From Chrysochromulina tobinii (Eukaryota): a stretch of DNA of 55,737 nucleotides. The notes beneath the pieces are model-generated. The model had not been told where the DNA came from. It did not search any database and saw nothing but the letters and a program-made list of their open reading frames with translations. The DNA lies in contig JWZX01003112.1 of assembly GCA_001275005.1 (NCBI GenBank), positions 1 to 55,737 of the forward strand, given 5' to 3'. Below are positions 1-55,737 of the stretch, piece by piece. The position numbers were made by a program, and so were the translations under genes. Each line of letters opens with the position of its first letter. Positions within the stretch are counted from its first letter, which is position 1.

Positions 1-1442
1 GGCGGCGGAGGCGGCGGAGGCGGCGGCAGCATTGGGGGCGTTGGCGGCGTCGGCAGCTGTGGCATGGCAACGGCGTGCGGTGGCAGCGCCGTGCGATCGA
101 GCGTGACGCCGTCGGCAGGCACCGTCACGGGCGCCGTCTCGGGCGCCGCCTCGGGTCCTTCCCAGCCACGCAGCCCCACCATCGCTGCCGGCGCGCGCGC
201 CCACGACGGCGCTCGACTGAGCGCCCCCTCCGATCGGAATGACCATCGGAAGGACGACGTGATCGTGATCCATGTGTGCGACGATAACCGAAGGATCAAT
301 CGAGATTTCTATTGCTCGCGCGAGCTCCTGCTGCAGGTGATGAGCTCTGATGACACCTGATGGCCACTGAGTGCTGCAGGTGATGAGCTCTGATGACACC
401 TGATGGCACCTGATGGCCACTGAGTGCTGCAGGTGATGAGCTCTGATGACACCTGATGGACTCCTGATGACTCCTGATGGCACCTGATGGCACCGGATGC
501 CCTCTGATGACCTCTGATTGCTCGCACGAGCTCGCTCCTGCTGCCGCAGCACATGGCCTACTTTGCTCCATATTTGGGCGACGATCGGCGCGTCGATGAG
601 ATCGACATCTCCGTCCACTGCGACGTGCACATCTTCGAATGGTTGATGGAGTACATTCATCAGCCGGCCAAGCCGCCCATCCTCGATGCGGGCTCGGTGA
701 TCTCGGTGCTCATCTCGGCGGATTTCCTACAGATGAAGCCGCTGACGAAGCACTGCATCGAGTTCCTCCGCGGAGCCCTCGCTGAAGTGCTTCGCCTCCC
801 GATCGACCTGAGCTGCGTCTCGGACAATCTGCTCGGCGAGCTTGCGCTTCATCTCGAGGCGGACGAGATCGAGAGGCTGCGCGACAAGAAGGACAAGATC
901 GCGTCGAGGTTGTACACACGGAAGCTCGAGGCGCACCTCGCTGATGAGGCGAACACGCTGCACCGGTGCCCGCTCCGCACCCTCTACCGATCGGCCCTCA
1001 TGAATGCCTCTGAGTGCCCTCTGAGTGCTTCTGAGTGGCTTCTTATTACGATCAGATGGGCCTCTGAGTGCCCCCTGAGTGCCCTCTGAGTGCGCTTTTC
1101 ATCAGGTGCGCCTTCTGCAGTCGGATCTTCACATCCCTCCTCTGAGTGCCACTGAGGATCTCTGATTGCCTCCTTCATCAGGTGCGCATTCTGCAGTCGG
1201 ATCTTCACGCCCGCCCAGCGCAACTGGGAGCAATGCCCTCGCGCGCCGCCACTGCTCGACTTCCGTGGCAACGTGATCGCCGAGCATGTGCCCAACCGCC
1301 AATGGGACGTGCATCGGTGGGTCGCGACGGTCCGACGGGCAAAGGGCGGCAGTCGCGAAGCCTATTGGCGGCTGTGGGGACTCACCCACTTCCTTACCTG
1401 TTCGACGTGTGACAGCGCCTTCCCCGTGTGCGAGCTCGACAT
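1..1442 (+). CDS. SANT/BTB domain protein (KIAA1841/SANBR, DUF3342-like), partial at 5' end, C-terminus apparently missing
   Basis: Spliced exons (to 336, 550-965, 1182-~1442) give IVIHVCD..RDFYC, IDISVHCDVHIFEWLMEY, SVISVLISADFLQM, HRCAFCSRIF and YWRLWGLTHFLTCSTC, all typical of this family. GT-AG introns at 337-549 and 966-1181. Confidence 0.8.
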
Positions 1443-1672
1443 GTGCGCGCCCGCCACGGCGCGCCGGTCACGGCGCCCCGCCCACTCGAGCCCGGATGAT
1501 GACCTCTGATTGCCCTCCTGTTCACCTCTGATTGCCCTCCTGATGACCTCTGATTGCTCTCCTGATGACCTCTGATTGCCTCCCTCATCAGGTGCGTGCG
1601 ACCGAGGAGACTCTGATTGCCTCTGATGACCTCTGATTGCCTCTGATGACCTCTGATTGCCTCCCTCATCAG

Positions 1673-2742
1673 GTGCGTGCGACCGAGGAGACTCTGGCGA
1701 TGATGGCGCGTCTAAAGAGGCGCATGGAGACCGAGGACGTTTGGGACCAGACAGCGTACAATGAGGAGATGTGGTACGCCCCGCTCCCTAGTACCTCGGC
1801 AACTCAGCATGCATGTGCTCCCCACGGCGACCCGTTCCGTTCCCCACAGGTACGCCGCGCTCCCCGGCGTGCAGAGCCACGGCGTCTCCGTGCGTGTGAT
1901 GAACTACTTTTGCAACATGAACTCGAAGACGCTCTTCCGCTTCATGCTCGACGACGCAACCCTCATGGCGAGGCACCGGCCAGTCTCCATCCACATCAAC
2001 TACCACCCAGAGAAGCTGCCGCGCATGGAAGATGTCTTCCAGCATTTCTACGGCGCCGCGGACGACGTCGATCTCGGCGCCGGGCTCGGTCTGCCGACGA
2101 AGCGGAACGCGAGCGGCGGGCTGTACGCGTGGCATTGGGGCGTGGGGCTCAAAGCCGGGAAAGCGTGCCGTGAGGCCAGCCGCACTCCGGGGGCCTCGGG
2201 CAGCTCGCTCGCAGAGCGCATCCAGGCAGCGGGCGGCAAGGCAGTCTGGTCGGGGATCAAGGTACTTGGCATCTGATGGCATCTGATGGCATCTGATGGC
2301 ATCTGATGGCATCTGATGGCATCTGATGGCAACTGATGGCAACTGATGGCAACTGATGGCAACTGATGGCAACTGATGGTAACTGATGGCAACTGATGGC
2401 AACTGATGGCAACTGATGGCAACTGATGGCAACTGATGGCAACTGATGGCAACTGATGGCAACTGATGGCAACTGATGGCAACTGATGGTAACTGGTTGC
2501 ATCTGATTTCATCGGATTGTTCCCTTCATCAGGGCCTCCAGTTCCTCTCGGGAGGAACGCTCAAGACGCCGTGGGGAATAGGCCAATGGGGTCGCGTGCG
2601 CAGCATGCCCGGCGACGTGCTCTTTGCGGACTTCATTGGCCAGCAGCATGTGGTGCGCCTGAGCCCTGCAGGCTGGCCCACGCTGGTCTCGACGCGCTGC
2701 GCCGACTTTGAGAACGTCACAGTGACCGTCGAGCAAGGCTGA
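1673..2742 (+). CDS. C-terminal half of an RRA-like arabinosyltransferase (nucleotide-diphospho-sugar transferase, GT77)
   Basis: WDQTAYNEEMWY, MNYFCNMNSKTLF and PVSIHINYHPEKLPRM resemble the plant RRA C-terminal motifs. Introns at 1774-1849 and 2262-2532. No N-terminal exons visible. Confidence 0.75.
1774..1849 (+). mobile_element. 76-nt introner-like intron
   Basis: GT-AG intron with about 9 mismatches in 76 nt to the intron unit at 8224-8299 (-) in DIS3. Confidence 0.7.
2268..2495. repeat. Intronic 10-nt tandem repeat (ATCTGATGGC / AACTGATGGC)n
   Basis: More than 20 visible tandem copies filling the intron. Confidence 0.95.
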
Positions 2743-2880
2743 TGTGCGCGACCGTAAAAGAAATCACGCTAGACGTTTAGAAAGCTGTAGAATTTGTATG
2801 CGGTCCCCAGGCCCTAAGTGACCGTTCACAAGAAAGCCCCACAAAAAATTCGTTGGGAGATCATTCACACGTGAGTTCAC

Positions 2881-3583
2881 ATGAAAGATTCCGTCGCGAT
2901 GCTTGTCAGCTCTTTGACGAGAGCCACAGTTCCTCCGATGCGCACACAGCGTACCGCAGTCGCGATGAGTCGACTACCGGACGAGAGACCGCTGGAAGCA
3001 AAAGTCATCGATCTCGTCATCTCAAGTTTCAGCGTCCTGTTCCTGCCTATCATCGCGGTCGTGGGCCTCTCCCTCGCCGCTGCGACAGGCCGATGGGACG
3101 GTGGCGAGCTCCGAATCGGTGCTCCGTCTCGTGCAGAGCGCATGTCGAAGCCAACGGCCGAAAGGCCCGTGCTCCCTCCCGTTTTGCTTCTCTCGAGCAG
3201 CCAGGATCCGGTGCTCAGTGACCTGCAGGACGGCCCCGCAGCCATGCTATCGAAGCCTGCTGCGGAGCAGCAGCGTCAAGAAGGATTGCAAGCCCTCGAA
3301 GATGAACGCCTGGTCACCTGCAGAGCCTCGCAAGACTTTGATCAGGCATGCCGCTTCGCGGTGCACCAGCGATCCTCCCAGCGTCTTCCTCTCCGCGCGC
3401 TCGTGACGCCCCCCGAACAAACCTTCCCGCGCTCCCCTCCGGACGCAGTGCTTCTTCTTTGGATCCTCCGACGCCATCGACTCCCGGCGCATGATGGAAG
3501 GCTCCGGGTCCCTCTCGTTCTCGCGCCTTGGCGATCCGAGGACGACCGAGTTGCGACCGCCGCTTCGAATCCCGACGTGGTAG
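2881..3583 (+). CDS. Hypothetical protein with one hydrophobic segment
   Basis: ORF from 2881. A probable GC-AG intron at 3346-3448 joins FDQ|CFFFGS and the frame ends IPTW-stop at 3583. Confidence 0.5.
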
Positions 3584-3833
3584 GATCGATTTCGCTTCAG
3601 CGTGGTCGCGTAAATGACGCCGCGATCAGCATGAGAGCGTATTCGAGTCGCACTGTTCGGCTGTGCTTGGGCTTGAACGCGTTTCAACACGCTAAACGCG
3701 CGCAACTCGTCCGAGCGCGGCAGCTCATGTGCGTCTAGCGAGTTCACTCGAGCGGAGTTCGATTATTTCTCAAAAGTGGTGACCGAAGGCGTCGTCGGCA
3801 AGCTCGAAGCTGACCGTGACGCGTTTCACACAT

Positions 3834-5854
3834 TCATGCGAGTTCTCGTGTGGAAGCTATCAGGGTCTCCTTTTCAAGCAAGTAGCGCTGCCACCGGCCG
3901 ACCGCGTAGCCGAGATAGTCAAAGTCGTCTGGCCCGCCTCCGCCGCCGGCGTCAGCCTCGGCCAGCGCTGTGGTGAGCGCCCAGAGGATGTTCCACAGGT
4001 GAGCGACAAGCCCCCAGCCACGCGCCCATTCGGCCACAAGGGCCTCCGACTCGACCTCGACCTCCGCGTCCGAGATCCCAGGGAGGTGAGCGCGCACGTA
4101 CGCGCGCGCAAAGTCGCGTCGGTCGCTCTCGGTGGGTTCACGTTCCCAATCCCACGAGCCATCCTCCTCCACGAAGGCGCATTCAAGGAAGAAGTTGGCG
4201 ACGTCGAACGCACTCGGGCCTACATCGGCAAACTCAGCGTCGATCAGGCGTAAGCTGCCGCCCGCGGCGGCTGGCAGTTGCAGAAGGTTGAGGGCGTGCA
4301 CGTCCTTATGGATGATGGTGCTCTTAGTGGGCGCCACCACACCCTCCTGCGAAACCCATTGCACCTCTGCCATCAGCGCCTTGCGAACGGGCAGAGAGGG
4401 AGGCACGTGCGGGCCCCAATCTCCGTCCAATCTCCGTCCAATCTCCGTCCAATCTCCGGGGAGTGCCGCAGCCCACGCCTCCATTTCGGTCCAAAGTCGA
4501 GCTTTGTCCATCTCGGTCCATCTCGGTCCATCTCCCTCCATCTCGGTCCAAAGTCGAGCTTTGTCCGCATCGTCCACGGCGACGTCAGCGTCGGCCGGCA
4601 GCAACGGGCAGGCGTGCAGCCGACCCATCAGCGCCGCGATCAGTCCCCTGTACGGCGCCTGCATCATCTGAGAAAAGCGCAACGGATGGCCGTCGATCCA
4701 CTCCTCCACGTGGCCATGGCCGCCCTGATGAGGGAGGCAATCAAGCGGATGAGAGAGGCAATCAGAGGCCATCAGTGGATGAGAGAAGTCATTAGAGGCC
4801 ATGAGGTACCTGAGGAGGGAGGCAATCAGAGGCCATCAGAGGCCATCAACGGGCCGTCAGAGGCACTCAGCGGCACTCAGCGGCACAATCAGAGGCCCAC
4901 GCGTACCGGCAGCGCATAGAGCAGCCGCTTGCATAGCGCGCCGTCGGGCGCCACGGCTGCGAGGTGGTCCATCAGCCGGCGCTCGCGCTCGCGGTTCGTC
5001 AGCTTCGCGTTCCCCTCTCCTGTACCGTACAACTTGAGCACGGACCCGCCGCCCGCTAGTCGAAAGCTCACGTTGTTGAGACACCTGCAATCATAATGCA
5101 ATCAGCATGCAATCAGCATGCATTCAGCATGCAATCAGCATGCAATCACGTTGTTGAGACCACCGGCAATGCGAGAGCTCGCGCGGCAGAAATGGCCCTT
5201 GCCGCCGCCTCGAGGAGAGCCGCCGAGGAGGCGCACGACCTGCTCGTGCTGCTCGGCCGTCTCGGGCGATTTGTGCCCGCGCGCGAACACGTCCGCCCTC
5301 ATGTCGTGCGCATGCTGCACGAGCTCGATGGCCGCGTCCGCCGACAGGTCGAGCAGGGCACCAACGAGGCATGCACACACAATGCCCGAGCGGCCGTGGC
5401 CGCCCATGCAGTGGACTAGGAGCACACCGCCCGCCGCGATGCGCGCGAGGCTCTCCTCAAGCAACCCACGCAGCTGCTCGTCATCCGCAACGACGCCATA
5501 ATCCGGGATCGGGAAGTGCTGCCAGCTGATCGGAACGTGCGTCGTCGCATCCGCGTCCGGGTTGCGGGTGCTCACGCCGAGCGGTTGGGCGTGCCGCAAC
5601 TCGCCAGGCGGCAGAGTGCCGAGGTACGGTGGGAGCGAAGGCAGCTCCTCGTAGGGCTGCAGGCACACGATGTGCGAGACACCAGCCTCAAGGACGGCGT
5701 CACGTATCGACAGCCCGAGCGAGGGATCGGAGGCGCCCGGGTAGCCCGCGTGCACGAGCGTGCCGCCGATGAGCCAGTTGGCCGTGGGGAAACCCGGGAT
5801 AGCAGCGGCGCCTGCCTTGTCCTTCCAGTGAGTGTCGGCGTGAGGTGCGGCCAT
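3834..5854 (-). CDS. Dual-specificity phosphatase fused to a choline/ethanolamine kinase-like domain
   Basis: HFPIPD and VHCMGGHGRSG (CX5R) are followed by GGLNNV..VLKLYG, HKDVHALNLL and LIDAEFA..FDVANFFLE. Introns at ~5085-5163 and 4725-4906. Confidence 0.75.
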
Positions 5855-5986
5855 GCGTCGCTTATATGCGAGCCAAAAAAGGAACGAGCATGAAGGCAGT
5901 TACGACTAACCGATTGGGCCTTGCGCCCTGAAACTTGCCATCACGTTTTGTCCAAATTAGGGGGATTCATCGTGGTTCCTTCGCGG

Positions 5987-6737
5987 ATGCTCTCCGATGG
6001 CTCGCCGATGAGCGATCGCGAGTTCCTCGCTGTGCACGGCGTCCAGGAGGCGCTGGCCGCGGCGGTCTCCGAGATTTTAAGCACCCGCCCCTCTAATCCC
6101 ATCCTGGCTATCCGCGACATTCTGATCGCCAAGGAGGCGGCAAGGGCACTCTCAGAGGGCCTCGGCGAGATGGGCACCGACCCCAATTGGCAGTTCAAGT
6201 ACAGCAAGCGCCGAAATGCCTACGGGATGGGGATTTACGCCGAGGTGCGCGTTGCCCACACCGCGCCGTTTGCTTGCGAGTGCCGCGCCGCGGGGAGATG
6301 CGCCACACAACTCGTGCGCCACACAACAGATGCCGACTGCTCGTTCACACGTCCTGCAGGAGGATATTCCAGCGGGATCCCTCGTCTGGCGCTTCGAGCT
6401 TGGCGTGTCCGCGTCCGAGTACTCCACCGAGGAGTGCATGCAAGCCAAGCTCGCGACCCTGTCGGTCGAGGAGGCGACCGAGCTGCTCGACCACACCTAC
6501 GTGAGGCAGGGCCGCATCTTCAATCCACACCTCGATGGGCCGCTCATCAACCACTCACTGGAGCCCAATTGCTCTGTGAGGGCCGGTGACTCGGAGTCGG
6601 GCTCGTATGCGATCCGTGACATCAAGAAGGGTGAGGAGATCACTGAGAACTACAACAGCTACGATGCCAAGAAGGACTGGCCTCGCTGGTACGTCAATCT
6701 GATGGAATCCCACGGCATCATGGATGACTACTACTGA
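5987..6737 (+). CDS. SET-domain protein with an N-terminal Dpy-30/RIIa-like dimerisation motif
   Basis: GMGIYAE|EDIPAG, INHSLEPNC and AIRDIKKGEEITENY. N-terminus FLAVHGVQEALAAAVSEILSTRPSNPI. Intron at ~6246-6359. Confidence 0.85.
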
Positions 6738-7528
6738 GGCCACGGGGCGTCGGCATAGGGCAGTACGTAGCAGTCATATCGAGCTGTCAGCGGCATTGGG
6801 GGTTCGAGAGTTTACGATGTAGTTGAAGTGATCCTGAGTGTTGCATATTGATATTAGTTAGATTCACGTTTGTCGTTTCAACCGCTCGACCGCGCACGGG
6901 ATTTTAATTTGATCGTGCCCGCCCGCGCGCGCCCCCGGCCGGGCGCCCGGGCCGTAACCTCTGGGCGCCACCGTATCAACACTTAAGGTTTTAGAGAGAA
7001 GAGACGGTGCGGAGTGCGAGTCAGGAGACGATCCAGGACCACATCCGCCCCCGCCGCCCCCGGCCGACCGCATTGCGGGTTTGCGGCCGACCCCGCCCGG
7101 CCGGTCCGAATGACGTCGTGTACCGTACTGTGAGTCCGTGGCGCCGCCAGCGGCACGCGAACGACGACGGTCGACGCGGCCGATCAGGCCGGCTAACGTC
7201 ACCGCCGCATCGCATACACATACAGTCCAGTACAGGCTACATCTGCGGGCCTCACCCGTCCGGCAAGCTCCACGCGCCATGGCCACGCGCGCCCCCTGTA
7301 CAGAACGACTCATCGGCTAGTTCACATTCACAGTCACGCATCGGCTAGTTCAGACATCGTCGTGTGACCTGTAGGATTCGTCAATTCGTCAATTCGGTAT
7401 GTGGAGGATCCCTACGACGCGCGTCTTGCGTCTTCGCAACTCCAGCCTGCCGCTTGCGTCGACCGCTTGCGCACTCAGCTCGCCCTACGCCCTGGGCAGT
7501 ACGGGCTAGTTCACATTCACAGCTCGCG

Positions 7529-10500
7529 CTAGGCCCTGGGCAGTACGGGCTCGATGATGGCGAGCTGCAGCTTGGGCCGATGGGCGCGGCTCTGGTCCAC
7601 CGAGATGGCCACGCGCACCTTGTCATAGTCGGAGCGTGGGGAGATGAGGGGGCGCCGTGGTGAGCACTTGCATGCAAGGCAGGTCATCAGTGGCAATCAA
7701 CGCACCTTGTCAAAGGTTCGAAGCGTGCAGCCGGGAGCGATGAGCGCGTCCGTCTTCGCGTCGTACGCAAACGCGCTGCGCTCGCCTCGGGCCGCCACGT
7801 ACACAATCCCCTCGATGCCGTACCTCGGGACCAGAACGACGACGCCATTCTCGCGCACCTGTGGGGAAGGGAGTAGGGCGCCGTGGTGAGCACATGCATG
7901 CACGAGAACGACGACGCCATTCTCGCGCACCTTGATCACGTACGCGTCCTCCTCGGTCGCCTTGGCGCGGAAGAAGATGAGCGTGTGCAGCGCGACCGAA
8001 GCCCGCCCGGCGTGCTGCGCGAGCGTGTGTCGCTGATTGAGGTTGTCAATCAGCTCGGTCGCGGCGCTCGTGTCGAGGGCTTCGCGTGGAACCGCTTCCC
8101 ACTGGATGATGGCCGCGAGGAGCCGGTGCGCCATCTGGTCCGCGTACCTGTGGGGAAGGGAGGAGGGCGCCGTGGTGAGCACCTGCATGCTGAGCTGCCG
8201 AGGTACTGGGGAGCGGGGCGTACCTGTGGGGAAGGGAGGAGGGCGCCGTGGTGAGCACGTGCATGCTGAGCTGCCGAGGTACTAGGGAGCGCGGCGTACC
8301 GGCGGATGGGCGAGGTGAAGTGCGTGTAGATGGGCGCGGCGAGGCCATAGTGCAAGTAGTCGGCGGGGGTGAGCGTGCCCGACGAGAAGTACCGTGCTTG
8401 CTGCATCGAGCGTGTCGCCAGGATGCGCACGAGCTTATTGAAGTACGGATCAGCGGGCTTGGTGCATGCATCGAGCGAGTCCGAGAGCGCGAAGGATGAG
8501 CTCGCATCAAGTTCGAAGCCGTGCGCGCGCAGCGCGTGGTTGAGGCCGTCGAAGGCGCCGGGGGGCGGCGGCGGGTGGCGGCGCAGGATCGCGTGCTGGG
8601 GGAAGGCCTGCGCTATCTGCCTCGCAACTGTGATGTTGGCGAGGAGCATAAACTCTTCGGCCATCGAGTTGGCCTCCTTGAGATTGTACATCGCCACATC
8701 TGTGGGGTCGCGGGTCTCCGAGTCGAGCACGAAGCGCACCTGTGGGGAGACGCGAGGGCGCGCCGTAAGTGAGCACTTGCATGCCGAGGGCCGCGGGTCT
8801 CCGAGTCGAGCACAAAGCGCACCTGTGGGGAGACGCGGGGGCGCGCCGTAGTGAGCACTTGCATGCCGAGGGCCGCGGGTCTCCGAGTCGAGCACGGAAG
8901 CGCACCTCGGGGGACGCGAGGGAGAGGGCACCGCTCGCCGCCCGCTTCGCCTTGAGCGCCTTCGCGAGCCGATTGAGCGTGCGCAGCGACTCGGTCAGAG
9001 GGTCAACGAGACGCGCGTCGTCCATCCGGAGCTGAGCCTGTTCACACGAGAGGGCCGCGACGGATCAGACGCACTCAGACGCACTCAGACGCAATCAGAC
9101 GCAATCAGTGGTCATCACTCTACCTGTTCATACGAGAGCGCCGCGACGGATCGGATGACCGTCTTCGCCACCTTGGTGCTGATCACATTCGCCTCGTGGT
9201 CGACGACCCAGATGACCGAGAAGGCGAGGCGATCGACCTTCTCATGAAGTGAGCAGAGGTCCTCGCCCAGCCGCTTGGGCACCTGTGGGGACGCGGGCGC
9301 GATCGGGTGCAATCAGTACGCCCATCCTATCGTCATCGGATGCAATCAGTGCCCATCCGATCGTCATCGGGTGCAATCAGTGAATATGAAATGGCCATGT
9401 CACTGTGAATATGAAATGGTCGCCACCAGCGAGGCGATCACGCGCGTACCATGTCGATGCGCCGATTGACGAGGTACACGGTCGTGGCTCGTGCGGCCGC
9501 CTCGGCATCGATGGGCGTCCCCGGCCTTGATGAAATGGCCCACGTCCGCAATGTGCACTCCCACCTCGTACCGCGGTGCGCCGTCTTGAGCGCTCGGCAG
9601 CGCGCGCGCATGCAGGGCGTCGTCGATGTCGACGCACCCGGGAGGGTCGACCGAGCACACGAGAGTGTGCCCGTCCTCACGCAGATCCAATCTGCGCGCG
9701 ATCTCGTCCGCCGGGATCGTCCACCCTTTGACCGGTAGGCACGATTGCACCTGCCATCAGCGGATGGGCGCCGTTTCGGTCATGAGGGTGTCACTCAGTG
9801 TCCATCGAGGGCGCTCCACTGCCTTCCGAAGCATCAGCAAGCCATGAAGAACAGGCCATCGGGAGAGCCCCCTCGGACGAGCGCACCTGTGCCGAGAAGG
9901 GCGCGGTGTTAACCTCATGCTCCATCAGGATCGCCTCCGATTCCGCATTCGTATCGCCCACCACCCCGAGAGTGCGCACGTAGTGACCGGTAGGGTAGCG
10001 GTGATCGGGCTCCCAAAAGTCGAGCGCCACCACGAGCAGCTTCCCACCGAGACTCTCCGCCTGGCGCGTGCTGCTCAACGAGGAGAGAGGATGCCACGCG
10101 GGGCCATCAGCATGCAACGCGGGGCCATCAGCATGCGATGAGGGAGGCCATCTGCATGCCACGCGGGGCCATCAGCAAGGGGCAATCAGCATGCAATGAG
10201 GGAGGTCATCAGCATGCAATCCATGGGCCCATTGATGGGCCATTGATGGGGCGCTCGCCTGATGTTGATGCGCGGGACCCGCTGGTCTAGTGGCTCCGCC
10301 AAATAATTGCCCCCGAGCCCACTATCAGGATCGAGCACGCACACGTACGGCCGCCAGCCACGCTTGACCACGCCGACCACCACCCCACACGCCCGCTTGC
10401 CCCTCGAGCCCGCACGCGCGCCGCTGCTGGGCGCCGAGGACCCAGGGCCGCCGCCGCCACTACCGCCGCCGCCACATCCATTGGGCGCCGCGGCGCCTGC

Positions 10501-11613
10501 GCTGCCCATGCTGGCCAGCTCCGTCTGATCGTCTCCCCATCCCGTCTCCACAGCCGTCTCGAGGTCCGCAGCAAAGGGCATCGCGCCCATGTCGCGCTCG
10601 CCAGCGCCGTCCTCCTCATCGTCGTCCGCGGCGGCGAGCGCAGCGCGATCCGCGAGCTTCGAGTCCACTTGATCAGTCCACTCGGCCTCGGGCAACAAAC
10701 GCACCGCCACGATGTCTCCGTCAATGGCGCGATTCAGCGCCTCGTCGCCGCGTAGCAAGATCGAAGTATGCCCCTTCAAGCTGCTCACGAAGACGGCACC
10801 CTGGCGCGAGTTGTGGCGCGAAATGTTGAGCTTGCCTTGATGAAGCTCGCCCGCCGTGAGCCCCGCCTGCAGCTGCGAGAGCGGCAGGTGCGCCACGTAC
10901 CGCACCGCACCCTTTTCCCTTTTCCCGCCGCCGCCGCCGCCGCCGCCGCCACTCTCCTCTCTCGAGCCCCCACCTCCTCCTCCGCCGCCGCCGCCGCCAT
11001 CGGCGGGCGCACTCGCGAGCACATCCATGAGCTCAGCCGCGTCGGCGCGCGCGCGCACGTGCTCATGGATGCTCTCGCACTTTAGCCCAGCGTCCCGCGC
11101 GAGCCGCCGGTTCTCTGCGTCGTTCGTCAGTAAGAGCACCTCGACTCCCGCCTCCTCCCCTAGCTGGGACTGGTACCATTGCGTGGCGACGCGGATGGCG
11201 CGGTCGTTGCGGTCATTGGGCGACTCGCCCGGCCGCCGCGCCACGAACGTCTCGCGGTGGAACTCGTTGCAGAAGACGTGGAAGCGACGCTGCTCGTCGG
11301 CGATGATCGAGCGCAGCCGCTTGTACACCGAGAGCTTGTTGTGACGCACCTCGTCGAGGACGGTCTGCAGCACGATCACGTCCGTAAGCGCCGGCCTCTC
11401 GAGCAGATCGATCTGGTGCAGCACCACGTTCGTGTCGAGCACATAGTAGCGCTCCGCGCCCTCGGAGAGCTTGGGCTCTAAGTCGGGTCCGTCGAGCTGT
11501 GGCGCGCCGGTGGGCAAGTCGTCGCGCAAATACGTCTGGCGCACGTGCGTCTTGACCGCGCCGCGCCGCGTGCGCTTGAGGAAGACCCGGTTCGCTGCGG
11601 AGGCGTGCTCCAT
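7529..11613 (-). CDS. DIS3: Exosome exo/endoribonuclease DIS3/RRP44
   Basis: PIN domain ([27 protein letters not shown]) and RNB domain ([44 protein letters not shown]). About 8 introns. Stop after IEPVLPRA. Confidence 0.95.
8148..8299 (-). mobile_element. Tandem pair of 76-nt introner-like units forming one DIS3 intron
   Basis: Two units, 8224-8299 and 8148-8223, each running GTACGC...CCCCACAG, interrupt the PIRR|YAD motif. Confidence 0.75.
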
Positions 11614-11864
11614 GGAGCGCGCACGGCGTGAGCGTCTGGCCACGAGTCCGCAAGCGCCGGGCTCGTGTTTCGGCGCGTCCACGTCGTCGAAGAGCGGAAC
11701 AGTTTCGGGGCGCTGTGCTGGTTTGTTACAGTCCAAACTTTGAGTCTGTCGGCCTGCGGAAAAGAAGTTTCACGTTAACGTTGAATGTACATATCGCCAC
11801 TAAAAATTTATAAAAACTCCAGCAATTGAACTCCAGGCCACTAAGTCCCACTACCTTTCTCTTT

Positions 11865-12656
11865 TCAAAGCTCGACCGAGTGTTCCCCTCCTTCTCCGTG
11901 CATTTGCTGGACGCCGCCTCCGCGCACCGTGGCGCGCGTGATGGTGATGCGCTGCTTCGGCATCACGAAGATGCCTTCCTTGCGCGTCTCGACCTGTTCG
12001 AGGGCGGCCAACACCTCGTCGCCCTCCATCACCTTGCCAAACACGGTGTACTCATTGTCCAGGTGCGCCGCCCGCCCGAGCAGCATCGAGAACGAGGAGC
12101 CGCCGCTGTTGGGATCCTCTGTGCGCCCCATCGAGAGGATGCCGCGCACATGCCGGATCGATGTGAATTCCGCAGGCACGGTCTTCATCGCCTCGGTCGA
12201 GCACTCTTGCGAGAGCGTCTTGGTGACTGCTCCGGCATAGATCGACTGAATTTGCGCCACGAAGCCCTTGTCGACCCGAAAGATGTGGTCGGTGTCATAG
12301 CATCCCAGCCGGAAGAGCTTGGAGATGTGCGCCACCGTCACTGGAGCGGCATTGGGAAAGAATGCGAGCACGACCTTCCCGAAGCCTTCGATTTCGAGAG
12401 TAATGCGCTCATCGCCCAATTCCAGCAGCTTTGGGTCGACCGGCTTTGGGCACGAGTTGCACGCCACCGGGCAGCCCGTGTGCATGAACCCAGGGTTTTT
12501 GGAACACTCGCCAGACGTCGCCCAGTTTTTGCAGTTGTCATGCTCGTCAACGCAAGCCTCGTCGCACGCGGCGGTTGTGAGCACGGCGAAGAGGAGAGCG
12601 TACGCAAGACGTTGCGTGGGAGCCCGACGACCGACGACGGGAAAGCGGTCGCGCAT
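11865..12656 (-). CDS. Cyclophilin-type peptidyl-prolyl isomerase with signal/TM segment and ShK domain
   Basis: ShK motif CVDEHDNCKNWATSGECSKNPGFMHTGCPVAC. Cyclophilin motifs IFRVDKGFVAQ, LSMGR..PNSGGSSF and HLDNEYTVFGKV. Confidence 0.92.
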   Translation of the reverse strand: MRDRFPVVGRRAPTQRLAYALLFAVLTTAACDEACVDEHDNCKNWATSGECSKNPGFMHTGCPVACNSCPKPVDPKLLELGDERITLEIEGFGKVVLAFFPNAAPVTVAHISKLFRLGCYDTDHIFRVDKGFVAQIQSIYAGAVTKTLSQECSTEAMKTVPAEFTSIRHVRGILSMGRTEDPNSGGSSFSMLLGRAAHLDNEYTVFGKVMEGDEVLAALEQVETRKEGIFVMPKQRITITRATVRGGGVQQMHGEGGEHSVEL

Positions 12657-12849
12657 GTGGCTGCCTCTTTCGCCGACGGTCGGAGTCCGACTGACTCGCC
12701 ACGACTTGTGGAAGCCTCCAAACTTCTTGCGATGTGAATGCTGAAGCGGGAACAAGGCCAAGACGAGCTGTTTATGGTCTGAAGTCCGGAAAAAATTTCG
12801 CATCAAATTAGGCATTTAGACAATGGAGCAACTGTGCGTAATCACGTGA

Positions 12850-14091
12850 ATGCTCCTGGCCCTTGTCCTCACCATCGCTTATGGTCAGCATGAGGAGGAG
12901 GCTCAAACGCTGGAGCCGTATAAACTCTACTCCAACTTCGACATATCCCACTTGATACGGCCAGGGATGAGTTGGTACGAGCTGTTGGATATTCGTCAGC
13001 AGCTCCGGCGGCCGACCCTCTCATTCTATGTGGACAAGAGGCAGTACAAGGCTCGAATGACGGAGCTCGGCATCGACATTCCGCAGATATATCACGTCCA
13101 GAATGCGGACCCCGCTGCGGACGAGGCTACCTTCGAGAGCATCACGCAGAGCCTCGAGAACCTTCTCGCCGTGCAGAAGGACTACGTGGCCAAGCCGACG
13201 CATTTATCGTGCTCCGACCAAGTCTATGTGGTTAAAAATGGGTTGAACATCTACTCGAAGCTACACGCGCCCGTGCAGCCGCGCCTTGTCGCCGCCAACA
13301 TGACGATGGCGCTTCGCACACGCAGCAGTGTGTGGGGAGAGAGCTGGGCCTTGCACCACGTGCCTCCGGGCATCCTGATTGAGGAGCGCATCTCCGCAGG
13401 GGGCGACGACGACACCGCTGCCCTCGAGTTCAAGACGATCGTGATCTGGGGCCGCGTGTGGGCCTCCGAGGTCAAGCGAGGGACGGACACCCTGCAGATC
13501 TTGGGGCGAGATGGGCGTGGTTTGCAGGGCGAGGGGCAGCACCCCGACCTCGCTCAGGTGGAGTGGGCACGCGTGAGGTCTCTCGCCGAGCGGCTGGCCG
13601 TCCACACGGACTGCTTTCGTGTCGACATCTTTGTCGCCGAGGCGCTCGCCTCTCGCCGCTCGGGCCTCACGGCCATTGACGAAACACGCGCAGAGGAGGA
13701 GGAGGAGGAGGAGGAGGAGGAGGAGGAGGAGGAGAAAGAGGAGCAGCAGCACCAGCACCACCAGCACCACCAGCACCACCAGCAGCAACCTGAGCGTGCG
13801 CGCATCTCGAGGTATCTCGTGAGCGAGGTCGAGATCTTCATGACGCAAAGCCTGCCGCTGTTCAAGCAGGCCGCGGCGCTCTGGCTAGAGGGATACAGCC
13901 GACGCATCGAGCTCATCCCAAATGGGGATATTCGCGGACCTTATGCGAGCATGCAAGACCCGGAGCGCGAGCAAGAGCGCTCCCACTTTGCCACGCTGCG
14001 CGACCGCGAAGCCGAAGGGCTCGGCTGGGCGAACACGCTCGGCAGTGCTCGCACGTACGGCTCACTTGAGCCCTCCTTCAAACACCTGTAG
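12850..14091 (+). CDS. Secreted TupA-like ATP-grasp protein
   Basis: Signal peptide followed by VDKRQYK, YVAKPTHLS, ILIEE, EFK, FRVDIF and VSEV, in ATP-grasp motif order. Contains a poly-E/QH insert. Confidence 0.65.
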   Translation: MLLALVLTIAYGQHEEEAQTLEPYKLYSNFDISHLIRPGMSWYELLDIRQQLRRPTLSFYVDKRQYKARMTELGIDIPQIYHVQNADPAADEATFESITQSLENLLAVQKDYVAKPTHLSCSDQVYVVKNGLNIYSKLHAPVQPRLVAANMTMALRTRSSVWGESWALHHVPPGILIEERISAGGDDDTAALEFKTIVIWGRVWASEVKRGTDTLQILGRDGRGLQGEGQHPDLAQVEWARVRSLAERLAVHTDCFRVDIFVAEALASRRSGLTAIDETRAEEEEEEEEEEEEEEKEEQQHQHHQHHQHHQQQPERARISRYLVSEVEIFMTQSLPLFKQAAALWLEGYSRRIELIPNGDIRGPYASMQDPEREQERSHFATLRDREAEGLGWANTLGSARTYGSLEPSFKHL

Positions 14092-14245
14092 TCATACCAT
14101 TCTCGAGTGACGAGACAAAAGACAAAAGTAAAATGCAGCAAATTCAAAAGGTGCTCATGAACTTTCGCCGAGACGACGCGTGCAAGTTTGTCTCGTGGGG
14201 AGCCCACGTGTGTCGTGATAATGGTCGACGTGAACAGCGGACGCA

Positions 14246-15373
14246 ATGGATGCCACGGAGCGGTGGCGGTCGAGATGCGAGGCTTCCGGTCTCGGCTACC
14301 TGCTGCAGCTGCGCTCACGCCAGTCGCACGAGTTGCCGGCCGCGCTCTTCGACGGCCTCAGCCTTTCTTCGGCTGGGATTGGCCATGAATCATGCGACAG
14401 AGGTGCAGGCAAGGCCATTGATGATTACATCCAGATGGCAAAGGCACTCTCCGACGATGTATTCGCTCCCCTCGCACGTACACGCTGTTCTGGTTGCGGC
14501 CGCTCGCAGCGATGGTACTGCAGCCGCTGTGAGATGTGGATGGACAATGTGCCTGAAGCCCATCGCCAACCGCTCGTGCTCCCCTTCCAAGTGACGGTGA
14601 TTGTCCGTGACGCGATCGAGGACTCGACCGGTATACATGCCGCAGCCCTGGCTACTCCGGTCGTCGTCCGTCACTTCCCGCACGGCCTTCGAAATGACGT
14701 GGCCACGACAGGTAGCGACGAGCCTTGGATCCGATTCGACGCGTCCTCGGTCGTGCTGTACCCGTCCCCAGGCAGCATGACGGTCGCGGAGCTCGTGGAG
14801 GAGCTGTGCCACACGGCCGAGGCCTCGAGGGTTGCTGGGGCTGCCGAAGCCGCCGAGAGTGAGCGAGAGATGCTGAGCCAGCCTCGACCAACGCCTCTGT
14901 GCACGATCATCGTGGTCGATAGCAAATGGCATAACGATGGTGCGGTCCTAGAGCATCCGTCCATCCGCGGTCTTCGTCGCGTTCGGCTGGAGTACCCGCC
15001 GGACACGTCGCGTATCTGGCGCAGCCACGCAAGGGCGACCGCTGGCTGCCTGAGTACGATCGAGGCCCTCTACTGCTTCGCCCGAGAGTTCAGTAGCTGC
15101 TCACGACGGCGCCAAACGGATCTTCCAAATTTGGGACTTCCGGCACCTCCCAATTCGGATACGAGCCTCTCCTGCTGCGGATACGAGCCTCTCCTGCTCC
15201 TCTTTGCGCTCATACACCATCGAATCGCCTCGCAGACGCGGGCGGGCGATCAAGCTCCGTTCGAGCCCGCTCGGAAGGCCGCTGCCTTGGCGCACCGCAA
15301 GCTCTCTGCGGCGAAGGGTTCGCGCGCCGCTCCCATGGCTGCGCAGGCTGAGGTGGCGCAGCCGGCCGTATAG
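14246..15373 (+). CDS. DTW-domain tRNA-uridine aminocarboxypropyltransferase (DTWD1-like)
   Basis: RCSGCGRSQRWYCSRC zinc motif, STGIHA, VVLYPS, VVDSKW and CLSTIEALY. Confidence 0.85.
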   Translation: MDATERWRSRCEASGLGYLLQLRSRQSHELPAALFDGLSLSSAGIGHESCDRGAGKAIDDYIQMAKALSDDVFAPLARTRCSGCGRSQRWYCSRCEMWMDNVPEAHRQPLVLPFQVTVIVRDAIEDSTGIHAAALATPVVVRHFPHGLRNDVATTGSDEPWIRFDASSVVLYPSPGSMTVAELVEELCHTAEASRVAGAAEAAESEREMLSQPRPTPLCTIIVVDSKWHNDGAVLEHPSIRGLRRVRLEYPPDTSRIWRSHARATAGCLSTIEALYCFAREFSSCSRRRQTDLPNLGLPAPPNSDTSLSCCGYEPLLLLFALIHHRIASQTRAGDQAPFEPARKAAALAHRKLSAAKGSRAAPMAAQAEVAQPAV

Positions 15374-15862
15374 GTTGACGTGAGGTTCGTGAGCGGCACC
15401 CGACTTAGTAACGCGACGGTAGCCGGTCCACCTCCTATTTGTAGGTTAGATAAGTTTTCTAAGTTAAGCACTTAACGCGGTTATGAAAGGCAGAGGGAGC
15501 GAGAGACGAGTTCCGAATCCACTAAGTCGATATACAACCGTAGTCGTCGTTGACGAACCGTGATTGACGAGATCCAATCGGGGGGATCCGAAAATCGGAA
15601 ACGAAACCCAATCGGTTCCAGACTCCAATGGTTGCCCTCATGCCGGACGCGTTCGACAGAAAACTCAGGATGCCGATCGCACAGGTCATGCCGATCGCAC
15701 AGGTCACTATGATCGAGCTCCTCCACGCGCTCGACGCCGCGCTGCACGGTGGCGAGCCACTCACTGAGATCGAGTATCGAACAATTAGGATCGCGATACA
15801 AGCGGGCAACAAAAGAACCGAGAGGAGCACACTCCCCGCAATCCAGGCGGCATGCCGTCGCC

Positions 15863-16135
15863 TCTGCAGACCTCAACAATTCCCGTCCGCTGAAAGTGCG
15901 GCGGCCGCCAGCGGCAGCAAGGCGCCCCGATGCACCTTCTGGGTGACTAAGATACAGAAATGTATCGCCGACGAGACAGGAGGTACTGCCACCGCGATTT
16001 GCAGACCTCAACAATTCCCGTCCTCTGCGAGTGCGGCGGCCGCCAACGGCTGCAAGGCGCCCTGGTGCACCTTCTGGTTGACCAAGCTTCGAAAATGCAT
16101 CGCCGACGAGACGGGGGATACTGCCACCGCGATAT
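15863..16135 (+). repeat. Imperfect ~135-bp direct duplication within an unassigned ORF
   Basis: The peptide CRPQQFPS..AAAA.G.KAP.CTFW.TK..KCIADETG.TATAI is encoded twice in tandem. Confidence 0.75.
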
Positions 16136-16543
16136 CGGACGGACGGACTGGCGGCGCCGGTAGCTCATCCGCCCCCCCCAAGGCGTGCTCGCAAGAGGAA
16201 GTCGCAGCACTCGATGGGCTCATCTCACTCGGCGAGAGGGGTAGTAATGTCCCTCGCACTCGATGACGTATGTGTGCAGGTATGCAGGTCTTACGCCACG
16301 CGCCTAGAACGGCTAACCGCCCACCGCCCCACCAGGAGGTGTTTCGCCGGCTAATCAAGATAGACGAACAACGACTCAGGCATAATAAAGTATATGTTAC
16401 GTTATCGCGATAGTGAAACTCAAACTGCCGACTCCCCCGTCCAGCCCCAGGCGCGCCTCGTGCGCGCGAAACGACATGACACATGTAACATCGAACACGG
16501 AAAAGTGCGGTCCACGGCTCCACGCGGGAATAACCGTCGCGTC

Positions 16544-19500
16544 TCAAGCATGGAATATGGAAAACCGTTGTCGGGGTTGCGCTCCGTCTACGCTGCTCGC
16601 CGTCGAGGGCGCCGTCGCGGGCGCCGTCGCCTGCTCGCCCTGCTGCACGCCTCTCAAGGACTGCCGGTGGCGCAGACCCTGAAGGACCTCCTCGCGCGGC
16701 ACCCCCGCGGCGATCAACTCAACCGCGTCGGGGTGGCTCGCAAGCAGTTGGTCATCGAGCGCCGTACCGAGCACTCCGTTCACGGCTTCACCGAAGGCCG
16801 ACGGCGGCGGCCGCCGCTTCTGCTTGGGCCTCTCGCTGCCGTCCTCATCGGCGACGCGCGCCGAGCGAGGCTGTCCCGGCGGGTCAGAGCGGAAGCTCAC
16901 GACGGGCGTTCGTTTGGAGGCGGCGTCGGTGCCCATGGCCGCCACGAGCGCCTTGCCCCTGGTCTCGTTGCCGCTTTGGCCAGTGCCGCTTTGGACGGTG
17001 ACGCGGCGCGGGATGGCGCCGCCCGCAATAGAGCCATCCGAGTTGGCGTCAGCGATGATGCGAAGCTTGCGGACGGCACGGCCAGCACCCTCCTTCCACA
17101 ACTTGGCCGCGGCCATGCCCTCCGTACAATCGACGTCGTCGACTGCGAGGATGAGGTCGCCCGCGTGCAATCCCGCCTTGGACGCCGGCGAGTTAGGCTC
17201 CACAGCAGTCACCTTGTTGAATTCGTTCACGGTCAAGCCGACCATTTCGTTCGGTTTCAGTTGCAGCGTGAGGCTCTTCTCGAGCCCTACGCACGTATTG
17301 GACCGTTGGAACATGCTGGCGCGTGAGCCCGATTTGGGCAGCCAGGGACGCACCCTGTCCGCGTGGACTTGGAATTGGGAGCCCGCCCCCAATAATTGGA
17401 CGACGTACATGTTCGTGGCGGGATCGAAGGCGTCGACGACGGCGCGCTTCTCGTCGCCGCCACTGCGCGTCACCAGGACGGTGCTGCCTACCTGCGGCCC
17501 TGCGGGGCGCACCTTGTCAGCGGTTGCGGACACGAGGATCCCCGTGCCCTCGAGAAGAATGTTGTAGCGATTGGTCACCTTGTCAAAGTCTTGGACGATG
17601 CCGCGCTTCTCGTCGCCATTGCTGCGCGTCACGATGATCGTTGCCTGGGTGGCCGGGCGCATCTCCCTGTCCCTGCACTGCTTAAGCTTCCCGGAGCCGA
17701 TCCTATCGAGATCCACCATGTAGTAGTTCTTGGACGCATCGTACTGCGTCACAAAGGCGATGCACTCGTCCCCGCTGCTGCGCTTCACGTACACCCTGTC
17801 GCCGACCTTGTATGCCGGCCCGGGCGCACGCGGCGGCGCCAGAGTCCTCGGCTCATCGGGATTGGAACTTGGCTGGCGCGACGAGGTCGGCCCGAAGAGG
17901 TTCCTTGTAGACCCTCCGAAGAAGTTCACGCGGCTCATGCCCAAATTAGGCAGTCGAGGAGTGCCGCGCGAGCTCTCGCCGCCAGATCGCGATCTCATCG
18001 AGGCGCGAGATCGGAGCTGGCCGATGAGGGCCGCGCGCTGCGCGCGTAGCCGCGCGGCCGTCGCCTCGAGCGACTTTTGGTTCCGGCGCTGCTCGCGGCG
18101 CACGAGGATCTGCACGAGCACGATGAAGGTGGCCGAGGCGATGAAGGGGATGGCAGTGATGAAGAGCAAGCGCAGCCATCCGGACGTGTTTCGGCTTTGG
18201 ATGCAGAGCGGTTCTCCATTAGCGAGAGGCTCGTAGGCGCCCTCGCAGGTCGGGTACCTGATGAGGGAGGTCATCATGGACAATCAGGGTCACTCAGGGT
18301 GGATCGGGTACCTGATGAGGGAGGTCATCAACGGCAATCAGGGTCACTCAGGGAGGATCGGGTACCTGATGAGGGAGGTCATCAACGGTAATCAGGGTCA
18401 CTCAGGGAGGATCGGGTACCTGATGAGGGAGGTCATCATGGACAATCAGGGTCACTCAGGGTGGATCGGGTACCTGATGAGGGAGGTGATCATGAAGGCA
18501 ATCGGTCGCAATCCTCCTGATGAGGAAGGCAATCGGTCGCAATCCTCCTGATGAGGAAGGCAATCGGTCGCAATCCTCCTGATGAGGAAGGCAATCGGTC
18601 GCAATCCTCAGCGGCAATTGCGTACAGAAAGTTGAGCCCTTCGAGGTCGTCGACCGAGAGGCACGTGCGAACACGGTGAAGCGACCTCGAAAACATGATG
18701 GATTCGGTGACGACCTCCACCGTCGTCGCGGCCAACCGCACGTGGTCGAGCGGATAGGAACAAGTCGTTGCGTTCATCCTCTGATTGGCCTTTAGGTTGT
18801 GTCGAGACTCCACGTCGGGGTGGTGGAAGCCAAGCACGTGGCCCACCTCGTGTGCGATCGCGGACTCGAAGCCGTGGCATTCCCAACAAGGTGTGAAGAT
18901 GCGGTAATAGAACATCGGTGCGAAGATGATGAAGAAGATCGCCAAGAGCAGTGGGATTGTGGGCATGACGGACACGTACTCCATCACCGCCGTGCACCGA
19001 CGGCTGCCGCACGTCAGATGCTCCTCGCTGCCGTGAGAGTTGACCGCCATCGACGAGCCTCCTTGGTTCAGCCCGGACAGGAGGTTCCGGAACGTCTTCG
19101 AGAGTTCCAAGTTCTTCGACGGGGATCCGGCCGCCGTTGCGAGCCTGGCGGGCTTCATCGTGAACATCAGATTGCTCGACGGGCCGGCGGGTGGCGACGG
19201 CGGCGGCGAGATCGAGATCGAGCTCAGAGGGCTGCTCGAGCCGGCAGGTGGCGATGGCGGCGGCGAGGCAGCGCGCGCCGGCTCGTGCTGCGCCTTCCTC
19301 TCCCTCATCGACGTTCGCGAAGCAGCATCGAGCTCGCCAATCTCGGACTCGTCCGTCCCTTTCGGGAGGCAGCACGCGGCGGTAAGGCTCATAAGCCCGA
19401 GGTAGAGCACGTAGAGCACGGCCAAGCAGAAGAGCACGCCGCACACGATCCGCGCGATCAGCACCACGTCCACGTCCTCGCCCTGCCACATGTGGAAGTA

Positions 19501-20211
19501 CCAGCAAAAGGTCGAATCAAGATACCAGCAGAGCTCTCCTGCCGACGCGGGCGCGCGCACGTGGATGACTGCGCCGCTGATCTCGAAGCCCACGGCCATG
19601 CGCTCCCCGGCCGTAGTATACACGCGCCCGGCTCGGTGGGACGTCACCGCCAGCGCCGCCTGGTTGGAGTTTGTGCTCGTGCCAGGTGCGCCCTCAATAC
19701 TGGCGACGATAAAGATCTCGGCGTACGCGCAGCCGCTCGTCGTGTTCACGTCGGCGCACTGGTCGCTGACATCGCGAAAGTAGATGGTGCGGTGGTTCAC
19801 CGCCCACGTGTCGAGCGCGCGCTTGATCACGTCCCGCAACTCCTCGCACGTCAGGAAAGTGGTCTCCTGCGCGTTTCCCGTCGGATTCTCCTCGGGGAAG
19901 AGGTGCAGCATTCTGCGGCACAGGTCACGATGAATGGCGAAGGTGATCCCCCCTGACAGCCCGTTGGTTGTTGGCGCATATGCTGCAGGTTCGTTCACGC
20001 CCGCGTTTGAGACTGAGCCTGTGGTCGCAGGAGGCGTATGGCCCCAACGAATCGCCACAGTATCCAGGCGAAAGCTGGAAGGGCCCCTCCACTGCGCGTT
20101 GGCACTATTGTAATACCCCGGGTTGTCGGCAGTGCTGTACCGCGCAGATGGCGAAGTGATCACCCATCCTGAGCACTGTAGCACCGCAAGAAGAAGAGGA
20201 CCGCCCAGCAT
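16544..20211 (-). CDS. Membrane metzincin (matrixin-like) metalloprotease with cytoplasmic SH3/Tudor-like repeats and a PDZ domain
   Basis: Signal peptide, HEVGHVLGFHH zinc motif, SIM Met-turn and DDLEGLNFL|YP across intron 18258-18625. Three hydrophobic helices, three V.RS.GDE repeats and a PDZ motif (VTAVEPNSPASKAGLHAGDLILAVD). Confidence 0.8.
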
Positions 20212-20414
20212 GTTTGTAGCGATGGAATTGGGTGAATGTACCGGGTGTAAGTTGGCCTGCGGAATTCGGTCTGCAAAGGAGCAAAACGTACGTAAGATAC
20301 TCGACCCCTGAGCTGGATCCAAACCCGCATGTTAGGGCTCATTGATTGACGGAATGCATTTCGCGAATGCGGAACGGACGCAGCGATTAGCAGCGAGCGC
20401 AAACAGAAAATCGG

Positions 20415-22803
20415 ATGGCTTACATCGATGCGAGCGGTCTGCCGGACCCATTGCCCTTCCGCGTGGCGGGCGTCGGCTCTCTTCCAGGCTCGCCGCGGCA
20501 CGGCAAGGCTGCACCACCACCGACGGCATCGCCACGCTCGACGCGCTACGTGTGGAACCGGAGCGGCATGTGGGTCGAGGAGGAGCCCGCCCTAATGGGC
20601 GGCCACAAGATGCCGACCGCGCCCAAGTCGGGCAGCACGGTGCGCCGCGGAAGCCACCGCGCGCACATGCTGTCGCGCTCCGATCCAGCGGCCGCACCAC
20701 TGCCCAAGGAAAGCAGCAGCCTGCCGCCCATCTCGGGCATGCTCGAGGGAGGCGCGACAACGGAGACCGAGCTATGGACGGAGGTGGTGCTGCCCGCGGT
20801 GACGTGGCTGTACGGCTGGGTCGAGTGGCAGGTGGACTCGAGGCACCATAGGATGCCCTCGATCGTCGAGCGTGAGCACCGTACCGCCTTCAGCCTCGCG
20901 ACCGAGCGTGTCGCCGATGCGATCCGCGCGACGCCCGACCGGCTCGCCGCATGCATTTGGCGAGCGATGGTGGCGCTGCTGAGCCACTTTGTGGAGCGGG
21001 TGTACCCGGTCTTTGGCGCCTTCGAGCGGATGCAGCTCGAGCTGCAGCACACGCGCTCCCGGCTCGATGAACTCCTCGCCGCCCGCGGAGTCGCGGTGGA
21101 CGCATTCGACCAAAGTAGGAAGAACGACCCTCCAAACACGGCGGCGGAGGCGGCGGCAGACGAGGCGGCAGCAGCGCGCGCGTCCCTGCAAACCCCCGAC
21201 GGACCGCGCGCCGCGAACGTCAGCGGCGGCGTCGCCGTCTCGACCCTCATCGGGGCGCCCGACGCGTCGTACCGGGCGTCTGACAGTGGGCGAAACCGCC
21301 GGTTGAGCAGCCACGAGTTCCACAGCGACGCCGAGCTCCGTGCGGCGCATGCGGAGATCGACGAGCTCAAGCAGAAGCTGCTTGGGGCACAGCGCGACCT
21401 CCTCATCGAACGCAACCAGAAGGCGTATGCCGAGCAGAGGCTGTCGAAGCAGAAGGCAGTACAGTTCGCCGAGGGCGGCGGTCTGAGCACCAGCAGCGCG
21501 CCTGGGGCACCGCCTGGGCTGCATCGTCAGAATACGCTCCGGCTAATCGAGGACGATGTGGTGGAGCGGCTCGAGGCTGAGCTTGACGAGGAGCGCAAGC
21601 AGCGACGGGTCCTCGAGAAGCTCAAGAAGCACCTCGCCGCGCAGATGGGCGACGCGTACATGCAGCGGCTGCTCATGACGCTCGGAGCGGAGGATGGCGC
21701 CGTCGCGGGCGCCGATGAGGAGGGCGCTGGCGCCGACGCGCGCGCCGACGTGGGCACCCAGGTGGACGAGGTCGAGATTGAATCTGGAGGTGCGGTGCTC
21801 GAGATCGAATCTGGAGGTGCGGAGGGCGAGGAGGAGGGCGACGACGAGGGCGTCGAGGGCGAGGAGGAGAGATTCGATCTCGATCTCGGCACCTCCAGAT
21901 TCGATCTCGAGGGCGAGGAGGCGAGCAGCGGCGGCGGAGCGGAGCGCCGTGGTGGGCGCAAGGGACGTTACCGGTCAGATGTGCGCAGCTACAATCCGAA
22001 AGGTCAGAAGAAGGCTCTGTCTCTGGGCAGCGGCGGCGAAGGTGTTCTTCGGCTGCAAGGGGCTGTGGTGCACTCGACGATCCGCATCATGTACGACGCG
22101 AAGCTCAAGCGGGATGCCGTCGACGAGCTCGAGCATCGGACCAAGGTGGAGCTCGGCGCCTTCGTGCTTGATTGGTACTCCCAGCGCCACGGGATCCATC
22201 AGATAGCGAGCAAGCACCTGCAGCAGTTCCGAGAGGGCGTGAAGAGTTCCACCGTCGCCGGCTCACGCCGCACCTTCCTCTTCGGCGCCTTCGCGGGCTA
22301 CTTCCCTTTTTTGGGCGACACGTCACTCACGATGCGCGAGCCGACGACGCTCCAGGTGAGGCAGCGTTGATTGCCTCTGATGACCGACCTTGCATGCATG
22401 TGCTCACCACAGCGCTCTCGACCTGCTCCGGCGACGCTCCAGTTCTTTTTGGACTTTGAGCGCAAGGCGGTGCGCGCGGCGGGCGGCGACGAGCGCACGT
22501 CGGAGGACAGCTCGATTTGGCTACCAATCGACCGCGCCGTCGAGCTGATGCGCAACGAGTTCCGTAACGCGCGCGCGCCCGACATCGCGAAGGCGACGCT
22601 CGAGATCGAGGATCTCGTGCGCCTGCCGAACGAGATTATCGAGTACTCGAAACGGTTCAGTTCCATGATGGCCGCCGGTGAGTCGAGCGCCAAGGCTGGC
22701 GCCGCGGGCGTCGCTGCCGCCAAGGCCGACGTGTCCGCCCGACTCAGTGGATGTACGGTCGCTGCGCCCTCCTCCGCCGCCTCCGCCGCCCGCTCCTCCG
22801 CCG

Positions 22804-22836
<33 letters not shown>

Positions 22837-24558
22837 CCGCCGACAGCGAGCTGTACGCGGGTCTGGAGCCTGCACTCGCATCGTCGCTGCACTCGATGCT
22901 GCACGACCGGCAGGGCCTCGAAGTCCTCGACCAAAAGGGGACCGACGAGAAGGAGAAGGTGCTCCCAGCGACGCGACGAAGCCCTCGTGCATGCAAGTGC
23001 TCACCACGGCGCCGTGCTCCCTTTTGCACAGGTGCTCCAGCGACGCGACGAGGCCCTCGTGCAGAACAAGGTCTTACGCGCCCTCTCGCGTCGTGGACTC
23101 TCCTTGAGGGAGCTCTTCCACCTGCTCGATACGAATGGCGATGGGGAGATCGACCCCTCCGAGTTCGTCAAGGGCGTGCAGGTGTGATGAGCGCGCGCTG
23201 AGAAGGATCGCTGAGTGCCATGGCGTGATGATCGCTGAGTGCGACGGATTGGCGCGAGATCGCATGCGAGTGCTCATCACGGCGCGAGATCGCATGTAAG
23301 TGCTCACCACGGCGCGAGTTCGCATGCAAGTGCTCACGACGGCGCGATATTGCATGCCCCGCAGGAGCTCGAGGGATGTCTGAGCGTCTCTCAAGTCGAG
23401 CGGCTGATGACCATCATCGACACCGACCACAGCGGCACCATTGACTTCCACGAGCTCGCCAAAGGGCTTCAGAAGATCGACCTGCGCGTCGAGGTGAGCG
23501 CGCCTCATGGGTACCCTCTGGGCCCCCCACCCTCTGCTTGCCCCTGCTTGCCTCTGATTGCCCCTGCTTGCCTCTGATGGCCTTCCCCTTGATCGAGCGC
23601 AGGTGTACGAGTATATGCTCGTGGTGATGCGCCTCTATTCCGCCGAGATGGCGCGCACGGCCCAGCTGCTTCGCGCTCGCTTCGATCAGGCACGCGCTGA
23701 TGTGGCCACCCAAGCCGCCAAGGACATTGACCTGGCCAAGGATCCCGCAGCCAAGGTGGCCGCCGCTAAGGCCGCCACCGCCATCGCGGAGCTCACGGCC
23801 AACGGCCAGCTGCCTGCCGAGGCAGTCAAGACACTTCTCAAGCAGCTCGACGCTCCCTTTGCGCCGGTACGACTGATGACGACTGATGACGACTGATGAC
23901 GACTGATGACGACTGATGACGACTGATGACGACTGATGACGACTGATGACGACTGATGACGCTCCCTTTGCGCCGGTACGACCGAGTGGATTCAGTTGGG
24001 GAGTGATGACCTCATGAGTTCCCGTATGTGCCTCGGGGTGCCTCTGAGTGCTTCCCTGATTGCACCCCTCATTAGGCGGACGCTAGCCGACTCATTCACG
24101 AGATGGGAAGGGATTCACTGCCGGCTGGCGCCGGCGGAGCCCCGAACGCGAGCAAACGCGCCTCTGAGCGCCTCTCCCTTGCACCCGATGTTGGGGGTGC
24201 GCCGCTCACGCTACCGATCAATCGCGACGCCTTCACACGCGTGTGCATCGCCAACGGGTTCACTGCACTGCAGAGCTCCGCGTTCAAGGAGATGGGGCAG
24301 GCCATCCAGTCCTCGGTCAACGCTATGATGGTCGCGAGCTCCTTCGTGCGCAAGCTCCCCTTTGGCAAGAAGAAGACGCTGCCGCCGGACGCGGGCGGAC
24401 CACTGATGACCACTGATGACCACTGATGACCACTGATGACCATTGATGACCGCCGGACGTGGGCAGACCAGCACCGGCCGAAGCCACCTAATTTGGTCCA
24501 AAAGGAGACGCCACCGGCGGACGCTGGCACGGGACGAGGCCGAGCGCCTCCGGCCTGA
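20415..24558 (+). CDS. Large coiled-coil protein with EF-hands (multi-exon)
   Basis: Long first exon with coiled coils. Later exons encode LDTNGDGEIDPSEF and IDTDHSGTIDFHEL. The 3' exon structure is uncertain. Confidence 0.65.
23872..23960. repeat. Intronic (GACTGATGAC)n tandem repeat
   Basis: About 9 perfect 10-nt copies. Confidence 0.95.
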
Positions 24559-24964
24559 GGTTGTGAGCCCAACAGAGAAGAAGGCACGGTATACGGAGTA
24601 GCATGTGGATTCCTGCAGCATGTGGGAACGTAGAGTACACAGGTCCGCCGCGCGTGCGCACAGCCTTTCGGCATGGGCCTTTCGGACACGTTACTGCTTA
24701 CTCAGCGAGTGTTCGACTCTTGGCTTAACGTGAAACGTCGTACACGTTACTCAGTCGAGAGTACCGAAAGATATAGATAAACGCCGTCCGTGGCGTGCCC
24801 GTAACGTAACGGTATGCCCACCAGCGCACGGTCGACATCGCGGAGAACGCACGCACGACGGCGAGCGCGAGGCCGACGCGGGCCGACGGCGACGTTCCGC
24901 TTAAGTAACGAAAGTGCTCTAAGGGATGGCGCGCGCCCTCGGCATTACAGTAAAGATTGCAGTC

Positions 24965-27397
24965 TTAAGCCCTGAGATTCGAATCGGAGTGCTCGAGCCT
25001 TGCGACGAGCGCGGGCGCGTGCTGAGCGAGCGTCGCCGCATTCAGCTTGCCAAGAGTCGCGACCGCAGCCTTACGCACACTCGACACGGAGTCCTCGAGC
25101 CTTGCGACGAGGGCGGGCGCGTACTGAGCGAGCGTCGCCGCATCCAGCTGGCCAAGAGTCGAGACCACCGCACAACGCACACCCGAATCGGAGTCCTCGA
25201 GCCTTGCGACGAGCGCGGGCGCGTGCTGAGCGAGCGTCGCCGCATCCAGCTGGCCAAGAGTCGAGACCGCCGCCTCACGCACACTCCAATAGGTGTGCAC
25301 GAGCCTTGCAACGAGCGCGGGCGCGTGCTGAGCGAGCGTCGCCACATCCAGCTGGCCAAGAGTCGAGACCGCCGCCTCACGCACATCCCAATCGGAGTCC
25401 TCGAGCCTTGCGACGAGCGCGGGCGCGTGCGGAGCGAGCGTCGCCGCATCCAGCTTGCCAAGAGTCGAGACCGCCGCACAACGCACATGCCAATCGGAGT
25501 CCTTGAGCCTTGCGACGAGCACGGTCGCGTGCTGAGCGAGCGTCGCCGCATCCAGCTGGCCAAGAGTCGAGACCGCCGCACAACGCACACTCCACACGGA
25601 GTCCTCGAGCCTTGCGAGGATCGCGGGCGCGTGCTGAGCGAGCGTCGCCGCATCCAGCTGGCCAAGAGTCGAGACCGCCGCACAACGCACATCCGAATCC
25701 GAGTCCTCGAGCCTTGCGACGAGCGCGGGCGCGTGCGGAGCGAGCGTCGCCGCATTCAGCTTGCCAAGAGTCGAGACCGCCGCCTTACGCACACCCGACT
25801 CGGAGTGCTCGAGCCTTGCGAGGATCGCGGGCGCGTGCTGAGCGAGCGTCGCCGCATCCAGCTTGCCTAGAAGCGAGACCACCGCACAACGCACACCCCA
25901 ATCGGAGTGCTCGAGCCTTGCGACGAGCGCGGGCGCGTGCGGAGCGAGCGTCGCCGCATCCAGCTTGCCAAGAGTCGAGACCGCCGCCGTACGCACATCC
26001 GAATCAGAGTGCTCGAGCCTTGCGAGAATCGCGGGAGCGTGCCAATCGGAGTCCTCGAGCATTGCGAGAATCGCGGGCGCGTGCTGAGCGAGCGTCGCCG
26101 CATCCAGCTTGCCAAGAGTCGAGACCGCCGCCTTACGCACACTCCACACGGAGTCCTCGAGCCTTGCGAGGAGCGCGGGCGCGTGCTGAGCGAGCGTCGC
26201 CGCATTCAGCTTGCCAAGAGTCGAGACCGCAGCCTTACGCACGTCCGTCTCGGAGTGCTCGAGCCTTGCGAGGATCGCGGGCGCGTGCTGAGCGAGCGTC
26301 GCCACATCCAGCTGGCCAAGAGTCGAGACCGCCGCCGTACGCACATCAGAATCGGAGTCCTCGAGCCTTGCGAGGAGCGCGGGCGCGTGCTGAGCGAGCG
26401 TCGCCGCATCCAGCTGGCCAAGAGTCGAGACCGCCGCACAACGCACATCCGAATCCGAGTCCTCGAGCCTTGCGAGGATCGCGGGCGCGTGCTGAGCGAG
26501 CGTCGCCGCATTCAGCTTGCCAAGTGTCAAGACCGCCGCCTTACGCACACCCGACTCGGAGTGCTCGAGCCTTGCGACGAGCGCGGGCGCGTGCGGAGCG
26601 AGCGTCGCCGCATCCAGCTGGCCAAGAGTCGAGACCGCCGCCTCACGCACATCCGTCTCGGAGTCCTCGAGCCTTGCGACGAGCGCGGGCGCGTGCTGAG
26701 CGAGCGTCGCCGCATCCAGCTTGCCAAGAGTCGAGACCGCCGCCTTACGCACACTCCACACGGAGTCCTCGAGCCTTGCGAGGATCGCGGGCGCGTGCTG
26801 AGCGAGCGTCGCCGCATTCAGCTTGCCAAGTGTCGAGACCGCCGCCTCACGCACATCCCAATCGGAGTCCTCGAGCCTTGCGACGAGCGCGGGCGCGTGC
26901 GGAGCGAGCGTCGCCGCATCAAGCTGGCCAAGAGTCGAGACCGCCTCCCTACGCACACTCCAATCGGAGTGCTCGAGCCTTGCGAGCGCCTCGACAACCT
27001 CCGGTGTGAATGCGGCCATCGTATATTCAAGCGCCGTCGCCGCCGCTTTTCGCTCCTCGCCAGCGGCGACGGCCTCCTCGGCTTTTTCTCCGGCTGGTTG
27101 CAAGTGCATGAACAACGAGAGCCACTCGGAGACTCCTTGCCGCGGATAGAACCGCAGCCGCTCGTTCAACTGTTTGTTCTCACCCCTTAATCTCTCGACC
27201 TCGTCCCTGAGCCGTTCGACATCCTTGCGCAGCTTCTCGAGTTCTTCTGAACAGTCTGCGCTGTTCGCGGCAACCGTTGGTGGCGCCGCGCTGGGGCTGT
27301 CACCGGCGGCGCAAGTCTCCGAACCGAGCGCCGAGTCCTGCTCCAGCAGGGTCAAGCCCTTGACACTGCTCGACAACGCGCGGAAGCTATGCTGCAT
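24965..27397 (-). CDS. Coiled-coil plus 34-aa HEAT-like tandem-repeat protein (copy A, no HET domain)
   Basis: Intronless 810-aa ORF with 19 full repeats of consensus EDSDSDVRxAAVSTLGxLDAATLAQHAPAILARL, plus one internally deleted unit and one terminal partial unit. Confidence 0.88.
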   Translation of the reverse strand: MQHSFRALSSSVKGLTLLEQDSALGSETCAAGDSPSAAPPTVAANSADCSEELEKLRKDVERLRDEVERLRGENKQLNERLRFYPRQGVSEWLSLFMHLQPAGEKAEEAVAAGEERKAAATALEYTMAAFTPEVVEALARLEHSDWSVRREAVSTLGQLDAATLAPHAPALVARLEDSDWDVREAAVSTLGKLNAATLAQHAPAILARLEDSVWSVRKAAVSTLGKLDAATLAQHAPALVARLEDSETDVREAAVSTLGQLDAATLAPHAPALVARLEHSESGVRKAAVLTLGKLNAATLAQHAPAILARLEDSDSDVRCAAVSTLGQLDAATLAQHAPALLARLEDSDSDVRTAAVSTLGQLDVATLAQHAPAILARLEHSETDVRKAAVSTLGKLNAATLAQHAPALLARLEDSVWSVRKAAVSTLGKLDAATLAQHAPAILAMLEDSDWHAPAILARLEHSDSDVRTAAVSTLGKLDAATLAPHAPALVARLEHSDWGVRCAVVSLLGKLDAATLAQHAPAILARLEHSESGVRKAAVSTLGKLNAATLAPHAPALVARLEDSDSDVRCAAVSTLGQLDAATLAQHAPAILARLEDSVWSVRCAAVSTLGQLDAATLAQHATVLVARLKDSDWHVRCAAVSTLGKLDAATLAPHAPALVARLEDSDWDVREAAVSTLGQLDVATLAQHAPALVARLVHTYWSVREAAVSTLGQLDAATLAQHAPALVARLEDSDSGVRCAVVSTLGQLDAATLAQYAPALVARLEDSVSSVRKAAVATLGKLNAATLAQHAPALVARLEHSDSNLRA

Positions 27398-27494
27398 TGT
27401 CCGCGACCCCGGACGTATGGCAAGACAGGACCGCTTTGGGGATGTCGGTTGCTAAGTTTGCGCCACGTGTGACAGACAGTTTCGTCAGAAAGTA

Positions 27495-27575
27495 GACAGT
27501 TTCGTCGCGGTTCAGCCTCAACTTCGGGTGTATTCTGACCACCTGCATGGACTACAGCTGTACCTGGGCCTAGAA
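27495..27575 (-). promoter_or_regulatory. Conserved upstream block of HEAT-repeat gene A
   Basis: Reverse complement of 43554-43634 with only a few mismatches. Confidence 0.55.
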
Positions 27576-27694
27576 ATTGTGTATGAAAAGACCAACTGCG
27601 ATGCGAAACGCGGTCCCCCGGTTTTCCCCCGGTCAGCTGGCGGCCGGCAGGACTAGCGACTACGGCAGGACTACGTGGGTCGGGTGGGGGGGCG

Positions 27695-28384
27695 TCAAAG
27701 AATCACACAGCTAGCCTGCCCTCCGTCCTCGCCGCGCTGTCGGATGGCATTCGAAGCGGCCAACTCGAGCACGCTCCTGGTCGGATCTACCATTGCGGGC
27801 AGAGTCGCCCCGGCGATCAGCAACTTCCGCACGACTTCTCCATGGCCTCGCTTCTGAGCGATGTCGATGGCGGAGACGGCGTTCGCCGTGACCGTCCTAG
27901 CGTCGACATCGGCGCCGGCGGAGATGAGCAGTGTGATGACATCCGCCTGCCCCCACGCGGCCGCGGCCATCAGGGGCGTAAAGCCCAAGAGCTTCGACGT
28001 GCCATTCGGATCCGCTCCGTTGAGGATGAGCTCCTTGGCCACCGACACGTGCCCTCGCTCAGCCGCGAGCATCAGTGCCGTCTTTTGACCAGAATCCATG
28101 GACGTGTCGGCAGGTACGCCCGAGGCCAAGAGTACACGTACCTTGGTCAGGTTGCCGCGGTCTATCTCCAACATGAGCTGCTCGCCGGTCATAGGCTGCT
28201 CAAACGAGGCCGGCTCTCCAGTGGCGGCGATGAGCCCTTGCTGCCTCGGAGCGACGACCTTAGTCCTGTATACAATGTCACCGTCGGATGTAGCGCTCAC
28301 CACCTCCCTGTTCAATGCGCGCACAGCCGAGATGCCACTGCCGCGCGGGCTGTGAGCGAGCGTCAGCATTGCCTGGACCCACAC
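27695..28384 (-). CDS. Ankyrin-repeat protein with C-terminal CaaX motif
   Basis: TALMLAAERGHVSVAKELILNGADPN and TPLMAAAAWGQADVITLLISAGADVD. Ends in CVIL. Start codon uncertain. Confidence 0.85.
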   Translation of the reverse strand: MWVQAMLTLAHSPRGSGISAVRALNREVVSATSDGDIVYRTKVVAPRQQGLIAATGEPASFEQPMTGEQLMLEIDRGNLTKVRVLLASGVPADTSMDSGQKTALMLAAERGHVSVAKELILNGADPNGTSKLLGFTPLMAAAAWGQADVITLLISAGADVDARTVTANAVSAIDIAQKRGHGEVVRKLLIAGATLPAMVDPTRSVLELAASNAIRQRGEDGGQASCVIL

Positions 28385-28825
28385 AAGGATTCAAGTCCAG
28401 TTTTTGCGGTGCACCCCAGGCAGGAAAGTTGGAAGAGGAGCTGTGTTTCGCATGCATGCTTGATAAACTCAGAGGCTGCGTGGTTTTGCTGGGCAATCGC
28501 GCGTTCAAAACGCATCGCGCGATGGCATCGGACCCCCGACCAAATCCGAAATCGAAGTGTGAGAGTATCGGCTGTCACAGGGAGGACCGGACTTCTTGCA
28601 TAATATTGTGATGTGAGTCTGTCCAATATTGCAGAGATAAGTCGTTAAGGACTTTTTGTTTACCGCAACAGTGTACGCCTACAACGAATGTACGTCAGAT
28701 GTACGTACTACTTACTTGTACTGCAGTAATACGCACTGCAATGTGCAAAGCGGCGGCGTGCCGTGTGCCATGCTTCTGCTCGGCTTCTCTGGCTGGCCTG
28801 CATGCTGGCCTGGCGCCTCCGGTTC

Positions 28826-31684
28826 TCATCCGACCGGCCGAGTGCTCACATAATGGTACTCGGCGAAGTGCCCCAGGTAGAGACGCGTGCGCAGCTCGAC
28901 TTTCCACACATCGGGCGGCTTGACCACGTGGCAGTAATCCTCGGAGAGTGACGAGATCACGCAGATCTCGGCCTTAAAGAGCACCTGCGGGGACGGAGGG
29001 CACCGTGGTGGGCACTTTATTTGCATGCAGAGGCGCAGTCGAGGGGCAATCAAGCCATACCGACATGGCGAGCAGGGTCGCCTCATCGATTGCATGCAGG
29101 GTCGGTATGGCTCTGCATGCAATCAAGCCATACCGACATGGCGAGCAGGGTCGCCTCATCGCCCCATGTGCGCCCATGCTGTTCCATCTCGGCGAGGTAC
29201 GCATGCCAATTGTCCACCCCCACAGAATCCTTGAGCATGAAGCGCTCGCCCACCTGATGGCATGCAATCGGGTGATGGCAATCGGGTGATGAATCACGCA
29301 ATCAGGTGACGGCAATCAGATGATGGATCACGCAATCAGCCCAAATCTGGCGCTGTGAGGCACGAGAGGCACTCGGGGGCTCTCGGGAGCAGCCCCATTA
29401 AGGTCATTAAGGTCATTAAGGTCATTAAGGTCATTAGGGCTTTCAGGAGCAGCCCTAGGCAACGTAAGGCAATCATCTTGCCATCGTCCATCGCTCGACT
29501 GCCATTCGTCAAATGCAATCACATGCAATCACATGCAATCATATGCAATCATATGCAATCATATGCAATCATATGCAATCACCTTGCCATCGTCCATCGC
29601 TCGACTGCCATTCGTCTTGAGCCATTGCACCGCCTTTTGACGAAGCTTGAGAGCATTGTAGCCGCCAAAGCCCACCTGCTCGAGCATCGCCATCCGAGGC
29701 AATCAGTGGCAATCACATGCAATCATACGCAATCAGGCTATCAGAGGCCATCACCTGCTCGAGCGGGCAATCAAATGCAATCATATGCAATCATATGCAA
29801 TCAGGCCATCACCTGCTCGAGCTGGTCGGCGATCGCGTGGAACTGGCAGTTGTTATCGCCGGGCACGTCCTTGATCTTGAAGCCGCGCACCCCAAGGTGG
29901 CGCGCGAGGCGAGAGCGTGGGTCCTGCGGCAGGTGCTTCTCGGCTTCCTTTTCGCGTGCCTTGTTAACGCGGTCGCGCAGCGCCTGATGAGGGGGGCAAT
30001 CAGAGGTCATCCAGACGCAATCAGAGGTCATCCAGACGCAATCAGAGGTCATCCGAGGCACTCCAAGGCACTTGCCACACACCGGAAACGGACTCAGAGG
30101 CACTCAGAGGCACTCAGAGGCACTCAGAGGCACTCAGAGGCACTCAGAGGCACTAAGAGGCACTCAGATGCAGTCAGAGGCACTCAGAGGCACTCAGAGG
30201 CACTCAGATGGCCTTCCCACCTGCAGCTCAGCCGACGGCTCCGACGCCACGATCCCACGCGTTGTGTTGGGCGCCATGATCCCACGCGTTGGCGGCTTCG
30301 CGCTTGGCGGCTTCGCGTGGTAAGGCCCCTCGCCACCAAGCGTGTCTGGCCTAATCGTGTCTTCCCAAATGTTCTTCGGCCTCTCCGACCTTGTCCCCGC
30401 CGCGGCGGCAGCGGCGGCGGCGGCGGCGGCGGCGCTGCCACCAATCTTTCCAGCGGGCATAGCGGCCATCGGGATGGCCACCTTGGGATACATGGTGTTC
30501 GCATACTCGTACGACGGCGGCGTTGGCGCCGGCCGCGTTGGCGTCGTTGGCGTCGGCTCGTCGGGTCGCCCACTACGGCGCTCGTCGGGTCGCCCACTAC
30601 GGCGCTCGTCGGGTCGCCCACTACGGCGCTCGTCGGGTCGCGCGAACGCCGACGGCCCTTCTGCGGCGCCGCCGCCCATGGGTGCGCTCACGACGGCGCT
30701 CAAGTCCGCAGCGTCGCCACCAGTGGGCACGTCGGGCGCCGTAGTGGGCATGGTTGGCGCCGTAGTGGGCACGTTTGGCGCCGTAGTGGGCAACATGGGC
30801 GCCGTAGTGGGCAGCTGATACGGGCCCGCCAGAGGCCGTGCGAGCGCCGTAGTGGGCAACGCGAGCTGCTGCTGCTCGACCTGCTTCTCGACGCCTTCGC
30901 ACCGAATCGTGTAGTACGGGGGCATGTCGTCGTTGTGAACCACCAAGACCTCAGCGGGGATCGGCGCACCCTGAGCCGGATGATAGAGGACCACGTCGCC
31001 CTTGGCGAACAGCACGGCGGGTGGCGGCGGGGCGCTCGGCGGCAGGGCGTAGGGAGTTCCGGGCATCGGCGACGGCGCTGAGACTCCCCGAGCAGGAGCC
31101 ATGCTCGAGGCGGCGTCCGTCGCATCGCCGCGCCCCAATACGAGCGGTACACCCGCTACGCCTGCCCCGGCGGCCGCTACGCCGGCCGCCGCCACGCCAG
31201 CCGCCGCGGCGGCGGCCGCAGGCTTGAGCTTGGGCTTGAGCTTGGGCTTGGGCTTGGGCCTAAAGCTGGCCCAGCGCTGCTCGAGCTGCGCAATCATGTC
31301 CATCCGAAACTGGTCGCCATCGGGCGCCGCCTCCGGCAGCGGCGCGGGCTCCGCCTCGTTGAGCATCCTCGTCAGCCGTGGTTTGAGCTCCTCGAGCGCG
31401 TCGACCACCGATAACAGGTCGCGCTGGAGTTTCAGGTGCGCCGTCGACTTTTTGTTGATGGAATTGGCCTTGCTGATCGTCTCGTAGAACTTTGCGAAGC
31501 GAAGCATGAACACAAAGGCCTCCTTTAGGCTGCCGAGTGTGTTCGCATTGTACTTTTGGAAGGCGACGACGCGCAGGTGCTCGGCCTGCTGGTAGAGGCG
31601 CTCGGGGTTTAAGAAGCTGGATTTGTCGCCGAGGGACCCGATCTTGTCGCCCTCGGCCACGAGCCGCTCCATCTCACGCCCCAT
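28826..31684 (-). CDS. OTU-family deubiquitinase with N-terminal helical (USP8/MIT-like) domain
   Basis: DVPGDNNCQFHAIADQL, WGDEATL and HFAEYHYVS catalytic motifs spread over several exons. N-terminal EAFVFMLRFAKFYETI and a Pro-rich linker. Confidence 0.85.
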
Positions 31685-31717
31685 GTTGAGAGTGCGAGCA
31701 CTTCCTCGCGCGAGTTC

Positions 31718-31753
31718 AGTCAAGTCAAGTCAAGTCAAGTCAAATCAAGTCAA
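31718..31753. repeat. (GTCAA)n microsatellite
   Basis: About 7 copies just upstream of the OTU gene. Confidence 0.85.
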
Positions 31754-32389
31754 AACTTATGGGAGCACCCACTCCGTCTCAAAGGACGGCACCGCTACCC
31801 CCGGTAAACACAAGTACTTTCAATGACATCTGAAGCGACTCGGGGGTGTTAAGTCTATCGTACTCGCTCTCGTGGGCTGTCCTCAGTTCAGAATACATGT
31901 ACATTTCAATTCACAATTGTTGCTAGTGAGAACGTCACGTCGGGCTCTCCCTGCGCACAGCGTACAGGGTTATCGCGTGATCAGCCCTGCCGCTCGCTGC
32001 CCGTAGATACTATTGGGCAAGCCAAGGGGCAAGCATTCGTGAACAGTCAGTACCACATTCAGAGTACGAGCTAAGAACGAGCCATAGAGTGGAGGGGGTG
32101 GGCAGCGATGTCCGATGACGCATGACCGGACGTTGACGACGTCGTACGAAGAACCGATGCGAAGAACACACGCTACGCCATAGACCGCCAATCTTAACCG
32201 CCAATCGTTCCGCAATCATTGATGAAATGCGGCAATCCCAAGATCGCGCGCCATGTCGCGCGCATGCCCGCGAACGTCGTCGTCGAGAGGCCGGGGGTTC
32301 AAAAAGGCTAAAAGGGGGATAGACCAGCACGGCAAAAAACGATATCATTGGCCAGTTTAGGTTATACTCCACAAGCATTCCATTCGCAT

Positions 32390-32564
32390 TCACCCCTGAC
32401 CCCGGGCTGCGGGCTTGGCGCCCTCCTCCGCTTTGTTCATGAGTTCACCATCAGTCTGCCTCTCGTTGCGCACCGGCGCCCCGTCTCATGTGCACTTGGC
32501 GCGCGCGCTCTCTCTCTGCAAGTTGAGTTTCCTCTCACGTTGCTGCTGCTGCGTCGCTCTGCCG

Positions 32565-32596
<32 letters not shown>

Positions 32597-35500
32597 CTGG
32601 AGCTGGTGCACGTGCTGGCTCTGGTCGTCCATATTAGGCACGCGCCTCTCATGTCTCACGCAAACGAGCGCACCTGGCCGCCGCGGCCGCCGCCGCCGCC
32701 GCCGCGGCCCCCTTTGGCTGCGGCGCCCTTGGCCGCGCCTTTGCCCTTTCCCTTTCCGCCTTTGCCCTTTCCGCCTTTGCCCTTGCCAGCACCTCCCTTG
32801 CCAGCCCCTCCCTTGGCGCCGGCCGCGCCGTCGACGGTGATGATGGCAATCGTGGACATGAGGGAGAAAGCGCTCATCGGGATGATCGAGAAGCTCACCC
32901 CTAGGCGGGCCGCGGGCCGCAAGCCGCTGCCGCTGCCCTCGAGGGGGGCGCTCTCAGCCCCCCGTGACGAAACCGCGCCCCGTGACGAAACCGCCTCCCG
33001 TGACGAAACCGCGCCCCGTGATGGTGTGGCCGCCACCGCCCCGTGTGTCTTCAGCTGCCCGCCGTGCCCAGATGGCACGCCCGCCTCCGCCGCCTCCGCC
33101 GCCTCCGCCGCCTCCACCTCCGCCAGCTCCACCAGCTCCGCCTCCGCCTCCCAGTCAAACACCTCCTCGACTGCGGCCACAGCCGCGGCGAGCCCTCGGA
33201 CCACGGCAGCGGCCGCAACGGCCTTAGCCCCCTTGCCCTTCTTGCCGACGAGCTGATGGCGAAGGTCATTAGCGCCCAAGCTCGCGCTCACGGCGCTCCC
33301 CTTGCCGCCCAACACGGCGCTCCCCTTGCCGCCCAACACGGCGCTCCGCCCCTTGGTGCGTCCTCCGCGCGCGTCCGGCTCGTCCTCCTCCTCGTCGTCG
33401 TCGTCGTCCTCGTGTTCGTCAAACGGTTGCTCGCCGTCCTCCTCCTCTTCGTCGTCGTCGCGTCGTCTTAAGCGCACTGCGAACGCAGGCTCGTCCTCGT
33501 CGTCCTCGTCGTCCTCCTCCTCCTCATCCGCTTCCACCTCCTGAGTGTGCTCGTCGTTGCGCGCGAATCCCTTGCCTTTCCCCTTGCCTGGCATCGACGA
33601 CCCCTTGGCACCGGCCGGGGCGTTGTGATGAGCACTTGCATGCATCGACGACCCCTTGGCACCGGCCGCGGCGTTGTGCGGGCGCTGTGCTGAGCTTCGC
33701 GGTGCCGACGGACGTGGCGCCGAAGGGCGCGGCGCCGACGGCGCGGGGGGCGCGGCGCTGTGCCGAGCACCTGGCGCCGTGTTGGGCTCCGGCGCGGGCT
33801 CAGGCACGGGCGCCGTGTTGGGCTCTGTCTCGGCGCTGATATCGTACACGGCGGACGAGAGGGTGAGCCGGATGACGCCCACGGCGGCGCGTAGCACCTG
33901 ATGAGGGAGGCAATCAGAGGTCATCAGGGTGAGGAGAGTCGGATGACGCCCACGGCGGCGCGTAGCACTTGGGAGCCATGATCGTGCCCTAATGAGGGAG
34001 GCAATCACATGCAATCACATGCAATCAATGCAATCACATGCAATCAGGCCATCACCTGGGAGCCATGATCGTGCCCTAATGAGGGAGGCAATCACATGCA
34101 ATCACATGCAATCACACGCAATCAGGCCATCACCTGGGAGCCATGATCGTGCCCTAATGAGGGAGGCAATCACATGCAATCACATGCAATCAGGCCATCA
34201 CTTGGGAGCCATGATCGTGCCCTAATGAGGGAGGCAATCACATGCAATCACATGCAATCAGGCCATCACCTGGGAGCCATGATCGTGCCCTAGGATCGCC
34301 TCGCCGTTCACAGCGACCAGGAGCTGCCCAGGCAAGATCTCGCCCGACTCGGCGGCGATGCAGCCTGGCACGACCGTCAAGATCGTCGGCGCGCTCTGGC
34401 TGTTCCCCTTGAGAGTGATCCCAAGTCGCGAGCTCGCCGTGGGCTTCTTCAGCTTGATGTTCACAGTGCCAGCCGCCCAGGGGTTGGCAGGTGGCGGCGC
34501 TGCCTCGGTGGCGGCGGCCGGCGCTGCCGCGGCGGTGCTGGCGGCGCCCGGCACGGCGCCCGCCATGAGTCCTTTGCCCACACCTTTGCCAACTCCCTTG
34601 CCCGCACCCTTGGCACCTTTCCCTGTCGACACCGACGCCTCGGCGGCGGCGCTCGTGACGGCGCTCGAGGCCGGCGCCTCCGACGAGGCGCCGTACCGGG
34701 CACTCTTGGGCCCTCCCTTGGGCACCGCGCCGTTCTGGGCGGCCGCTTCGACGGCCGTTGGCGCCGAGTGCAGCCCGAGGCCTTTCGCGCCTCTGACGAA
34801 ACCCTTGGCGCCCGCGACGGCGCCGACGGATGGCGCCGTACCGGGCACGGCGGCCGCCGCCCCGTCCACCGGCGGCAAGGTGCCATCCTCGACGCGCCGG
34901 CGCGCCTCGGTGAGCGCGAGCGTGTCGGCTTGCTTGAGCCACTCCTGCCACGTGGCAGAGGGTCATCAGCGGTCATCAGGGGCAATCAGCGGTCATCAGG
35001 GGCAATCAGCGGTCATCAGAGGCACTCAGCGCACCTGCCACGTGGCGGGCGCGCCGCCCGTCACGCCCTTGCCACCCCTGCCGCCCTTGCCCTTGCCAAG
35101 GAACGCACCGACCTTGCCCTCGGCGTCGAGCGCCGTCGCGGGCGCCTCGGCGAGCCGCCCACCCTTGCCTTTGGCGAACGCTTCGCCTTTGCCGAGGCGC
35201 GGCACGGGCGCACCGGCCTCGTCGCCGCCTTTGGCCGTCGCTGGGGCTGCAGCTCGCTCCGCGGCCGCACGAGCTGCAGCCGAGATCGAGATCGACATCT
35301 CGTCGGCGTCTCCGGCGAGCAGCTTCTCCTTTTCGAGCCGCAACCGCTCATTCTCCGCGCGGACGCGCCGAAGCTCTTCCCGCAGCTCCGCATTGGCAGA
35401 CATGCCGGAGGGCACATCCCCTCCTAGGTTCTCGAGCATTTGTTGCCGGGCGAAGGCCGCCGCGCCCTTGCCCTTGCCGCCGCGCGTACCGGCGCCAGCA

Positions 35501-38469
35501 CCGCCCGCCTTGCCGCCGTCGCCGTCGGCGGCGCCGCCGGCGCTCTCGCTTCCCTTGCCGCCGGCGAAGGCAGCGGCCTCGCCCTTGCCGCCCTTGCCGC
35601 CCTTGCCGCCCTTGCCGCCAGCGCCCGAGACGGCGCCGGTTCCATAGAGGCCATGGACCACGCCGTCGGCGGCGCCGCCCCTGCCGCCGCTGCGGGCGGA
35701 GTCCTCGGAGGTGTGAACGTTCACGGAGGCGTGCACGCTCACCTCTCCTCGCTCGCCTCCCTTGCCGCCGTCCGCCGCGCCCGTCGGACCGAACGACGTC
35801 GCCGCCGCCGCGCCGAGGACGTCGTCGACGACCGCGCCGCCGACGACCGGAGGAATGAGCCCGCCAGAGCCCCCGCCGGAGGCCGTCACATCGAGCTCGA
35901 CGTCGCCCACGGCATTCCGTAGCAACGCCGTCGCCTCCTCGTGCGTGTGCACGCGCTGCCCGTTGACGGCGACGAGCAGCTGGTTGATGGTGATGCGCCC
36001 TGAGGCCGCGGCGAGGCAGCCGGGCGCGAGCGCCGTGATGACCGGCGCCGTGATGGGCGCGGTGGGGCCGCGCGGCGCGTGTGTCTCATCGCTGTTGATG
36101 AGAGTGATGCCCAGCCGCGCGGACGCATCGGGCTTGTGCAGCGTCACCCGATACGTGGCCGGCATGCGCATCGTGTCGGGCGCGCCGTGATGAGCGCTGA
36201 CGAACCCGTCGAAGTTGGGTCCCCCCTTGCCCCCCTTGCGAAAGCCCTTGCCGTAGCCGTAGTCGGCGCCCCGTCCGAAGTCGGCGCCCTTTCCCTTGCC
36301 CATGGCGGCGGCGGCCGGGTAGCGCGCGCGATTCACGTCGTACGAAGAGGCGCCAGACCAGCCGTCATTCACACCAGCGCCGCCATTCACACCATACGGC
36401 TTCCTCGCGCCGGCGCCGAAGCCGCCCGCGCCAGCGCCGCCCAACGGCCCATCGAGACCGGCGTCGTTCGAGATGGCGGCGCCAGGCATGCCTGGCATCC
36501 CTCGGCCCGTGAACGACGCGTTGGCGCTCGCGGCCGCGGCGGCGGCGGCCAGACCGGCGGACAAGCCCGTGGCAGAGGGCACGCTCGAGCCGCCAAATGC
36601 AGACGCACTGGCTCCGTAGGGCGGGCAAGCGCCGGCGCCGCCGGCGCCGCCGGCGCCGGCGCCGCCCAACATGGCGCTGCTGCCCAACATAGACGTGGGT
36701 CCGGGGCACGTGAGCGCGGGAATGTGGGGCAGCGAGCAAGCATTGCATGCGCCCGTCACGGCGCCCCCGAAGGCCGATCCGCCCACGCCCATCGAGTTCA
36801 CCAGAGGCGCAGCGCCGACCGGAACAGCGCCAGGGAGCTGGTTGAGTGGGAGCATCGCGGGGAGCATCGTGCCCATATTAGGCAACATCGACAAGGGCGG
36901 CAGCGCCATGTTGGGCGCGGACGGCTGGAGGAGCACGGGGAAGCTGGCGGAGGCGTTGTTGCCCGCGGCGGAGGGTGGGACGCCGCCGTTCGAGGACATG
37001 GAGAGATGCATGCCATGGGAAAGGGAGGTGTGCCCGAGCGGAGCGCCGAGGCCAAACGCGCCGGGCATCGTGCCCATATTAGGCAACTGGCCGCCCATGC
37101 CGCCGCCCATGCCGCCGCCCATGCCGCCGCCCATGCCGCCGCCCATGCCGCCCATGCCGCCGCCGCCCATGCCGCCGCCGCCCATGCCACCCCCCATGCC
37201 GCCCATGCCGCCGCCGCCGCTCATGCCGCCCCCCATGCCGCCGCCCCCCATGCCGCCGCCCCCCATGCCACCGCCTCGCATAGCGCCGCCCATGCCGCCG
37301 CTGCCGCTCATGCCACCGCTGCCGCCCATGCCGCCGCCCATGCCGCCGCCACCCATGCCGCCGCCACCCATGCCGCCGCCCATGCCGCCGCCGCCGCCCA
37401 TGCCGCCGCCGCCGCCCATGCCGCCGCCGCCATCGCCGCCCCGCAGACCGCCGCCGCCGAGGCTTCCGTAGAGCCCCGCGCTGTCGGCCGATGCCGAGGA
37501 CCGTCCGAAGCCGCCGTGTTGGGCGCCGTGCTGGGCGCCGTGTTGGGCGCCGCCGTCGGGAAGCGGTGGCATCGACAACCGACCGGCGCCGCAGCCGCCG
37601 CTGCCACCCACGCCAAAGTCAGCTCCTCCGAAATCGGAAGCGTTGCCACCGCTGGGAGAGTAGACGCCGCCCGCGGCGGCGCTCGGGCGAGCGGCGTGGG
37701 GGGCTGGCCCAGAGTTAGCGGGCGCCGGCCAGCGCGCAGGGGGGGCGGCGGCCGTGCGCTGCGACGTGCCGGTACTTGCGTTCCATCCGGCACCGCCGAC
37801 GCCGCTGCCCATGCCGCCTCCGCCCCCCATGCCGCCGCCACCACCGCCCCATCCGGAGGACGACATGACGCCGGTGGAGCCTCCACCCATCGTAGGCGCC
37901 CCCTCCCACTCGCCATCCGCGCCGTCGTCGTAGTGGCTAGCTTGCAGAGCGTCGTAGTTAGCTTGCCCCCCCATTCTCGCGCCTCCGAAGCCGCCGCTGG
38001 CTGTGGGGCCGCTGCCGGCCGACCCGCCGTCGTTTTGCGACGATGAGCGCCGGCGGGCGGCGGCGGGCGGCAGCTCGATGGGCGTGCCGTCGGGCGCGCG
38101 AAGGTCCACCTTGCCGCCCATCGCGCCGGCCACCGACCCGCCGCCGCCCGTCGAGGCGGCAATAATCGCCGGGTCGGAGGCGGCGATCGAGTTGGATTGA
38201 GGGTTCTCACGGCGCGGCGACGGCGTCGGCAGCTGAACATCCTGCCCGTCGGGCGTTTGCAGCGTCACCTTGGTCGACGCGGGCGCCACGACCGTGGGCG
38301 CGCCCATCCGTGACGAGGGTGCCACGCTCGCCACGGCCTGCTGCGGATCGAGCCCCATGGACGAGAGCTGCTCCTGCGTGAAGAGGGAATTGCTCCTCCG
38401 CGGAGAGGAGGCGCTACCGCCCATCCCCATCTGCTGCTGTTGCAGCTGCTCGGAGGTGAAGAGGGACAT
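32390..38469 (-). CDS. Very large Gly/Met-rich low-complexity protein with two PDZ domains
   Basis: PDZ1: VTLHKPDASARLGITL..ITALAPGCLAA..QLLVAVNG. PDZ2: IKLKKPTASSRLGITL..QLLVAVNG. GGM and GKG tracts. Introns include 33898-34269. Terminal exon inferred. Confidence 0.75.
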
Positions 38470-38726
38470 GATAATTTCGGAAGTCTGCGCGACTTCCGGC
38501 GCGCGCAATCCACGCGTCGCTCGCGGGACCGCGTGTGAAAAAGAACTAGTCGATTACCCCCCGTGTGTGAAATACCGCCAGTGAGAAACCAAAATAGTCT
38601 CGACGATCGCCGCGCGAACCTCGCGAGTTGCCCGCTATGGTGCCGGTTTGAATTGCCGCCCGCGCTTAACGGTCGACAATTTAGCCCTTCCAAGATCTTG
38701 AATGTATTCCGAATTAAAGAGTCACG

Positions 38727-40664
38727 TCACCCTGTGTCCTTTCCGTCAGCACGCACCCCGCGCCTCTTCGCCGCCTTGCGCGCCTGGCGCAGCGCCCCCG
38801 CCGGCGAGAGCTCGAGCACCTGACGCAGCGTGAGCCCGCACAGGCCGCACGTCTTCTTGCAGTTGGTGCGCATCCACGACGAGGTGGCGCAGGGGCCTTG
38901 CTTGTCGTGCAGGTTCGCGGCCGAGTTGCCCTCAGCCTCGCACCCAGCAAAGTCGGCCCACGGGCTCCCGAAAGCGAGCACCTCGGGCGGCGTGTCGTTA
39001 CATCCTATCGCTTCGAAGGTCAGCGGGCGCAGCCTGTCGCGCACGCGCTTCGCGAACGTGGACGCGCGCACGGCACTCTCCGCGGCGCTCGGCACACGGT
39101 ACGGCACGGGCGCAAACGGCGGCTCCGCGTCGGGCGGCAGTGAGCACTCCGTGTCGCAGATCGTGGGGAGTGATGCATTGATGGCCTTGGCCATGGCGTC
39201 GTACCCAGGGCCTCGCACGGCACGCTCGTTGCGCGGGTCGCCCACCTGTGGGGATAGGGCGCCGTAGTGAGCACTTGCATGCAGGGCTCAAGGAGCGCGA
39301 GGGTCGCCCACCTCGGGCAGCCAGTGGTAGCAGTGCGTGGGTAGCCTGCGGCGTGCCATGCGGATGGCCAAGCACGCGTGGATGTGCTGGCAGCACGAGG
39401 CGCGCGTGTGGCGCCAGTTGAAGCGGAATGGCGTGTCGGCAAAGATGCGCTGGCACGCCTCCAAAGCAATGGGGCTGCTGCCCCCAACTGGGCAGTGCAG
39501 CCGGCTCATCGGCACCCGGCTGTGCATCTGCGTCGGCGACGAGCGATGGCGAGCGACGACCCTAAGCAGCTCCTCGCCATCAAAGTCGTCTTCAGCGCCC
39601 GACCGTTTCGCCGCGGCGATCCGCTCGGCCCGTGCGCGCAGCGTCTGCGACTGGTACGCGGCGTTGGCCTGCCGGAAGGCGCGGAGCCGCGCTTGGAACG
39701 GCGCGCCCAGCGCGGACACCTTGGCCGCGAAGGCCGCCGAGAAGGCCGCGTAGAGCTCGTGATCGAAGGGCGCGACCTCACGAATACGCGCGTCGCACGC
39801 GGCCGGGTCTGGGCACACGGCGGAGACCGACGGCTGCGCGTAGTGCGGGTTGGTGGTGCCTGGGACCGCGCGCATGTGCAGCAGCCGCTGCAAACCAGTC
39901 AGGTCTGCCAGCAGCAGCAGCGTCTCGTCAAACCGCTCCATCAGGCCCACCAGGTCAAACGAGGAGAGGAGGGAGCGCAGAAGGGCACGCTGCTTGGCGC
40001 CCTCGCCAGGGCGGCGGGCGACCGTGGCCCCAGGTGGCAGCTGGCCATCGGGGCCGGGCGCGTCGTCGAACTGCGAGTACTCCCGGCGCTTCGCCTGCCC
40101 ATCTTTCGTGTTCACGCCCAGGAACTCGGCCCAAGTCGCATCGATCGGACGCAGCATGATCGAGCTCTGCAAGTTGCGCGGCGCCCAGTCGAGAATGGTC
40201 GCGCCGAAGAGGGTCGAGTTGCGCGCCTGGCGCCACGAGACTGTCCAGCGGTAGAAGGAGACGTAGTAAGACGTCGGCTCGCGCAGCCGCGTCACGAGCA
40301 CCACGGTGCACTGGCAGCGGAGCGCGACCTGCTGCAACGGCGACGTGGGCCCAAACGCGGCGAGGATCGTGCGCATGCCCATGCGCGAGTAGTGGTGCTC
40401 CGCGAAGAGGCGAAATGGTGCGCGGCGATCCCAGTCCGAGCAGCTCGCGTTGCGCGGGCCCAGCAGCGCGGCCGTCAGCGTGTCAGTCACCTGCCAGTGC
40501 TGGTGCAGTCCATAACCCCAAAAGCCCCAGCCGTCCAACATGTCGTTGGTATTCACGATGTGGCGCAGCGTACTGCCACCATTCTTGTGCGTATGACGCT
40601 CGAGGACGATCGAGCACGGCTTCAGAGGCGTCACCAGCCACGGGGCGAGCGGGCGCTGTGACAT
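38727..40664 (-). CDS. Sulfotransferase-like protein (Gal-3-O-sulfotransferase type) with C-terminal ShK-like domain
   Basis: HTHKNGGSTLR (5'-PSB), VTRLREPTSYYVSFY (3'-PB), FDLVGLMERFDETLLLL and WMRTNCKKTCGLC. Intron at 39246-39311. Confidence 0.8.
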
Positions 40665-40942
40665 CCCGAAATCTTATTTGCTCGTGTGAATGAGAGCGTG
40701 AACAACTGGTTTCGTCAGAACAGAACACAGCCCCTCCTATCTCACATGGGGCTCCCACGCCGAGCGTGAGAGATGCCTTCGAAACACATGAACGACGAGC
40801 ATTTCGAGGAGGTGGCAGAACTGCTCGGTGCGGCCGGGGCCGGCGCGCGAGGCTTGTTGATCTTATTGCCTTGTCGCTGTCAAGTCAAGTCAAGTCACTT
40901 GACTTGTGCGCTTCGCGTGCCATCCCCTGAATCGCCAAGTTT

Positions 40943-43498
40943 GTGAAACCACATGTTCACACTTTCGATCCGCGCGGCGGTGCCGCACTGGACTGCATGT
41001 GCCTCGCATGGGTCTTCGAGGCATGGCCGCTCGGCGGACCAGCAATCGGCGGATCCACGCTGTACTTGCGCACCATTGGAGCCGATCACGGCGTGGTCCA
41101 CCAAGGCGTCATCTTCAGCTTTGGCCACGACGACGTCCGGCTCAGGACGAGAAATGTCACTTTCCACTCGGCCACGCTCGTCGAGGTGGTGACCCCATCG
41201 GTGCCTCCGACGGTCGGCTTGTTGCCACGGACGGCGCGCGTGTACTTCGCCTGCTCACAGAAGGCGCGGCAGAGCGAGCGCCGTGACTTGGGACAGCACA
41301 TCGCCACCTTCACCTTCTGGTTAGACCGCCCGTCAAGACTGCCGCTCTGCTTTGACGCGTCGAATTGCGACCGACCTCCTGCGTTGCTCGACATTGCGGC
41401 GGGGGTTACGCCTCGTGCAGCAGCACGACTTGCGGGCATGAGCGCGCTCGCTCCGCGTGTTCTGCCGCCTGGTGGCCGCTGCGAGGACTGGCGAGCGCTG
41501 CGCGGCCTGCGAGGGCCACCAGAGTGCCAGCGTGCAGCTTCCCTCGTGGCGGCTCGATGGGACGGCGTGGCGCCCGGTCGTCCGCAGAGCTTCGCAGGCT
41601 GCACACTGTGGCGGTCTGCGCGTGGGCCGGGATTCGTGAGGTTTATCCAAGCACCGCCGCAGACCCAAAGGAGCGCCGCTGCCAACGCTGCGTGTGACAT
41701 CACGGGCCGAGGTGGGCACTGCCTCTGCGTTGGGCCGAGCGCGGCGAAGCCCCTGCAGACACCGTGCGGCCAGAGCCTGAGCGCCCTCTTTGGCTTTCGA
41801 AAGGACCTCGCCCACGCCTCGAGCACGCTGCACGATCCGTGCGAAGCGCCCAGCCGAGCGCGGCCGTGCCTCTCCAAGGTGCTCCAGCAGCTGCCTGCGC
41901 CCGGTTTTCACGAGCTCGAAGACTCGAGCGTCGTCGGCTACCTGCGCAGGATCGAGGGGAGCTTCAATCTCGACGTCGTTGTGGCGCTCCACTCGACGCC
42001 GATGGTGGACCTGGTCGACGCCATCCACGAGGCTCTGAGCGTGGAGCTAGCACGGGCCACCACCGTGTATGTCTACCAAAAAGGCCAGCTACCTCCGAAA
42101 GAACGCCGCCGGCTCGCAAACGTTCGCCACCTGACCGTGCGCATAGAGCGCCTGGCCAACGTGGGCCGCTGCGACCACAGCTATCTCACGCACATCACCC
42201 GCCACTTCAGCTCGCTTGCCAAGCTGACTCTCTTTGTGAAGGACACCACCTTTGCGCACTTGCACTTGGGCTACGGCAGCAAGTTGCTGACGTTTCTGCG
42301 GCGGCTGCCAGCGCCCGTCGACTTTTGGGGCGCACGCGCTCTTCGGCGCGCCGGGCCCGACTTTGAGATGGAGGAATACGTCAGCGACATTTGTCGTAAC
42401 CGCTTCGTGAAGCGCACCCGTGGCCAGGCTTGCTACAAGAGCGACTTTGAATATCTTCGGGCAGAGAGCCGCCCGCTCGGCGTGTGGCGGATGCGCATGG
42501 GCTTGGGTAACGAGACGACCTACAAGTTTGTGCCCGGTGGCATCTTCGCCGCGTCGGCGAAGGCGATTCGGCGCACGCCGCTCGCCATCTATGAGCGGAT
42601 GCTCCAAGATGTTGGTCGGGGGCCCAACGTCGAGGCGGGTCACTTTATGGAGCGCTCGTGGTTTGCTGCCTTCAACGGGCCGCACCAGCGCACCCATCGT
42701 CCGATTGTGCGTCTGCGTAGTACGCTCGCCGTCTATACCATCGTGCTTGCAGCCGATGGTGGCCGCGATGTGGCCGTGGGCGCGCCGCCGTGTGACGACA
42801 CGTTTGCTGCCAAGACGGCCGGGATGAGCACGGTGGAGTGCCTCTTCTTTTCCGATTCTCCCATGCATCTCGAGGCGGCACAGACCCGAGGCTGGCGCAC
42901 TAGCCGGATTGCGCACGAGCACGAAGCCCGCGTGCTCAAGCGTGCTCCTCATCGGCACACGGCCTTGGCCGCCTTTGATTACAGCGCCTTCTATGTAGCC
43001 TCCGCGGGGCGGACCCTCAATGTGCCCGCCGTGCTCGAGGCCATCGGCGGACGCTTCCTGACGTCGAGCGCTGCGTCGATGCTGTTGCCCGCTCCGATAC
43101 GGGCGCAGACGGCGGGCACCGAAACGTCTGTGTCCACGGCTGCCATCGTGCGTCGCCAGACCGGAGCCGTGGCTGCGCTCGGCGACGCGTGGCTCAACGC
43201 GTCGTCTGAGGCCCATTCGAGGGCCCCCGGCCTTGCGGATGATGACCGCAGCCTCCAACAGGTCCTCGCTCGGCAGCCTCAGCCTTTCGGACTGCCCGCC
43301 GTCCTCGTGCTCCCGAGCGAGAATAGTCTCTTCGGCTCCAACGACGTGCCCCTGTTGCTCATCCCTCCGGCGGAGCTGCCCACGTGGTGGACCTGGTGGA
43401 TGTGTGTCTCCAAGGGCCACGGATCCGCCGATACGGGACGCGCTCGCCTCAGCCGATGCTGCAAGCCGGGCACAATGGAGTCGCGCTCGTTCGCGTGA
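40943..43498 (+). CDS. DUF3431-like putative glycosyltransferase-related protein
   Basis: 851-aa ORF with VYVYQKG, LANVGRCDHSYLTHI, FVPGGIFAAS..IR and GHFMERSW. Start uncertain. Confidence 0.65.
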   Translation: MKPHVHTFDPRGGAALDCMCLAWVFEAWPLGGPAIGGSTLYLRTIGADHGVVHQGVIFSFGHDDVRLRTRNVTFHSATLVEVVTPSVPPTVGLLPRTARVYFACSQKARQSERRDLGQHIATFTFWLDRPSRLPLCFDASNCDRPPALLDIAAGVTPRAAARLAGMSALAPRVLPPGGRCEDWRALRGLRGPPECQRAASLVAARWDGVAPGRPQSFAGCTLWRSARGPGFVRFIQAPPQTQRSAAANAACDITGRGGHCLCVGPSAAKPLQTPCGQSLSALFGFRKDLAHASSTLHDPCEAPSRARPCLSKVLQQLPAPGFHELEDSSVVGYLRRIEGSFNLDVVVALHSTPMVDLVDAIHEALSVELARATTVYVYQKGQLPPKERRRLANVRHLTVRIERLANVGRCDHSYLTHITRHFSSLAKLTLFVKDTTFAHLHLGYGSKLLTFLRRLPAPVDFWGARALRRAGPDFEMEEYVSDICRNRFVKRTRGQACYKSDFEYLRAESRPLGVWRMRMGLGNETTYKFVPGGIFAASAKAIRRTPLAIYERMLQDVGRGPNVEAGHFMERSWFAAFNGPHQRTHRPIVRLRSTLAVYTIVLAADGGRDVAVGAPPCDDTFAAKTAGMSTVECLFFSDSPMHLEAAQTRGWRTSRIAHEHEARVLKRAPHRHTALAAFDYSAFYVASAGRTLNVPAVLEAIGGRFLTSSAASMLLPAPIRAQTAGTETSVSTAAIVRRQTGAVAALGDAWLNASSEAHSRAPGLADDDRSLQQVLARQPQPFGLPAVLVLPSENSLFGSNDVPLLLIPPAELPTWWTWWMCVSKGHGSADTGRARLSRCCKPGTMESRSFA

Positions 43499-43553
43499 GC
43501 GAGCACGTAATCTCAAACCCCGCGTTCACATTTTGGGACAGACGTGCACGATG

Positions 43554-43634
43554 TTCTAGGCCCAGGTACAGCTGTAGTCCATGCAGGTGGTCAGAAAACA
43601 CCCGAAGTTGAGGCTGGACCGCGACGAAACTGAC
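43554..43634 (+). promoter_or_regulatory. Conserved upstream block of HEAT-repeat gene B
   Basis: TTCTAGGCCCAGGTACAGCTGTAGTCCATGCAGGTGGTCAG...GCGACGAAACTG is shared with copy A. Confidence 0.55.
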
Positions 43635-43692
43635 TGTATGCTGAAACCTAGGATTCCTAACCCCAAAATGGCACGCAGAGGGGCCGAGGACA

Positions 43693-46600
43693 ATGCAGCA
43701 TAGCTTCCGAGCGTTGTCGAGCAGGATCAAGGGCTTGACCCTGCTGAAGCAGGACTCGGCGTGCAGTTCTACGACTTACGTCGCCGGTGACAGCCCCAGC
43801 GCGGCGTCACCAACGGTTGCCGCGAACAGCGCAGACAGTTCTGAAGAACTCGAGAAGCTGCGCAAGGATGTCGAACGGCTCAATTCAGACATCGAGCAAC
43901 TCCATGGAGACAAGGAGCAGCTCAATGCAGACAACGAGCGGCTGAAGGACGAGGTCGACAGATTACGGGGTGAGAACGAACAGTTGAACGAGCGGCTGCG
44001 GTTCGATCCGCGGCAAGCAGTCTCCGAGTGGCTCTCGAGGTGCATGCACTTGCAACCGGCTGGAGGAGTGGCCGCCGCCGCCGCCGAGGAGGCCGTCGCC
44101 GTGCGGGAGACCGCGGCGGACGGAGTGGCCGCCGCCGCCGAGGAGGCCGTCGCCGTGCGGGAGACTCTGGAGGAGTCCGCCGCTGGCGAGTGCACCTTTT
44201 GGTTTGTGTCCGCATCGCACATCCGCTCTCTGGATCTCACGACCACCATCACGCTGCCCTCCTTTCAAGAGCTCTTCAAGCTCAACAACGCCTCTGGGGG
44301 CAGCGTGCTGGAACAGCGCACGCTCAAGGCTGGCGTCGCCTACCGTCAGGGGTACGTGTCCGATCTGCTCGCGGTCAGCCACCGATGGGAGGACCCATCG
44401 GCACCCGACGGCGCGGGCGCCCAGCTGCGCGCGATCCGCGCGTACCTCGACGCCCATCCCGAGGTCGTTGGCGTCTGGTTCGACTTTTGGTGCATGCCGC
44501 AGGGCAAGCAGAGGACGCTCGCTGAGACGGTGCGCTTCAAGCACATGCTCGGCAACGTCAACTTGCTCTACCTCGGCTGCCAGGTGCTCGCACTCATCGA
44601 CATTTCGTACCTCTCCCGCTTCTGGACGCAGTTCGAGGCGTGGCTCTCGATGCAGGAGGGCTCGTCGGCGAAGGGCTTGCGCGCGGCGTCAGAGCGGCGG
44701 CGGCGCTTGCAGATGGTGTGCCTGCATAATGCGACGACCGGGTCGGAGGACGTCAAGCTGCAGCGAATGTGGTGCAACGTGACGCCGAAAATGGCGCTCG
44801 AGCTGCTTTCAAAGCCTGACGTGACGGTGACGAACACGGGCGACAAGGTGACGCAGCTCAAAAAGATTGAAATGCTCGATGGCGAGGTGCGTCAGGCCTG
44901 GGGTGTCGAGGCGGCGAGGGCGCTGCGTGCGGAAGCCGAAGAAGAAGGCGTCGCGCCGAATCTGCCCTATGGCTTCTCGAAGGAAGTGCTCCTCGGGGCG
45001 GGGTTTACGGGGGTGGAGCGGGCGGGGGTGATGGCGCGATTTGCAATCCGAGACAGGGACCTTGCTTCGGCAAAGGCATTTGGTGAGTTTTCGTTGCAGG
45101 AGCGAAAAGCGGCGTCGGCGGCGTTTGAGTTTCCGATGGCCGCATTGGCCCCGGAGGTTGTCGACGCGCTCGCAAAGTTCGAGGACTCCGATTCGGGTGT
45201 GCGTTTGGAGGCGGTCTCGACTCTTGGCCAGCTGGATGCGGCGTCGCTCGCTCCGCACGCGCCCGCGCTCGTCGCAATGCTCAAGGACTCAGTGTCGTAC
45301 GTGCGAAAGGCGGCGGTCTCGACTCTTGCTAAGCTGGATGCGGCGACGCTCGCTCAGCACGCGCCCGCGCTCGTCGCAAGGCTCGAGGACTCCGATTCGG
45401 ATGTGCGTATGGCGGCGGTCTCGACTCTTGGCCTGCTGGATGCGGCGACGCTCGCTCGGCACGCGCCCGCGATCGTCGCAAGGCTCGAGGACTCCGATTC
45501 GGGTGTGCGTTCGGCGGCGGTCTCGACTCTTGGCCTGCTGGATGCGGCGACGCTCGCTCAGCACGCGCCCGCGATCCTCGCAAGGCTCAAGCACTCCGAT
45601 TCGGATGTGCGTGAGGCGGCTGTCTCGACTCTTGGCCAGCTGGATGCGGCGACGCTCGCTCGGCACGCGCCCGCGATCCTCGCAAGGCTCGAGGACTCCG
45701 ATTCGGGTGTGCGTAAGGCGGCGGTCTCGACTCTTGGCCTGCTGGATGCGGCGACGCTCGCTCAGCACGTGCCCGCGATCCTCGCAAGGCTCGAGCACTC
45801 CGATTGGGGTGTGCGTGCGGCGGCGGTCTCGACTCTTGGCCTGCTGGATGCGGCGACGCTCGCTCAGCACGCGCCCGCGATCCTCGCAAGGCTCGAGGAC
45901 TCCGAGTATCCTGTGCGTATGGCGGCGGTCTCGACTCTTGGCAAGCTGGATGCGGCGACGCTCGCTCAGCACGCACCCGCGCTCGTCGCAAGGCTCGAGC
46001 ACTCCGATTGGGGTGTGCGTAGGGCGGCGGTCTCGACTCTTGGCCTGCTGGATGCGGCGACGCTCGCTCAGCACGCGCCCGCGATCGTCGCAAGGCTCAA
46101 GGACTCCGATTCGGGTGTGCGTAAGGCGGCGGTCTCGACTCTTGGCAAGCTGGATGCGGCGACGCTCGCTCGGCACGCGCCCGCGATCCTCGCAAGGCTC
46201 AAGCACTCCGATTCGGGTGTGCGTGAGGCGGCGGTCTCGACTCTTGGCCAGCTGGATGCGGCGACGCTCGCTCGGCACGCGCTCGCGATCCTCGCAATGC
46301 TCAAAAACTCCGATTCGGGTGTGCGTAAGGCGGCGGTCTCGACACTTGGCAAGCTGGATGCGGCGACGCTCGCTCAGCACGCGCCCGCGATTGTCGCAAG
46401 GCTCAAGCACTCCGATTCGGGTGTGCGTGAGGCGGCGGTCTCGACTCTTGGCAAGCTGGATGCGGCGACGCTCGCTCGGCACGCGCCCGCGATCGTCGCA
46501 AGGCTCAAGGACTCGGATTCGGGTGTGCGTGCGGCGGCGGTCTGGACTCTTGGCAAGCTGGATGCGGCGACGCTCGCTCAGCACGCGCTCGCGATCGTCG

Positions 46601-47943
46601 CAAGGCTCGAGGACTCCGATGTGTTTATGCGTGCGGCGGCGGTCTCGACTCTTGGCCAGCTGGATGCGGCGACGCTCGCTCAGCACGCGCCCGCGATCCT
46701 CGCAAGGCTCGAGGACTCCGGTTCGGATGAACATATGGCGGCGGTCTCTTCGTACGTGCGTGCGGCGGCGCTCCTGACTCTTGGCAAGCTGGATGCGGCG
46801 ACGCTCGCTCAGCACGCGCCCGCGATCCTCGCAAGGCTCAAGGACTCCGATTCGGGTGTGCGTATGGCGGCGGTCTCGACTCTTGGCAAGCTGGATGCGG
46901 CGACGCTCGCTCAGCACGCGCCCGCGATCGTCGCAAGGCTCAAGGACTCCGATTCGGGTGTGCGTAAGGCGGCGGTCTCGACTCTTGGCAAGCTGGATGC
47001 GGCGACGCTCGCTCAGCACGCGCCCGCGATTGTCGCAAGGCTCGAGGACTCCGATTCGGGTGTGCGTTCCGCGGCGGTCTCGACTCTTGGCCAGCTGGAT
47101 GCGGCGACGCTCGCTCGGCACGCGCCCGCGATCGTCGCAATGCTCAAGGACTCGGATTCGGGTGTGTGTGAGGCGGCGGTCTCGACTCTTGGCCAGCTGG
47201 ATGCGGCGACGCTCGCTCAGCACGCGCTCGCGATCGTCGCAAGGCTCGAGGACTCCGATTCGGGTGTGCGTAAGGCGGCGGTCTCGACTCTTGGCAAGCT
47301 GGATGCGGCGACGCTCGCTCGGCACGCGCCCGCGCTCGTCGCAATGCTCAAGGACTCCGATTCGGGTGTGCGTGCGGCGGCGGTCTCGACTCTTGGCCAG
47401 CTGGATGCGGCGACGCTCGCTCGGCACGCGCGCGCGATCGTCGCAATGCTCAAATACTGGGATTCGGGTGTGCGTGAGGCGGCGGTCTCGACTCTTGGCC
47501 AGCTGGATGCGGCGACGCTCGCTCAGCACGCGCCCGCGATCGTCGCAAGGCTCGAGGACTCAGTGTCGGGTGTGTGTAGGGCGGCGGTCTCGACTCTTGG
47601 CCAGCTGGATGAGGCGACGCTCGCTCAGCACGCGCCCTCGCTCGTCGCAAGGCTCGAGGACTCCGATTGGGGTGTGCGTACGATGGCGCTCCTGACTCTT
47701 GGCAAGCTGGATGCGGCGACGCTCGCTCAGCACGCGCCCGCGATCCTCGCAAGGCTCGAGGACTCGGATTCGGATGTGCGTGCGGCGGCGGTCTCGACTC
47801 TTGGCCAGCTGGATGCGGCGACGCTCGCTCAGCACGCGCCCGCGCTCGTCGCAAGGCTCGTGGACTCTGTGTCAGGTGTGAGTTTTCCGCCGACCTCTTG
47901 CCATTGCGATAGATGCCTGCGACGGCAACTACACCAACAGTGA
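43693..47943 (+). CDS. Coiled-coil + HET (heterokaryon incompatibility-like) domain + 34-aa HEAT-like repeat protein (copy B)
   Basis: Intronless 1416-aa ORF. HET-like motifs AVSHRWEDP..PD, VWFDFWCMPQ, NLLYLGCQVL and YLSRFWTQFE. 26 full repeats between ~45180 and ~47860. Confidence 0.88.
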   Translation: MQHSFRALSSRIKGLTLLKQDSACSSTTYVAGDSPSAASPTVAANSADSSEELEKLRKDVERLNSDIEQLHGDKEQLNADNERLKDEVDRLRGENEQLNERLRFDPRQAVSEWLSRCMHLQPAGGVAAAAAEEAVAVRETAADGVAAAAEEAVAVRETLEESAAGECTFWFVSASHIRSLDLTTTITLPSFQELFKLNNASGGSVLEQRTLKAGVAYRQGYVSDLLAVSHRWEDPSAPDGAGAQLRAIRAYLDAHPEVVGVWFDFWCMPQGKQRTLAETVRFKHMLGNVNLLYLGCQVLALIDISYLSRFWTQFEAWLSMQEGSSAKGLRAASERRRRLQMVCLHNATTGSEDVKLQRMWCNVTPKMALELLSKPDVTVTNTGDKVTQLKKIEMLDGEVRQAWGVEAARALRAEAEEEGVAPNLPYGFSKEVLLGAGFTGVERAGVMARFAIRDRDLASAKAFGEFSLQERKAASAAFEFPMAALAPEVVDALAKFEDSDSGVRLEAVSTLGQLDAASLAPHAPALVAMLKDSVSYVRKAAVSTLAKLDAATLAQHAPALVARLEDSDSDVRMAAVSTLGLLDAATLARHAPAIVARLEDSDSGVRSAAVSTLGLLDAATLAQHAPAILARLKHSDSDVREAAVSTLGQLDAATLARHAPAILARLEDSDSGVRKAAVSTLGLLDAATLAQHVPAILARLEHSDWGVRAAAVSTLGLLDAATLAQHAPAILARLEDSEYPVRMAAVSTLGKLDAATLAQHAPALVARLEHSDWGVRRAAVSTLGLLDAATLAQHAPAIVARLKDSDSGVRKAAVSTLGKLDAATLARHAPAILARLKHSDSGVREAAVSTLGQLDAATLARHALAILAMLKNSDSGVRKAAVSTLGKLDAATLAQHAPAIVARLKHSDSGVREAAVSTLGKLDAATLARHAPAIVARLKDSDSGVRAAAVWTLGKLDAATLAQHALAIVARLEDSDVFMRAAAVSTLGQLDAATLAQHAPAILARLEDSGSDEHMAAVSSYVRAAALLTLGKLDAATLAQHAPAILARLKDSDSGVRMAAVSTLGKLDAATLAQHAPAIVARLKDSDSGVRKAAVSTLGKLDAATLAQHAPAIVARLEDSDSGVRSAAVSTLGQLDAATLARHAPAIVAMLKDSDSGVCEAAVSTLGQLDAATLAQHALAIVARLEDSDSGVRKAAVSTLGKLDAATLARHAPALVAMLKDSDSGVRAAAVSTLGQLDAATLARHARAIVAMLKYWDSGVREAAVSTLGQLDAATLAQHAPAIVARLEDSVSGVCRAAVSTLGQLDEATLAQHAPSLVARLEDSDWGVRTMALLTLGKLDAATLAQHAPAILARLEDSDSDVRAAAVSTLGQLDAATLAQHAPALVARLVDSVSGVSFPPTSCHCDRCLRRQLHQQ

Positions 47944-48046
47944 TGTTGACGTCGCCGAGGTAGGCCTTCGCCTCTTCGGTGACGAACAGCCGATTGGACG
48001 CATCATGGTCTGGAAGCGTAACGCATGGCCATGGAGGATAGAGCAT
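47885..48046 (-). pseudogene. N-terminal fragment of a guanylate-binding protein/atlastin-like GTPase
   Basis: LFVTEEAKAYL..VGVVAVAGIYRNGK resembles the GBP P-loop region (VVAIVGLYRTGKS). Truncated by the HEAT array. Confidence 0.6.
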
Positions 48047-48294
48047 GCCAGCATGGAGGCTACCATGTTTGTGTGCGCTCAGCGGCCATTACATGGTCGG
48101 TTCCCCTCGCCAGGCCGCAGCGAGCGCTGGTGAGGGACTTTTCTGAAGGGACTGATTGGATTTTGTAAAGCCGCGCCACTAGCCTACACGACAGCATACA
48201 TTTAGCTGTTTATAGGTACACTCGAAAACCGCGTCTTGCACTTCTCGCCGCGCCGCCGTGCGGTCGCGCGCAGTGCCCGTCCAGCGTGCGGTGT

Positions 48295-48460
48295 CACTGA
48301 GTTCAAAAACATAAATCAGGTGGTGGGGATAGTGTGTGAATCCAGAAACAATACCGTACCTCCCCCTACCCCTTTGGGTCAATCACTGAGTTCAAAATCA
48401 GGTGGGTGGGGATAGTGTGTGAATCCAGAAACAATACCTCCCCCTACCCCTTGGGTCAAA
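48295..48460. repeat. Tandem ~85-bp direct duplication
   Basis: CACTGAGTTCAAAA..GGGGATAGTGTGTGAATCCAGAAACAATACC..TCCCCCTACCCC..TTGGGTCAA occurs twice. Confidence 0.85.
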
Positions 48461-48510
48461 TCTGTGGGCATGTATTGGTATGCCGGCGCGCGGCGGTCCA
48501 TAAAACGCGT

Positions 48511-50841
48511 TCAAGATCCAAGCTTGTGGAAGCCGCCCATACTCTCGGGCGGGCCTGCAAACTGCTGGGCTAGTAGCCGCGGCTCGAGGGCGTCCAGCCC
48601 AATCTCGGCACGCATCGCGAGCGAGAAGCGCGCGAGCGCGCCTCCGTAGCACACGGGCACGATGGATGGGTCCACGTCCGCGCACAGCAGCTGCGCCGCC
48701 TTGGGAGCATCGACGGTGCGGAAGATGTGTAAGGTGTCCGTGATCTCCTTGGAGAGCATCGGCTTGAAGATCGCGTAGACGGCGTGCACCGTCGAGGGCG
48801 CGTTGAGCAGCAGCGACTTGCGAAGGTACAGCGGGTAGTGCAAGTCCGCAACCGGCGCGGTGCGTGCGAAGCGCTTGTACACCTTCCACAGGAAGCCGAG
48901 TGTGAACCCGGCGCCGTCGGAGACCATGTAGACCGACTTGAGCGTCCGATCCCCTTCAAGACAGAGCCGGTCGCATTTGACGGCGCGGTACTCCATGAAC
49001 GCGAGATTGCACCTCCAAAATTCGTCATCCGTCGTCGCCTCGAGCAGCGAGCTCCCATCGAGCCGATTGAGACCAAGACGGCCAGGTACGCACACCTCAA
49101 ACGGGTCTCCCCGGCGCGTAGTCCCGAGGAACGGATGGCCCGGGATGAAGACGTTGACCCGAGCGACCGCATCGCCCCAGCCGCCGCTCAGCTGCAGCAG
49201 AGGCACGCCGGCGAGGAGCTCGGCGCGTACCTGGTTCAGGCCCCTGCCCTCGCCCGACAGTCGCCATTCGATGGTACGACGGACCTGTTGAAGGGTCGGT
49301 GCCTCCTCCCACTTGTTGCTCACGCAGAAGCGGCAGTAGGTCGCAGCGCTGTACGCATCGAGCGGTGCGCCCGCGGCGTATGCCGCCTCGAGCACCCTGA
49401 TTAGGAAGGCGCGCTCATCAGGCGAGAGCGTGTCTAGGAATGCATGCGTCAGCGGTGCTGTGAGTACTTCGGCAGGTGAGAGGTGCGGCGGCTGAATGAC
49501 TCGTGCTGATCGGTTCTGATGGACCTCTGATTGGTTCTGATGATGGACCTCTGGTTGCGTACCATGGGCCTCTGGCTGCGTATGATGGACCTCTGATTGC
49601 GTCTGATGACCTCCGATTGCGAAACCCACTGCAGGAGAGAGACGGCCTGGCTTGGGAGCCGCCTCCGAGTCTGATTGCCTCTGATGGACTACCTCCAAGT
49701 CTGACGGGCTCTGATGGACTGCCTCCAAGTCTGAGCGCAGCGAAAGTGGCTTGTGACCGGGAGGCATGCCGACGGGTGGAGGCATGCCGACGGGTGGAGG
49801 CATGCCGACGGGTGGAGGCATGCCGACGGGTGGAGGCATGCCGACGGGTGGACTGGCGAAGCGAGTTCGTTCCTTATTGAGACCTGGGCTCGAGGGCAGC
49901 TGTGAATGTGACTGTGAACCTGGGCTCGAGGGCAGCTGCCGTGCCTCTGCGGCAGGCATGAGCGTGGCTCGGGAGTGCGTTCGTTTCCTGCCCGCGTCGC
50001 CGTTGGCCGGCTCGGGGGAGCTCAGGGGAGCTCGGTCGAGATCGGGGGAGCTCAGTGGAGCTCGGGTGAGATCGGGGGAGCTCAGCATCGGTGTTTGCCG
50101 CGTGCCGAGCGCCGTGCTGAGCGCCGGTGGGGTGAGCTCGAGGGCAGCTCCGAGCGCCGACGCAACGGATTGTCGGTGATGACCTATGATGGTCTGCGAG
50201 GACCGAAGCTCGAGGGCAGAGACGCCGCCGAGCTCCGCCGAAGCGAGCTCGAGCTCAGGGCCCCTCGAGCTCGGAGATTCAATCTGGCCCATCGAGCGCT
50301 CCTCCGCCTTCGCTGCGAGCGCTCCGATTTGCGGGATGGATGCGAAGGCGCTCGGACTGCCGGTGGAGGCGTTGTGGTGGGCGCTCGGACTGCCGGTGGC
50401 CTCGTCGTTGGAGGAGGCGCTGTGGTGGGCGCAACACCCACCTCTGATTCCGTACATGCGCCGAGCATCGGCATCAGCATACGCGGTCTTGGCATAGCTC
50501 GCATCGATCTCGGCCGCATCGGTCTCGGCGGCGTCCTTATAGAGCGCCTTTTCGACGTTGTTCTCATGGGTGCTCATGTGCTCCTCGAGCTCCACGTGCG
50601 AAGCACGTCTCTCTAGAGCTTCGATGCGTCCCTCGAGCTCGAGGAGCATGCCTCGTACGTGGCGCACTTGCACACCGACCACTCGCAGGAGCAGCTCCTG
50701 CGCTTGTACGTGCATCTCCTGCGGCTTCGCGGAGACCACGCTCACCTCCTCCGCGGAGATCTCGATGATCACGGGCTCGTCCACTTCCCGTGCAGCCACT
50801 TGGCACGGAGTCTGTGCCAAGGGGACCTCCGCGCCGACCAT
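48511..50841 (-). CDS. CRAL-TRIO/Sec14-domain lipid-binding protein
   Basis: RFCVSNKW..TIEWR, HYPLYLRKSLLLNAP..YAIFKPMLSKEITD and IVPVCYGG. Low-complexity N-terminal half with PPVGMP repeats. Confidence 0.82.
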   Translation of the reverse strand: MVGAEVPLAQTPCQVAAREVDEPVIIEISAEEVSVVSAKPQEMHVQAQELLLRVVGVQVRHVRGMLLELEGRIEALERRASHVELEEHMSTHENNVEKALYKDAAETDAAEIDASYAKTAYADADARRMYGIRGGCCAHHSASSNDEATGSPSAHHNASTGSPSAFASIPQIGALAAKAEERSMGQIESPSSRGPELELASAELGGVSALELRSSQTIIGHHRQSVASALGAALELTPPALSTALGTRQTPMLSSPDLTRAPLSSPDLDRAPLSSPEPANGDAGRKRTHSRATLMPAAEARQLPSSPGSQSHSQLPSSPGLNKERTRFASPPVGMPPPVGMPPPVGMPPPVGMPPPVGMPPGHKPLSLRSDLEAVHQSPSDLEVVHQRQSDSEAAPKPGRLSPAVGFAIGGHQTQSEVHHTQPEAHGTQPEVHHQNQSEVHQNRSARVIQPPHLSPAEVLTAPLTHAFLDTLSPDERAFLIRVLEAAYAAGAPLDAYSAATYCRFCVSNKWEEAPTLQQVRRTIEWRLSGEGRGLNQVRAELLAGVPLLQLSGGWGDAVARVNVFIPGHPFLGTTRRGDPFEVCVPGRLGLNRLDGSSLLEATTDDEFWRCNLAFMEYRAVKCDRLCLEGDRTLKSVYMVSDGAGFTLGFLWKVYKRFARTAPVADLHYPLYLRKSLLLNAPSTVHAVYAIFKPMLSKEITDTLHIFRTVDAPKAAQLLCADVDPSIVPVCYGGALARFSLAMRAEIGLDALEPRLLAQQFAGPPESMGGFHKLGS

Positions 50842-51316
50842 CGCCAAAGAGAATGTTTAATGTGTGAATGTGAATGAGTGTCTGTGTGACAGCGGGGGGC
50901 GTAATTTGACTGTACACACGGAACACACGGCCGAACCTCACACCCGACCCGACCCAACAACGCACACGCAGGACCTTCGTAACGGTAATCTCTCAAATTG
51001 TTTGTGAACTGGCTGCCCGGGTGCCTGTGAACGTGTTGCAGCTGTTGCCCTACGTTCCTTCTCGCGTCACATGGGTGATAGCGTGGCCTCCACAGTCGGC
51101 ATGCACTCCTGTCCTCTCCCCTCGCCGCCGCTCGCACTCGGCCCCCTTTTGGGGCCCACGCACACACTCGATGCACACGTATGGAGCATGGCACGGCGCC
51201 GTAGTTCCACGACTCCTCCCGTGGGGCGCCTTGGTACCTCGTTACACTCAGATCCACGTGACACTCAGCACGAGGTGCATCGCCAGACTGGCCGGGTCGT
51301 GCGCGAGGGCCGTCGC

Positions 51317-53167
51317 TCAGATGATAATGGGCTTCCCCATCTTCTTCGCGCCGTTGGTGATCGAGGTCGTCTTCGCCGTCTTGGGCCCGACGCAGCACCC
51401 CTCAGTCCAGCACTGGCCGCAGCTCGCGTACATCGCGAAGATGGCCACGATGATGTTGCAGATGCCCGGCCCGAAGAGGTTGACGGCGCTGCCGAAGAAG
51501 GATGTGACGCACACGCACAGGTTGCCAAAGATCGCGACCGGATCCTGCGCGGCGTTCAGCATATTCTGCAGGTCGCTCGAGCTGCTGGCAGTAGTATTGG
51601 ATGGCATGCGCGCCATCGCCGCGGTTGCGTCCTGAAGCGTTTGCTCGAGCGTCGGCAGGGTGGTCTCGCAGATGCCGGTGCTCGTTGAAAGGATCGATTG
51701 GGCCTCTTCGAGCTGCACGAGGGGCCCAAGGGCGGCAGCAATCACGCCGACGATGATGCTCAGGATGATCCAGACGTACGCGATCAAGAGGAAGAGCTTT
51801 GAGCAGCACGAGCACCACGATTTGCCCGCATTGTACGCGCACATGCTCTGGAGGAACATGAAGAGGGCGGACAACGCGGCGGGGATGGCGACGAAGATGT
51901 TGAGCAGATTGAGGACGGGACGGATCGGGTCGATCAGGCTGAAAATGGACTCGAACCCCCCGATCGCGGACCGCGCTTGCGCAGACTCGGAGTCGCGCAG
52001 CTCAAAGATCTCGTCGATGATGCAAATGATGCTGGCCTGTGTGTCCGTCATCGCTGTGTACAGCAGAAAGCCGCCGCCGAGCATGAAGATGGCCGCGCAG
52101 TCTGTGGTGAGGGCCCAGCCGCTCGACGCGTAGACGGAGCAGCATCCCGTTGAGCAGCAGCCGCCGCGCGAAGGCATCGTCCCAGCCTTCTTCATGTCCT
52201 CCTTGTACTGGCGCGACGCGCACTGGGAGCCGATGACGCACGCGAGGCAGAAGAGGGCGCCGCAGACGCACGCGAAGATGATGATGTTGACATAGTCGAG
52301 CGTGCCGCTGCCGATGGTGGCGCTCACGCTGATGCTCAGGCTCGAGGTGGTTGTCACGCCCAGCGATTGCTGGAAACCTGCTGTAGACCAGTCGGTCTGG
52401 AGGAGGGCAGCGGCCGCGTTGGCGGTCGCATCATCGGTGTAGAAGACCGTCACGTCGACGACCATCGAGCCCGAGAGGATGGTCATCGTCATGTGATCGA
52501 GCGACATCTGCAAGAAGGGGTCGAGGCTGTTGCGGATCGTGTTCTTGATCTGATCGCGCTCCACGGGGAAGAGGTCCTCAGGGTTCTGCGACGCCGTGAA
52601 GCTGATATCGAGGATGGCCCTCGCGTTGGTGACGTGAGCGGGGACGCTGCCGATACCGCTGAGGGCCGCGGTCATCCCCGTGGGGTCGGGCACGCCGGTC
52701 ATTTCTGCGATGATCTTGTCGCCAAGCTGCTCGGCCTTCTCCGAGGAGACTGGGCCGCATGTCGCCGGGGGCGCTGGCGGCGATGGGGTGCCTACTACGC
52801 CAGCGGAGCACGCGAGGATGTAGTCGGTGAACTCAGTCGCCGTCACGCCGTTGTCGTTGCTGGTGTCTGCCTTGTCGAACGCAACGGCGACGCCATTGCT
52901 GCCATACGTCGCAATCAGGTCGTTCTCAATGCCGAGCAGCCAGACCATGCGCGCCCACTCACCCGCGTTCTCGAACTTCGTGTTGTTGTTGCCGGAACCG
53001 GTAGAGGGCTTGGTCCACCCTCCGAGGGCGCTGGTCAGCCCGTCCGTTTTCGAAAGCAGGGTGGCGACGTAAGGCTCAAACCATTGCGTTCCCGTCAAGC
53101 GCCGCGCCGCTGCCGCGTCGACCAGCGAAACAATCGCGAGTACCGAGAAGAGGCGGCACTTCATCAT
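51317..53167 (-). CDS. Signal-peptide, Cys-rich multi-pass membrane protein with an EF-hand-like motif
   Basis: 616-aa intronless ORF with signal peptide, DKADTSNDNGVTATEF and about 5 TM helices flanked by CC motifs. Confidence 0.7.
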   Translation of the reverse strand: MMKCRLFSVLAIVSLVDAAAARRLTGTQWFEPYVATLLSKTDGLTSALGGWTKPSTGSGNNNTKFENAGEWARMVWLLGIENDLIATYGSNGVAVAFDKADTSNDNGVTATEFTDYILACSAGVVGTPSPPAPPATCGPVSSEKAEQLGDKIIAEMTGVPDPTGMTAALSGIGSVPAHVTNARAILDISFTASQNPEDLFPVERDQIKNTIRNSLDPFLQMSLDHMTMTILSGSMVVDVTVFYTDDATANAAAALLQTDWSTAGFQQSLGVTTTSSLSISVSATIGSGTLDYVNIIIFACVCGALFCLACVIGSQCASRQYKEDMKKAGTMPSRGGCCSTGCCSVYASSGWALTTDCAAIFMLGGGFLLYTAMTDTQASIICIIDEIFELRDSESAQARSAIGGFESIFSLIDPIRPVLNLLNIFVAIPAALSALFMFLQSMCAYNAGKSWCSCCSKLFLLIAYVWIILSIIVGVIAAALGPLVQLEEAQSILSTSTGICETTLPTLEQTLQDATAAMARMPSNTTASSSSDLQNMLNAAQDPVAIFGNLCVCVTSFFGSAVNLFGPGICNIIVAIFAMYASCGQCWTEGCCVGPKTAKTTSITNGAKKMGKPIII

Positions 53168-53429
53168 CTGCGTCTTTTTCGCCGCTTTTTGGGGCGGTCG
53201 TCACATACATTATGTTTTTTTTGCGAAGCAGCTCGAAAAAAAAAATTCTGTGCAATTCAACTATTCGGCCGTTTATTATGATTGAAAGAGACCACAACCA
53301 TGGGACTCTTTTTTTTCTGATTGAATCTGAAAGTCCTTTTGATGCGCGAACTGTGGGGAAACTCGCTGTGGGAATCTCGAGAAACGTGTCACGAGGTCGG
53401 CAACAAGCCTTTGCCTGTGCCGCATCTGC

Positions 53430-54089
53430 AGGCGCACGCGCAGAGGCTACCGCAGCTGAGCGTGAGGGGCCGCCTGACGAGGACGACACTGTCTGGAACG
53501 TGGACGCAGATGAAGAGTTTGGCGCCTCAGCGCCAAGACGTGCAGATTTGAACATCGTCCTCGCCAATGGGCGCGGCGATGCAGGCTTCAGGCAGAGCGG
53601 CCGAGGACTGATCAGTGTCCACTCGACGGTCGAGCCCGACGAGCGAGCGTACGCGCTCGAAGCATACATGAATGCGATCTTCGCCCAGGCCGTCGCCGAG
53701 CGGCGGCCGGTCGCGAGGGCAACTCGCGCTGTGTGCTGCTCGTGGCGTGCTCGTGGCGTGCTCGTGCCGCCAATGCCAGCGACGTGCAGGAGGTGCACAC
53801 GACGCGCATAGAGGCAGGGTACGAATGCTCTCGATGGGGCGATCTGCTGCGCGTCCTCGCTGTCGGCGCAGTCGATCCCGATGGCGCGCCGAAGCCCGCG
53901 CAGCTGGTCGGACGCATCTACGTCGAGTTCGAGAACGCTGAGGCTGCGGGCCGAGTGCGCGCGCTCGATGGATGGACGTTTCTGTGCCCGATGACGCGCC
54001 CATGCCCGCGGAGCAGGTCGGACGCATTTTTTTCGTGTTCGAGGACGCAAAGGCTGCGGCCGAGTGCGCGCGCGCGCGACGCGCCTTGA
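53430..54089 (+). pseudogene. Possible frameshifted RRM/UHM (U2AF-like) gene
   Basis: ECSRWGDLLRV..VGRIYVEFENAEAA..ALDGWTF resembles a UHM-type RRM. The upstream part lies in another frame. Confidence 0.45.
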
Positions 54090-54519
54090 CGCTGTACCGG
54101 TACTGGTGTTAATTATTAAATGCGCCACCAGAATTTTTTTTTTTCGTCGTCGTCACATTACGCTTTTCATTTTATCAATCGAACCAAAACGATGCGCGCA
54201 TGTCTCGGTCATGTAATTTGGGGCTGTCGAGAACACCTCTCCTCTCATTCACAAGTGAAGAGACAAGCGAAGCGGCATTGCCTGAGTGTCAAACAGCGTG
54301 CTGTGGGGATTGAGAGGTGTTTACTCGACAGGCTTGGTCGTTTCAAAGCTCCATACATTGTAAATTGACCCGTGGCTGTCGCGAAAATGCGCGGCGTCGT
54401 TAAAAATGTCCGTCCCGGGCACTCGTGTTAGAAGTCACACAGACACACATTCACAATCCAGGAAATCTCTCCTCCGTAGCGCTGGGCCCCGTTTGCTGGC
54501 CTGTTGCCAGTAGTCAGGT

Positions 54520-54563
54520 AGTTCAGTTCAGTTCAGTTCAGTTCAGTTCAGTTCAGTTCAGTT
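54520..54563. repeat. (AGTTC)n microsatellite
   Basis: About 8 perfect copies. Confidence 0.95.
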
Positions 54564-54959
54564 GGCGTCCTTCGCCGTCCCTCTCTTCCTGACCCCTCCG
54601 GCGCAAGCGATCGGGAGGACACGGCGCGGCGCAATTGGCATGGCTGGAAGAGTGGTGCTGGCATGGCGTCTGCAACATGCTATGGGTGCAACACCGGAGG
54701 TGTTGGCGCAGGACGCTGAGAGAGAGAGAGAGCAGCAGAGAGAGGCGGGTCGGCGACGGCGCGGGCAGCAGCGGCAGTGAGGCTGGGCGAGCGCATGAAG
54801 GCGATGGCGGCGACATGGGCTGCGTGGGCGTCGATGGCAAGTACATCGGCAAGTTGCAGCAGGACCGGTCTGAGCACGCGATGCAACTGAGTCCGGCACT
54901 GCCCCTTGGGGTGTGAGTCGGGACCGGTGTGCGCGCGGGCTTGTTGATCACGAGCACCT

Positions 54960-55515
54960 CGGTCGAGGCACCTATGTCCCCCTCTTTCTCTCCCCCAATC
55001 CCCCCTCTCTATCTATTCTCTTCGATCTCTATCTGTACTCTGAGGGCACGCAGGCTAGCACCCTGTGGCGTGTCTCCTCCTGGTCTCCTTCGCTCGTGCT
55101 CCTTCCGTTGTGTCTCACCATCTCCGACGACTCTCACCCTCACTGCTAGCTTAGAGAGCACATTCGATAGGCTTCCGGGAGGAGGTTCCAGTCCTGCGCC
55201 TTCATTGTGCTGCAGTACGGGCCTTCTTGCTTGCGTTTTGATCATCTCGACGAGTGTGACGCGGTGCCGACCGGCCTCGAGCTCCTTGGTCGAGCAGGCG
55301 CCTATGCTCCCCTCTTTCTCTTCCCCAATCCCCCTCTCTCTTTCGTTTTCTTCGATCTCTATCTGTACTCTGAGGGCACGCAGGCTAGCACCCTGTGGCG
55401 TGTCTCCTCCTGGTCTCCTTCCCGTTCGTGTTCCTTCCGTTACCCGTTGTGTCTCACCATCTCCGACGACTCTCACCCCCACTGCTAGCTTAGAGAGCAC
55501 ATTCGATAGGCTTCC
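54960..55515. repeat. Two ~220-bp direct repeats (54960-55176 and 55288-55515)
   Basis: Shared CCTATG..TTCGATCTCTATCTGTACTCTGAGGGCACGCAGGCTAGC..GAGAGCACATTCGATAGGCTTCC. Confidence 0.9.
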
Positions 55516-55737
55516 ATTAGGTTGTCTGTTGTTTACGAAGTAACTTGAACTTGAACTCGCCTCGGGGCCGGGACACAGTACCGTAGTTCTCTACTTGTAG
55601 CCCTGGCAGACTCGGACACATACGACTCGTCACACACGACACGCAGGGCCAGCGCGAGCGCGCGCGAGGCTTGCTCGCGGCGCAGCCGCCCCCTCGGACG
55701 CGCACCATCCCCGTCAGTCGCTCCTCTGCCGCCTCGG

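Follow-up and report, generated by a model that had tools for sequence, protein, structure and literature searches.

A 76-nt intron shared by two unrelated neighbouring genes of Chrysochromulina tobinii: likely direction and a tentative route of transfer

The RRA-like gene and the RNA-decay gene DIS3 of Chrysochromulina tobinii are unrelated (relatives of the former belong to PF03407, the latter carries an RNB domain), and both contain the same 76-nt intron, for which sequence comparison indicates the RRA-like gene as the likely donor and DIS3 as the recipient. Our tentative proposal is that the intron was copied by a microhomology-guided DNA template switch at G-GTACGC into a DIS3 site that was likely intron-free. 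This is a single traceable event and is not yet demonstrated as a system. The analysis covers contig JWZX01003112.1 (assembly GCA_001275005.1), positions 1-55,737 of the forward strand, referred to throughout as the window, with the following features:

1673..1773, +, RRA-like upstream exon; its final G belongs to the G-GTACGC site
1774..1849, +, putative donor intron in the RRA-like nucleotide-diphospho-sugar transferase gene; 76 nt, phase 2, boundary from protein homology
1850..1865, +, opening of the downstream exon in the RRA-like gene, coding for Y-A-A-L-P; likely source of the 5′ tag of the DIS3 intron
5610..5637, −, possible (suggestive) linker template; coding exon of a gene lying between RRA-like and DIS3
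7859..7930, −, adjacent DIS3 intron of the same core family; 29-nt copy of its own exon; core closest to those of U1 and U2 (2/43 mismatches)
8142..8147, −, first letters of the DIS3 downstream exon, GTACGC; the 7-nt microhomology also takes in the G at 8300
8148..8223, −, DIS3 unit U2; tandem duplicate with 3 differences from U1; missing in one-unit strains
8224..8299, −, DIS3 unit U1; 76 nt; 15 leading nt identical to the RRA-like exon
8740..8905, −, adjacent DIS3 intron of two tandem 83-nt units; 36-nt copy of its own exon

The RRA-like intron (1774-1849, +) and the two DIS3 units (U1, 8299-8224, −; U2, 8223-8148, −) are each 76 nt long and run from GT to AG. The initial annotation had reported introns of equal length in two unrelated genes with about 9 differences in 76 positions, and alignment bears this out: U1 and U2 each differ from the RRA-like intron at 9/76 positions, and from one another at 3. 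Within the window blastn pairs the RRA-like intron with the DIS3 units at E 2e-23, and the pair is the top non-local self-match once one pair of paralogous genes and the 102-nt arrays are excluded. The likeness is gapless over 76/76 columns and ends at the splice sites; the flanks have just G and GTACGC in common, a microhomology of 7 nt, with GTACGC opening the downstream exon of both genes, as had been claimed. Positions 34-76 belong to a general core that exists in many copies. Positions 1-33 alone are specific, and with 2/33 mismatches there between the RRA-like and DIS3 introns the similarity is not confined to the core, the outcome that the initial annotation had named as fatal to its account.

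The two intron copies lie 6.4 kb apart and are inverted relative to each other, a spacing preserved in a second assembly (L002, L003). In a genome of 59 Mb (the size in a row of the PMC9860276 supplement) this separation has a chance of ~2e-4 for a single random copy, a closeness that is partly ascertained, as the initial comparison could reveal only pairs inside one window. No terminal inverted repeats are evident in the sequence or fold of the 76-mer, and the DIS3 units have no notable stable RNA structure (z -0.50 for U1, -1.53 for U2), for which reason structure was dropped as a mobility signal.

The direction of transfer is suggested by the 5′ end of the DIS3 intron, which matches the conserved coding exon of the RRA-like gene over 15-16 nt and its own downstream exon over only 6 nt. 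Positions 1-15 of U1 are exactly those of the RRA-like downstream exon, in agreement with the initial annotation; in locus L005, and likewise in unit 1 of L001, the match reaches 16 nt. From base composition, the 10 nt of the tag that lie past GTACGC would be matched by chance with a probability of ~6e-6. The tag is conserved protein sequence: WYAALPG is identical in P0001, and WWAALP is found in P0004, P0005 and P0014. The spliced RRA-like protein aligns without gaps across the junction with 18/18 relatives, all PF03407; the family is assigned via these relatives, a Pfam search with the 135-aa piece itself having returned no match. Sense orientation, also claimed at the outset, is confirmed by RNA contigs for DIS3 and indicated by protein homology alone for the RRA-like intron, whose predicted boundaries have the same source. 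The assembly appears misjoined near 1500-1526.

The donor intron opens with 15-16 nt copied from the exon that follows it, continues with a 17-nt linker and ends in the 43-nt family core, which includes the acceptor. The linker resembles the exon at 5610-5637 (−) in 23/28 columns, a score equalled by shuffles in 19/1000 cases when the best of the three units is taken over the whole window, and in 3/1000 when limited to the between-gene region, a region picked afterwards. As 64/367 real 35-mers score as high elsewhere, this origin is not counted.

The 43-nt 3′ part is a genome-wide core, with 14 fuzzy matches in the window and a summed contig depth of 4176, against ~45 in a bin with one core (a rough guide to copy number). 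Present in many copies at intron 3′ ends together with a target duplication, the core behaves as an introner family. For the complete 76-mer this does not hold: by the threshold of PMC9860276 such a family calls for at least four similar introns in non-paralogous genes, and the 76-mer is found, by exact pattern only, in two genes. Of the six introns in the window that have both the core and a 5′ footprint, five match the exon following them over 15-36 nt (15, 15, 29, 30 and 36 nt), the exception being DIS3 with 6 nt; the target duplication is thus not fixed. Another DIS3 intron, at 9449, also uses GTACGC, which is an ordinary donor here. Since introns of this family as a rule have exon-like 5′ ends and GTACGC is an ordinary donor, a shared flank alone proves little.

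In DIS3 the insertion site falls at the codons R-R/Y of HFTSPIRRY, in the RNB domain. Two RNA contigs (X13, X14) skip 8142-8293, that is 152 nt sliding to 8148-8299, and hence both DIS3 units are removed together; the DIS3 introns on either side, at distances of 217 and 440 nt, are retained. DNA unitigs from two runs span the U2-U1 junction at single-copy depth (36-40 vs 41-49), which rules out haplotype collapse as the source of the tandem. The tandem units at 8740..8905 (−) show that such doubling is general and extends beyond U1 and U2. Single-unit DIS3 alleles are present in L004, L005 and 14 ORFs.

An exact 24-nt pattern from the specific part, scanned against metagenome contigs, matched six loci, 6/6 at the RRA-like or DIS3 gene and none at a third, in a census that diverged copies would escape. 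None of the 11 further GGTACGC sites in the window carries a copy. The broader claim of the initial annotation, that introns are copied between genes through short homology, stands insofar as the transfer used G-GTACGC, and finds no support with respect to repeated copying to GTACGC sites.

The DIS3 intron is present in 16/16 strain ORFs that reach the site and empty alleles number 0/16, in clusters defined with intron read-in and so biased against empty alleles. Orthologs, where the initial annotation proposed to look for empty sites, do supply them: at the protein level, 7/7 ORFs of the other haptophytes in the clade read through the DIS3 site (SH-aLRT 97 in a quick tree, with 6/121 rows omitted for want of the motif). 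At least five of these seven run into introns elsewhere and look genomic, and the sister row (P0029, 85% identity) is among the intron-less ORFs. Among distant eukaryotes an intron occurs at the same DIS3 codon in 37 clear and 14 ambiguous cases of 118 ORFs, and the site is therefore ancient or a hotspot.

The two copies also appear to exchange sequence. Both derived states, at positions 8 and 16, are present at either locus, in the RRA-like intron as well as in DIS3 alleles, and all four combinations occur, position 8 being donor-type in 7/16 strain DIS3 ORFs. These mosaics are drawn from metagenome contigs, of which L001 and L006 are chimeric. An A at position 29 in 2/16 DIS3 alleles is confined to contigs that look chimeric and is not counted; nor is L001 taken as evidence of a genuine inversion, as it is one contig with its junction within 28 shared letters.

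In microhomology-mediated break-induced replication (MMBIR) and polymerase-theta end joining (TMEJ), a break is filled by copying nearby DNA, often in inverted orientation, each junction having short homology. The DIS3 intron has these attributes: short homology (7 nt) at the junctions and an inverted template 6.4 kb away. It differs from ordinary templated insertions in that the product is a precise spliced intron within an exon, and the pathway can be assigned only provisionally, from the sequence. The mechanism was probably a jump, during DNA repair or replication, at the shared seven-letter site. The donor would have been born in the RRA-like gene in the way usual for its family, when an acceptor-bearing core came to lie beside 15-16 nt duplicated from the target exon, which supplied the GT donor; the footprint is visible and the manner of its making is conjectural. 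A broken or stalled DIS3 end in G-GTACGC may then have annealed to the identical 5′ letters of the donor intron, with copying that crossed the intron as far as the second GTACGC, where the donor's next exon begins, before going back to DIS3. A direct repeat brackets the donor, so that going in and coming out at one and the same homology would deliver exactly one sense intron. Such a copy would keep both splice sites and leave the DIS3 reading frame unbroken. It is spliced in DIS3, and in this strain would later have been doubled, both units being excised jointly; the inverted copies may still swap sequence occasionally.

Copying into an empty site has observations against it. The specific sharing is limited to positions 1-33 and the U1 and U2 cores are nearer the adjacent DIS3 core, which fits equally well a history, possible if rather unlikely, in which an older DIS3 intron of the family (an own-exon copy from GTACGC plus core) had its 5′ half replaced through ectopic gene conversion, the inverted RRA-like intron being the source and G-GTACGC and the 43-nt core the anchors. 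The lack of an empty allele in 16/16 strain ORFs and the intronic state of the codon in distant eukaryotes likewise count against an empty site, and the latter accords with conversion. An older intron there would begin with GTACGC, equal length would follow automatically, exchange between the loci is indicated, and most of the homologous introns reported for fungi in PMC3443670 sit where an intron already was. The U1 and U2 cores are 2/43 from the adjacent DIS3 core and 7/43 from the RRA-like core of the window; however, unit 2 of L001, which adjoins the RRA-like exon, has a consensus-like core (1/43), so that five core differences may be peculiar to the allele in the window. Conversion also requires two events, the site is empty in 7/7 haptophyte-clade ORFs, and an own-exon start is found in no allele of the 16/16 strain ORFs. 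Neither this alternative, nor the direction from RRA-like to DIS3, nor the 6.4-kb proximity figured in the initial annotation.

That annotation offered reverse splicing alongside homology-guided insertion, and it is the DNA homology route that we favour. It is improbable that the excised RRA-like intron was reverse-spliced into DIS3 RNA or DNA, or that a reverse transcriptase switched templates at GTACGC, with the product recombined into the gene. The copy is exactly intron-length and sense, carries both splice sites and has no inverted ends, and an RNA route has been proposed for introners without transposon marks (PMC10996645; PMC3443670). Yet such a route predicts neither the proximity nor the later exchange, there is no notable fold (z -0.5, -1.5), the flanking introns at 217 and 440 nt are retained, and sense orientation is forced in any case by selection and microhomology; reverse splicing leaves the match to the donor's next exon unexplained (ACGC after GT, ~0.006 by composition). 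Far less probable still is that the entire 76-mer is an introner family aimed at G-GTACGC, the longer RRA-like match being secondary. The core is high-copy and introners are described for Chrysochromulina metagenome-assembled genomes and Emiliania in PMC9860276, but the exact-pattern scan found no third locus, 11 other GGTACGC sites of the window are without a copy, and the tag is native RRA-like coding sequence. An assembly artefact, with reads from one locus pasted into the other, is barely credible: against the apparent misjoin near 1500-1526 and two metagenome contigs chimeric at these repeats stand 9 fixed differences, the recurrence of these sequences in L002/L003, DIS3 alleles of a single unit in L004, L005 and 14 ORFs, and RNA junction and DNA unitigs that agree for DIS3.

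Introners, reported also in Chrysochromulina MAGs (PMC9860276), include Symbiodinium and Polarella classes 4/5 in which, as here, a core carries the 3′ splice site, with the duplicated target supplying the 5′ splice site (PMC9860276; bioRxiv 10.1101/2020.10.14.339549; PMC12130899). Their published target duplications are fixed at 3-8 nt, whereas those of the C. tobinii family are variable, at 15-36 nt; and the 76-mer sits at two loci, forms no family and, unlike a transposon end, carries its donor's duplication along. A DNA-transposon introner needs terminal inverted repeats and a fixed short target duplication, neither of which is evident here; fungal introner-like elements, for which an RNA route is proposed, have the stable predicted RNA structure that the DIS3 units lack. 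Intron transposition is likewise the reappearance of a whole existing intron at another position; the review PMC3443670 tabulates 14 cases of it, besides 3 of intron transfer. The latter as defined requires paralogues, which RRA-like and DIS3 are not; the former is usually ascribed there to reverse splicing, whereas proximity, microhomology and origin tag here point to DNA. Daphnia introns gained by double-strand-break repair are also bracketed by a direct repeat of adjacent exon and include parallel gains at the same site; their repeats are 4-12 bp and their filler mostly of unknown source (PMC4202315), while the DIS3 sequence is traced to its source, a complete intron.

A literature search returned no report of this locus or of Chrysochromulina introns carrying another gene's exon tag; a 15-nt core motif did not occur in the portion searched of the PMC9860276 supplement, whose genome list includes C. 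tobinii. The origin of introns free of transposon marks is unsolved mostly because the source cannot be found and the direction cannot be read. Here, for one event, and in an alga with relatives in which intron gain is already known, a coding-sequence tag names the donor and makes direction readable, a rare case of a traceable intron source. Conceivably, though we think it doubtful, family introns, each framed by a duplicate of the exon in which it was born, are ready cassettes: a microhomology switch in and out would copy exactly one functional intron to a nearby gene, with no need of transposase or reverse splicing, a general secondary route of local gain. If so, carried tags would map donor-to-recipient genealogies of introns genome-wide. 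Template switch, 5′ replacement by conversion and reverse splicing predict different genome-wide distances, orientations and empty sites, testable on public Chrysochromulina data.

The core pattern has no match in prokaryote genomes and occurs at one, uninformative locus in viral contigs, where the sequence ends just after the core.

Three 76-nt sequences in the window are homologous:

1774–1849, forward strand: intron of the RRA-like gene, its boundary supported by protein homology
8299–8224, reverse strand: U1, first of two tandem units of a DIS3 intron
8223–8148, reverse strand: U2, the second unit

That similar 76-nt introns reside in two genes, as the initial annotation had it, is borne out: U1 and U2 each differ from the RRA-like intron at 9 positions and from one another at 3, and positions 1–15 of U1 are exactly identical to the RRA-like exon at 1850–1864. 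The RNB domain confirms the identity of DIS3; the other host encodes a PF03407 nucleotide-diphospho-sugar transferase, for which the name RRA, the initial annotation's label, is presumed. Its predicted spliced product aligns without a gap across the junction with 18 of 18 relatives. In DIS3, two RNA contigs both skip 152 nt (placed as a GT–AG intron at 8299–8148), and U1 and U2 thus leave together. DNA unitigs cross the U2/U1 junction at single-copy depth, and an assembly artefact is hardly credible: this is a real, spliced and traceable copy of an intron between genes.

Copies were sought in a metagenome collection with an exact 24-nt pattern from the specific part of the 76-mer (positions 1–33). 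Six loci were recovered, all at the RRA-like gene or DIS3:

L001: DIS3 upstream exon, two units, RRA-like downstream exon
L002 and L003: on the same contig, spaced as in the window
L004 and L005: DIS3, a single unit each
L006: a partly spliced chimera

No copy is present at the 11 other GGTACGC sites in the window, and GTACGC also serves as the donor of another DIS3 intron. The proposal that the 76-mer is copied repeatedly to GTACGC sites is therefore not supported: as far as an exact pattern can tell, the 76-mer does not form a family with a target motif, and a mobile 76-mer appears improbable. L001 reflects either chimeric assembly or an inversion of the 6.4 kb between the copies; spliced, it would yield an in-frame DIS3/RRA-like fusion. 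In L006 (minus strand, ∼1168), a contig that becomes chimeric beyond this point, a U2-type unit directly follows the DIS3 exon, as would result from removal of U1 alone at the inner AG|GT (a recursive-like step).

The remainder of the 76-mer is a 43-nt core (positions 34–76) that recurs 14 times in the window by fuzzy matching and stands at high depth genome-wide. Six window introns combine an exon-like 5′-end, core and acceptor, and five of these match their own next exon, over 15, 15, 29, 30 and 36 nt. For the DIS3 76-mer this own-exon match is limited to 6 nt; 15 nt (16 in L005 and in unit 1 of L001) agree instead with the RRA-like exon. The letters of this tag encode YAALP, identical in P0001, a relative of the RRA-like protein, and partly conserved in other relatives: the tag is thus native to the RRA-like gene. 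The 10 letters past GTACGC have a chance of ∼6e-6 by composition. Taken together, the evidence argues strongly that copying ran from the RRA-like gene to DIS3. A mirror class of introns, in which the 3′-end copies the upstream exon, occurs at 9038–9123 (reverse; 29 nt, 2 mismatches) and 22357–22442 (forward). The exon-copied 5′ part of intron 7859–7930 (reverse) forms a 15-bp hairpin (fold z −3.2).

Prokaryote gene callers read into introns, so that fragment ORFs reveal intron positions. Of the 120 DIS3 fragments listed from 266 matches, 118 fall outside the C. tobinii-like group. Of these, 25 stop directly behind HFTSPIRR, 12 diverge after it with a non-Y residue compatible with a GT donor, 14 diverge after Y (ambiguous), 10 diverge after Y-x-G, 51 read through and 6 lack the motif. 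Among the matches listed, an intron at this codon is common across several distant clades, which makes the codon either an ancient intron position or a hotspot. The initial annotation had suggested a search for empty sites in orthologs, and at the protein level these are seen: each of the 7 other members of a 9-row haptophyte clade (SH-aLRT 97, quick tree) reads through, the sister row P0029 included. P0025, P0029, P0051, P0101 and P0170 look genomic, as their reading enters introns at other places. Among 29 listed of 37 members of the C. tobinii-like cluster, 16 reach the site and none is empty: the RRA-type intron is present in every one, in 14 of them as a single unit. As read from these ORFs, the pattern speaks for an intron that was gained on the C. 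tobinii branch and later doubled in some strains.

The donor intron is bracketed by a direct repeat, and a switch that entered and left at the same short homology would copy exactly one intron. At the DIS3 site this homology is G|GTACGC; its phase is that of the donor site, and the donor lies 6.4 kb away in inverted orientation. A single random copy would land so near with a chance of ∼2e-4 in 59 Mb, a figure softened by the pair having been ascertained within one window. Template switching at the DNA level into an empty DIS3 site is the reading to which we tentatively lean; templated insertion through MMBIR or polymerase theta is a related process. Conversion over an older DIS3 intron is somewhat less likely. 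The U cores differ from the next DIS3 intron at 2 of 43 positions and from the window's RRA-like core at 7 of 43, but five of the latter appear confined to the allele in the window, and the core therefore does not separate gain from overwriting. An RNA route is unlikely. Positions 8 and 16 read G and C in the exon but C and T in the RRA-like intron, and DIS3 alleles show all four combinations (in metagenome contigs, which may be mosaics); a single copying event is thus insufficient. The combinations could stem from repeated exchange or from several copies of the one donor.

Introners in Chrysochromulina MAGs carry 4-bp duplications (PMC9860276), whereas five window introns match their own exon over 15–36 nt; introner classes of Polarella and Symbiodinium show 3–8-nt duplications (10.1101/2020.10.14.339549), and repair-born Daphnia introns 4–12-bp repeats (PMC4202315). 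Intron transposition and transfer (PMC3443670) and reverse splicing (PMC10996645) have been described or proposed; haptophytes go unmentioned in the main text of PMC12130899. In the literature, with supplementary data covered incompletely, we found no published report of an RRA-like to DIS3 intron copy.

Doubling is also seen in other introns here. Whole intron units frequently stand in two or more tandem copies (8740–8905, 7859–7930, 1526–1696, 1061–1208, 18250–18494, 34011–34292), and their number varies by strain: an 83-nt unit is single in L001, L004 and L005 and double in the window, a 72-nt unit double in L005 and single in the window. The last DIS3 intron (7619–7705, reverse) is precisely absent from the genomic loci L004 (∼2001) and L005 (∼1415), whose exons lie ∼1% or less from the window; its 3′-end is an eroded copy of the exon upstream, which points to loss of an older intron between its direct repeats and not to a recent gain. 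Exon 8300–8739 may hold a further polymorphic insertion, for two strain ORFs (P0151, P0166) diverge from DIS3 after SSGTL.

At ∼1440–1526 a BTB/SANBR gene directly precedes the 3′ half of the RRA-like gene, and L002 (1–1240) has the missing 5′ half at the corresponding place: the window is probably misjoined inside a repeat-rich intron. Position 8660 is A in all four runs and G in the window, likely an assembly error or private change. A SET-domain protein encoded in the window shows 100% identity to a C. tobinii protein and 96% to C. parva. Two long arrays of 102-nt units (34 codons), at 24980–27060 and 45070–47970, are ∼90% alike in opposite orientation and are probably repeat-protein genes.

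Follow-up and report, generated by a model that had tools for sequence, protein, structure and literature searches.

How new spliceosomal introns originate has long been unsettled; a recent survey credits bursts of intron gain mainly to transposons (PMC12130899). Introners of Symbiodinium, Polarella and a marine Chrysochromulina MAG bring one splice site with them and take the other from the target-site duplication, which is fixed at 3 to 8 nt per class as far as the accessible text of the reports goes (PMC9860276 / bioRxiv 2022.06.06.494994, bioRxiv 2020.10.14.339549). Screens for introners require likeness at both intron ends and discard low-complexity families, and C. tobinii was scored with 0 introner families in the 2025 survey (PMC12130899). 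Tandem genomic duplication offers another route, in which a duplicated exon provides the splice sites and the protein is unchanged (PMC3443670). Replitron-1/N1 of Chlamydomonas spread by copy-and-paste and show a variable duplication and a parent-derived variable end with a palindrome near it; they measure 0.9 to 3.6 kb, have terminal direct repeats and a fixed RG target, and are not reported as intron makers in the accessible part of the source (PMC10288648). New introns of Daphnia are polymorphic, carry a direct repeat of the adjacent exon (4 to 12 bp) and are lengthened by internal repeats when young, the sources of their inserts being mostly unknown.

The introns described here, from a contig of Chrysochromulina tobinii, have features of each of these systems. 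Many of its spliced introns consist of a splice-signal cassette lying between two copies of 12 to 50 bases of the host gene. Like the described introners, they repeat a core in unrelated genes, obtain GT or AG from the duplication, are precisely spliced and show a strong genic one-strand bias; unlike those introners, within what their accessible text describes, they have long duplications of variable length, ends that vary on both sides, up to half of each intron made of locus-specific sequence, no inverted repeats and parents that are often local. The likeness to Daphnia extends to polymorphism, adjacent-exon repeats and internal repeats, but the inserts here derive from a family of existing introns, as can be traced in single cases, and the process thereby feeds itself. 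Unlike in tandem genomic duplication, a cassette with branch point and acceptor from elsewhere sits between the copies, and hence one short duplication suffices. No sequence is shared with the Replitrons in the material accessible from that source.

The window (the whole 55,737-nt stretch of contig JWZX01003112.1 that was analyzed) holds 14 copies of the core, a 24-nt sequence with sharp conserved limits. Thirteen match the core pattern at no more than three mismatches, with 0.00 expected (100 shuffles), and the 14th, at 8769–8784, has a 1-nt insertion. Across a survey set of 138 metagenome loci and the window, 296 distinct core copies were found at 122 independent places, in unrelated genes. 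An initial annotation had proposed the shared core and named four introns assembled from it (7859, 8740, 22959, and 39246); all four are present with that build, each opening with a copy of the exon that follows (Table 1). Its list was incomplete, missing 1774–1849 (+), which opens with a 15-nt copy (14/15) of its following exon, and 8148–8299 (−). Sites that it had regarded as core relics do carry the core, but those at 7640–7680, 22392–22415, and 23260–23350 lie inside spliced introns (7619–7705, 22356–22442, and 23182–23364), and that at 33625–33645 belongs to an in-frame insertion with no acceptor, where the core is flanked on both sides by a 37-nt copy of a low-complexity reading frame.

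Table 1. Core- and 10-mer-bearing features of the window and the host gene DIS3/RRP44; positions are counted from the first base of the window
Feature	Position	Strand	Host gene or basis
Core intron, 76 nt, predicted	1774–1849	+	GT77 glycosyltransferase gene; reading frame joins as in KOO24240.1
Host gene DIS3/RRP44, approximate span	7528–11769	−	Pfam RNB, PIN_4, Rrp44_CSD1; eight RNA-verified introns
Donor-carrying intron, 87 nt, 10-mer part + core	7619–7705	−	Spliced in 4/4 RNA runs
Intron, 72 nt: 26-nt exact next-exon copy + 3-nt filler + core + acceptor	7859–7930	−	Spliced in 4/4 RNA runs
Intron, 152 nt, two 76-nt units	8148–8299	−	RNA-spliced at GT..AG
Intron, 166 nt, two units, each 34–35-nt next-exon copy + core + acceptor	8740–8905	−	Spliced in 4/4 RNA runs
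Intron, 86 nt, 10-mer family, mirror build	9038–9123	−	RNA-verified
Donor-carrying core intron, 87 nt	22356–22442	+	Spliced in 2/4 RNA runs
Intron, 73 nt: ~32-nt next-exon copy (one indel) + core	22959–23031	+	Spliced in 3/4 RNA runs
Intron, 183 nt, with three tandem 30-nt core units	23182–23364	+	Spliced in 4/4 RNA runs
Degenerate core, 3' end of longer predicted intron	28985–29030	−	Sequence
Acceptor-less core, 51-nt in-frame insertion; not an intron	33591–33678	−	Sequence
Predicted intron, 66 nt: 15-nt next-exon copy (one mismatch) + filler + core + acceptor	39246–39311	−	In-frame stop inside, frame open across

Seven core introns (7619, 7859, 8148, 8740, 22356, 22959, and 23182) are removed at GT..AG in RNA contigs; the initial annotation had named a lack of splicing in RNA-seq as a refutation. 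All 13 RNA-verified introns within 7000–23700 bear core or 10-mer motifs. The second family, the 10-mer introns, leaves the same footprint as the core family, as do plain 9- to 42-nt duplications. In the mirror build of 9038–9123, the previous exon is copied over 29 nt (2 mismatches) at the 3' end of the intron, and this copy provides the AG; likewise, 22356–22442 ends with a previous-exon copy (11 nt exact, 15 with one mismatch) that provides AG, and in 7619–7705 a 12-nt duplication spanning both junctions does so. It is almost inconceivable that these structures are misjoins induced by repeats during assembly. Short-read contigs do break at the core, which is highly repeated (summed contig depth in run X8 was ~16,000 over the core versus ~48 on single-copy parts, a figure that is not a copy number), but in RNA contigs from four runs precisely these segments are spliced out at GT..AG and the same introns occur in independent assemblies, which refutes an artifact for the RNA-checked introns.

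Across the survey set, 127 of 185 acceptor-bearing core copies open with a copy of the following exon, against a null of 0.4%. The duplication measures 12 to 51 nt (median 26, quartiles 19/26/33) in 77 single-unit introns, in agreement with the long, variable duplications and the missing terminal inverted repeats claimed earlier; no such inverted repeats were found in the sequence, the ends vary, and a target-site duplication of fixed length was likewise not found. The proposal that the duplication runs straight into the core holds for 8 of 76 single-unit introns, where it abuts or overlaps the core, and filler lies between them in the others. Some joins do use microhomology, as had been suggested: duplication and core meet through a shared TGCA in 22959–23031, and acceptor-less junctions have at least two bases in common with the target in 7 of 12 cases (only 12 junctions), with 12% expected. 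The concept of a tiny element with fixed ends did not survive, given that both junctions of the cassette vary, donor-carrying and acceptor-less forms occur, and the second family behaves alike. Tails are hypervariable (169 kinds among 194). Core introns share with introners their multiple copies in unrelated genes, precise splicing and presence/absence variation, but their similarity to one another stops more than ten intronic bases short of one splice site or the other, the 5' 12 to 51 nt (or the 3' end) being locus-specific.

Orientation is strongly biased. Neighboring introns are co-oriented in 214 of 218 core pairs, contrary to the possibility that antisense copies would prove equally common, and a small, noisy coding-strand model placed 68 acceptor copies in sense, 14 in antisense and 18 as unclear (n = 100), with 9/4/10 for other copies (n = 23). 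Intron lengths are spread evenly modulo 3 (28/24/25, n = 77), so that tolerance of unspliced in-frame core copies is not needed, and acceptor-less single core insertions are 3n long in 8 of 11 cases.

Core introns are likely recent gains, and strains likely differ, some lacking introns that others carry. An 81-nt insertion in one locus (L112) is flanked by a 33/33 duplication, and two other loci (L016 and L054) have a single copy of that sequence in an open exon; 13 overlapping locus pairs were aligned, giving this one full presence/absence case and two unit-number differences, and no further orthologous overlaps were found at lower identity. The suggested comparison of DIS3 orthologs was informative. 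Gene calls indicate near-identical alleles without one to four of the four C-terminal introns: 7619–7705 and 7859–7930 are missing in P0126, P0127, and P0133, 8148–8299 is missing in P0126/P0127 and present in P0133, and 8740–8905 is present in P0126-type alleles and read through in P0127. These alleles, as called, are nested (no intron; 8740 alone; 8148 but neither 7859 nor 7619; all four). Relatives 70 to 79% identical read through all four sites as single ORFs, on contigs of 10 to 236 kb, and ancient shared positions, which the initial annotation had named as a refutation, are therefore not what was found. The same data bear on whether these are old introns remodeled by ectopic conversion and by duplications spanning the 3' splice site, the empty alleles being losses. 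Second units do lie behind older introns (about 1106–1181 and 1592–1672), direct repeats could drive precise loss, and unit number differs between strains, 8740–8905 having a one-unit contig in run X21. The read-through relatives and nested alleles, together with the finding that, of 77 single-unit introns, just 1 follows another, older acceptor, largely refute this reading, which we regard as very improbable.

New introns were likely copied from nearby introns. Of 111 arrays, 24 have a local best-matching partner, where 1.9 are expected, and upstream sequence is shared in 8 of 407 local pairs versus 44 of 41,599 distant ones. Local enrichment does not extend to exact identity of the tails, which was seen in 0 of 130 pairs spaced 250 to 2,000 nt apart. 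The 49-nt cassette of L112 is, among 139 loci and the window, identical only to an intron ~480 nt downstream in the same gene, a candidate parent whose presence on L112's own contig is presumed. The 33-nt head of 1774–1849 recurs only in the two units of 8148–8299, 6.4 kb away on the opposite strand, each unit matching at 31/33 although just 6 nt match the next exon of DIS3 itself. Judged from these shared bases, 1774–1849 is likely the parent of the DIS3 units. Intron-derived N-termini were seen for this parent in 9 of 17 proteins, and none that looks genomic is without it; gene calls place the child as missing from most DIS3 alleles. The last 43 nt of 7859–7930 show 2 differences from the 8148 units, and 39246–39311 recurs in another locus (L093) at 98.6% identity.

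Whole-intron copies from GT to AG exist, namely the 8148 units and the pair at L059, and they raise the possibility that a non-LTR retrotransposon enzyme reverse-transcribes an intron or pre-mRNA by target priming, starting at the intron 3' end and stopping variably toward the 5' end. Target-primed reverse transcription characteristically leaves long variable duplications and truncated 5' ends, and both are found here; the geometry fits priming at CAG and sense orientation dominates. Such an origin is nonetheless unlikely, as A-tails are absent, the donor-carrying and acceptor-less forms stop within the parent sequence, and no RT domain was found in the ORFs scanned. The L059 pair, in one case, shares 5 exon bases upstream of GT that an excised intron does not contain. 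Copying from neighbors that are local, and from those on the opposite strand, would not be expected of enzymes acting in trans.

A minimal, non-autonomous copy-and-paste element of the HUH type (Replitron- or Helitron-like) was also considered. Read in antisense, such an element would start precisely at the acceptor on its left side, contain a palindrome ~40 nt further in, continue into the parent flank and make a variable duplication. Replitron-1 insertions are, in the accessible text, orientation-specific, with variable duplications, parent-derived "fuzzy ends" and a palindrome near that end, and a single Replitron-like fragment is listed there for C. tobinii (PMC10288648). A variable duplication and a parent-derived variable end are both seen here, tandem arrays are common, and core polarity fits: of 273 left halves, 258 have the right half behind them, and of 384 right halves, 261 have the left half in front. 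Against this, inspection found no terminal direct repeats at the ends of core or cassette, the supposedly precise end varies and shows microhomology, and folding is no stronger than in shuffled sequence (median −3.5/−4.0 versus −4.0 kcal/mol). As to a subterminal hairpin, palindromes of 6 to 8 nt occur in 237 of 295 copies, and of at least 10 nt in only 39. Three core motifs were unmatched in 7 supplements of PMC10288648, and its accessible text places such duplications in Chlamydomonas only. Searches for the autonomous partner that the initial annotation had envisaged found none (92 ORFs, 58 copies): no transposase, RT, or HUH domain occurred in 42 window ORFs (E 1e-3) or in 50 of 436 long locus ORFs (E 1e-12, a weak test), and no long element appeared among 58 copies without a short duplication, one weak hit being judged chance. 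Rfam gave no match, including a tRNA, 5S, or 7SL head, in 7500–9200 at E up to 1. A viral contig search returned one match (L001), whose two long ORFs had no Pfam hit. On balance, an HUH element is an improbable source. The literature searched, mostly outside subscription journals, held no description of the core family.

We favor, at a probability of roughly 0.55, copying of the cassette from an existing, often neighboring, intron by template switching during repair of a staggered break. This retains the template-switching route of the initial annotation with the change that the template is often a nearby intron. Two offset nicks or a stalled fork would leave a 3' end in an exon, which might anneal to another intron by pairing of a few bases, in most cases either at the acceptor junction of that intron (AG|GT) or right behind the core. 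A polymerase would then copy the core and a variable stretch of the parent beyond it, up to the entire intron, before returning 12 to 50 bases behind its start, so that the target is duplicated. Selection would retain duplications that start with GT, end with AG, or preserve the frame, and each survivor could serve as a new template, with slippage between duplicated copies yielding tandem units or precise loss. The template may be DNA or nascent RNA, and polymerase theta is a candidate enzyme, by guess. Theta-mediated joining at overhanging breaks is described, in the accessible part of the source, as yielding microhomology, templated inserts and tandem duplications (PMC5730883). A repeat of the adjacent exon at the far end of the intron, and junction microhomology (12 junctions) with a locally templated insert, are both observed here.

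Other observations count against template switching. Between the DIS3 units and 1774–1849, 9 of 76 bases differ, which is too many for a very young copy; for 87 of 111 arrays the best partner is not local; and long flanks are in some cases shared between different contigs (L096/L102 and L053/L084). Because the limits of the core are sharp and in-frame insertions gain no splicing benefit, the core in these non-splicing insertions points to a cis-acting signal of a selfish element more than to passive filler.

Chrysochromulina is a freshwater, culturable alga in which an intron burst comes with segregating filled and empty alleles, traceable parent–child pairs and no transposon ends. Since all 13 RNA-verified introns within 7000–23700 bear the core or 10-mer and DIS3 of relatives is read as one ORF, the process may have built most of the genome's introns. 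Screens of the kind described above would miss core introns, and similar cases may be undercounted. We tentatively envisage in C. tobinii a transposase-free chain reaction of intron birth, in which repair synthesis would copy a neighbor's cassette into a staggered break, the duplicated target would provide the missing splice site and the products would become new templates; it would account for most of the genome's introns, be active now in lake populations and, being invisible to current introner screens, may be common elsewhere. Copying from nearby introns, if true, would make intron birth directly observable.

The core, a conserved motif of about 24 nt with a branch-like site, matched the window 13 times at no more than three mismatches, where no match was expected, and once more with an extra base. 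The initial annotation had described four introns built from a copy of the following exon start and this core; inspection of the sequence gave all four the same build and added two core introns that had been overlooked, 1774-1849 (+) and 8148-8299 (-). Their host genes include DIS3/RRP44, for which the closest named homolog of similar length was from Prymnesium parvum (75%). A GT77 glycosyltransferase gene, grouped at 90% with KOO24240.1 (Chrysochromulina tobinii), is another host. RNA contigs from four runs, placed on window positions 7000-23700 at 99% likeness, yielded 14 joints, 13 of which have GT..AG or GC..AG ends; the 14th, found in one run only, links two cores and was taken as spurious. 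Seven of the 13 spliced introns contain the core, and the remaining six bear the 10-mer motifs of a second family. Because these joints span the introns at 7619, 22356, and 23182, three of the sites listed as relics in the initial annotation are parts of working introns. The core introns at 1774-1849 and 39246-39311, outside the 7000-23700 range, are predicted, as is a longer intron whose 3' end would be formed by the core copy at about 29 kb; the copy at about 33.6 kb appears to be an in-frame insertion lacking an acceptor. One base at 9523 was missing in all four RNA runs; the window DIS3 frame shifts there, probably through an assembly error. G8660A was also present in 4/4 RNA runs.

Features of the window, with positions on the contig
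Feature	Position	Strand	Remark
10-mer-family intron	~966-1181	+	second unit (next-exon-start copy and acceptor part) behind older unit
10-mer-family intron	~1445-1672	+	second unit (next-exon-start copy and acceptor part) behind older unit
Core intron	1774-1849	+	predicted
Core intron	7619-7705		spliced
Core intron	7859-7930		spliced; initial annotation
Core intron	8148-8299	-	spliced
Core intron	8740-8905		spliced; initial annotation
GC-AG intron in DIS3	10071-10258	-	spliced in 4/4 runs; built of 10/11-mer repeats
Core intron	22356-22442		spliced
Core intron	22959-23031		spliced; initial annotation
Core intron	23182-23364		spliced
HEAT-repeat gene	24965-27451	-	102-nt unit
Tandem 21- and 24-nt repeats	30556-30813	both	in open frames, with variant of core right half; similar arrays in metagenome loci L039 and L059
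Core intron	39246-39311		predicted; initial annotation
HEAT-repeat gene	43645-47943	+	same 102-nt unit, reversed orientation

A metagenome contig scan listed at least 138 loci which, together with the IMG/VR contig L001 and the window, hold at least 341 core matches, at least 296 of them distinct, in at least 122 independent places. L001 is filed as viral and contains the full core and acceptor; it is likely misfiled host DNA. Among the matches listed, a copy of the next exon start lay upstream (score ≥10, tandem units counted in) in 127 of 185 acceptor copies with enough flank (null 0.4%), and a flanking repeat was found in 63 of 95 copies lacking the usual acceptor, tandem arrays included (null 5%). 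The 77 single-unit introns among these matches were 65-134 nt long with duplications of 12-51 nt (median 26). In the 76 listed without an acceptor ahead, 29 duplications were perfect, mismatches affected 91 of 2004 duplicated bases, and the target was donor-like, with G preceding it in 83%, a preference that selection alone could explain. Three builds occurred: one in which the duplication gives GT, a longer, donor-carrying form in which it gives AG, and an acceptor-less form, in frame in 8 of 11 listed cases. The left half of the core was followed by the right half in 258/273 listed cases, and the right half was preceded by the left in 261/384. The 10-mer family makes introns with equally long duplications, as evidenced by 99/563 direct repeats detected independently of the core in the loci listed. 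Orientation was shared by 214/218 listed core pairs and by 146/160 cores and their nearest 10-mer intron marker, a proxy blind to rare antisense copies outside genes. Tandem core units numbered two versus one between samples (L011/L046, L031/L070, and window 8740-8905 versus a contig of sequencing run X21). Other short-repeat arrays, flanked by 18-26-nt direct repeats (L006:3143, L014:562, L020:2651, L021:4681), look as if reiterative synthesis had filled a staggered break.

Filled and empty alleles bear on the age of the insertions. At locus L112, an insertion of 81 nt is accompanied by a duplication that matches at 33/33 positions, and L016 and L054 have one copy in open exon at that site. 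For DIS3, alleles were read from gene calls on other contigs, using proteins 98-100% identical to that of the window. P0126 (31 contigs, up to 9.8 kb), P0128, P0131, and P0132 start with the translated 8740 intron and read through 8148, 7859, and 7619, as does P0129, which starts just behind the 8740 site; P0133 starts within the 8148 intron and is continuous across 7859 and 7619, and in P0127 (6 contigs) none of the four sites interrupts the frame. That these proteins derive from partly spliced transcripts is unlikely, the exclusion being weakest for P0127. In relatives with 70-79% identical DIS3, all four sites are read through on contigs of 10-236 kb. Gain within this lineage is the simplest reading of these sequences, and precise loss between repeats may add to the empty alleles; turnover of old introns is very improbable and largely excluded. 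The called ORFs of P0126, P0133, P0153, and cluster mates begin at an ATG within the core, so translated core contaminates protein collections, and a core-derived N-terminus marks intron presence.

Candidate parents were found nearby. The L112 insertion has a 49-nt cassette that an intron of the same gene, ~480 nt downstream, repeats exactly, with no other match at two mismatches among the loci listed and the window. Across the same set, the 33-nt head of the 1774 intron recurs (31/33) only in the two units of the 8148 intron in DIS3, which lie on the opposite strand at a distance of 6.4 kb. The first 15 bases of the 8148 units match the glycosyltransferase exon at 14-15 positions and the DIS3 exon at only 7-8. 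The 1774 intron is visible in 9 of 17 proteins examined, where the cluster listing covered 15 of 56 members, and no genomic-looking protein among them is without it. The 7859 cassette differs from the 8148 units at 2/43 positions, closer than the rest of the 194 copies among the matches listed. A copying chain from 1774 to 8148 to 7859 therefore appears likely from sequence, in agreement with the nesting of alleles. The best partner was local for 24 of 111 arrays among the matches listed, versus 1.9 expected, where mutual pairs count double and loci mix strains. Against local parentage count the 9/76 bases separating the 8148 units from 1774-1849, the exact tails, locally shared in 0/130 pairs among the loci listed, and the long shared flanks that in some cases join different contigs.

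We favor, at roughly 55%, template-switching repair synthesis as the source of these introns, whereby synthesis would switch template and then return behind its own start. Variable ends point to this reading, as do local and inverted parents, microhomology at acceptor-less junctions (at least two shared bases in 7 of 12 among the matches listed, versus 12% expected), and two sequence families alongside plain 9-42-nt duplications seen between strains. Theta-mediated joining, in the account excerpted from PMC5730883, yields microhomology-linked tandem duplications, at times with templated inserts. Target-primed reverse transcription agrees with both geometry and polarity, but is improbable given its misfit with locality. 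A Replitron/HUH-type copying element is likewise improbable: the insertion signature matches Replitron-1 as excerpted (PMC10288648), but sequence checks of core copies and a scan of 42 window ORFs and 50 of 436 long locus ORFs found no terminal repeats or partner; palindromes of 10 nt or more occurred in 39 of 295 listed copies, and folding was no stronger than in shuffled sequence. Sharp conservation of the core, also in unspliced places, keeps a selfish-element reading alive.

As far as excerpts of the published reports go, the core introns resemble introners that recruit a splice site from their duplication (bioRxiv 2022.06.06.494994; PMC9860276; bioRxiv 2020.10.14.339549). Unlike those, they fail the two-ended similarity test and their duplication length is not fixed. 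C. tobinii is entered with 0 families in the excerpted part of PMC12130899, and we infer that the filters of the screen explain why the core introns were missed. Likeness extends to break-repair gain in Daphnia, where the excerpt gives repeats of 4-12 bp from mostly unknown sources (PMC4202315), and, on similarly partial text, to tandem-duplication gain (PMC3443670); fungal sister stwintrons, as excerpted, differ in being without duplications (PMC8469720). In excerpts of the paper on the C. tobin genome, introns come up once (PMC4580454), and our literature search found no published description of the core-intron family. The core introns are real, spliced, and recent, are likely still spreading, and represent a variant of intron gain between introners and break-repair gain.

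Follow-up and report, generated by a model that had tools for sequence, protein, structure and literature searches.

The window, a 55,737-nucleotide stretch of Chrysochromulina tobinii DNA (contig JWZX01003112.1), is eukaryotic and rich in GC; besides housekeeping genes and tracts of decamer repeats it contains two related repeat-protein genes, here called A and B. Gene A (24965-27397, minus strand) is a single open frame of 810 residues that encodes a disordered N-terminus, a coiled coil, an N-cap and a HEAT-repeat array, and lacks an effector domain. In its structure model the N-terminus is disordered, residues 50-81 form the coiled-coil helix (27155-27250, minus), and the remainder is a helical solenoid. 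The linker and N-cap (26981-27055, minus), which end in FTPEVVEALA, lead into the array (24968-26980, minus), composed of 19 full 34-residue repeats and a terminal half, with variable positions 6, 7, 8, 11 and 19. One repeat is broken: only 14 residues are present (446-459; 26021-26062, minus) after an in-frame loss of 20, and they appear in the model as a low-confidence loop. Assignment to the HEAT families PF02985/PF13646 lies above the cut-off (E 1.5e-95), and the model consists of alternating helices.

Gene B (43693-47943, plus strand) is a single open frame of 1416 residues with an N-terminus like that of A, followed by a HET/TIR-like cassette (44191-45099, plus) and a HEAT array (45175-47867, plus) of 25 full repeats and one 43-residue variant, rich in DSG-x motifs. 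Its last 20 residues (47880-47943, plus) look off-repeat and follow GTGAGT, a possible splice donor, so the true 3′ end of B may differ. Neither A nor B contains a NACHT or NB-ARC domain.

Alignment of the two genes bears out the common N-terminus, coiled coil and repeat scaffold proposed in the first-pass annotation. The N-terminal part and the part from ERKAA onwards align at 80-86% DNA identity, and A's coiled coil has three heptads (63 nt) fewer than B's. The same annotation had A skipping a segment of about 1 kb, placed at 44100-45098 in B. The loss is real and its bounds need correction: the missing segment is exactly 44191-45099 of B, a 909-nt in-frame gap with its junction in A (AAGE|ERK) at 27056|27055 (minus), and 44100-44190 is an Ala-rich linker, shortened in A, that lies outside the cassette. 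Outside the coding frames, a segment upstream of A (27499-27575, minus) aligns with 43554-43630 upstream of B.

Gene A is letter-identical in a second assembly (L001). The repeat order of B is not stable between three assemblies of near-identical DNA, with one repeat more in L003 and L005, and these differences may reflect misassembly or haplotypes. A metagenome scan gave at least eight loci, of which four match the window closely, one belongs to another strain, and three are weak coiled-coil matches that were set aside. In the other strain (L002, 5796-6551), the stretch immediately before the B-locus start codon is 756 nt in place of about 50.

Immediately upstream of A, and also on the minus strand, lies an ankyrin-repeat frame (27695-28384, minus; Pfam Ank_2, E 1.6e-25), with just two RNA pieces of depth 2, from one run. 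The neighbours in 553-16547 and 48511-50847 are ordinary (BTB, choline kinase, phosphatase, pieces of Rrp44/Dis3, ShK-cyclophilin and DTW), as are a PDZ gene (16544-18283) and a CRAL-TRIO gene. No larger immune cluster is evident within the window. Decamer tandem repeats, probably intronic, are spread across it, for example at 1497-1663, 23869-23961, 29509-29804 and 34001-34292.

The HET/TIR-like cassette

The cassette of B has no Pfam match on its own and stays below the 22.5-bit cut-off of Pfam HET (PF06985). We therefore use the label HET/TIR-like in place of the "HET" of the first-pass annotation. For this domain, which Pfam leaves unannotated, a search among 50%-cluster representatives yields 1671 relatives at E ≤ 0.001. 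An alignment of 86 of the best 150 relatives, chosen as short and with good coverage, together with the query (87 rows) reveals three conserved motifs, SHRW, WxD and RFWTxxE. Four of the 87 match Pfam HET at E ≤ 0.01, the best at 7.5e-4 and 20.3 bits, below the cut-off. The glutamate E151 of RFWTxxE is invariant in 87/87 and begins a helix (146-155); in B it belongs to RFWTQFE and is encoded at 44635-44637. By its motif, E151 is the putative equivalent of the catalytic glutamate of TIR domains.

The cassette is modelled with a pLDDT of 94.8. The top three Foldseek matches are TIR domains, all weak (E 0.015-0.089), and the top match in VIA is the SpbK TIR domain (Z 6.9, rmsd 3.9, 110 aligned), tied with nucleoside deoxyribosyltransferases. 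Searched as a profile against PDB, the cassette alignment gives no matches at E ≤ 1, PADLOC recognizes 0/87 of the rows, and on viral contigs 122 stretches fit a search pattern with no relative of the family among them. On its predicted fold the cassette would be a TIR-like member of a HET/TIR-like superfamily, and its enzyme activity is only predicted. HET is related to TIR, and HET homologues are reported in Haptophyceae in the accessible part of Dyrka et al. (PMC4986451); the cluster of close B relatives includes a Chrysochromulina parva protein. Elsewhere, the HET/TIR-like domain is found with PARP-like and HEAT domains, with DEAD helicase and HEAT domains, with a guanylate-binding-protein domain and with C2 (P0046, P0042, P0039, P0044, P0007), and some of these may be gene-model fusions.

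The closest haptophyte parallel is a set of TIR genes whose expression is induced in virus-resistant Gephyrocapsa huxleyi, described in the available part of PMC12489294. They share with B a haptophyte host, a conserved glutamate and a TIR fold, which for the B cassette is only predicted, and they are tied to antiviral states, but they match Pfam TIR models, whereas the B cassette matches no Pfam model, and that part of the paper mentions neither HEAT arrays nor effector-less copies. The same source states that TIR-based antiviral systems have not yet been described in microalgae. We found no description of the present family in the literature on haptophyte HET, TIR/NLR and HEAT/ART immunity, searched mostly in non-subscription papers with supplements aside, nor is it described in the accessible parts of PMC12489294, 10.64898/2026.10.11.758280 and PMC12480563.

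Transcription, origin and retention of gene A

Six metatranscriptome runs have RNA matches to A; in 4/4 of those examined, RNA contigs cover 26998-27424 without mismatches. The junction left by the missing cassette is bridged by single RNA contigs in three of the four, with at least 31 nt on each side. Contigs from all four runs end together at 27424-27428 (minus), 27-31 nt upstream of the ATG, which is likely the transcript 5′ end, a weak hint as the contigs are strandless. Further upstream, three of the four runs leave 27454-27975 empty, and the X14 piece there runs on into sequence from upstream of B. The runs were selected via A, share year and habitat and possibly come from one campaign, and their contigs carry neither strand nor level. 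Over the N-terminus and cassette of B, these A-selected runs have nothing longer than contig matches of 18-41 nt, and contigs can indicate only that a sequence is present. The first-pass annotation had considered that A might be an untranscribed single deletion derivative. A is transcribed and has a second, diverged cassette-less counterpart, P0186, and A itself is probably a deletion derivative.

The direction of change can be judged from relatives. Among 32 stored proteins with the A/B N-terminus, a set with near-duplicates in it and with B recorded twice, 19 carry the cassette, nine a divergent homologue without HEAT repeats and two (A and P0186) neither, their N-terminus passing directly into the N-cap; two are unassigned. 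P0187 begins like A yet runs into the cassette. An RNA contig (43373-43587) from the 3′ end of the gene upstream of B overlaps the B-side copy of the common upstream segment, and this points to the B locus as the parent. The B-locus copy of the other strain is nearer to A (96.6%) than to B (93.0%) over the first 205 and 387 aligned bases. Given this census, P0187, the upstream overlap and the other-strain copy, A is best read, at the level of sequence, as a deletion derivative of a cassette-bearing ancestor and a duplicate, made at the DNA level, of the ancestral B locus. This locus would have been duplicated with about 180 bp of upstream DNA and inverted, 16 kb away; a microhomology-type deletion, with 2 nt of microhomology at the A-B junction, would then have removed the cassette, and repeat shuffling would have followed. 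Origin of A from a splice isoform or its retrocopy was rejected, as the lost segment starts with TGC and not GT or GC, and a retrocopy of B was rejected because the upstream homology reaches about 150 nt past the RNA contig ends. The surroundings of A show neither a target-site duplication nor a terminal repeat.

P0186 is 82% identical to A over 285 residues. The two proteins have in common the junction, the short coiled coil, FYPRQ and the C-terminus, and two variants, the ETD motif and a Cys at position 11 of the repeat, are confined to them among 18 proteins. Apart from whole-unit slippage there are four length changes, three in A and one in P0186, all in frame, which would occur by chance in about 1% of cases. 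P0186 is represented by one record, with about 4.5 repeats; its assembly may have collapsed, and it could stem from the same culture. The N-terminal tree does not resolve the fork that holds A and P0186, so the case for their common origin is made by the shared characters. Constraint on A is weak, since neither the N-terminal pN/pS (0.56-0.91, 103 codons) nor the N/S at scaffold positions (0.74-0.81) is significantly below 1. From the likeness to P0186, the variants found only in these two and the all-in-frame length changes we tentatively count A as retained; it is not a lone dead copy. A further record with the A N-terminus, P0191, in which it is joined to bacterial S3, was discarded as a likely chimera.

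Variable repeats and family modularity

The first-pass annotation listed 19 repeats in A with variants different from those of B. All seven quoted motifs are found in A and none is common with B; in total, A has 14 distinct motifs and B 16, with no overlap. The two arrays differ by nucleotide distance (permutation p=2e-4), and there are no fixed nucleotide differences between them. A private repertoire is usual in the family: P0003, P0006 and P0195 each have their own set.

Over 90 unique family repeats, entropy is highest at positions 11, 8, 7, 6 and 19. The best PDB sequence matches of the repeats are alphaReps, and on these PDB alignments repeat positions 7, 8, 11, 12, 15 and 19 map to alphaRep 18, 19, 22, 23, 26 and 30, in the presumed consensus numbering. 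The peaks at 11, 8, 7 and 19 fall on alphaRep 22, 19, 18 and 30, position 6 corresponds to no alphaRep site, and positions 12 and 15 hardly vary. The six alphaRep-equivalent positions have a minimum-change N/S of 2.3 (p=0.04) in A and 3.5 (p=3e-4) in B; this set of positions was applied only once the per-position table was known, and the repeats are not independent. Pairwise N/S estimates exceed the minimum-change ones and are likewise not independent. C-terminal repeats with diversifying surface sites, as in NLR/STAND proteins, are thus found here, at positions that were not chosen blind. The variable face of the A repeats maps to alphaRep binding positions and is likely a ligand-binding face, with an excess of amino-acid change. 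The accessible part of PMC3754942 gives 18/19/22/23/26/30 as the randomised interface of the artificial HEAT-like alphaRep binders. Natural variation in the present family thus occurs at the equivalents of 18, 19, 22 and 30, but its units have 34 residues rather than 31, 23 and 26 are nearly fixed, and there is an extra variable position before 18. This suggests that natural randomisation targets largely the surface of HEAT repeats that was also picked in the design of alphaReps.

Relatives of the A N-cap and repeats differ in what precedes the array. Among 84 matches to this N-cap and these repeats, 35 have by pattern at least two family-type repeats, and 7 of these 35 carry the HET/TIR-like domain. 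An ADP-ribosyltransferase (ART) is annotated in 6/84, five of them with the same N-cap as A (cluster representatives P0196, P0198, P0199, P0209 and P0215). The ART-HEAT cluster includes a C. tobinii record, and its members differ by one repeat length; the N-termini of the ART proteins are unlike that of A. NB-ARC occurs with similar repeats in P0202 and P0231, and some relatives carry other or no recognised heads. ART and NB-ARC heads on the same N-cap or on similar repeats imply that heads were swapped over the history of the family. In addition, the N-terminus of A is also found ahead of a divergent HET-like domain (hhalign probability 95.9%). Judged from these architectures, modularity is real at the family level, and in this respect the modular effector cassette of the first-pass annotation stands. 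It does not stand for A, whose slot was probably emptied by one deletion, and the proposed search with the common N-terminus for other effectors in that slot returned an unrelated effector followed by HEAT repeats in 0/32 proteins. More widely, similar HEAT arrays are seen with ART, SAP+WGR, NB-ARC, Skp1-type and Dpy-30 heads (P0196-P0199, P0202, P0213, P0231, P0233), with cluster members that differ by 34 residues. The tails of P0008 and P0009 are leucine-rich by eye, with no Pfam LRR match.

[quoted passage not shown] Unlike them, A and B lack NACHT and NB-ARC, use 34-residue HEAT units rather than WD40, ANK or TPR, and have an N-terminal coiled coil; the host is likely a unicellular haptophyte, and A has no head at all. 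The family would work like the fungal HET-repeat receptors, yet it is not an NLR. It is likely an algal, NOD-less family of immune-receptor-like proteins.

Possible roles of gene A

The origin and transcription of A are much firmer than its function. Tentatively, we favour the reading that A is a transcribed effector-less copy that likely holds non-self ligands on its variable repeats without signalling. Full-length members would be activated, with no NOD, when a multivalent non-self ligand clusters their arrays and brings the TIR-like domains together. To gain avidity, A may pair with itself by means of its shorter coiled coil, and it would sequester a set of ligands different from that of B, such as viral proteins, with no output. 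The first-pass annotation had offered A as a sensor-only, decoy or regulatory partner of B. An effector-less binder or decoy is indeed the best reading, but a decoy for B's own ligand is opposed by the motifs: the repertoires of A and B are disjoint, so competition for one ligand is unlikely.

The alternative that survives best, though unlikely, is that A forms coiled-coil hetero-oligomers with B or its paralogues and so acts on them in trans: as a sensor it would gather their TIR-like domains on new ligands, as a damper it would dilute them. A and P0186 both retain the coiled coil and the next helix, 16 kb separate A from B, and the disjoint repertoire of A would broaden recognition. TIR activity requires at least two domains in proximity, according to the available part of PMC9153377. 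A truncated paralogue, Arabidopsis NRG1C, inhibits plant helper NLRs; like A it lacks the output domain and keeps the repeat domain, but it competes for the partner of NRG1A/B (accessible part of PMC12177489), whereas the motifs of A are disjoint from those of B and A keeps its N-terminal coiled coil. Against action in trans, A lacks three central heptads, which would let a hetero-coil pair only in part and would make self-pairing likelier than pairing with B. The N-terminal constraint is weak, and A and B are neither adjacent nor head-to-head on one promoter, with genes between them.

It is quite unlikely that A is a duplicate under relaxed selection, kept open by frame-preserving repeat shuffling and at most a source from which gene conversion draws variant repeats. 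The ratios not significantly below 1 outside the surface positions, the broken repeat and the array with no fixed differences from B would all fit such a duplicate, and concerted repeat evolution is known from the fungal HNWD genes (available part of PMC4986451). Yet the RNA contigs stop at one place upstream of the ATG, P0186 is still open at 82% identity with the C-terminus of A, and N/S at the surface positions of A exceeds 1. A-type variants are found neither in B nor in the other cassette-bearing members examined, which implies little visible flow out of A. It is very improbable that cassettes are actively exchanged at the slot and that A is its empty state: ART domains before the same N-cap in five cluster representatives and the divergent HET-like domain after the same N-terminus would suit it, but none of the 32 proteins joins this N-terminus to an unrelated effector and HEAT repeats, the ART proteins have different N-termini, the junction microhomology is 2 nt, and A's two flanks have no word longer than 10 nt in common.

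Beyond the favoured reading of A as an effector-less binder, a broader picture is possible if doubtful, in which haptophytes would have NOD-less intracellular receptors with a shuffled, alphaRep-like HEAT array and HET/TIR-like, ADP-ribosyltransferase, NB-ARC or no heads. In it, A would be a maintained headless, antibody-like decoy or a coiled-coil partner that widens detection by B, for example in giant-virus infection. If A were only a relaxed duplicate it would be ordinary, and the family would still be of interest. Its binding array is variable, its TIR-like domain lies outside Pfam annotation, and the headless variant supplies a natural built-in control, which makes the family a concrete candidate for intracellular virus recognition in bloom-forming haptophytes.

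Follow-up and report, generated by a model that had tools for sequence, protein, structure and literature searches.

The window analyzed here, a 55,737-nucleotide stretch of Chrysochromulina tobinii DNA (contig JWZX01003112.1 of assembly GCA_001275005.1, positions 1 to 55,737), contains two related repeat-protein genes, which we call gene A and paralogue B, with the following features:

43547..43635, + strand: upstream stretch common to gene A and paralogue B (94% over 89 nt to 27581-27494)
43693..47943, + strand: gene A open reading frame, 1416 aa, encoding a coiled coil, a HET/TIR-like domain, a linker and 26 HEAT repeats
43819..44016, + strand: predicted coiled coil, aa ~43-108
44188..44901, + strand: HET/TIR-like domain, aa 166-403 (238 aa), with conserved SHRW (229-232), D264 and RFWTQFE (309-315)
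44623..44637, + strand: W311-x-x-x-E315 motif, in the helix that follows core strand three, with the predicted catalytic Glu
44902..45186, + strand: linker and N-cap, the latter with a similar counterpart ahead of the array in ART-HEAT relatives
45187..47865, + strand: 26 alphaRep-type HEAT repeats of 102 nt, with variation enriched at positions 3, 4, 7, 8, 11 and 15
46717..46743, + strand: in-frame 27-nt (9-aa) insertion between repeats 15 and 16
47866..47943, + strand: unique tail, with a donor-like GTGAGT site at 47878
24965..27397, - strand: paralogue B, 810 aa, with 19 full repeats and partial units, 16 kb from gene A

Gene A is a single uninterrupted frame from an ATG at 43693 to a stop at 47943, with a true C-terminus that is uncertain given the donor-like site in its tail. 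The stretch upstream of it is likely a promoter or 5' UTR. An earlier note on this DNA had proposed an N-terminal coiled coil and the absence of a NACHT or NB-ARC domain, and both proposals were borne out. Pfam coiled-coil matches covered aa ~43-108, in a segment whose number of heptads was not constant across relatives, while no NACHT or NB-ARC match was found among the Pfam families listed for the whole protein (25 of 36) or for its N-terminal 498 aa (25 of 27), and no Walker A motif was found in the protein.

The same note had called the second module a HET domain. A Pfam search of 44185-44910 returned nothing at E<=0.1, which places the gene A domain below the 22.5-bit gathering cut-off of PF06985 (HET), with no match to it. 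Its relatives approached this profile without reaching the cut-off: 5 of 46 matched at 13.9-16.8 bits and 3 of 77 at E<=0.01 (best E = 0.00075), with matches that spanned profile positions 1-85 only. We also used a HET criterion of ~220-240 aa with three conserved blocks corresponding to strands A-C and helix C of TIR; SHRW, WxD and RFWTQFE blocks occur in that order within the 238-aa domain and may be their equivalents. The structure model of the domain was confident, and TIR domains topped its fold matches, with weak scores. The WxxxE motif of TIR helix C (described in 10.1101/2023.05.19.541320) was present as W311/E315, in 281/281 and 277/280 aligned rows, with Glu kept in 277/280. Sequence searches of the PDB with the domain gave no meaningful match, NCBIfam and PADLOC searches gave single-member chance matches only, and the domain profile, when compared with one sequence from TIR_2, gave no match (probability 0.1). 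The description "HET/TIR-like" is thus upheld by the best fold matches and the conserved WxxxE, but HET membership is not, with the domain below the Pfam cut-off. HET domain biochemistry is described as undetermined in PMC12881547; among unicellular-eukaryote TIRs bearing the Glu, 4/29 were reported active in one screen (10.64898/2026.04.20.719644), and further TIR-like NADases have been reported (10.64898/2026.09.21.753143).

A profile of the domain collected 3863, 1902 and 711 clusters at E<=1e-3, 1e-10 and 1e-30, respectively, with many members in Chrysochromulina. The domain sits at either terminus of fusion proteins, and its partners include ROCO, GBP, WD40, kelch, C-type lectin, LRR, ankyrin, ARM, SAM, decapeptide repeats and PARP. 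NACHT or NB-ARC tags were absent from 34 matches and from the 120 of 153 proteins listed. At least 27 proteins of a sister family combine the HET-like domain with ARM repeats (27 among the same 120 of 153 listed), and in 22 such proteins 109 distinct segments of the arrays showed variation of up to 3.0 bits at a few sites within a single stretch, set in a near-invariant frame. Pattern scans of low sensitivity found relatives of the domain in 0/70 viral-contig candidates, 0/3 prokaryote candidates and no plasmids.

Deoxyribosyltransferases tied with TIRs in the fold search (within 1 Z unit), as would be expected if the domain were an N-glycosidase of the nucleoside deoxyribosyltransferase type with a housekeeping role and the array served as a constitutive scaffold; however, promiscuous fusions (ROCO, GBP, repeat domains, either terminus) and hypervariable arrays are out of keeping with a housekeeping enzyme, and we regard this explanation as highly improbable. 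The fold matches also included the adaptor TIRs MyD88, MAL/TIRAP and TRIF. Together with the HET-HET recruitment proposed by Dyrka 2014 and the numerous Chrysochromulina members of the family, this is consistent with a non-enzymatic TIR-type adaptor that assembles with family members beneath a diversified sensor array. We consider such an adaptor unlikely, as the S-H-R-W, D and WxxxE residues are near-invariant across the family and resemble an active site, and an ART-like domain bearing R-S-E motifs is joined to a related array.

The 26 repeats of 102 nt claimed in the earlier note are present and span 45187-47865; an in-frame insertion of 9 aa separates repeats 15 and 16. The note's description of the repeats as almost identical in DNA was correct as to high identity (mean pairwise 90.5%, range 79-97%; protein ~80%), but no two repeats are identical. 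Fungal HNWD repeats are reported to have 80-100% internal identity and few hypervariable positions (PMC13449251), a pattern that the array matches at 90.5% in DNA and ~80% in protein. The variable positions named previously (1-2, 4-6, 9, 13 and 17, which are 33-34, 2-4, 7, 11 and 15 in the register used here) do vary, but true hypervariability is confined to position 7, with 8 residues and 2.7 bits, and at position 11, the former 13, 23/26 repeats have Ser. Across 83 distinct related repeats, position 7 took 11 residue types, as did position 4. Mostly conservative variation at positions 23, 26, 28, 29 and 31 had gone unmentioned.

The array scored 309.5 bits against HEAT_2 (PF13646; cut-off 27.7), its model, a two-helix solenoid, had a pLDDT of 85.5, and alphaRep was both its top fold match and its best PDB sequence match. 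Positions 3, 4, 7, 8, 11 and 15 align to alphaRep 18, 19, 22, 23, 26 and 30, which PMC3754942 gives as the concave binding face; we took these six positions from that paper's list after the per-position variation table had been seen. Of 50 minimal non-synonymous events, 23 fell at the six positions (p 3.5e-6), as did 14/33 in paralogue B, which agrees with the earlier expectation that the variable sites would lie on one surface, here the predicted binding face in the alphaRep register. Gene A repeats share the consensus and register of alphaRep/HEAT_2, whereas the alphaRep unit is 31 aa rather than 34 aa and the gene A array is natural and effector-fused; position 8 (alphaRep 23) hardly varies in it. 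This correspondence suggests that nature varies the HEAT face that alphaRep engineers also chose.

The evidence for selection on the array was mixed. Column parsimony gave omega 1.4-1.6 (p 0.07-0.16, not significant) overall, 1.8-2.0 (not significant) at the six face sites and about 1 in the framework, with 5/14 synonymous events in the same six codons. A tree model, which recombination inflates, gave omega 2.8 overall, 5.2 at the six sites (p 7e-4) and 1.9 elsewhere, and we likewise regarded a pairwise pN/pS of 2.24 as inflated. Variants found in at least three repeats were 17 non-synonymous to 1 synonymous and 15 to 0 (p 0.014 and 0.006), and 24 to 4 when pooled (p 0.047). The dN/dS check proposed in the earlier note thus revealed an excess of amino-acid-changing variants, but the conservative count was not significantly above 1. 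These parsimony values, the framework omega, the concentration of synonymous events in the same codons, the loss of the domain from paralogue B (below) and the differing tails among relatives would all fit an unstable coding tandem repeat under relaxed selection, in which a hot spot of conversion or mutation, or else structural tolerance, had produced the clustering rather than ligand-driven selection. We think this quite unlikely: recurrent variants are nearly all non-synonymous, the 2.7 kb frame is open whereas the array's five other frames hold 2-17 stops, variation in ART-HEAT relatives falls at the same positions, and the separate ARM family has a one-helix variation pattern.

We compared the array with those of relatives and other assemblies. 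Close relatives, among them a C. parva gene model identical at 227/241 residues of the domain, differed sharply at the face positions. Five proteins that were 84-95% identical over the domain and linker were 0-33% identical at positions 3, 4 and 7 of the first three repeats and 80-88% identical at the other 28 repeat positions. Members of one 90% cluster had 2 to 8 recognized repeats in differing combinations, in counts that assembly collapse may affect and from fragmentary gene models that could be alleles or paralogues. Two other assemblies (L001/L003) with identical upstream flanks had 27 repeats in a different order, and the repeat number and middle order of the gene A array are thus uncertain. 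We rejected this reordering (26 versus 27, with flanks identical over 8500 nt) as proof of reshuffling, because one of the exchange points lies at an exact repeat of 125 nt and assembly ambiguity could account for it. Arrays do differ among close relatives, whereas reshuffling within this strain is only a possibility, given the assembly ambiguity.

Paralogue B has in common with gene A the 89-nt upstream stretch, the N-terminus, coiled coil, N-cap and type of repeat, and lacks the domain and linker in frame. Judged from window DNA alone, its junction equals gene A joined from 44190 to 45100, a difference of 909 nt in frame with a 2-nt overlap. Since other close relatives possess the domain, paralogue B likely arose by domain loss. 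The two arrays are 89% alike, with identical tracts of up to 85 nt. Neither this domain-less paralogue nor the wider effector and array toolkit was mentioned in the earlier note.

Among 66 relatives of the repeat, 8 had Pfam tags of the ADP-ribosyltransferase (ART) type, 2 NB-ARC and 6 NACHT. The ART-tagged relatives had R-S-E motifs in 8/8 cases and a similar N-cap in 6/8, and proteins of C. tobinii and C. parva fall within the clusters of these relatives; when two of the ART-tagged relatives were run against Pfam at E<=1e-8, ART was not reported. A pattern scan of low sensitivity found relatives of the repeat in 0/18 viral-contig candidates.

Transcription is supported by polyA RNA run X17, in which contigs from a relative ~95-97% identical in the domain lay on 19/30 bins, covering the gene, and on none of the flanking bins. 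Two mixed-culture RNA runs gave exact short matches at a depth of 2.5-4.4; upstream DNA was also present in these runs, so carry-over is possible. One X19 contig, compared by eye, bears the 63-nt gap and substitutions of paralogue B. Among the best 40 of 98 rows, RNA contigs within the domain showed 9 non-synonymous to 5 synonymous differences, which we did not use as evidence.

Gene A combines a coiled coil, a HET/TIR-like domain and a HEAT array without a NOD. We propose, with a probability of about 0.6, that it is a NOD-less, repeat-gated TIR-type immune receptor for which a virus is the most plausible trigger. Its ligand, enzyme activity and immune role are predictions, and everything past the anatomy we infer. 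In this model, the coiled coil would pre-dimerize the protein, and the HEAT array, whose predicted concave face is diversified, would be the part that binds a foreign or altered protein. Binding would cluster or release the domain, much as ARM repeats gate the SARM1 TIR, and the activated domain would cleave NAD+, with NAD+ depletion or an ADP-ribose signal as its output and cell death or arrest, most plausibly during virus infection, as the outcome. The arrays are likely homogenized and reshuffled via unequal crossover or conversion, and paralogue B may act as a sensor-only partner or damper.

The same mechanism could instead be directed at a conspecific, prey or endosymbiont protein, in allorecognition or the control of ingested bacteria. 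Chrysochromulina is mixotrophic, which favors this alternative. Fungal HET proteins, including the non-NLR het-B, serve allorecognition (PMC10890737), whereas most fungal HET genes are reported not to be allorecognition genes (PMC10197012, PMC12881547), and we judge a non-viral target improbable.

Several known systems resemble the proposed receptor in part. The fungal HNWD NLRs (Podospora het-d and het-e as well as het-r) likewise join an N-terminal HET/TIR-like effector to repeats, whereas gene A, known from sequence alone, has no NACHT, carries HEAT rather than WD40 repeats, falls below the PF06985 cut-off and belongs to an alga. Most high-conservation repeats are reported to occur without an ATPase in absolute terms, yet are enriched with one (PMC13449251). 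Non-NLR HET proteins are known (PMC10890737, PMC10197012), and the Podospora het-B protein BH (HET plus a lectin fold) is described as having a C-terminal specificity domain (PMC10890737), which in gene A is a recombinable tandem array rather than a single divergent lectin fold. In SARM1 (ARM-SAM-TIR NADase), a helical solenoid gates a TIR independently of any NOD (PMC9153377), and SAM is also carried by some members of the gene A domain family; in contrast to the conserved, low-copy, metabolite-sensing SARM1, gene A has a hypervariable solenoid and the reverse domain order. Brown-algal ROCO-LRR candidate receptors are reported to have repeat arrays in which sites on the concave face are under positive selection (PMC11378527), but use a GTPase switch and exon shuffling, whereas the gene A array is a single uninterrupted frame with no NTPase. 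TIR induction has been reported in resistant Gephyrocapsa (PMC12489294). In the main-text literature searched, which took in few subscription journals, neither the architecture nor the family was found described in algae, in keeping with the earlier note. The parts were known already (HNWD, high-conservation repeats, non-NLR HET proteins, ROCO arrays), and this combination in algae appears to be new.

More tentatively, it is conceivable, if doubtful, that haptophytes possess modular NOD-independent receptors in which NAD-consuming effectors (HET/TIR-like and ART-like) are set on recombining HEAT/ARM arrays as an antiviral binder repertoire, with effector-less paralogues as decoys or co-sensors. 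The anatomy of gene A suggests that NLR-like diversification can work without an ATPase switch. The gene is a concrete candidate in that its catalytic residue is predicted and its variable surface defined, natural alleles exist and the domain-less paralogue provides a control, and its compact, confidently modeled HET-like domain may help to settle HET biochemistry.

The top viral fold match of the HET-like domain of gene A was BFVD A0A2P0VP16, a TIR/WD40 protein from the algal virus Tetraselmis virus 1. The same domain was also observed in other protein architectures. It lies at the C-terminal side of the ROCO/COR GTPases P0015, P0016, P0018, P0019, P0021, P0027, P0030 and P0328, and is present in at least two copies in the GBP proteins P0004, P0006 and P0272. 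In a Chrysochromulina family annotated as 'vacuolar protein 8' (P0090, P0269, P0288, P0304, P0310; L069:8123-10090), it is followed by near-identical hypervariable ARM repeats, and some members have a SAM-like N-terminus, as judged by eye. At a further locus (L043:5582-11519), both genes of a tandem pair spaced 3.3 kb apart carry the domain, and one long frame at L048:7569-16781 has it together with Mib_herc2 and SH3_15, and with a TIR_2 domain at the C-terminus.

A related HEAT array is joined to an ADP-ribosyltransferase-like domain with R-S-E motifs in P0206-P0208, P0216, P0219, P0223, P0229 and P0235; C. tobinii and C. parva proteins are among the members of their clusters. WGR or PARP domains, found on the repeat or domain relatives P0212, P0289 and P0009, are an additional NAD-linked theme.

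The following neighbouring genes in the window are ordinary, and no defence cluster was apparent:

3834-4835, choline kinase
7697-11769, Rrp44/Dis3 pieces
11865-12815, ShK-cyclophilin
14234-15373, DTW
48511-50856, CRAL-TRIO

Immediately upstream of paralogue B, which has the repeat type of gene A and lacks the domain, is a single-ORF ankyrin-repeat gene on the same strand (27695-28390, minus strand). Microsatellite-like tandem repeats of 10-11 nt, numerous across the window (for example at 1497-1696, 2267-2507, 29692-30208 and 34001-34292), likely sit in introns.
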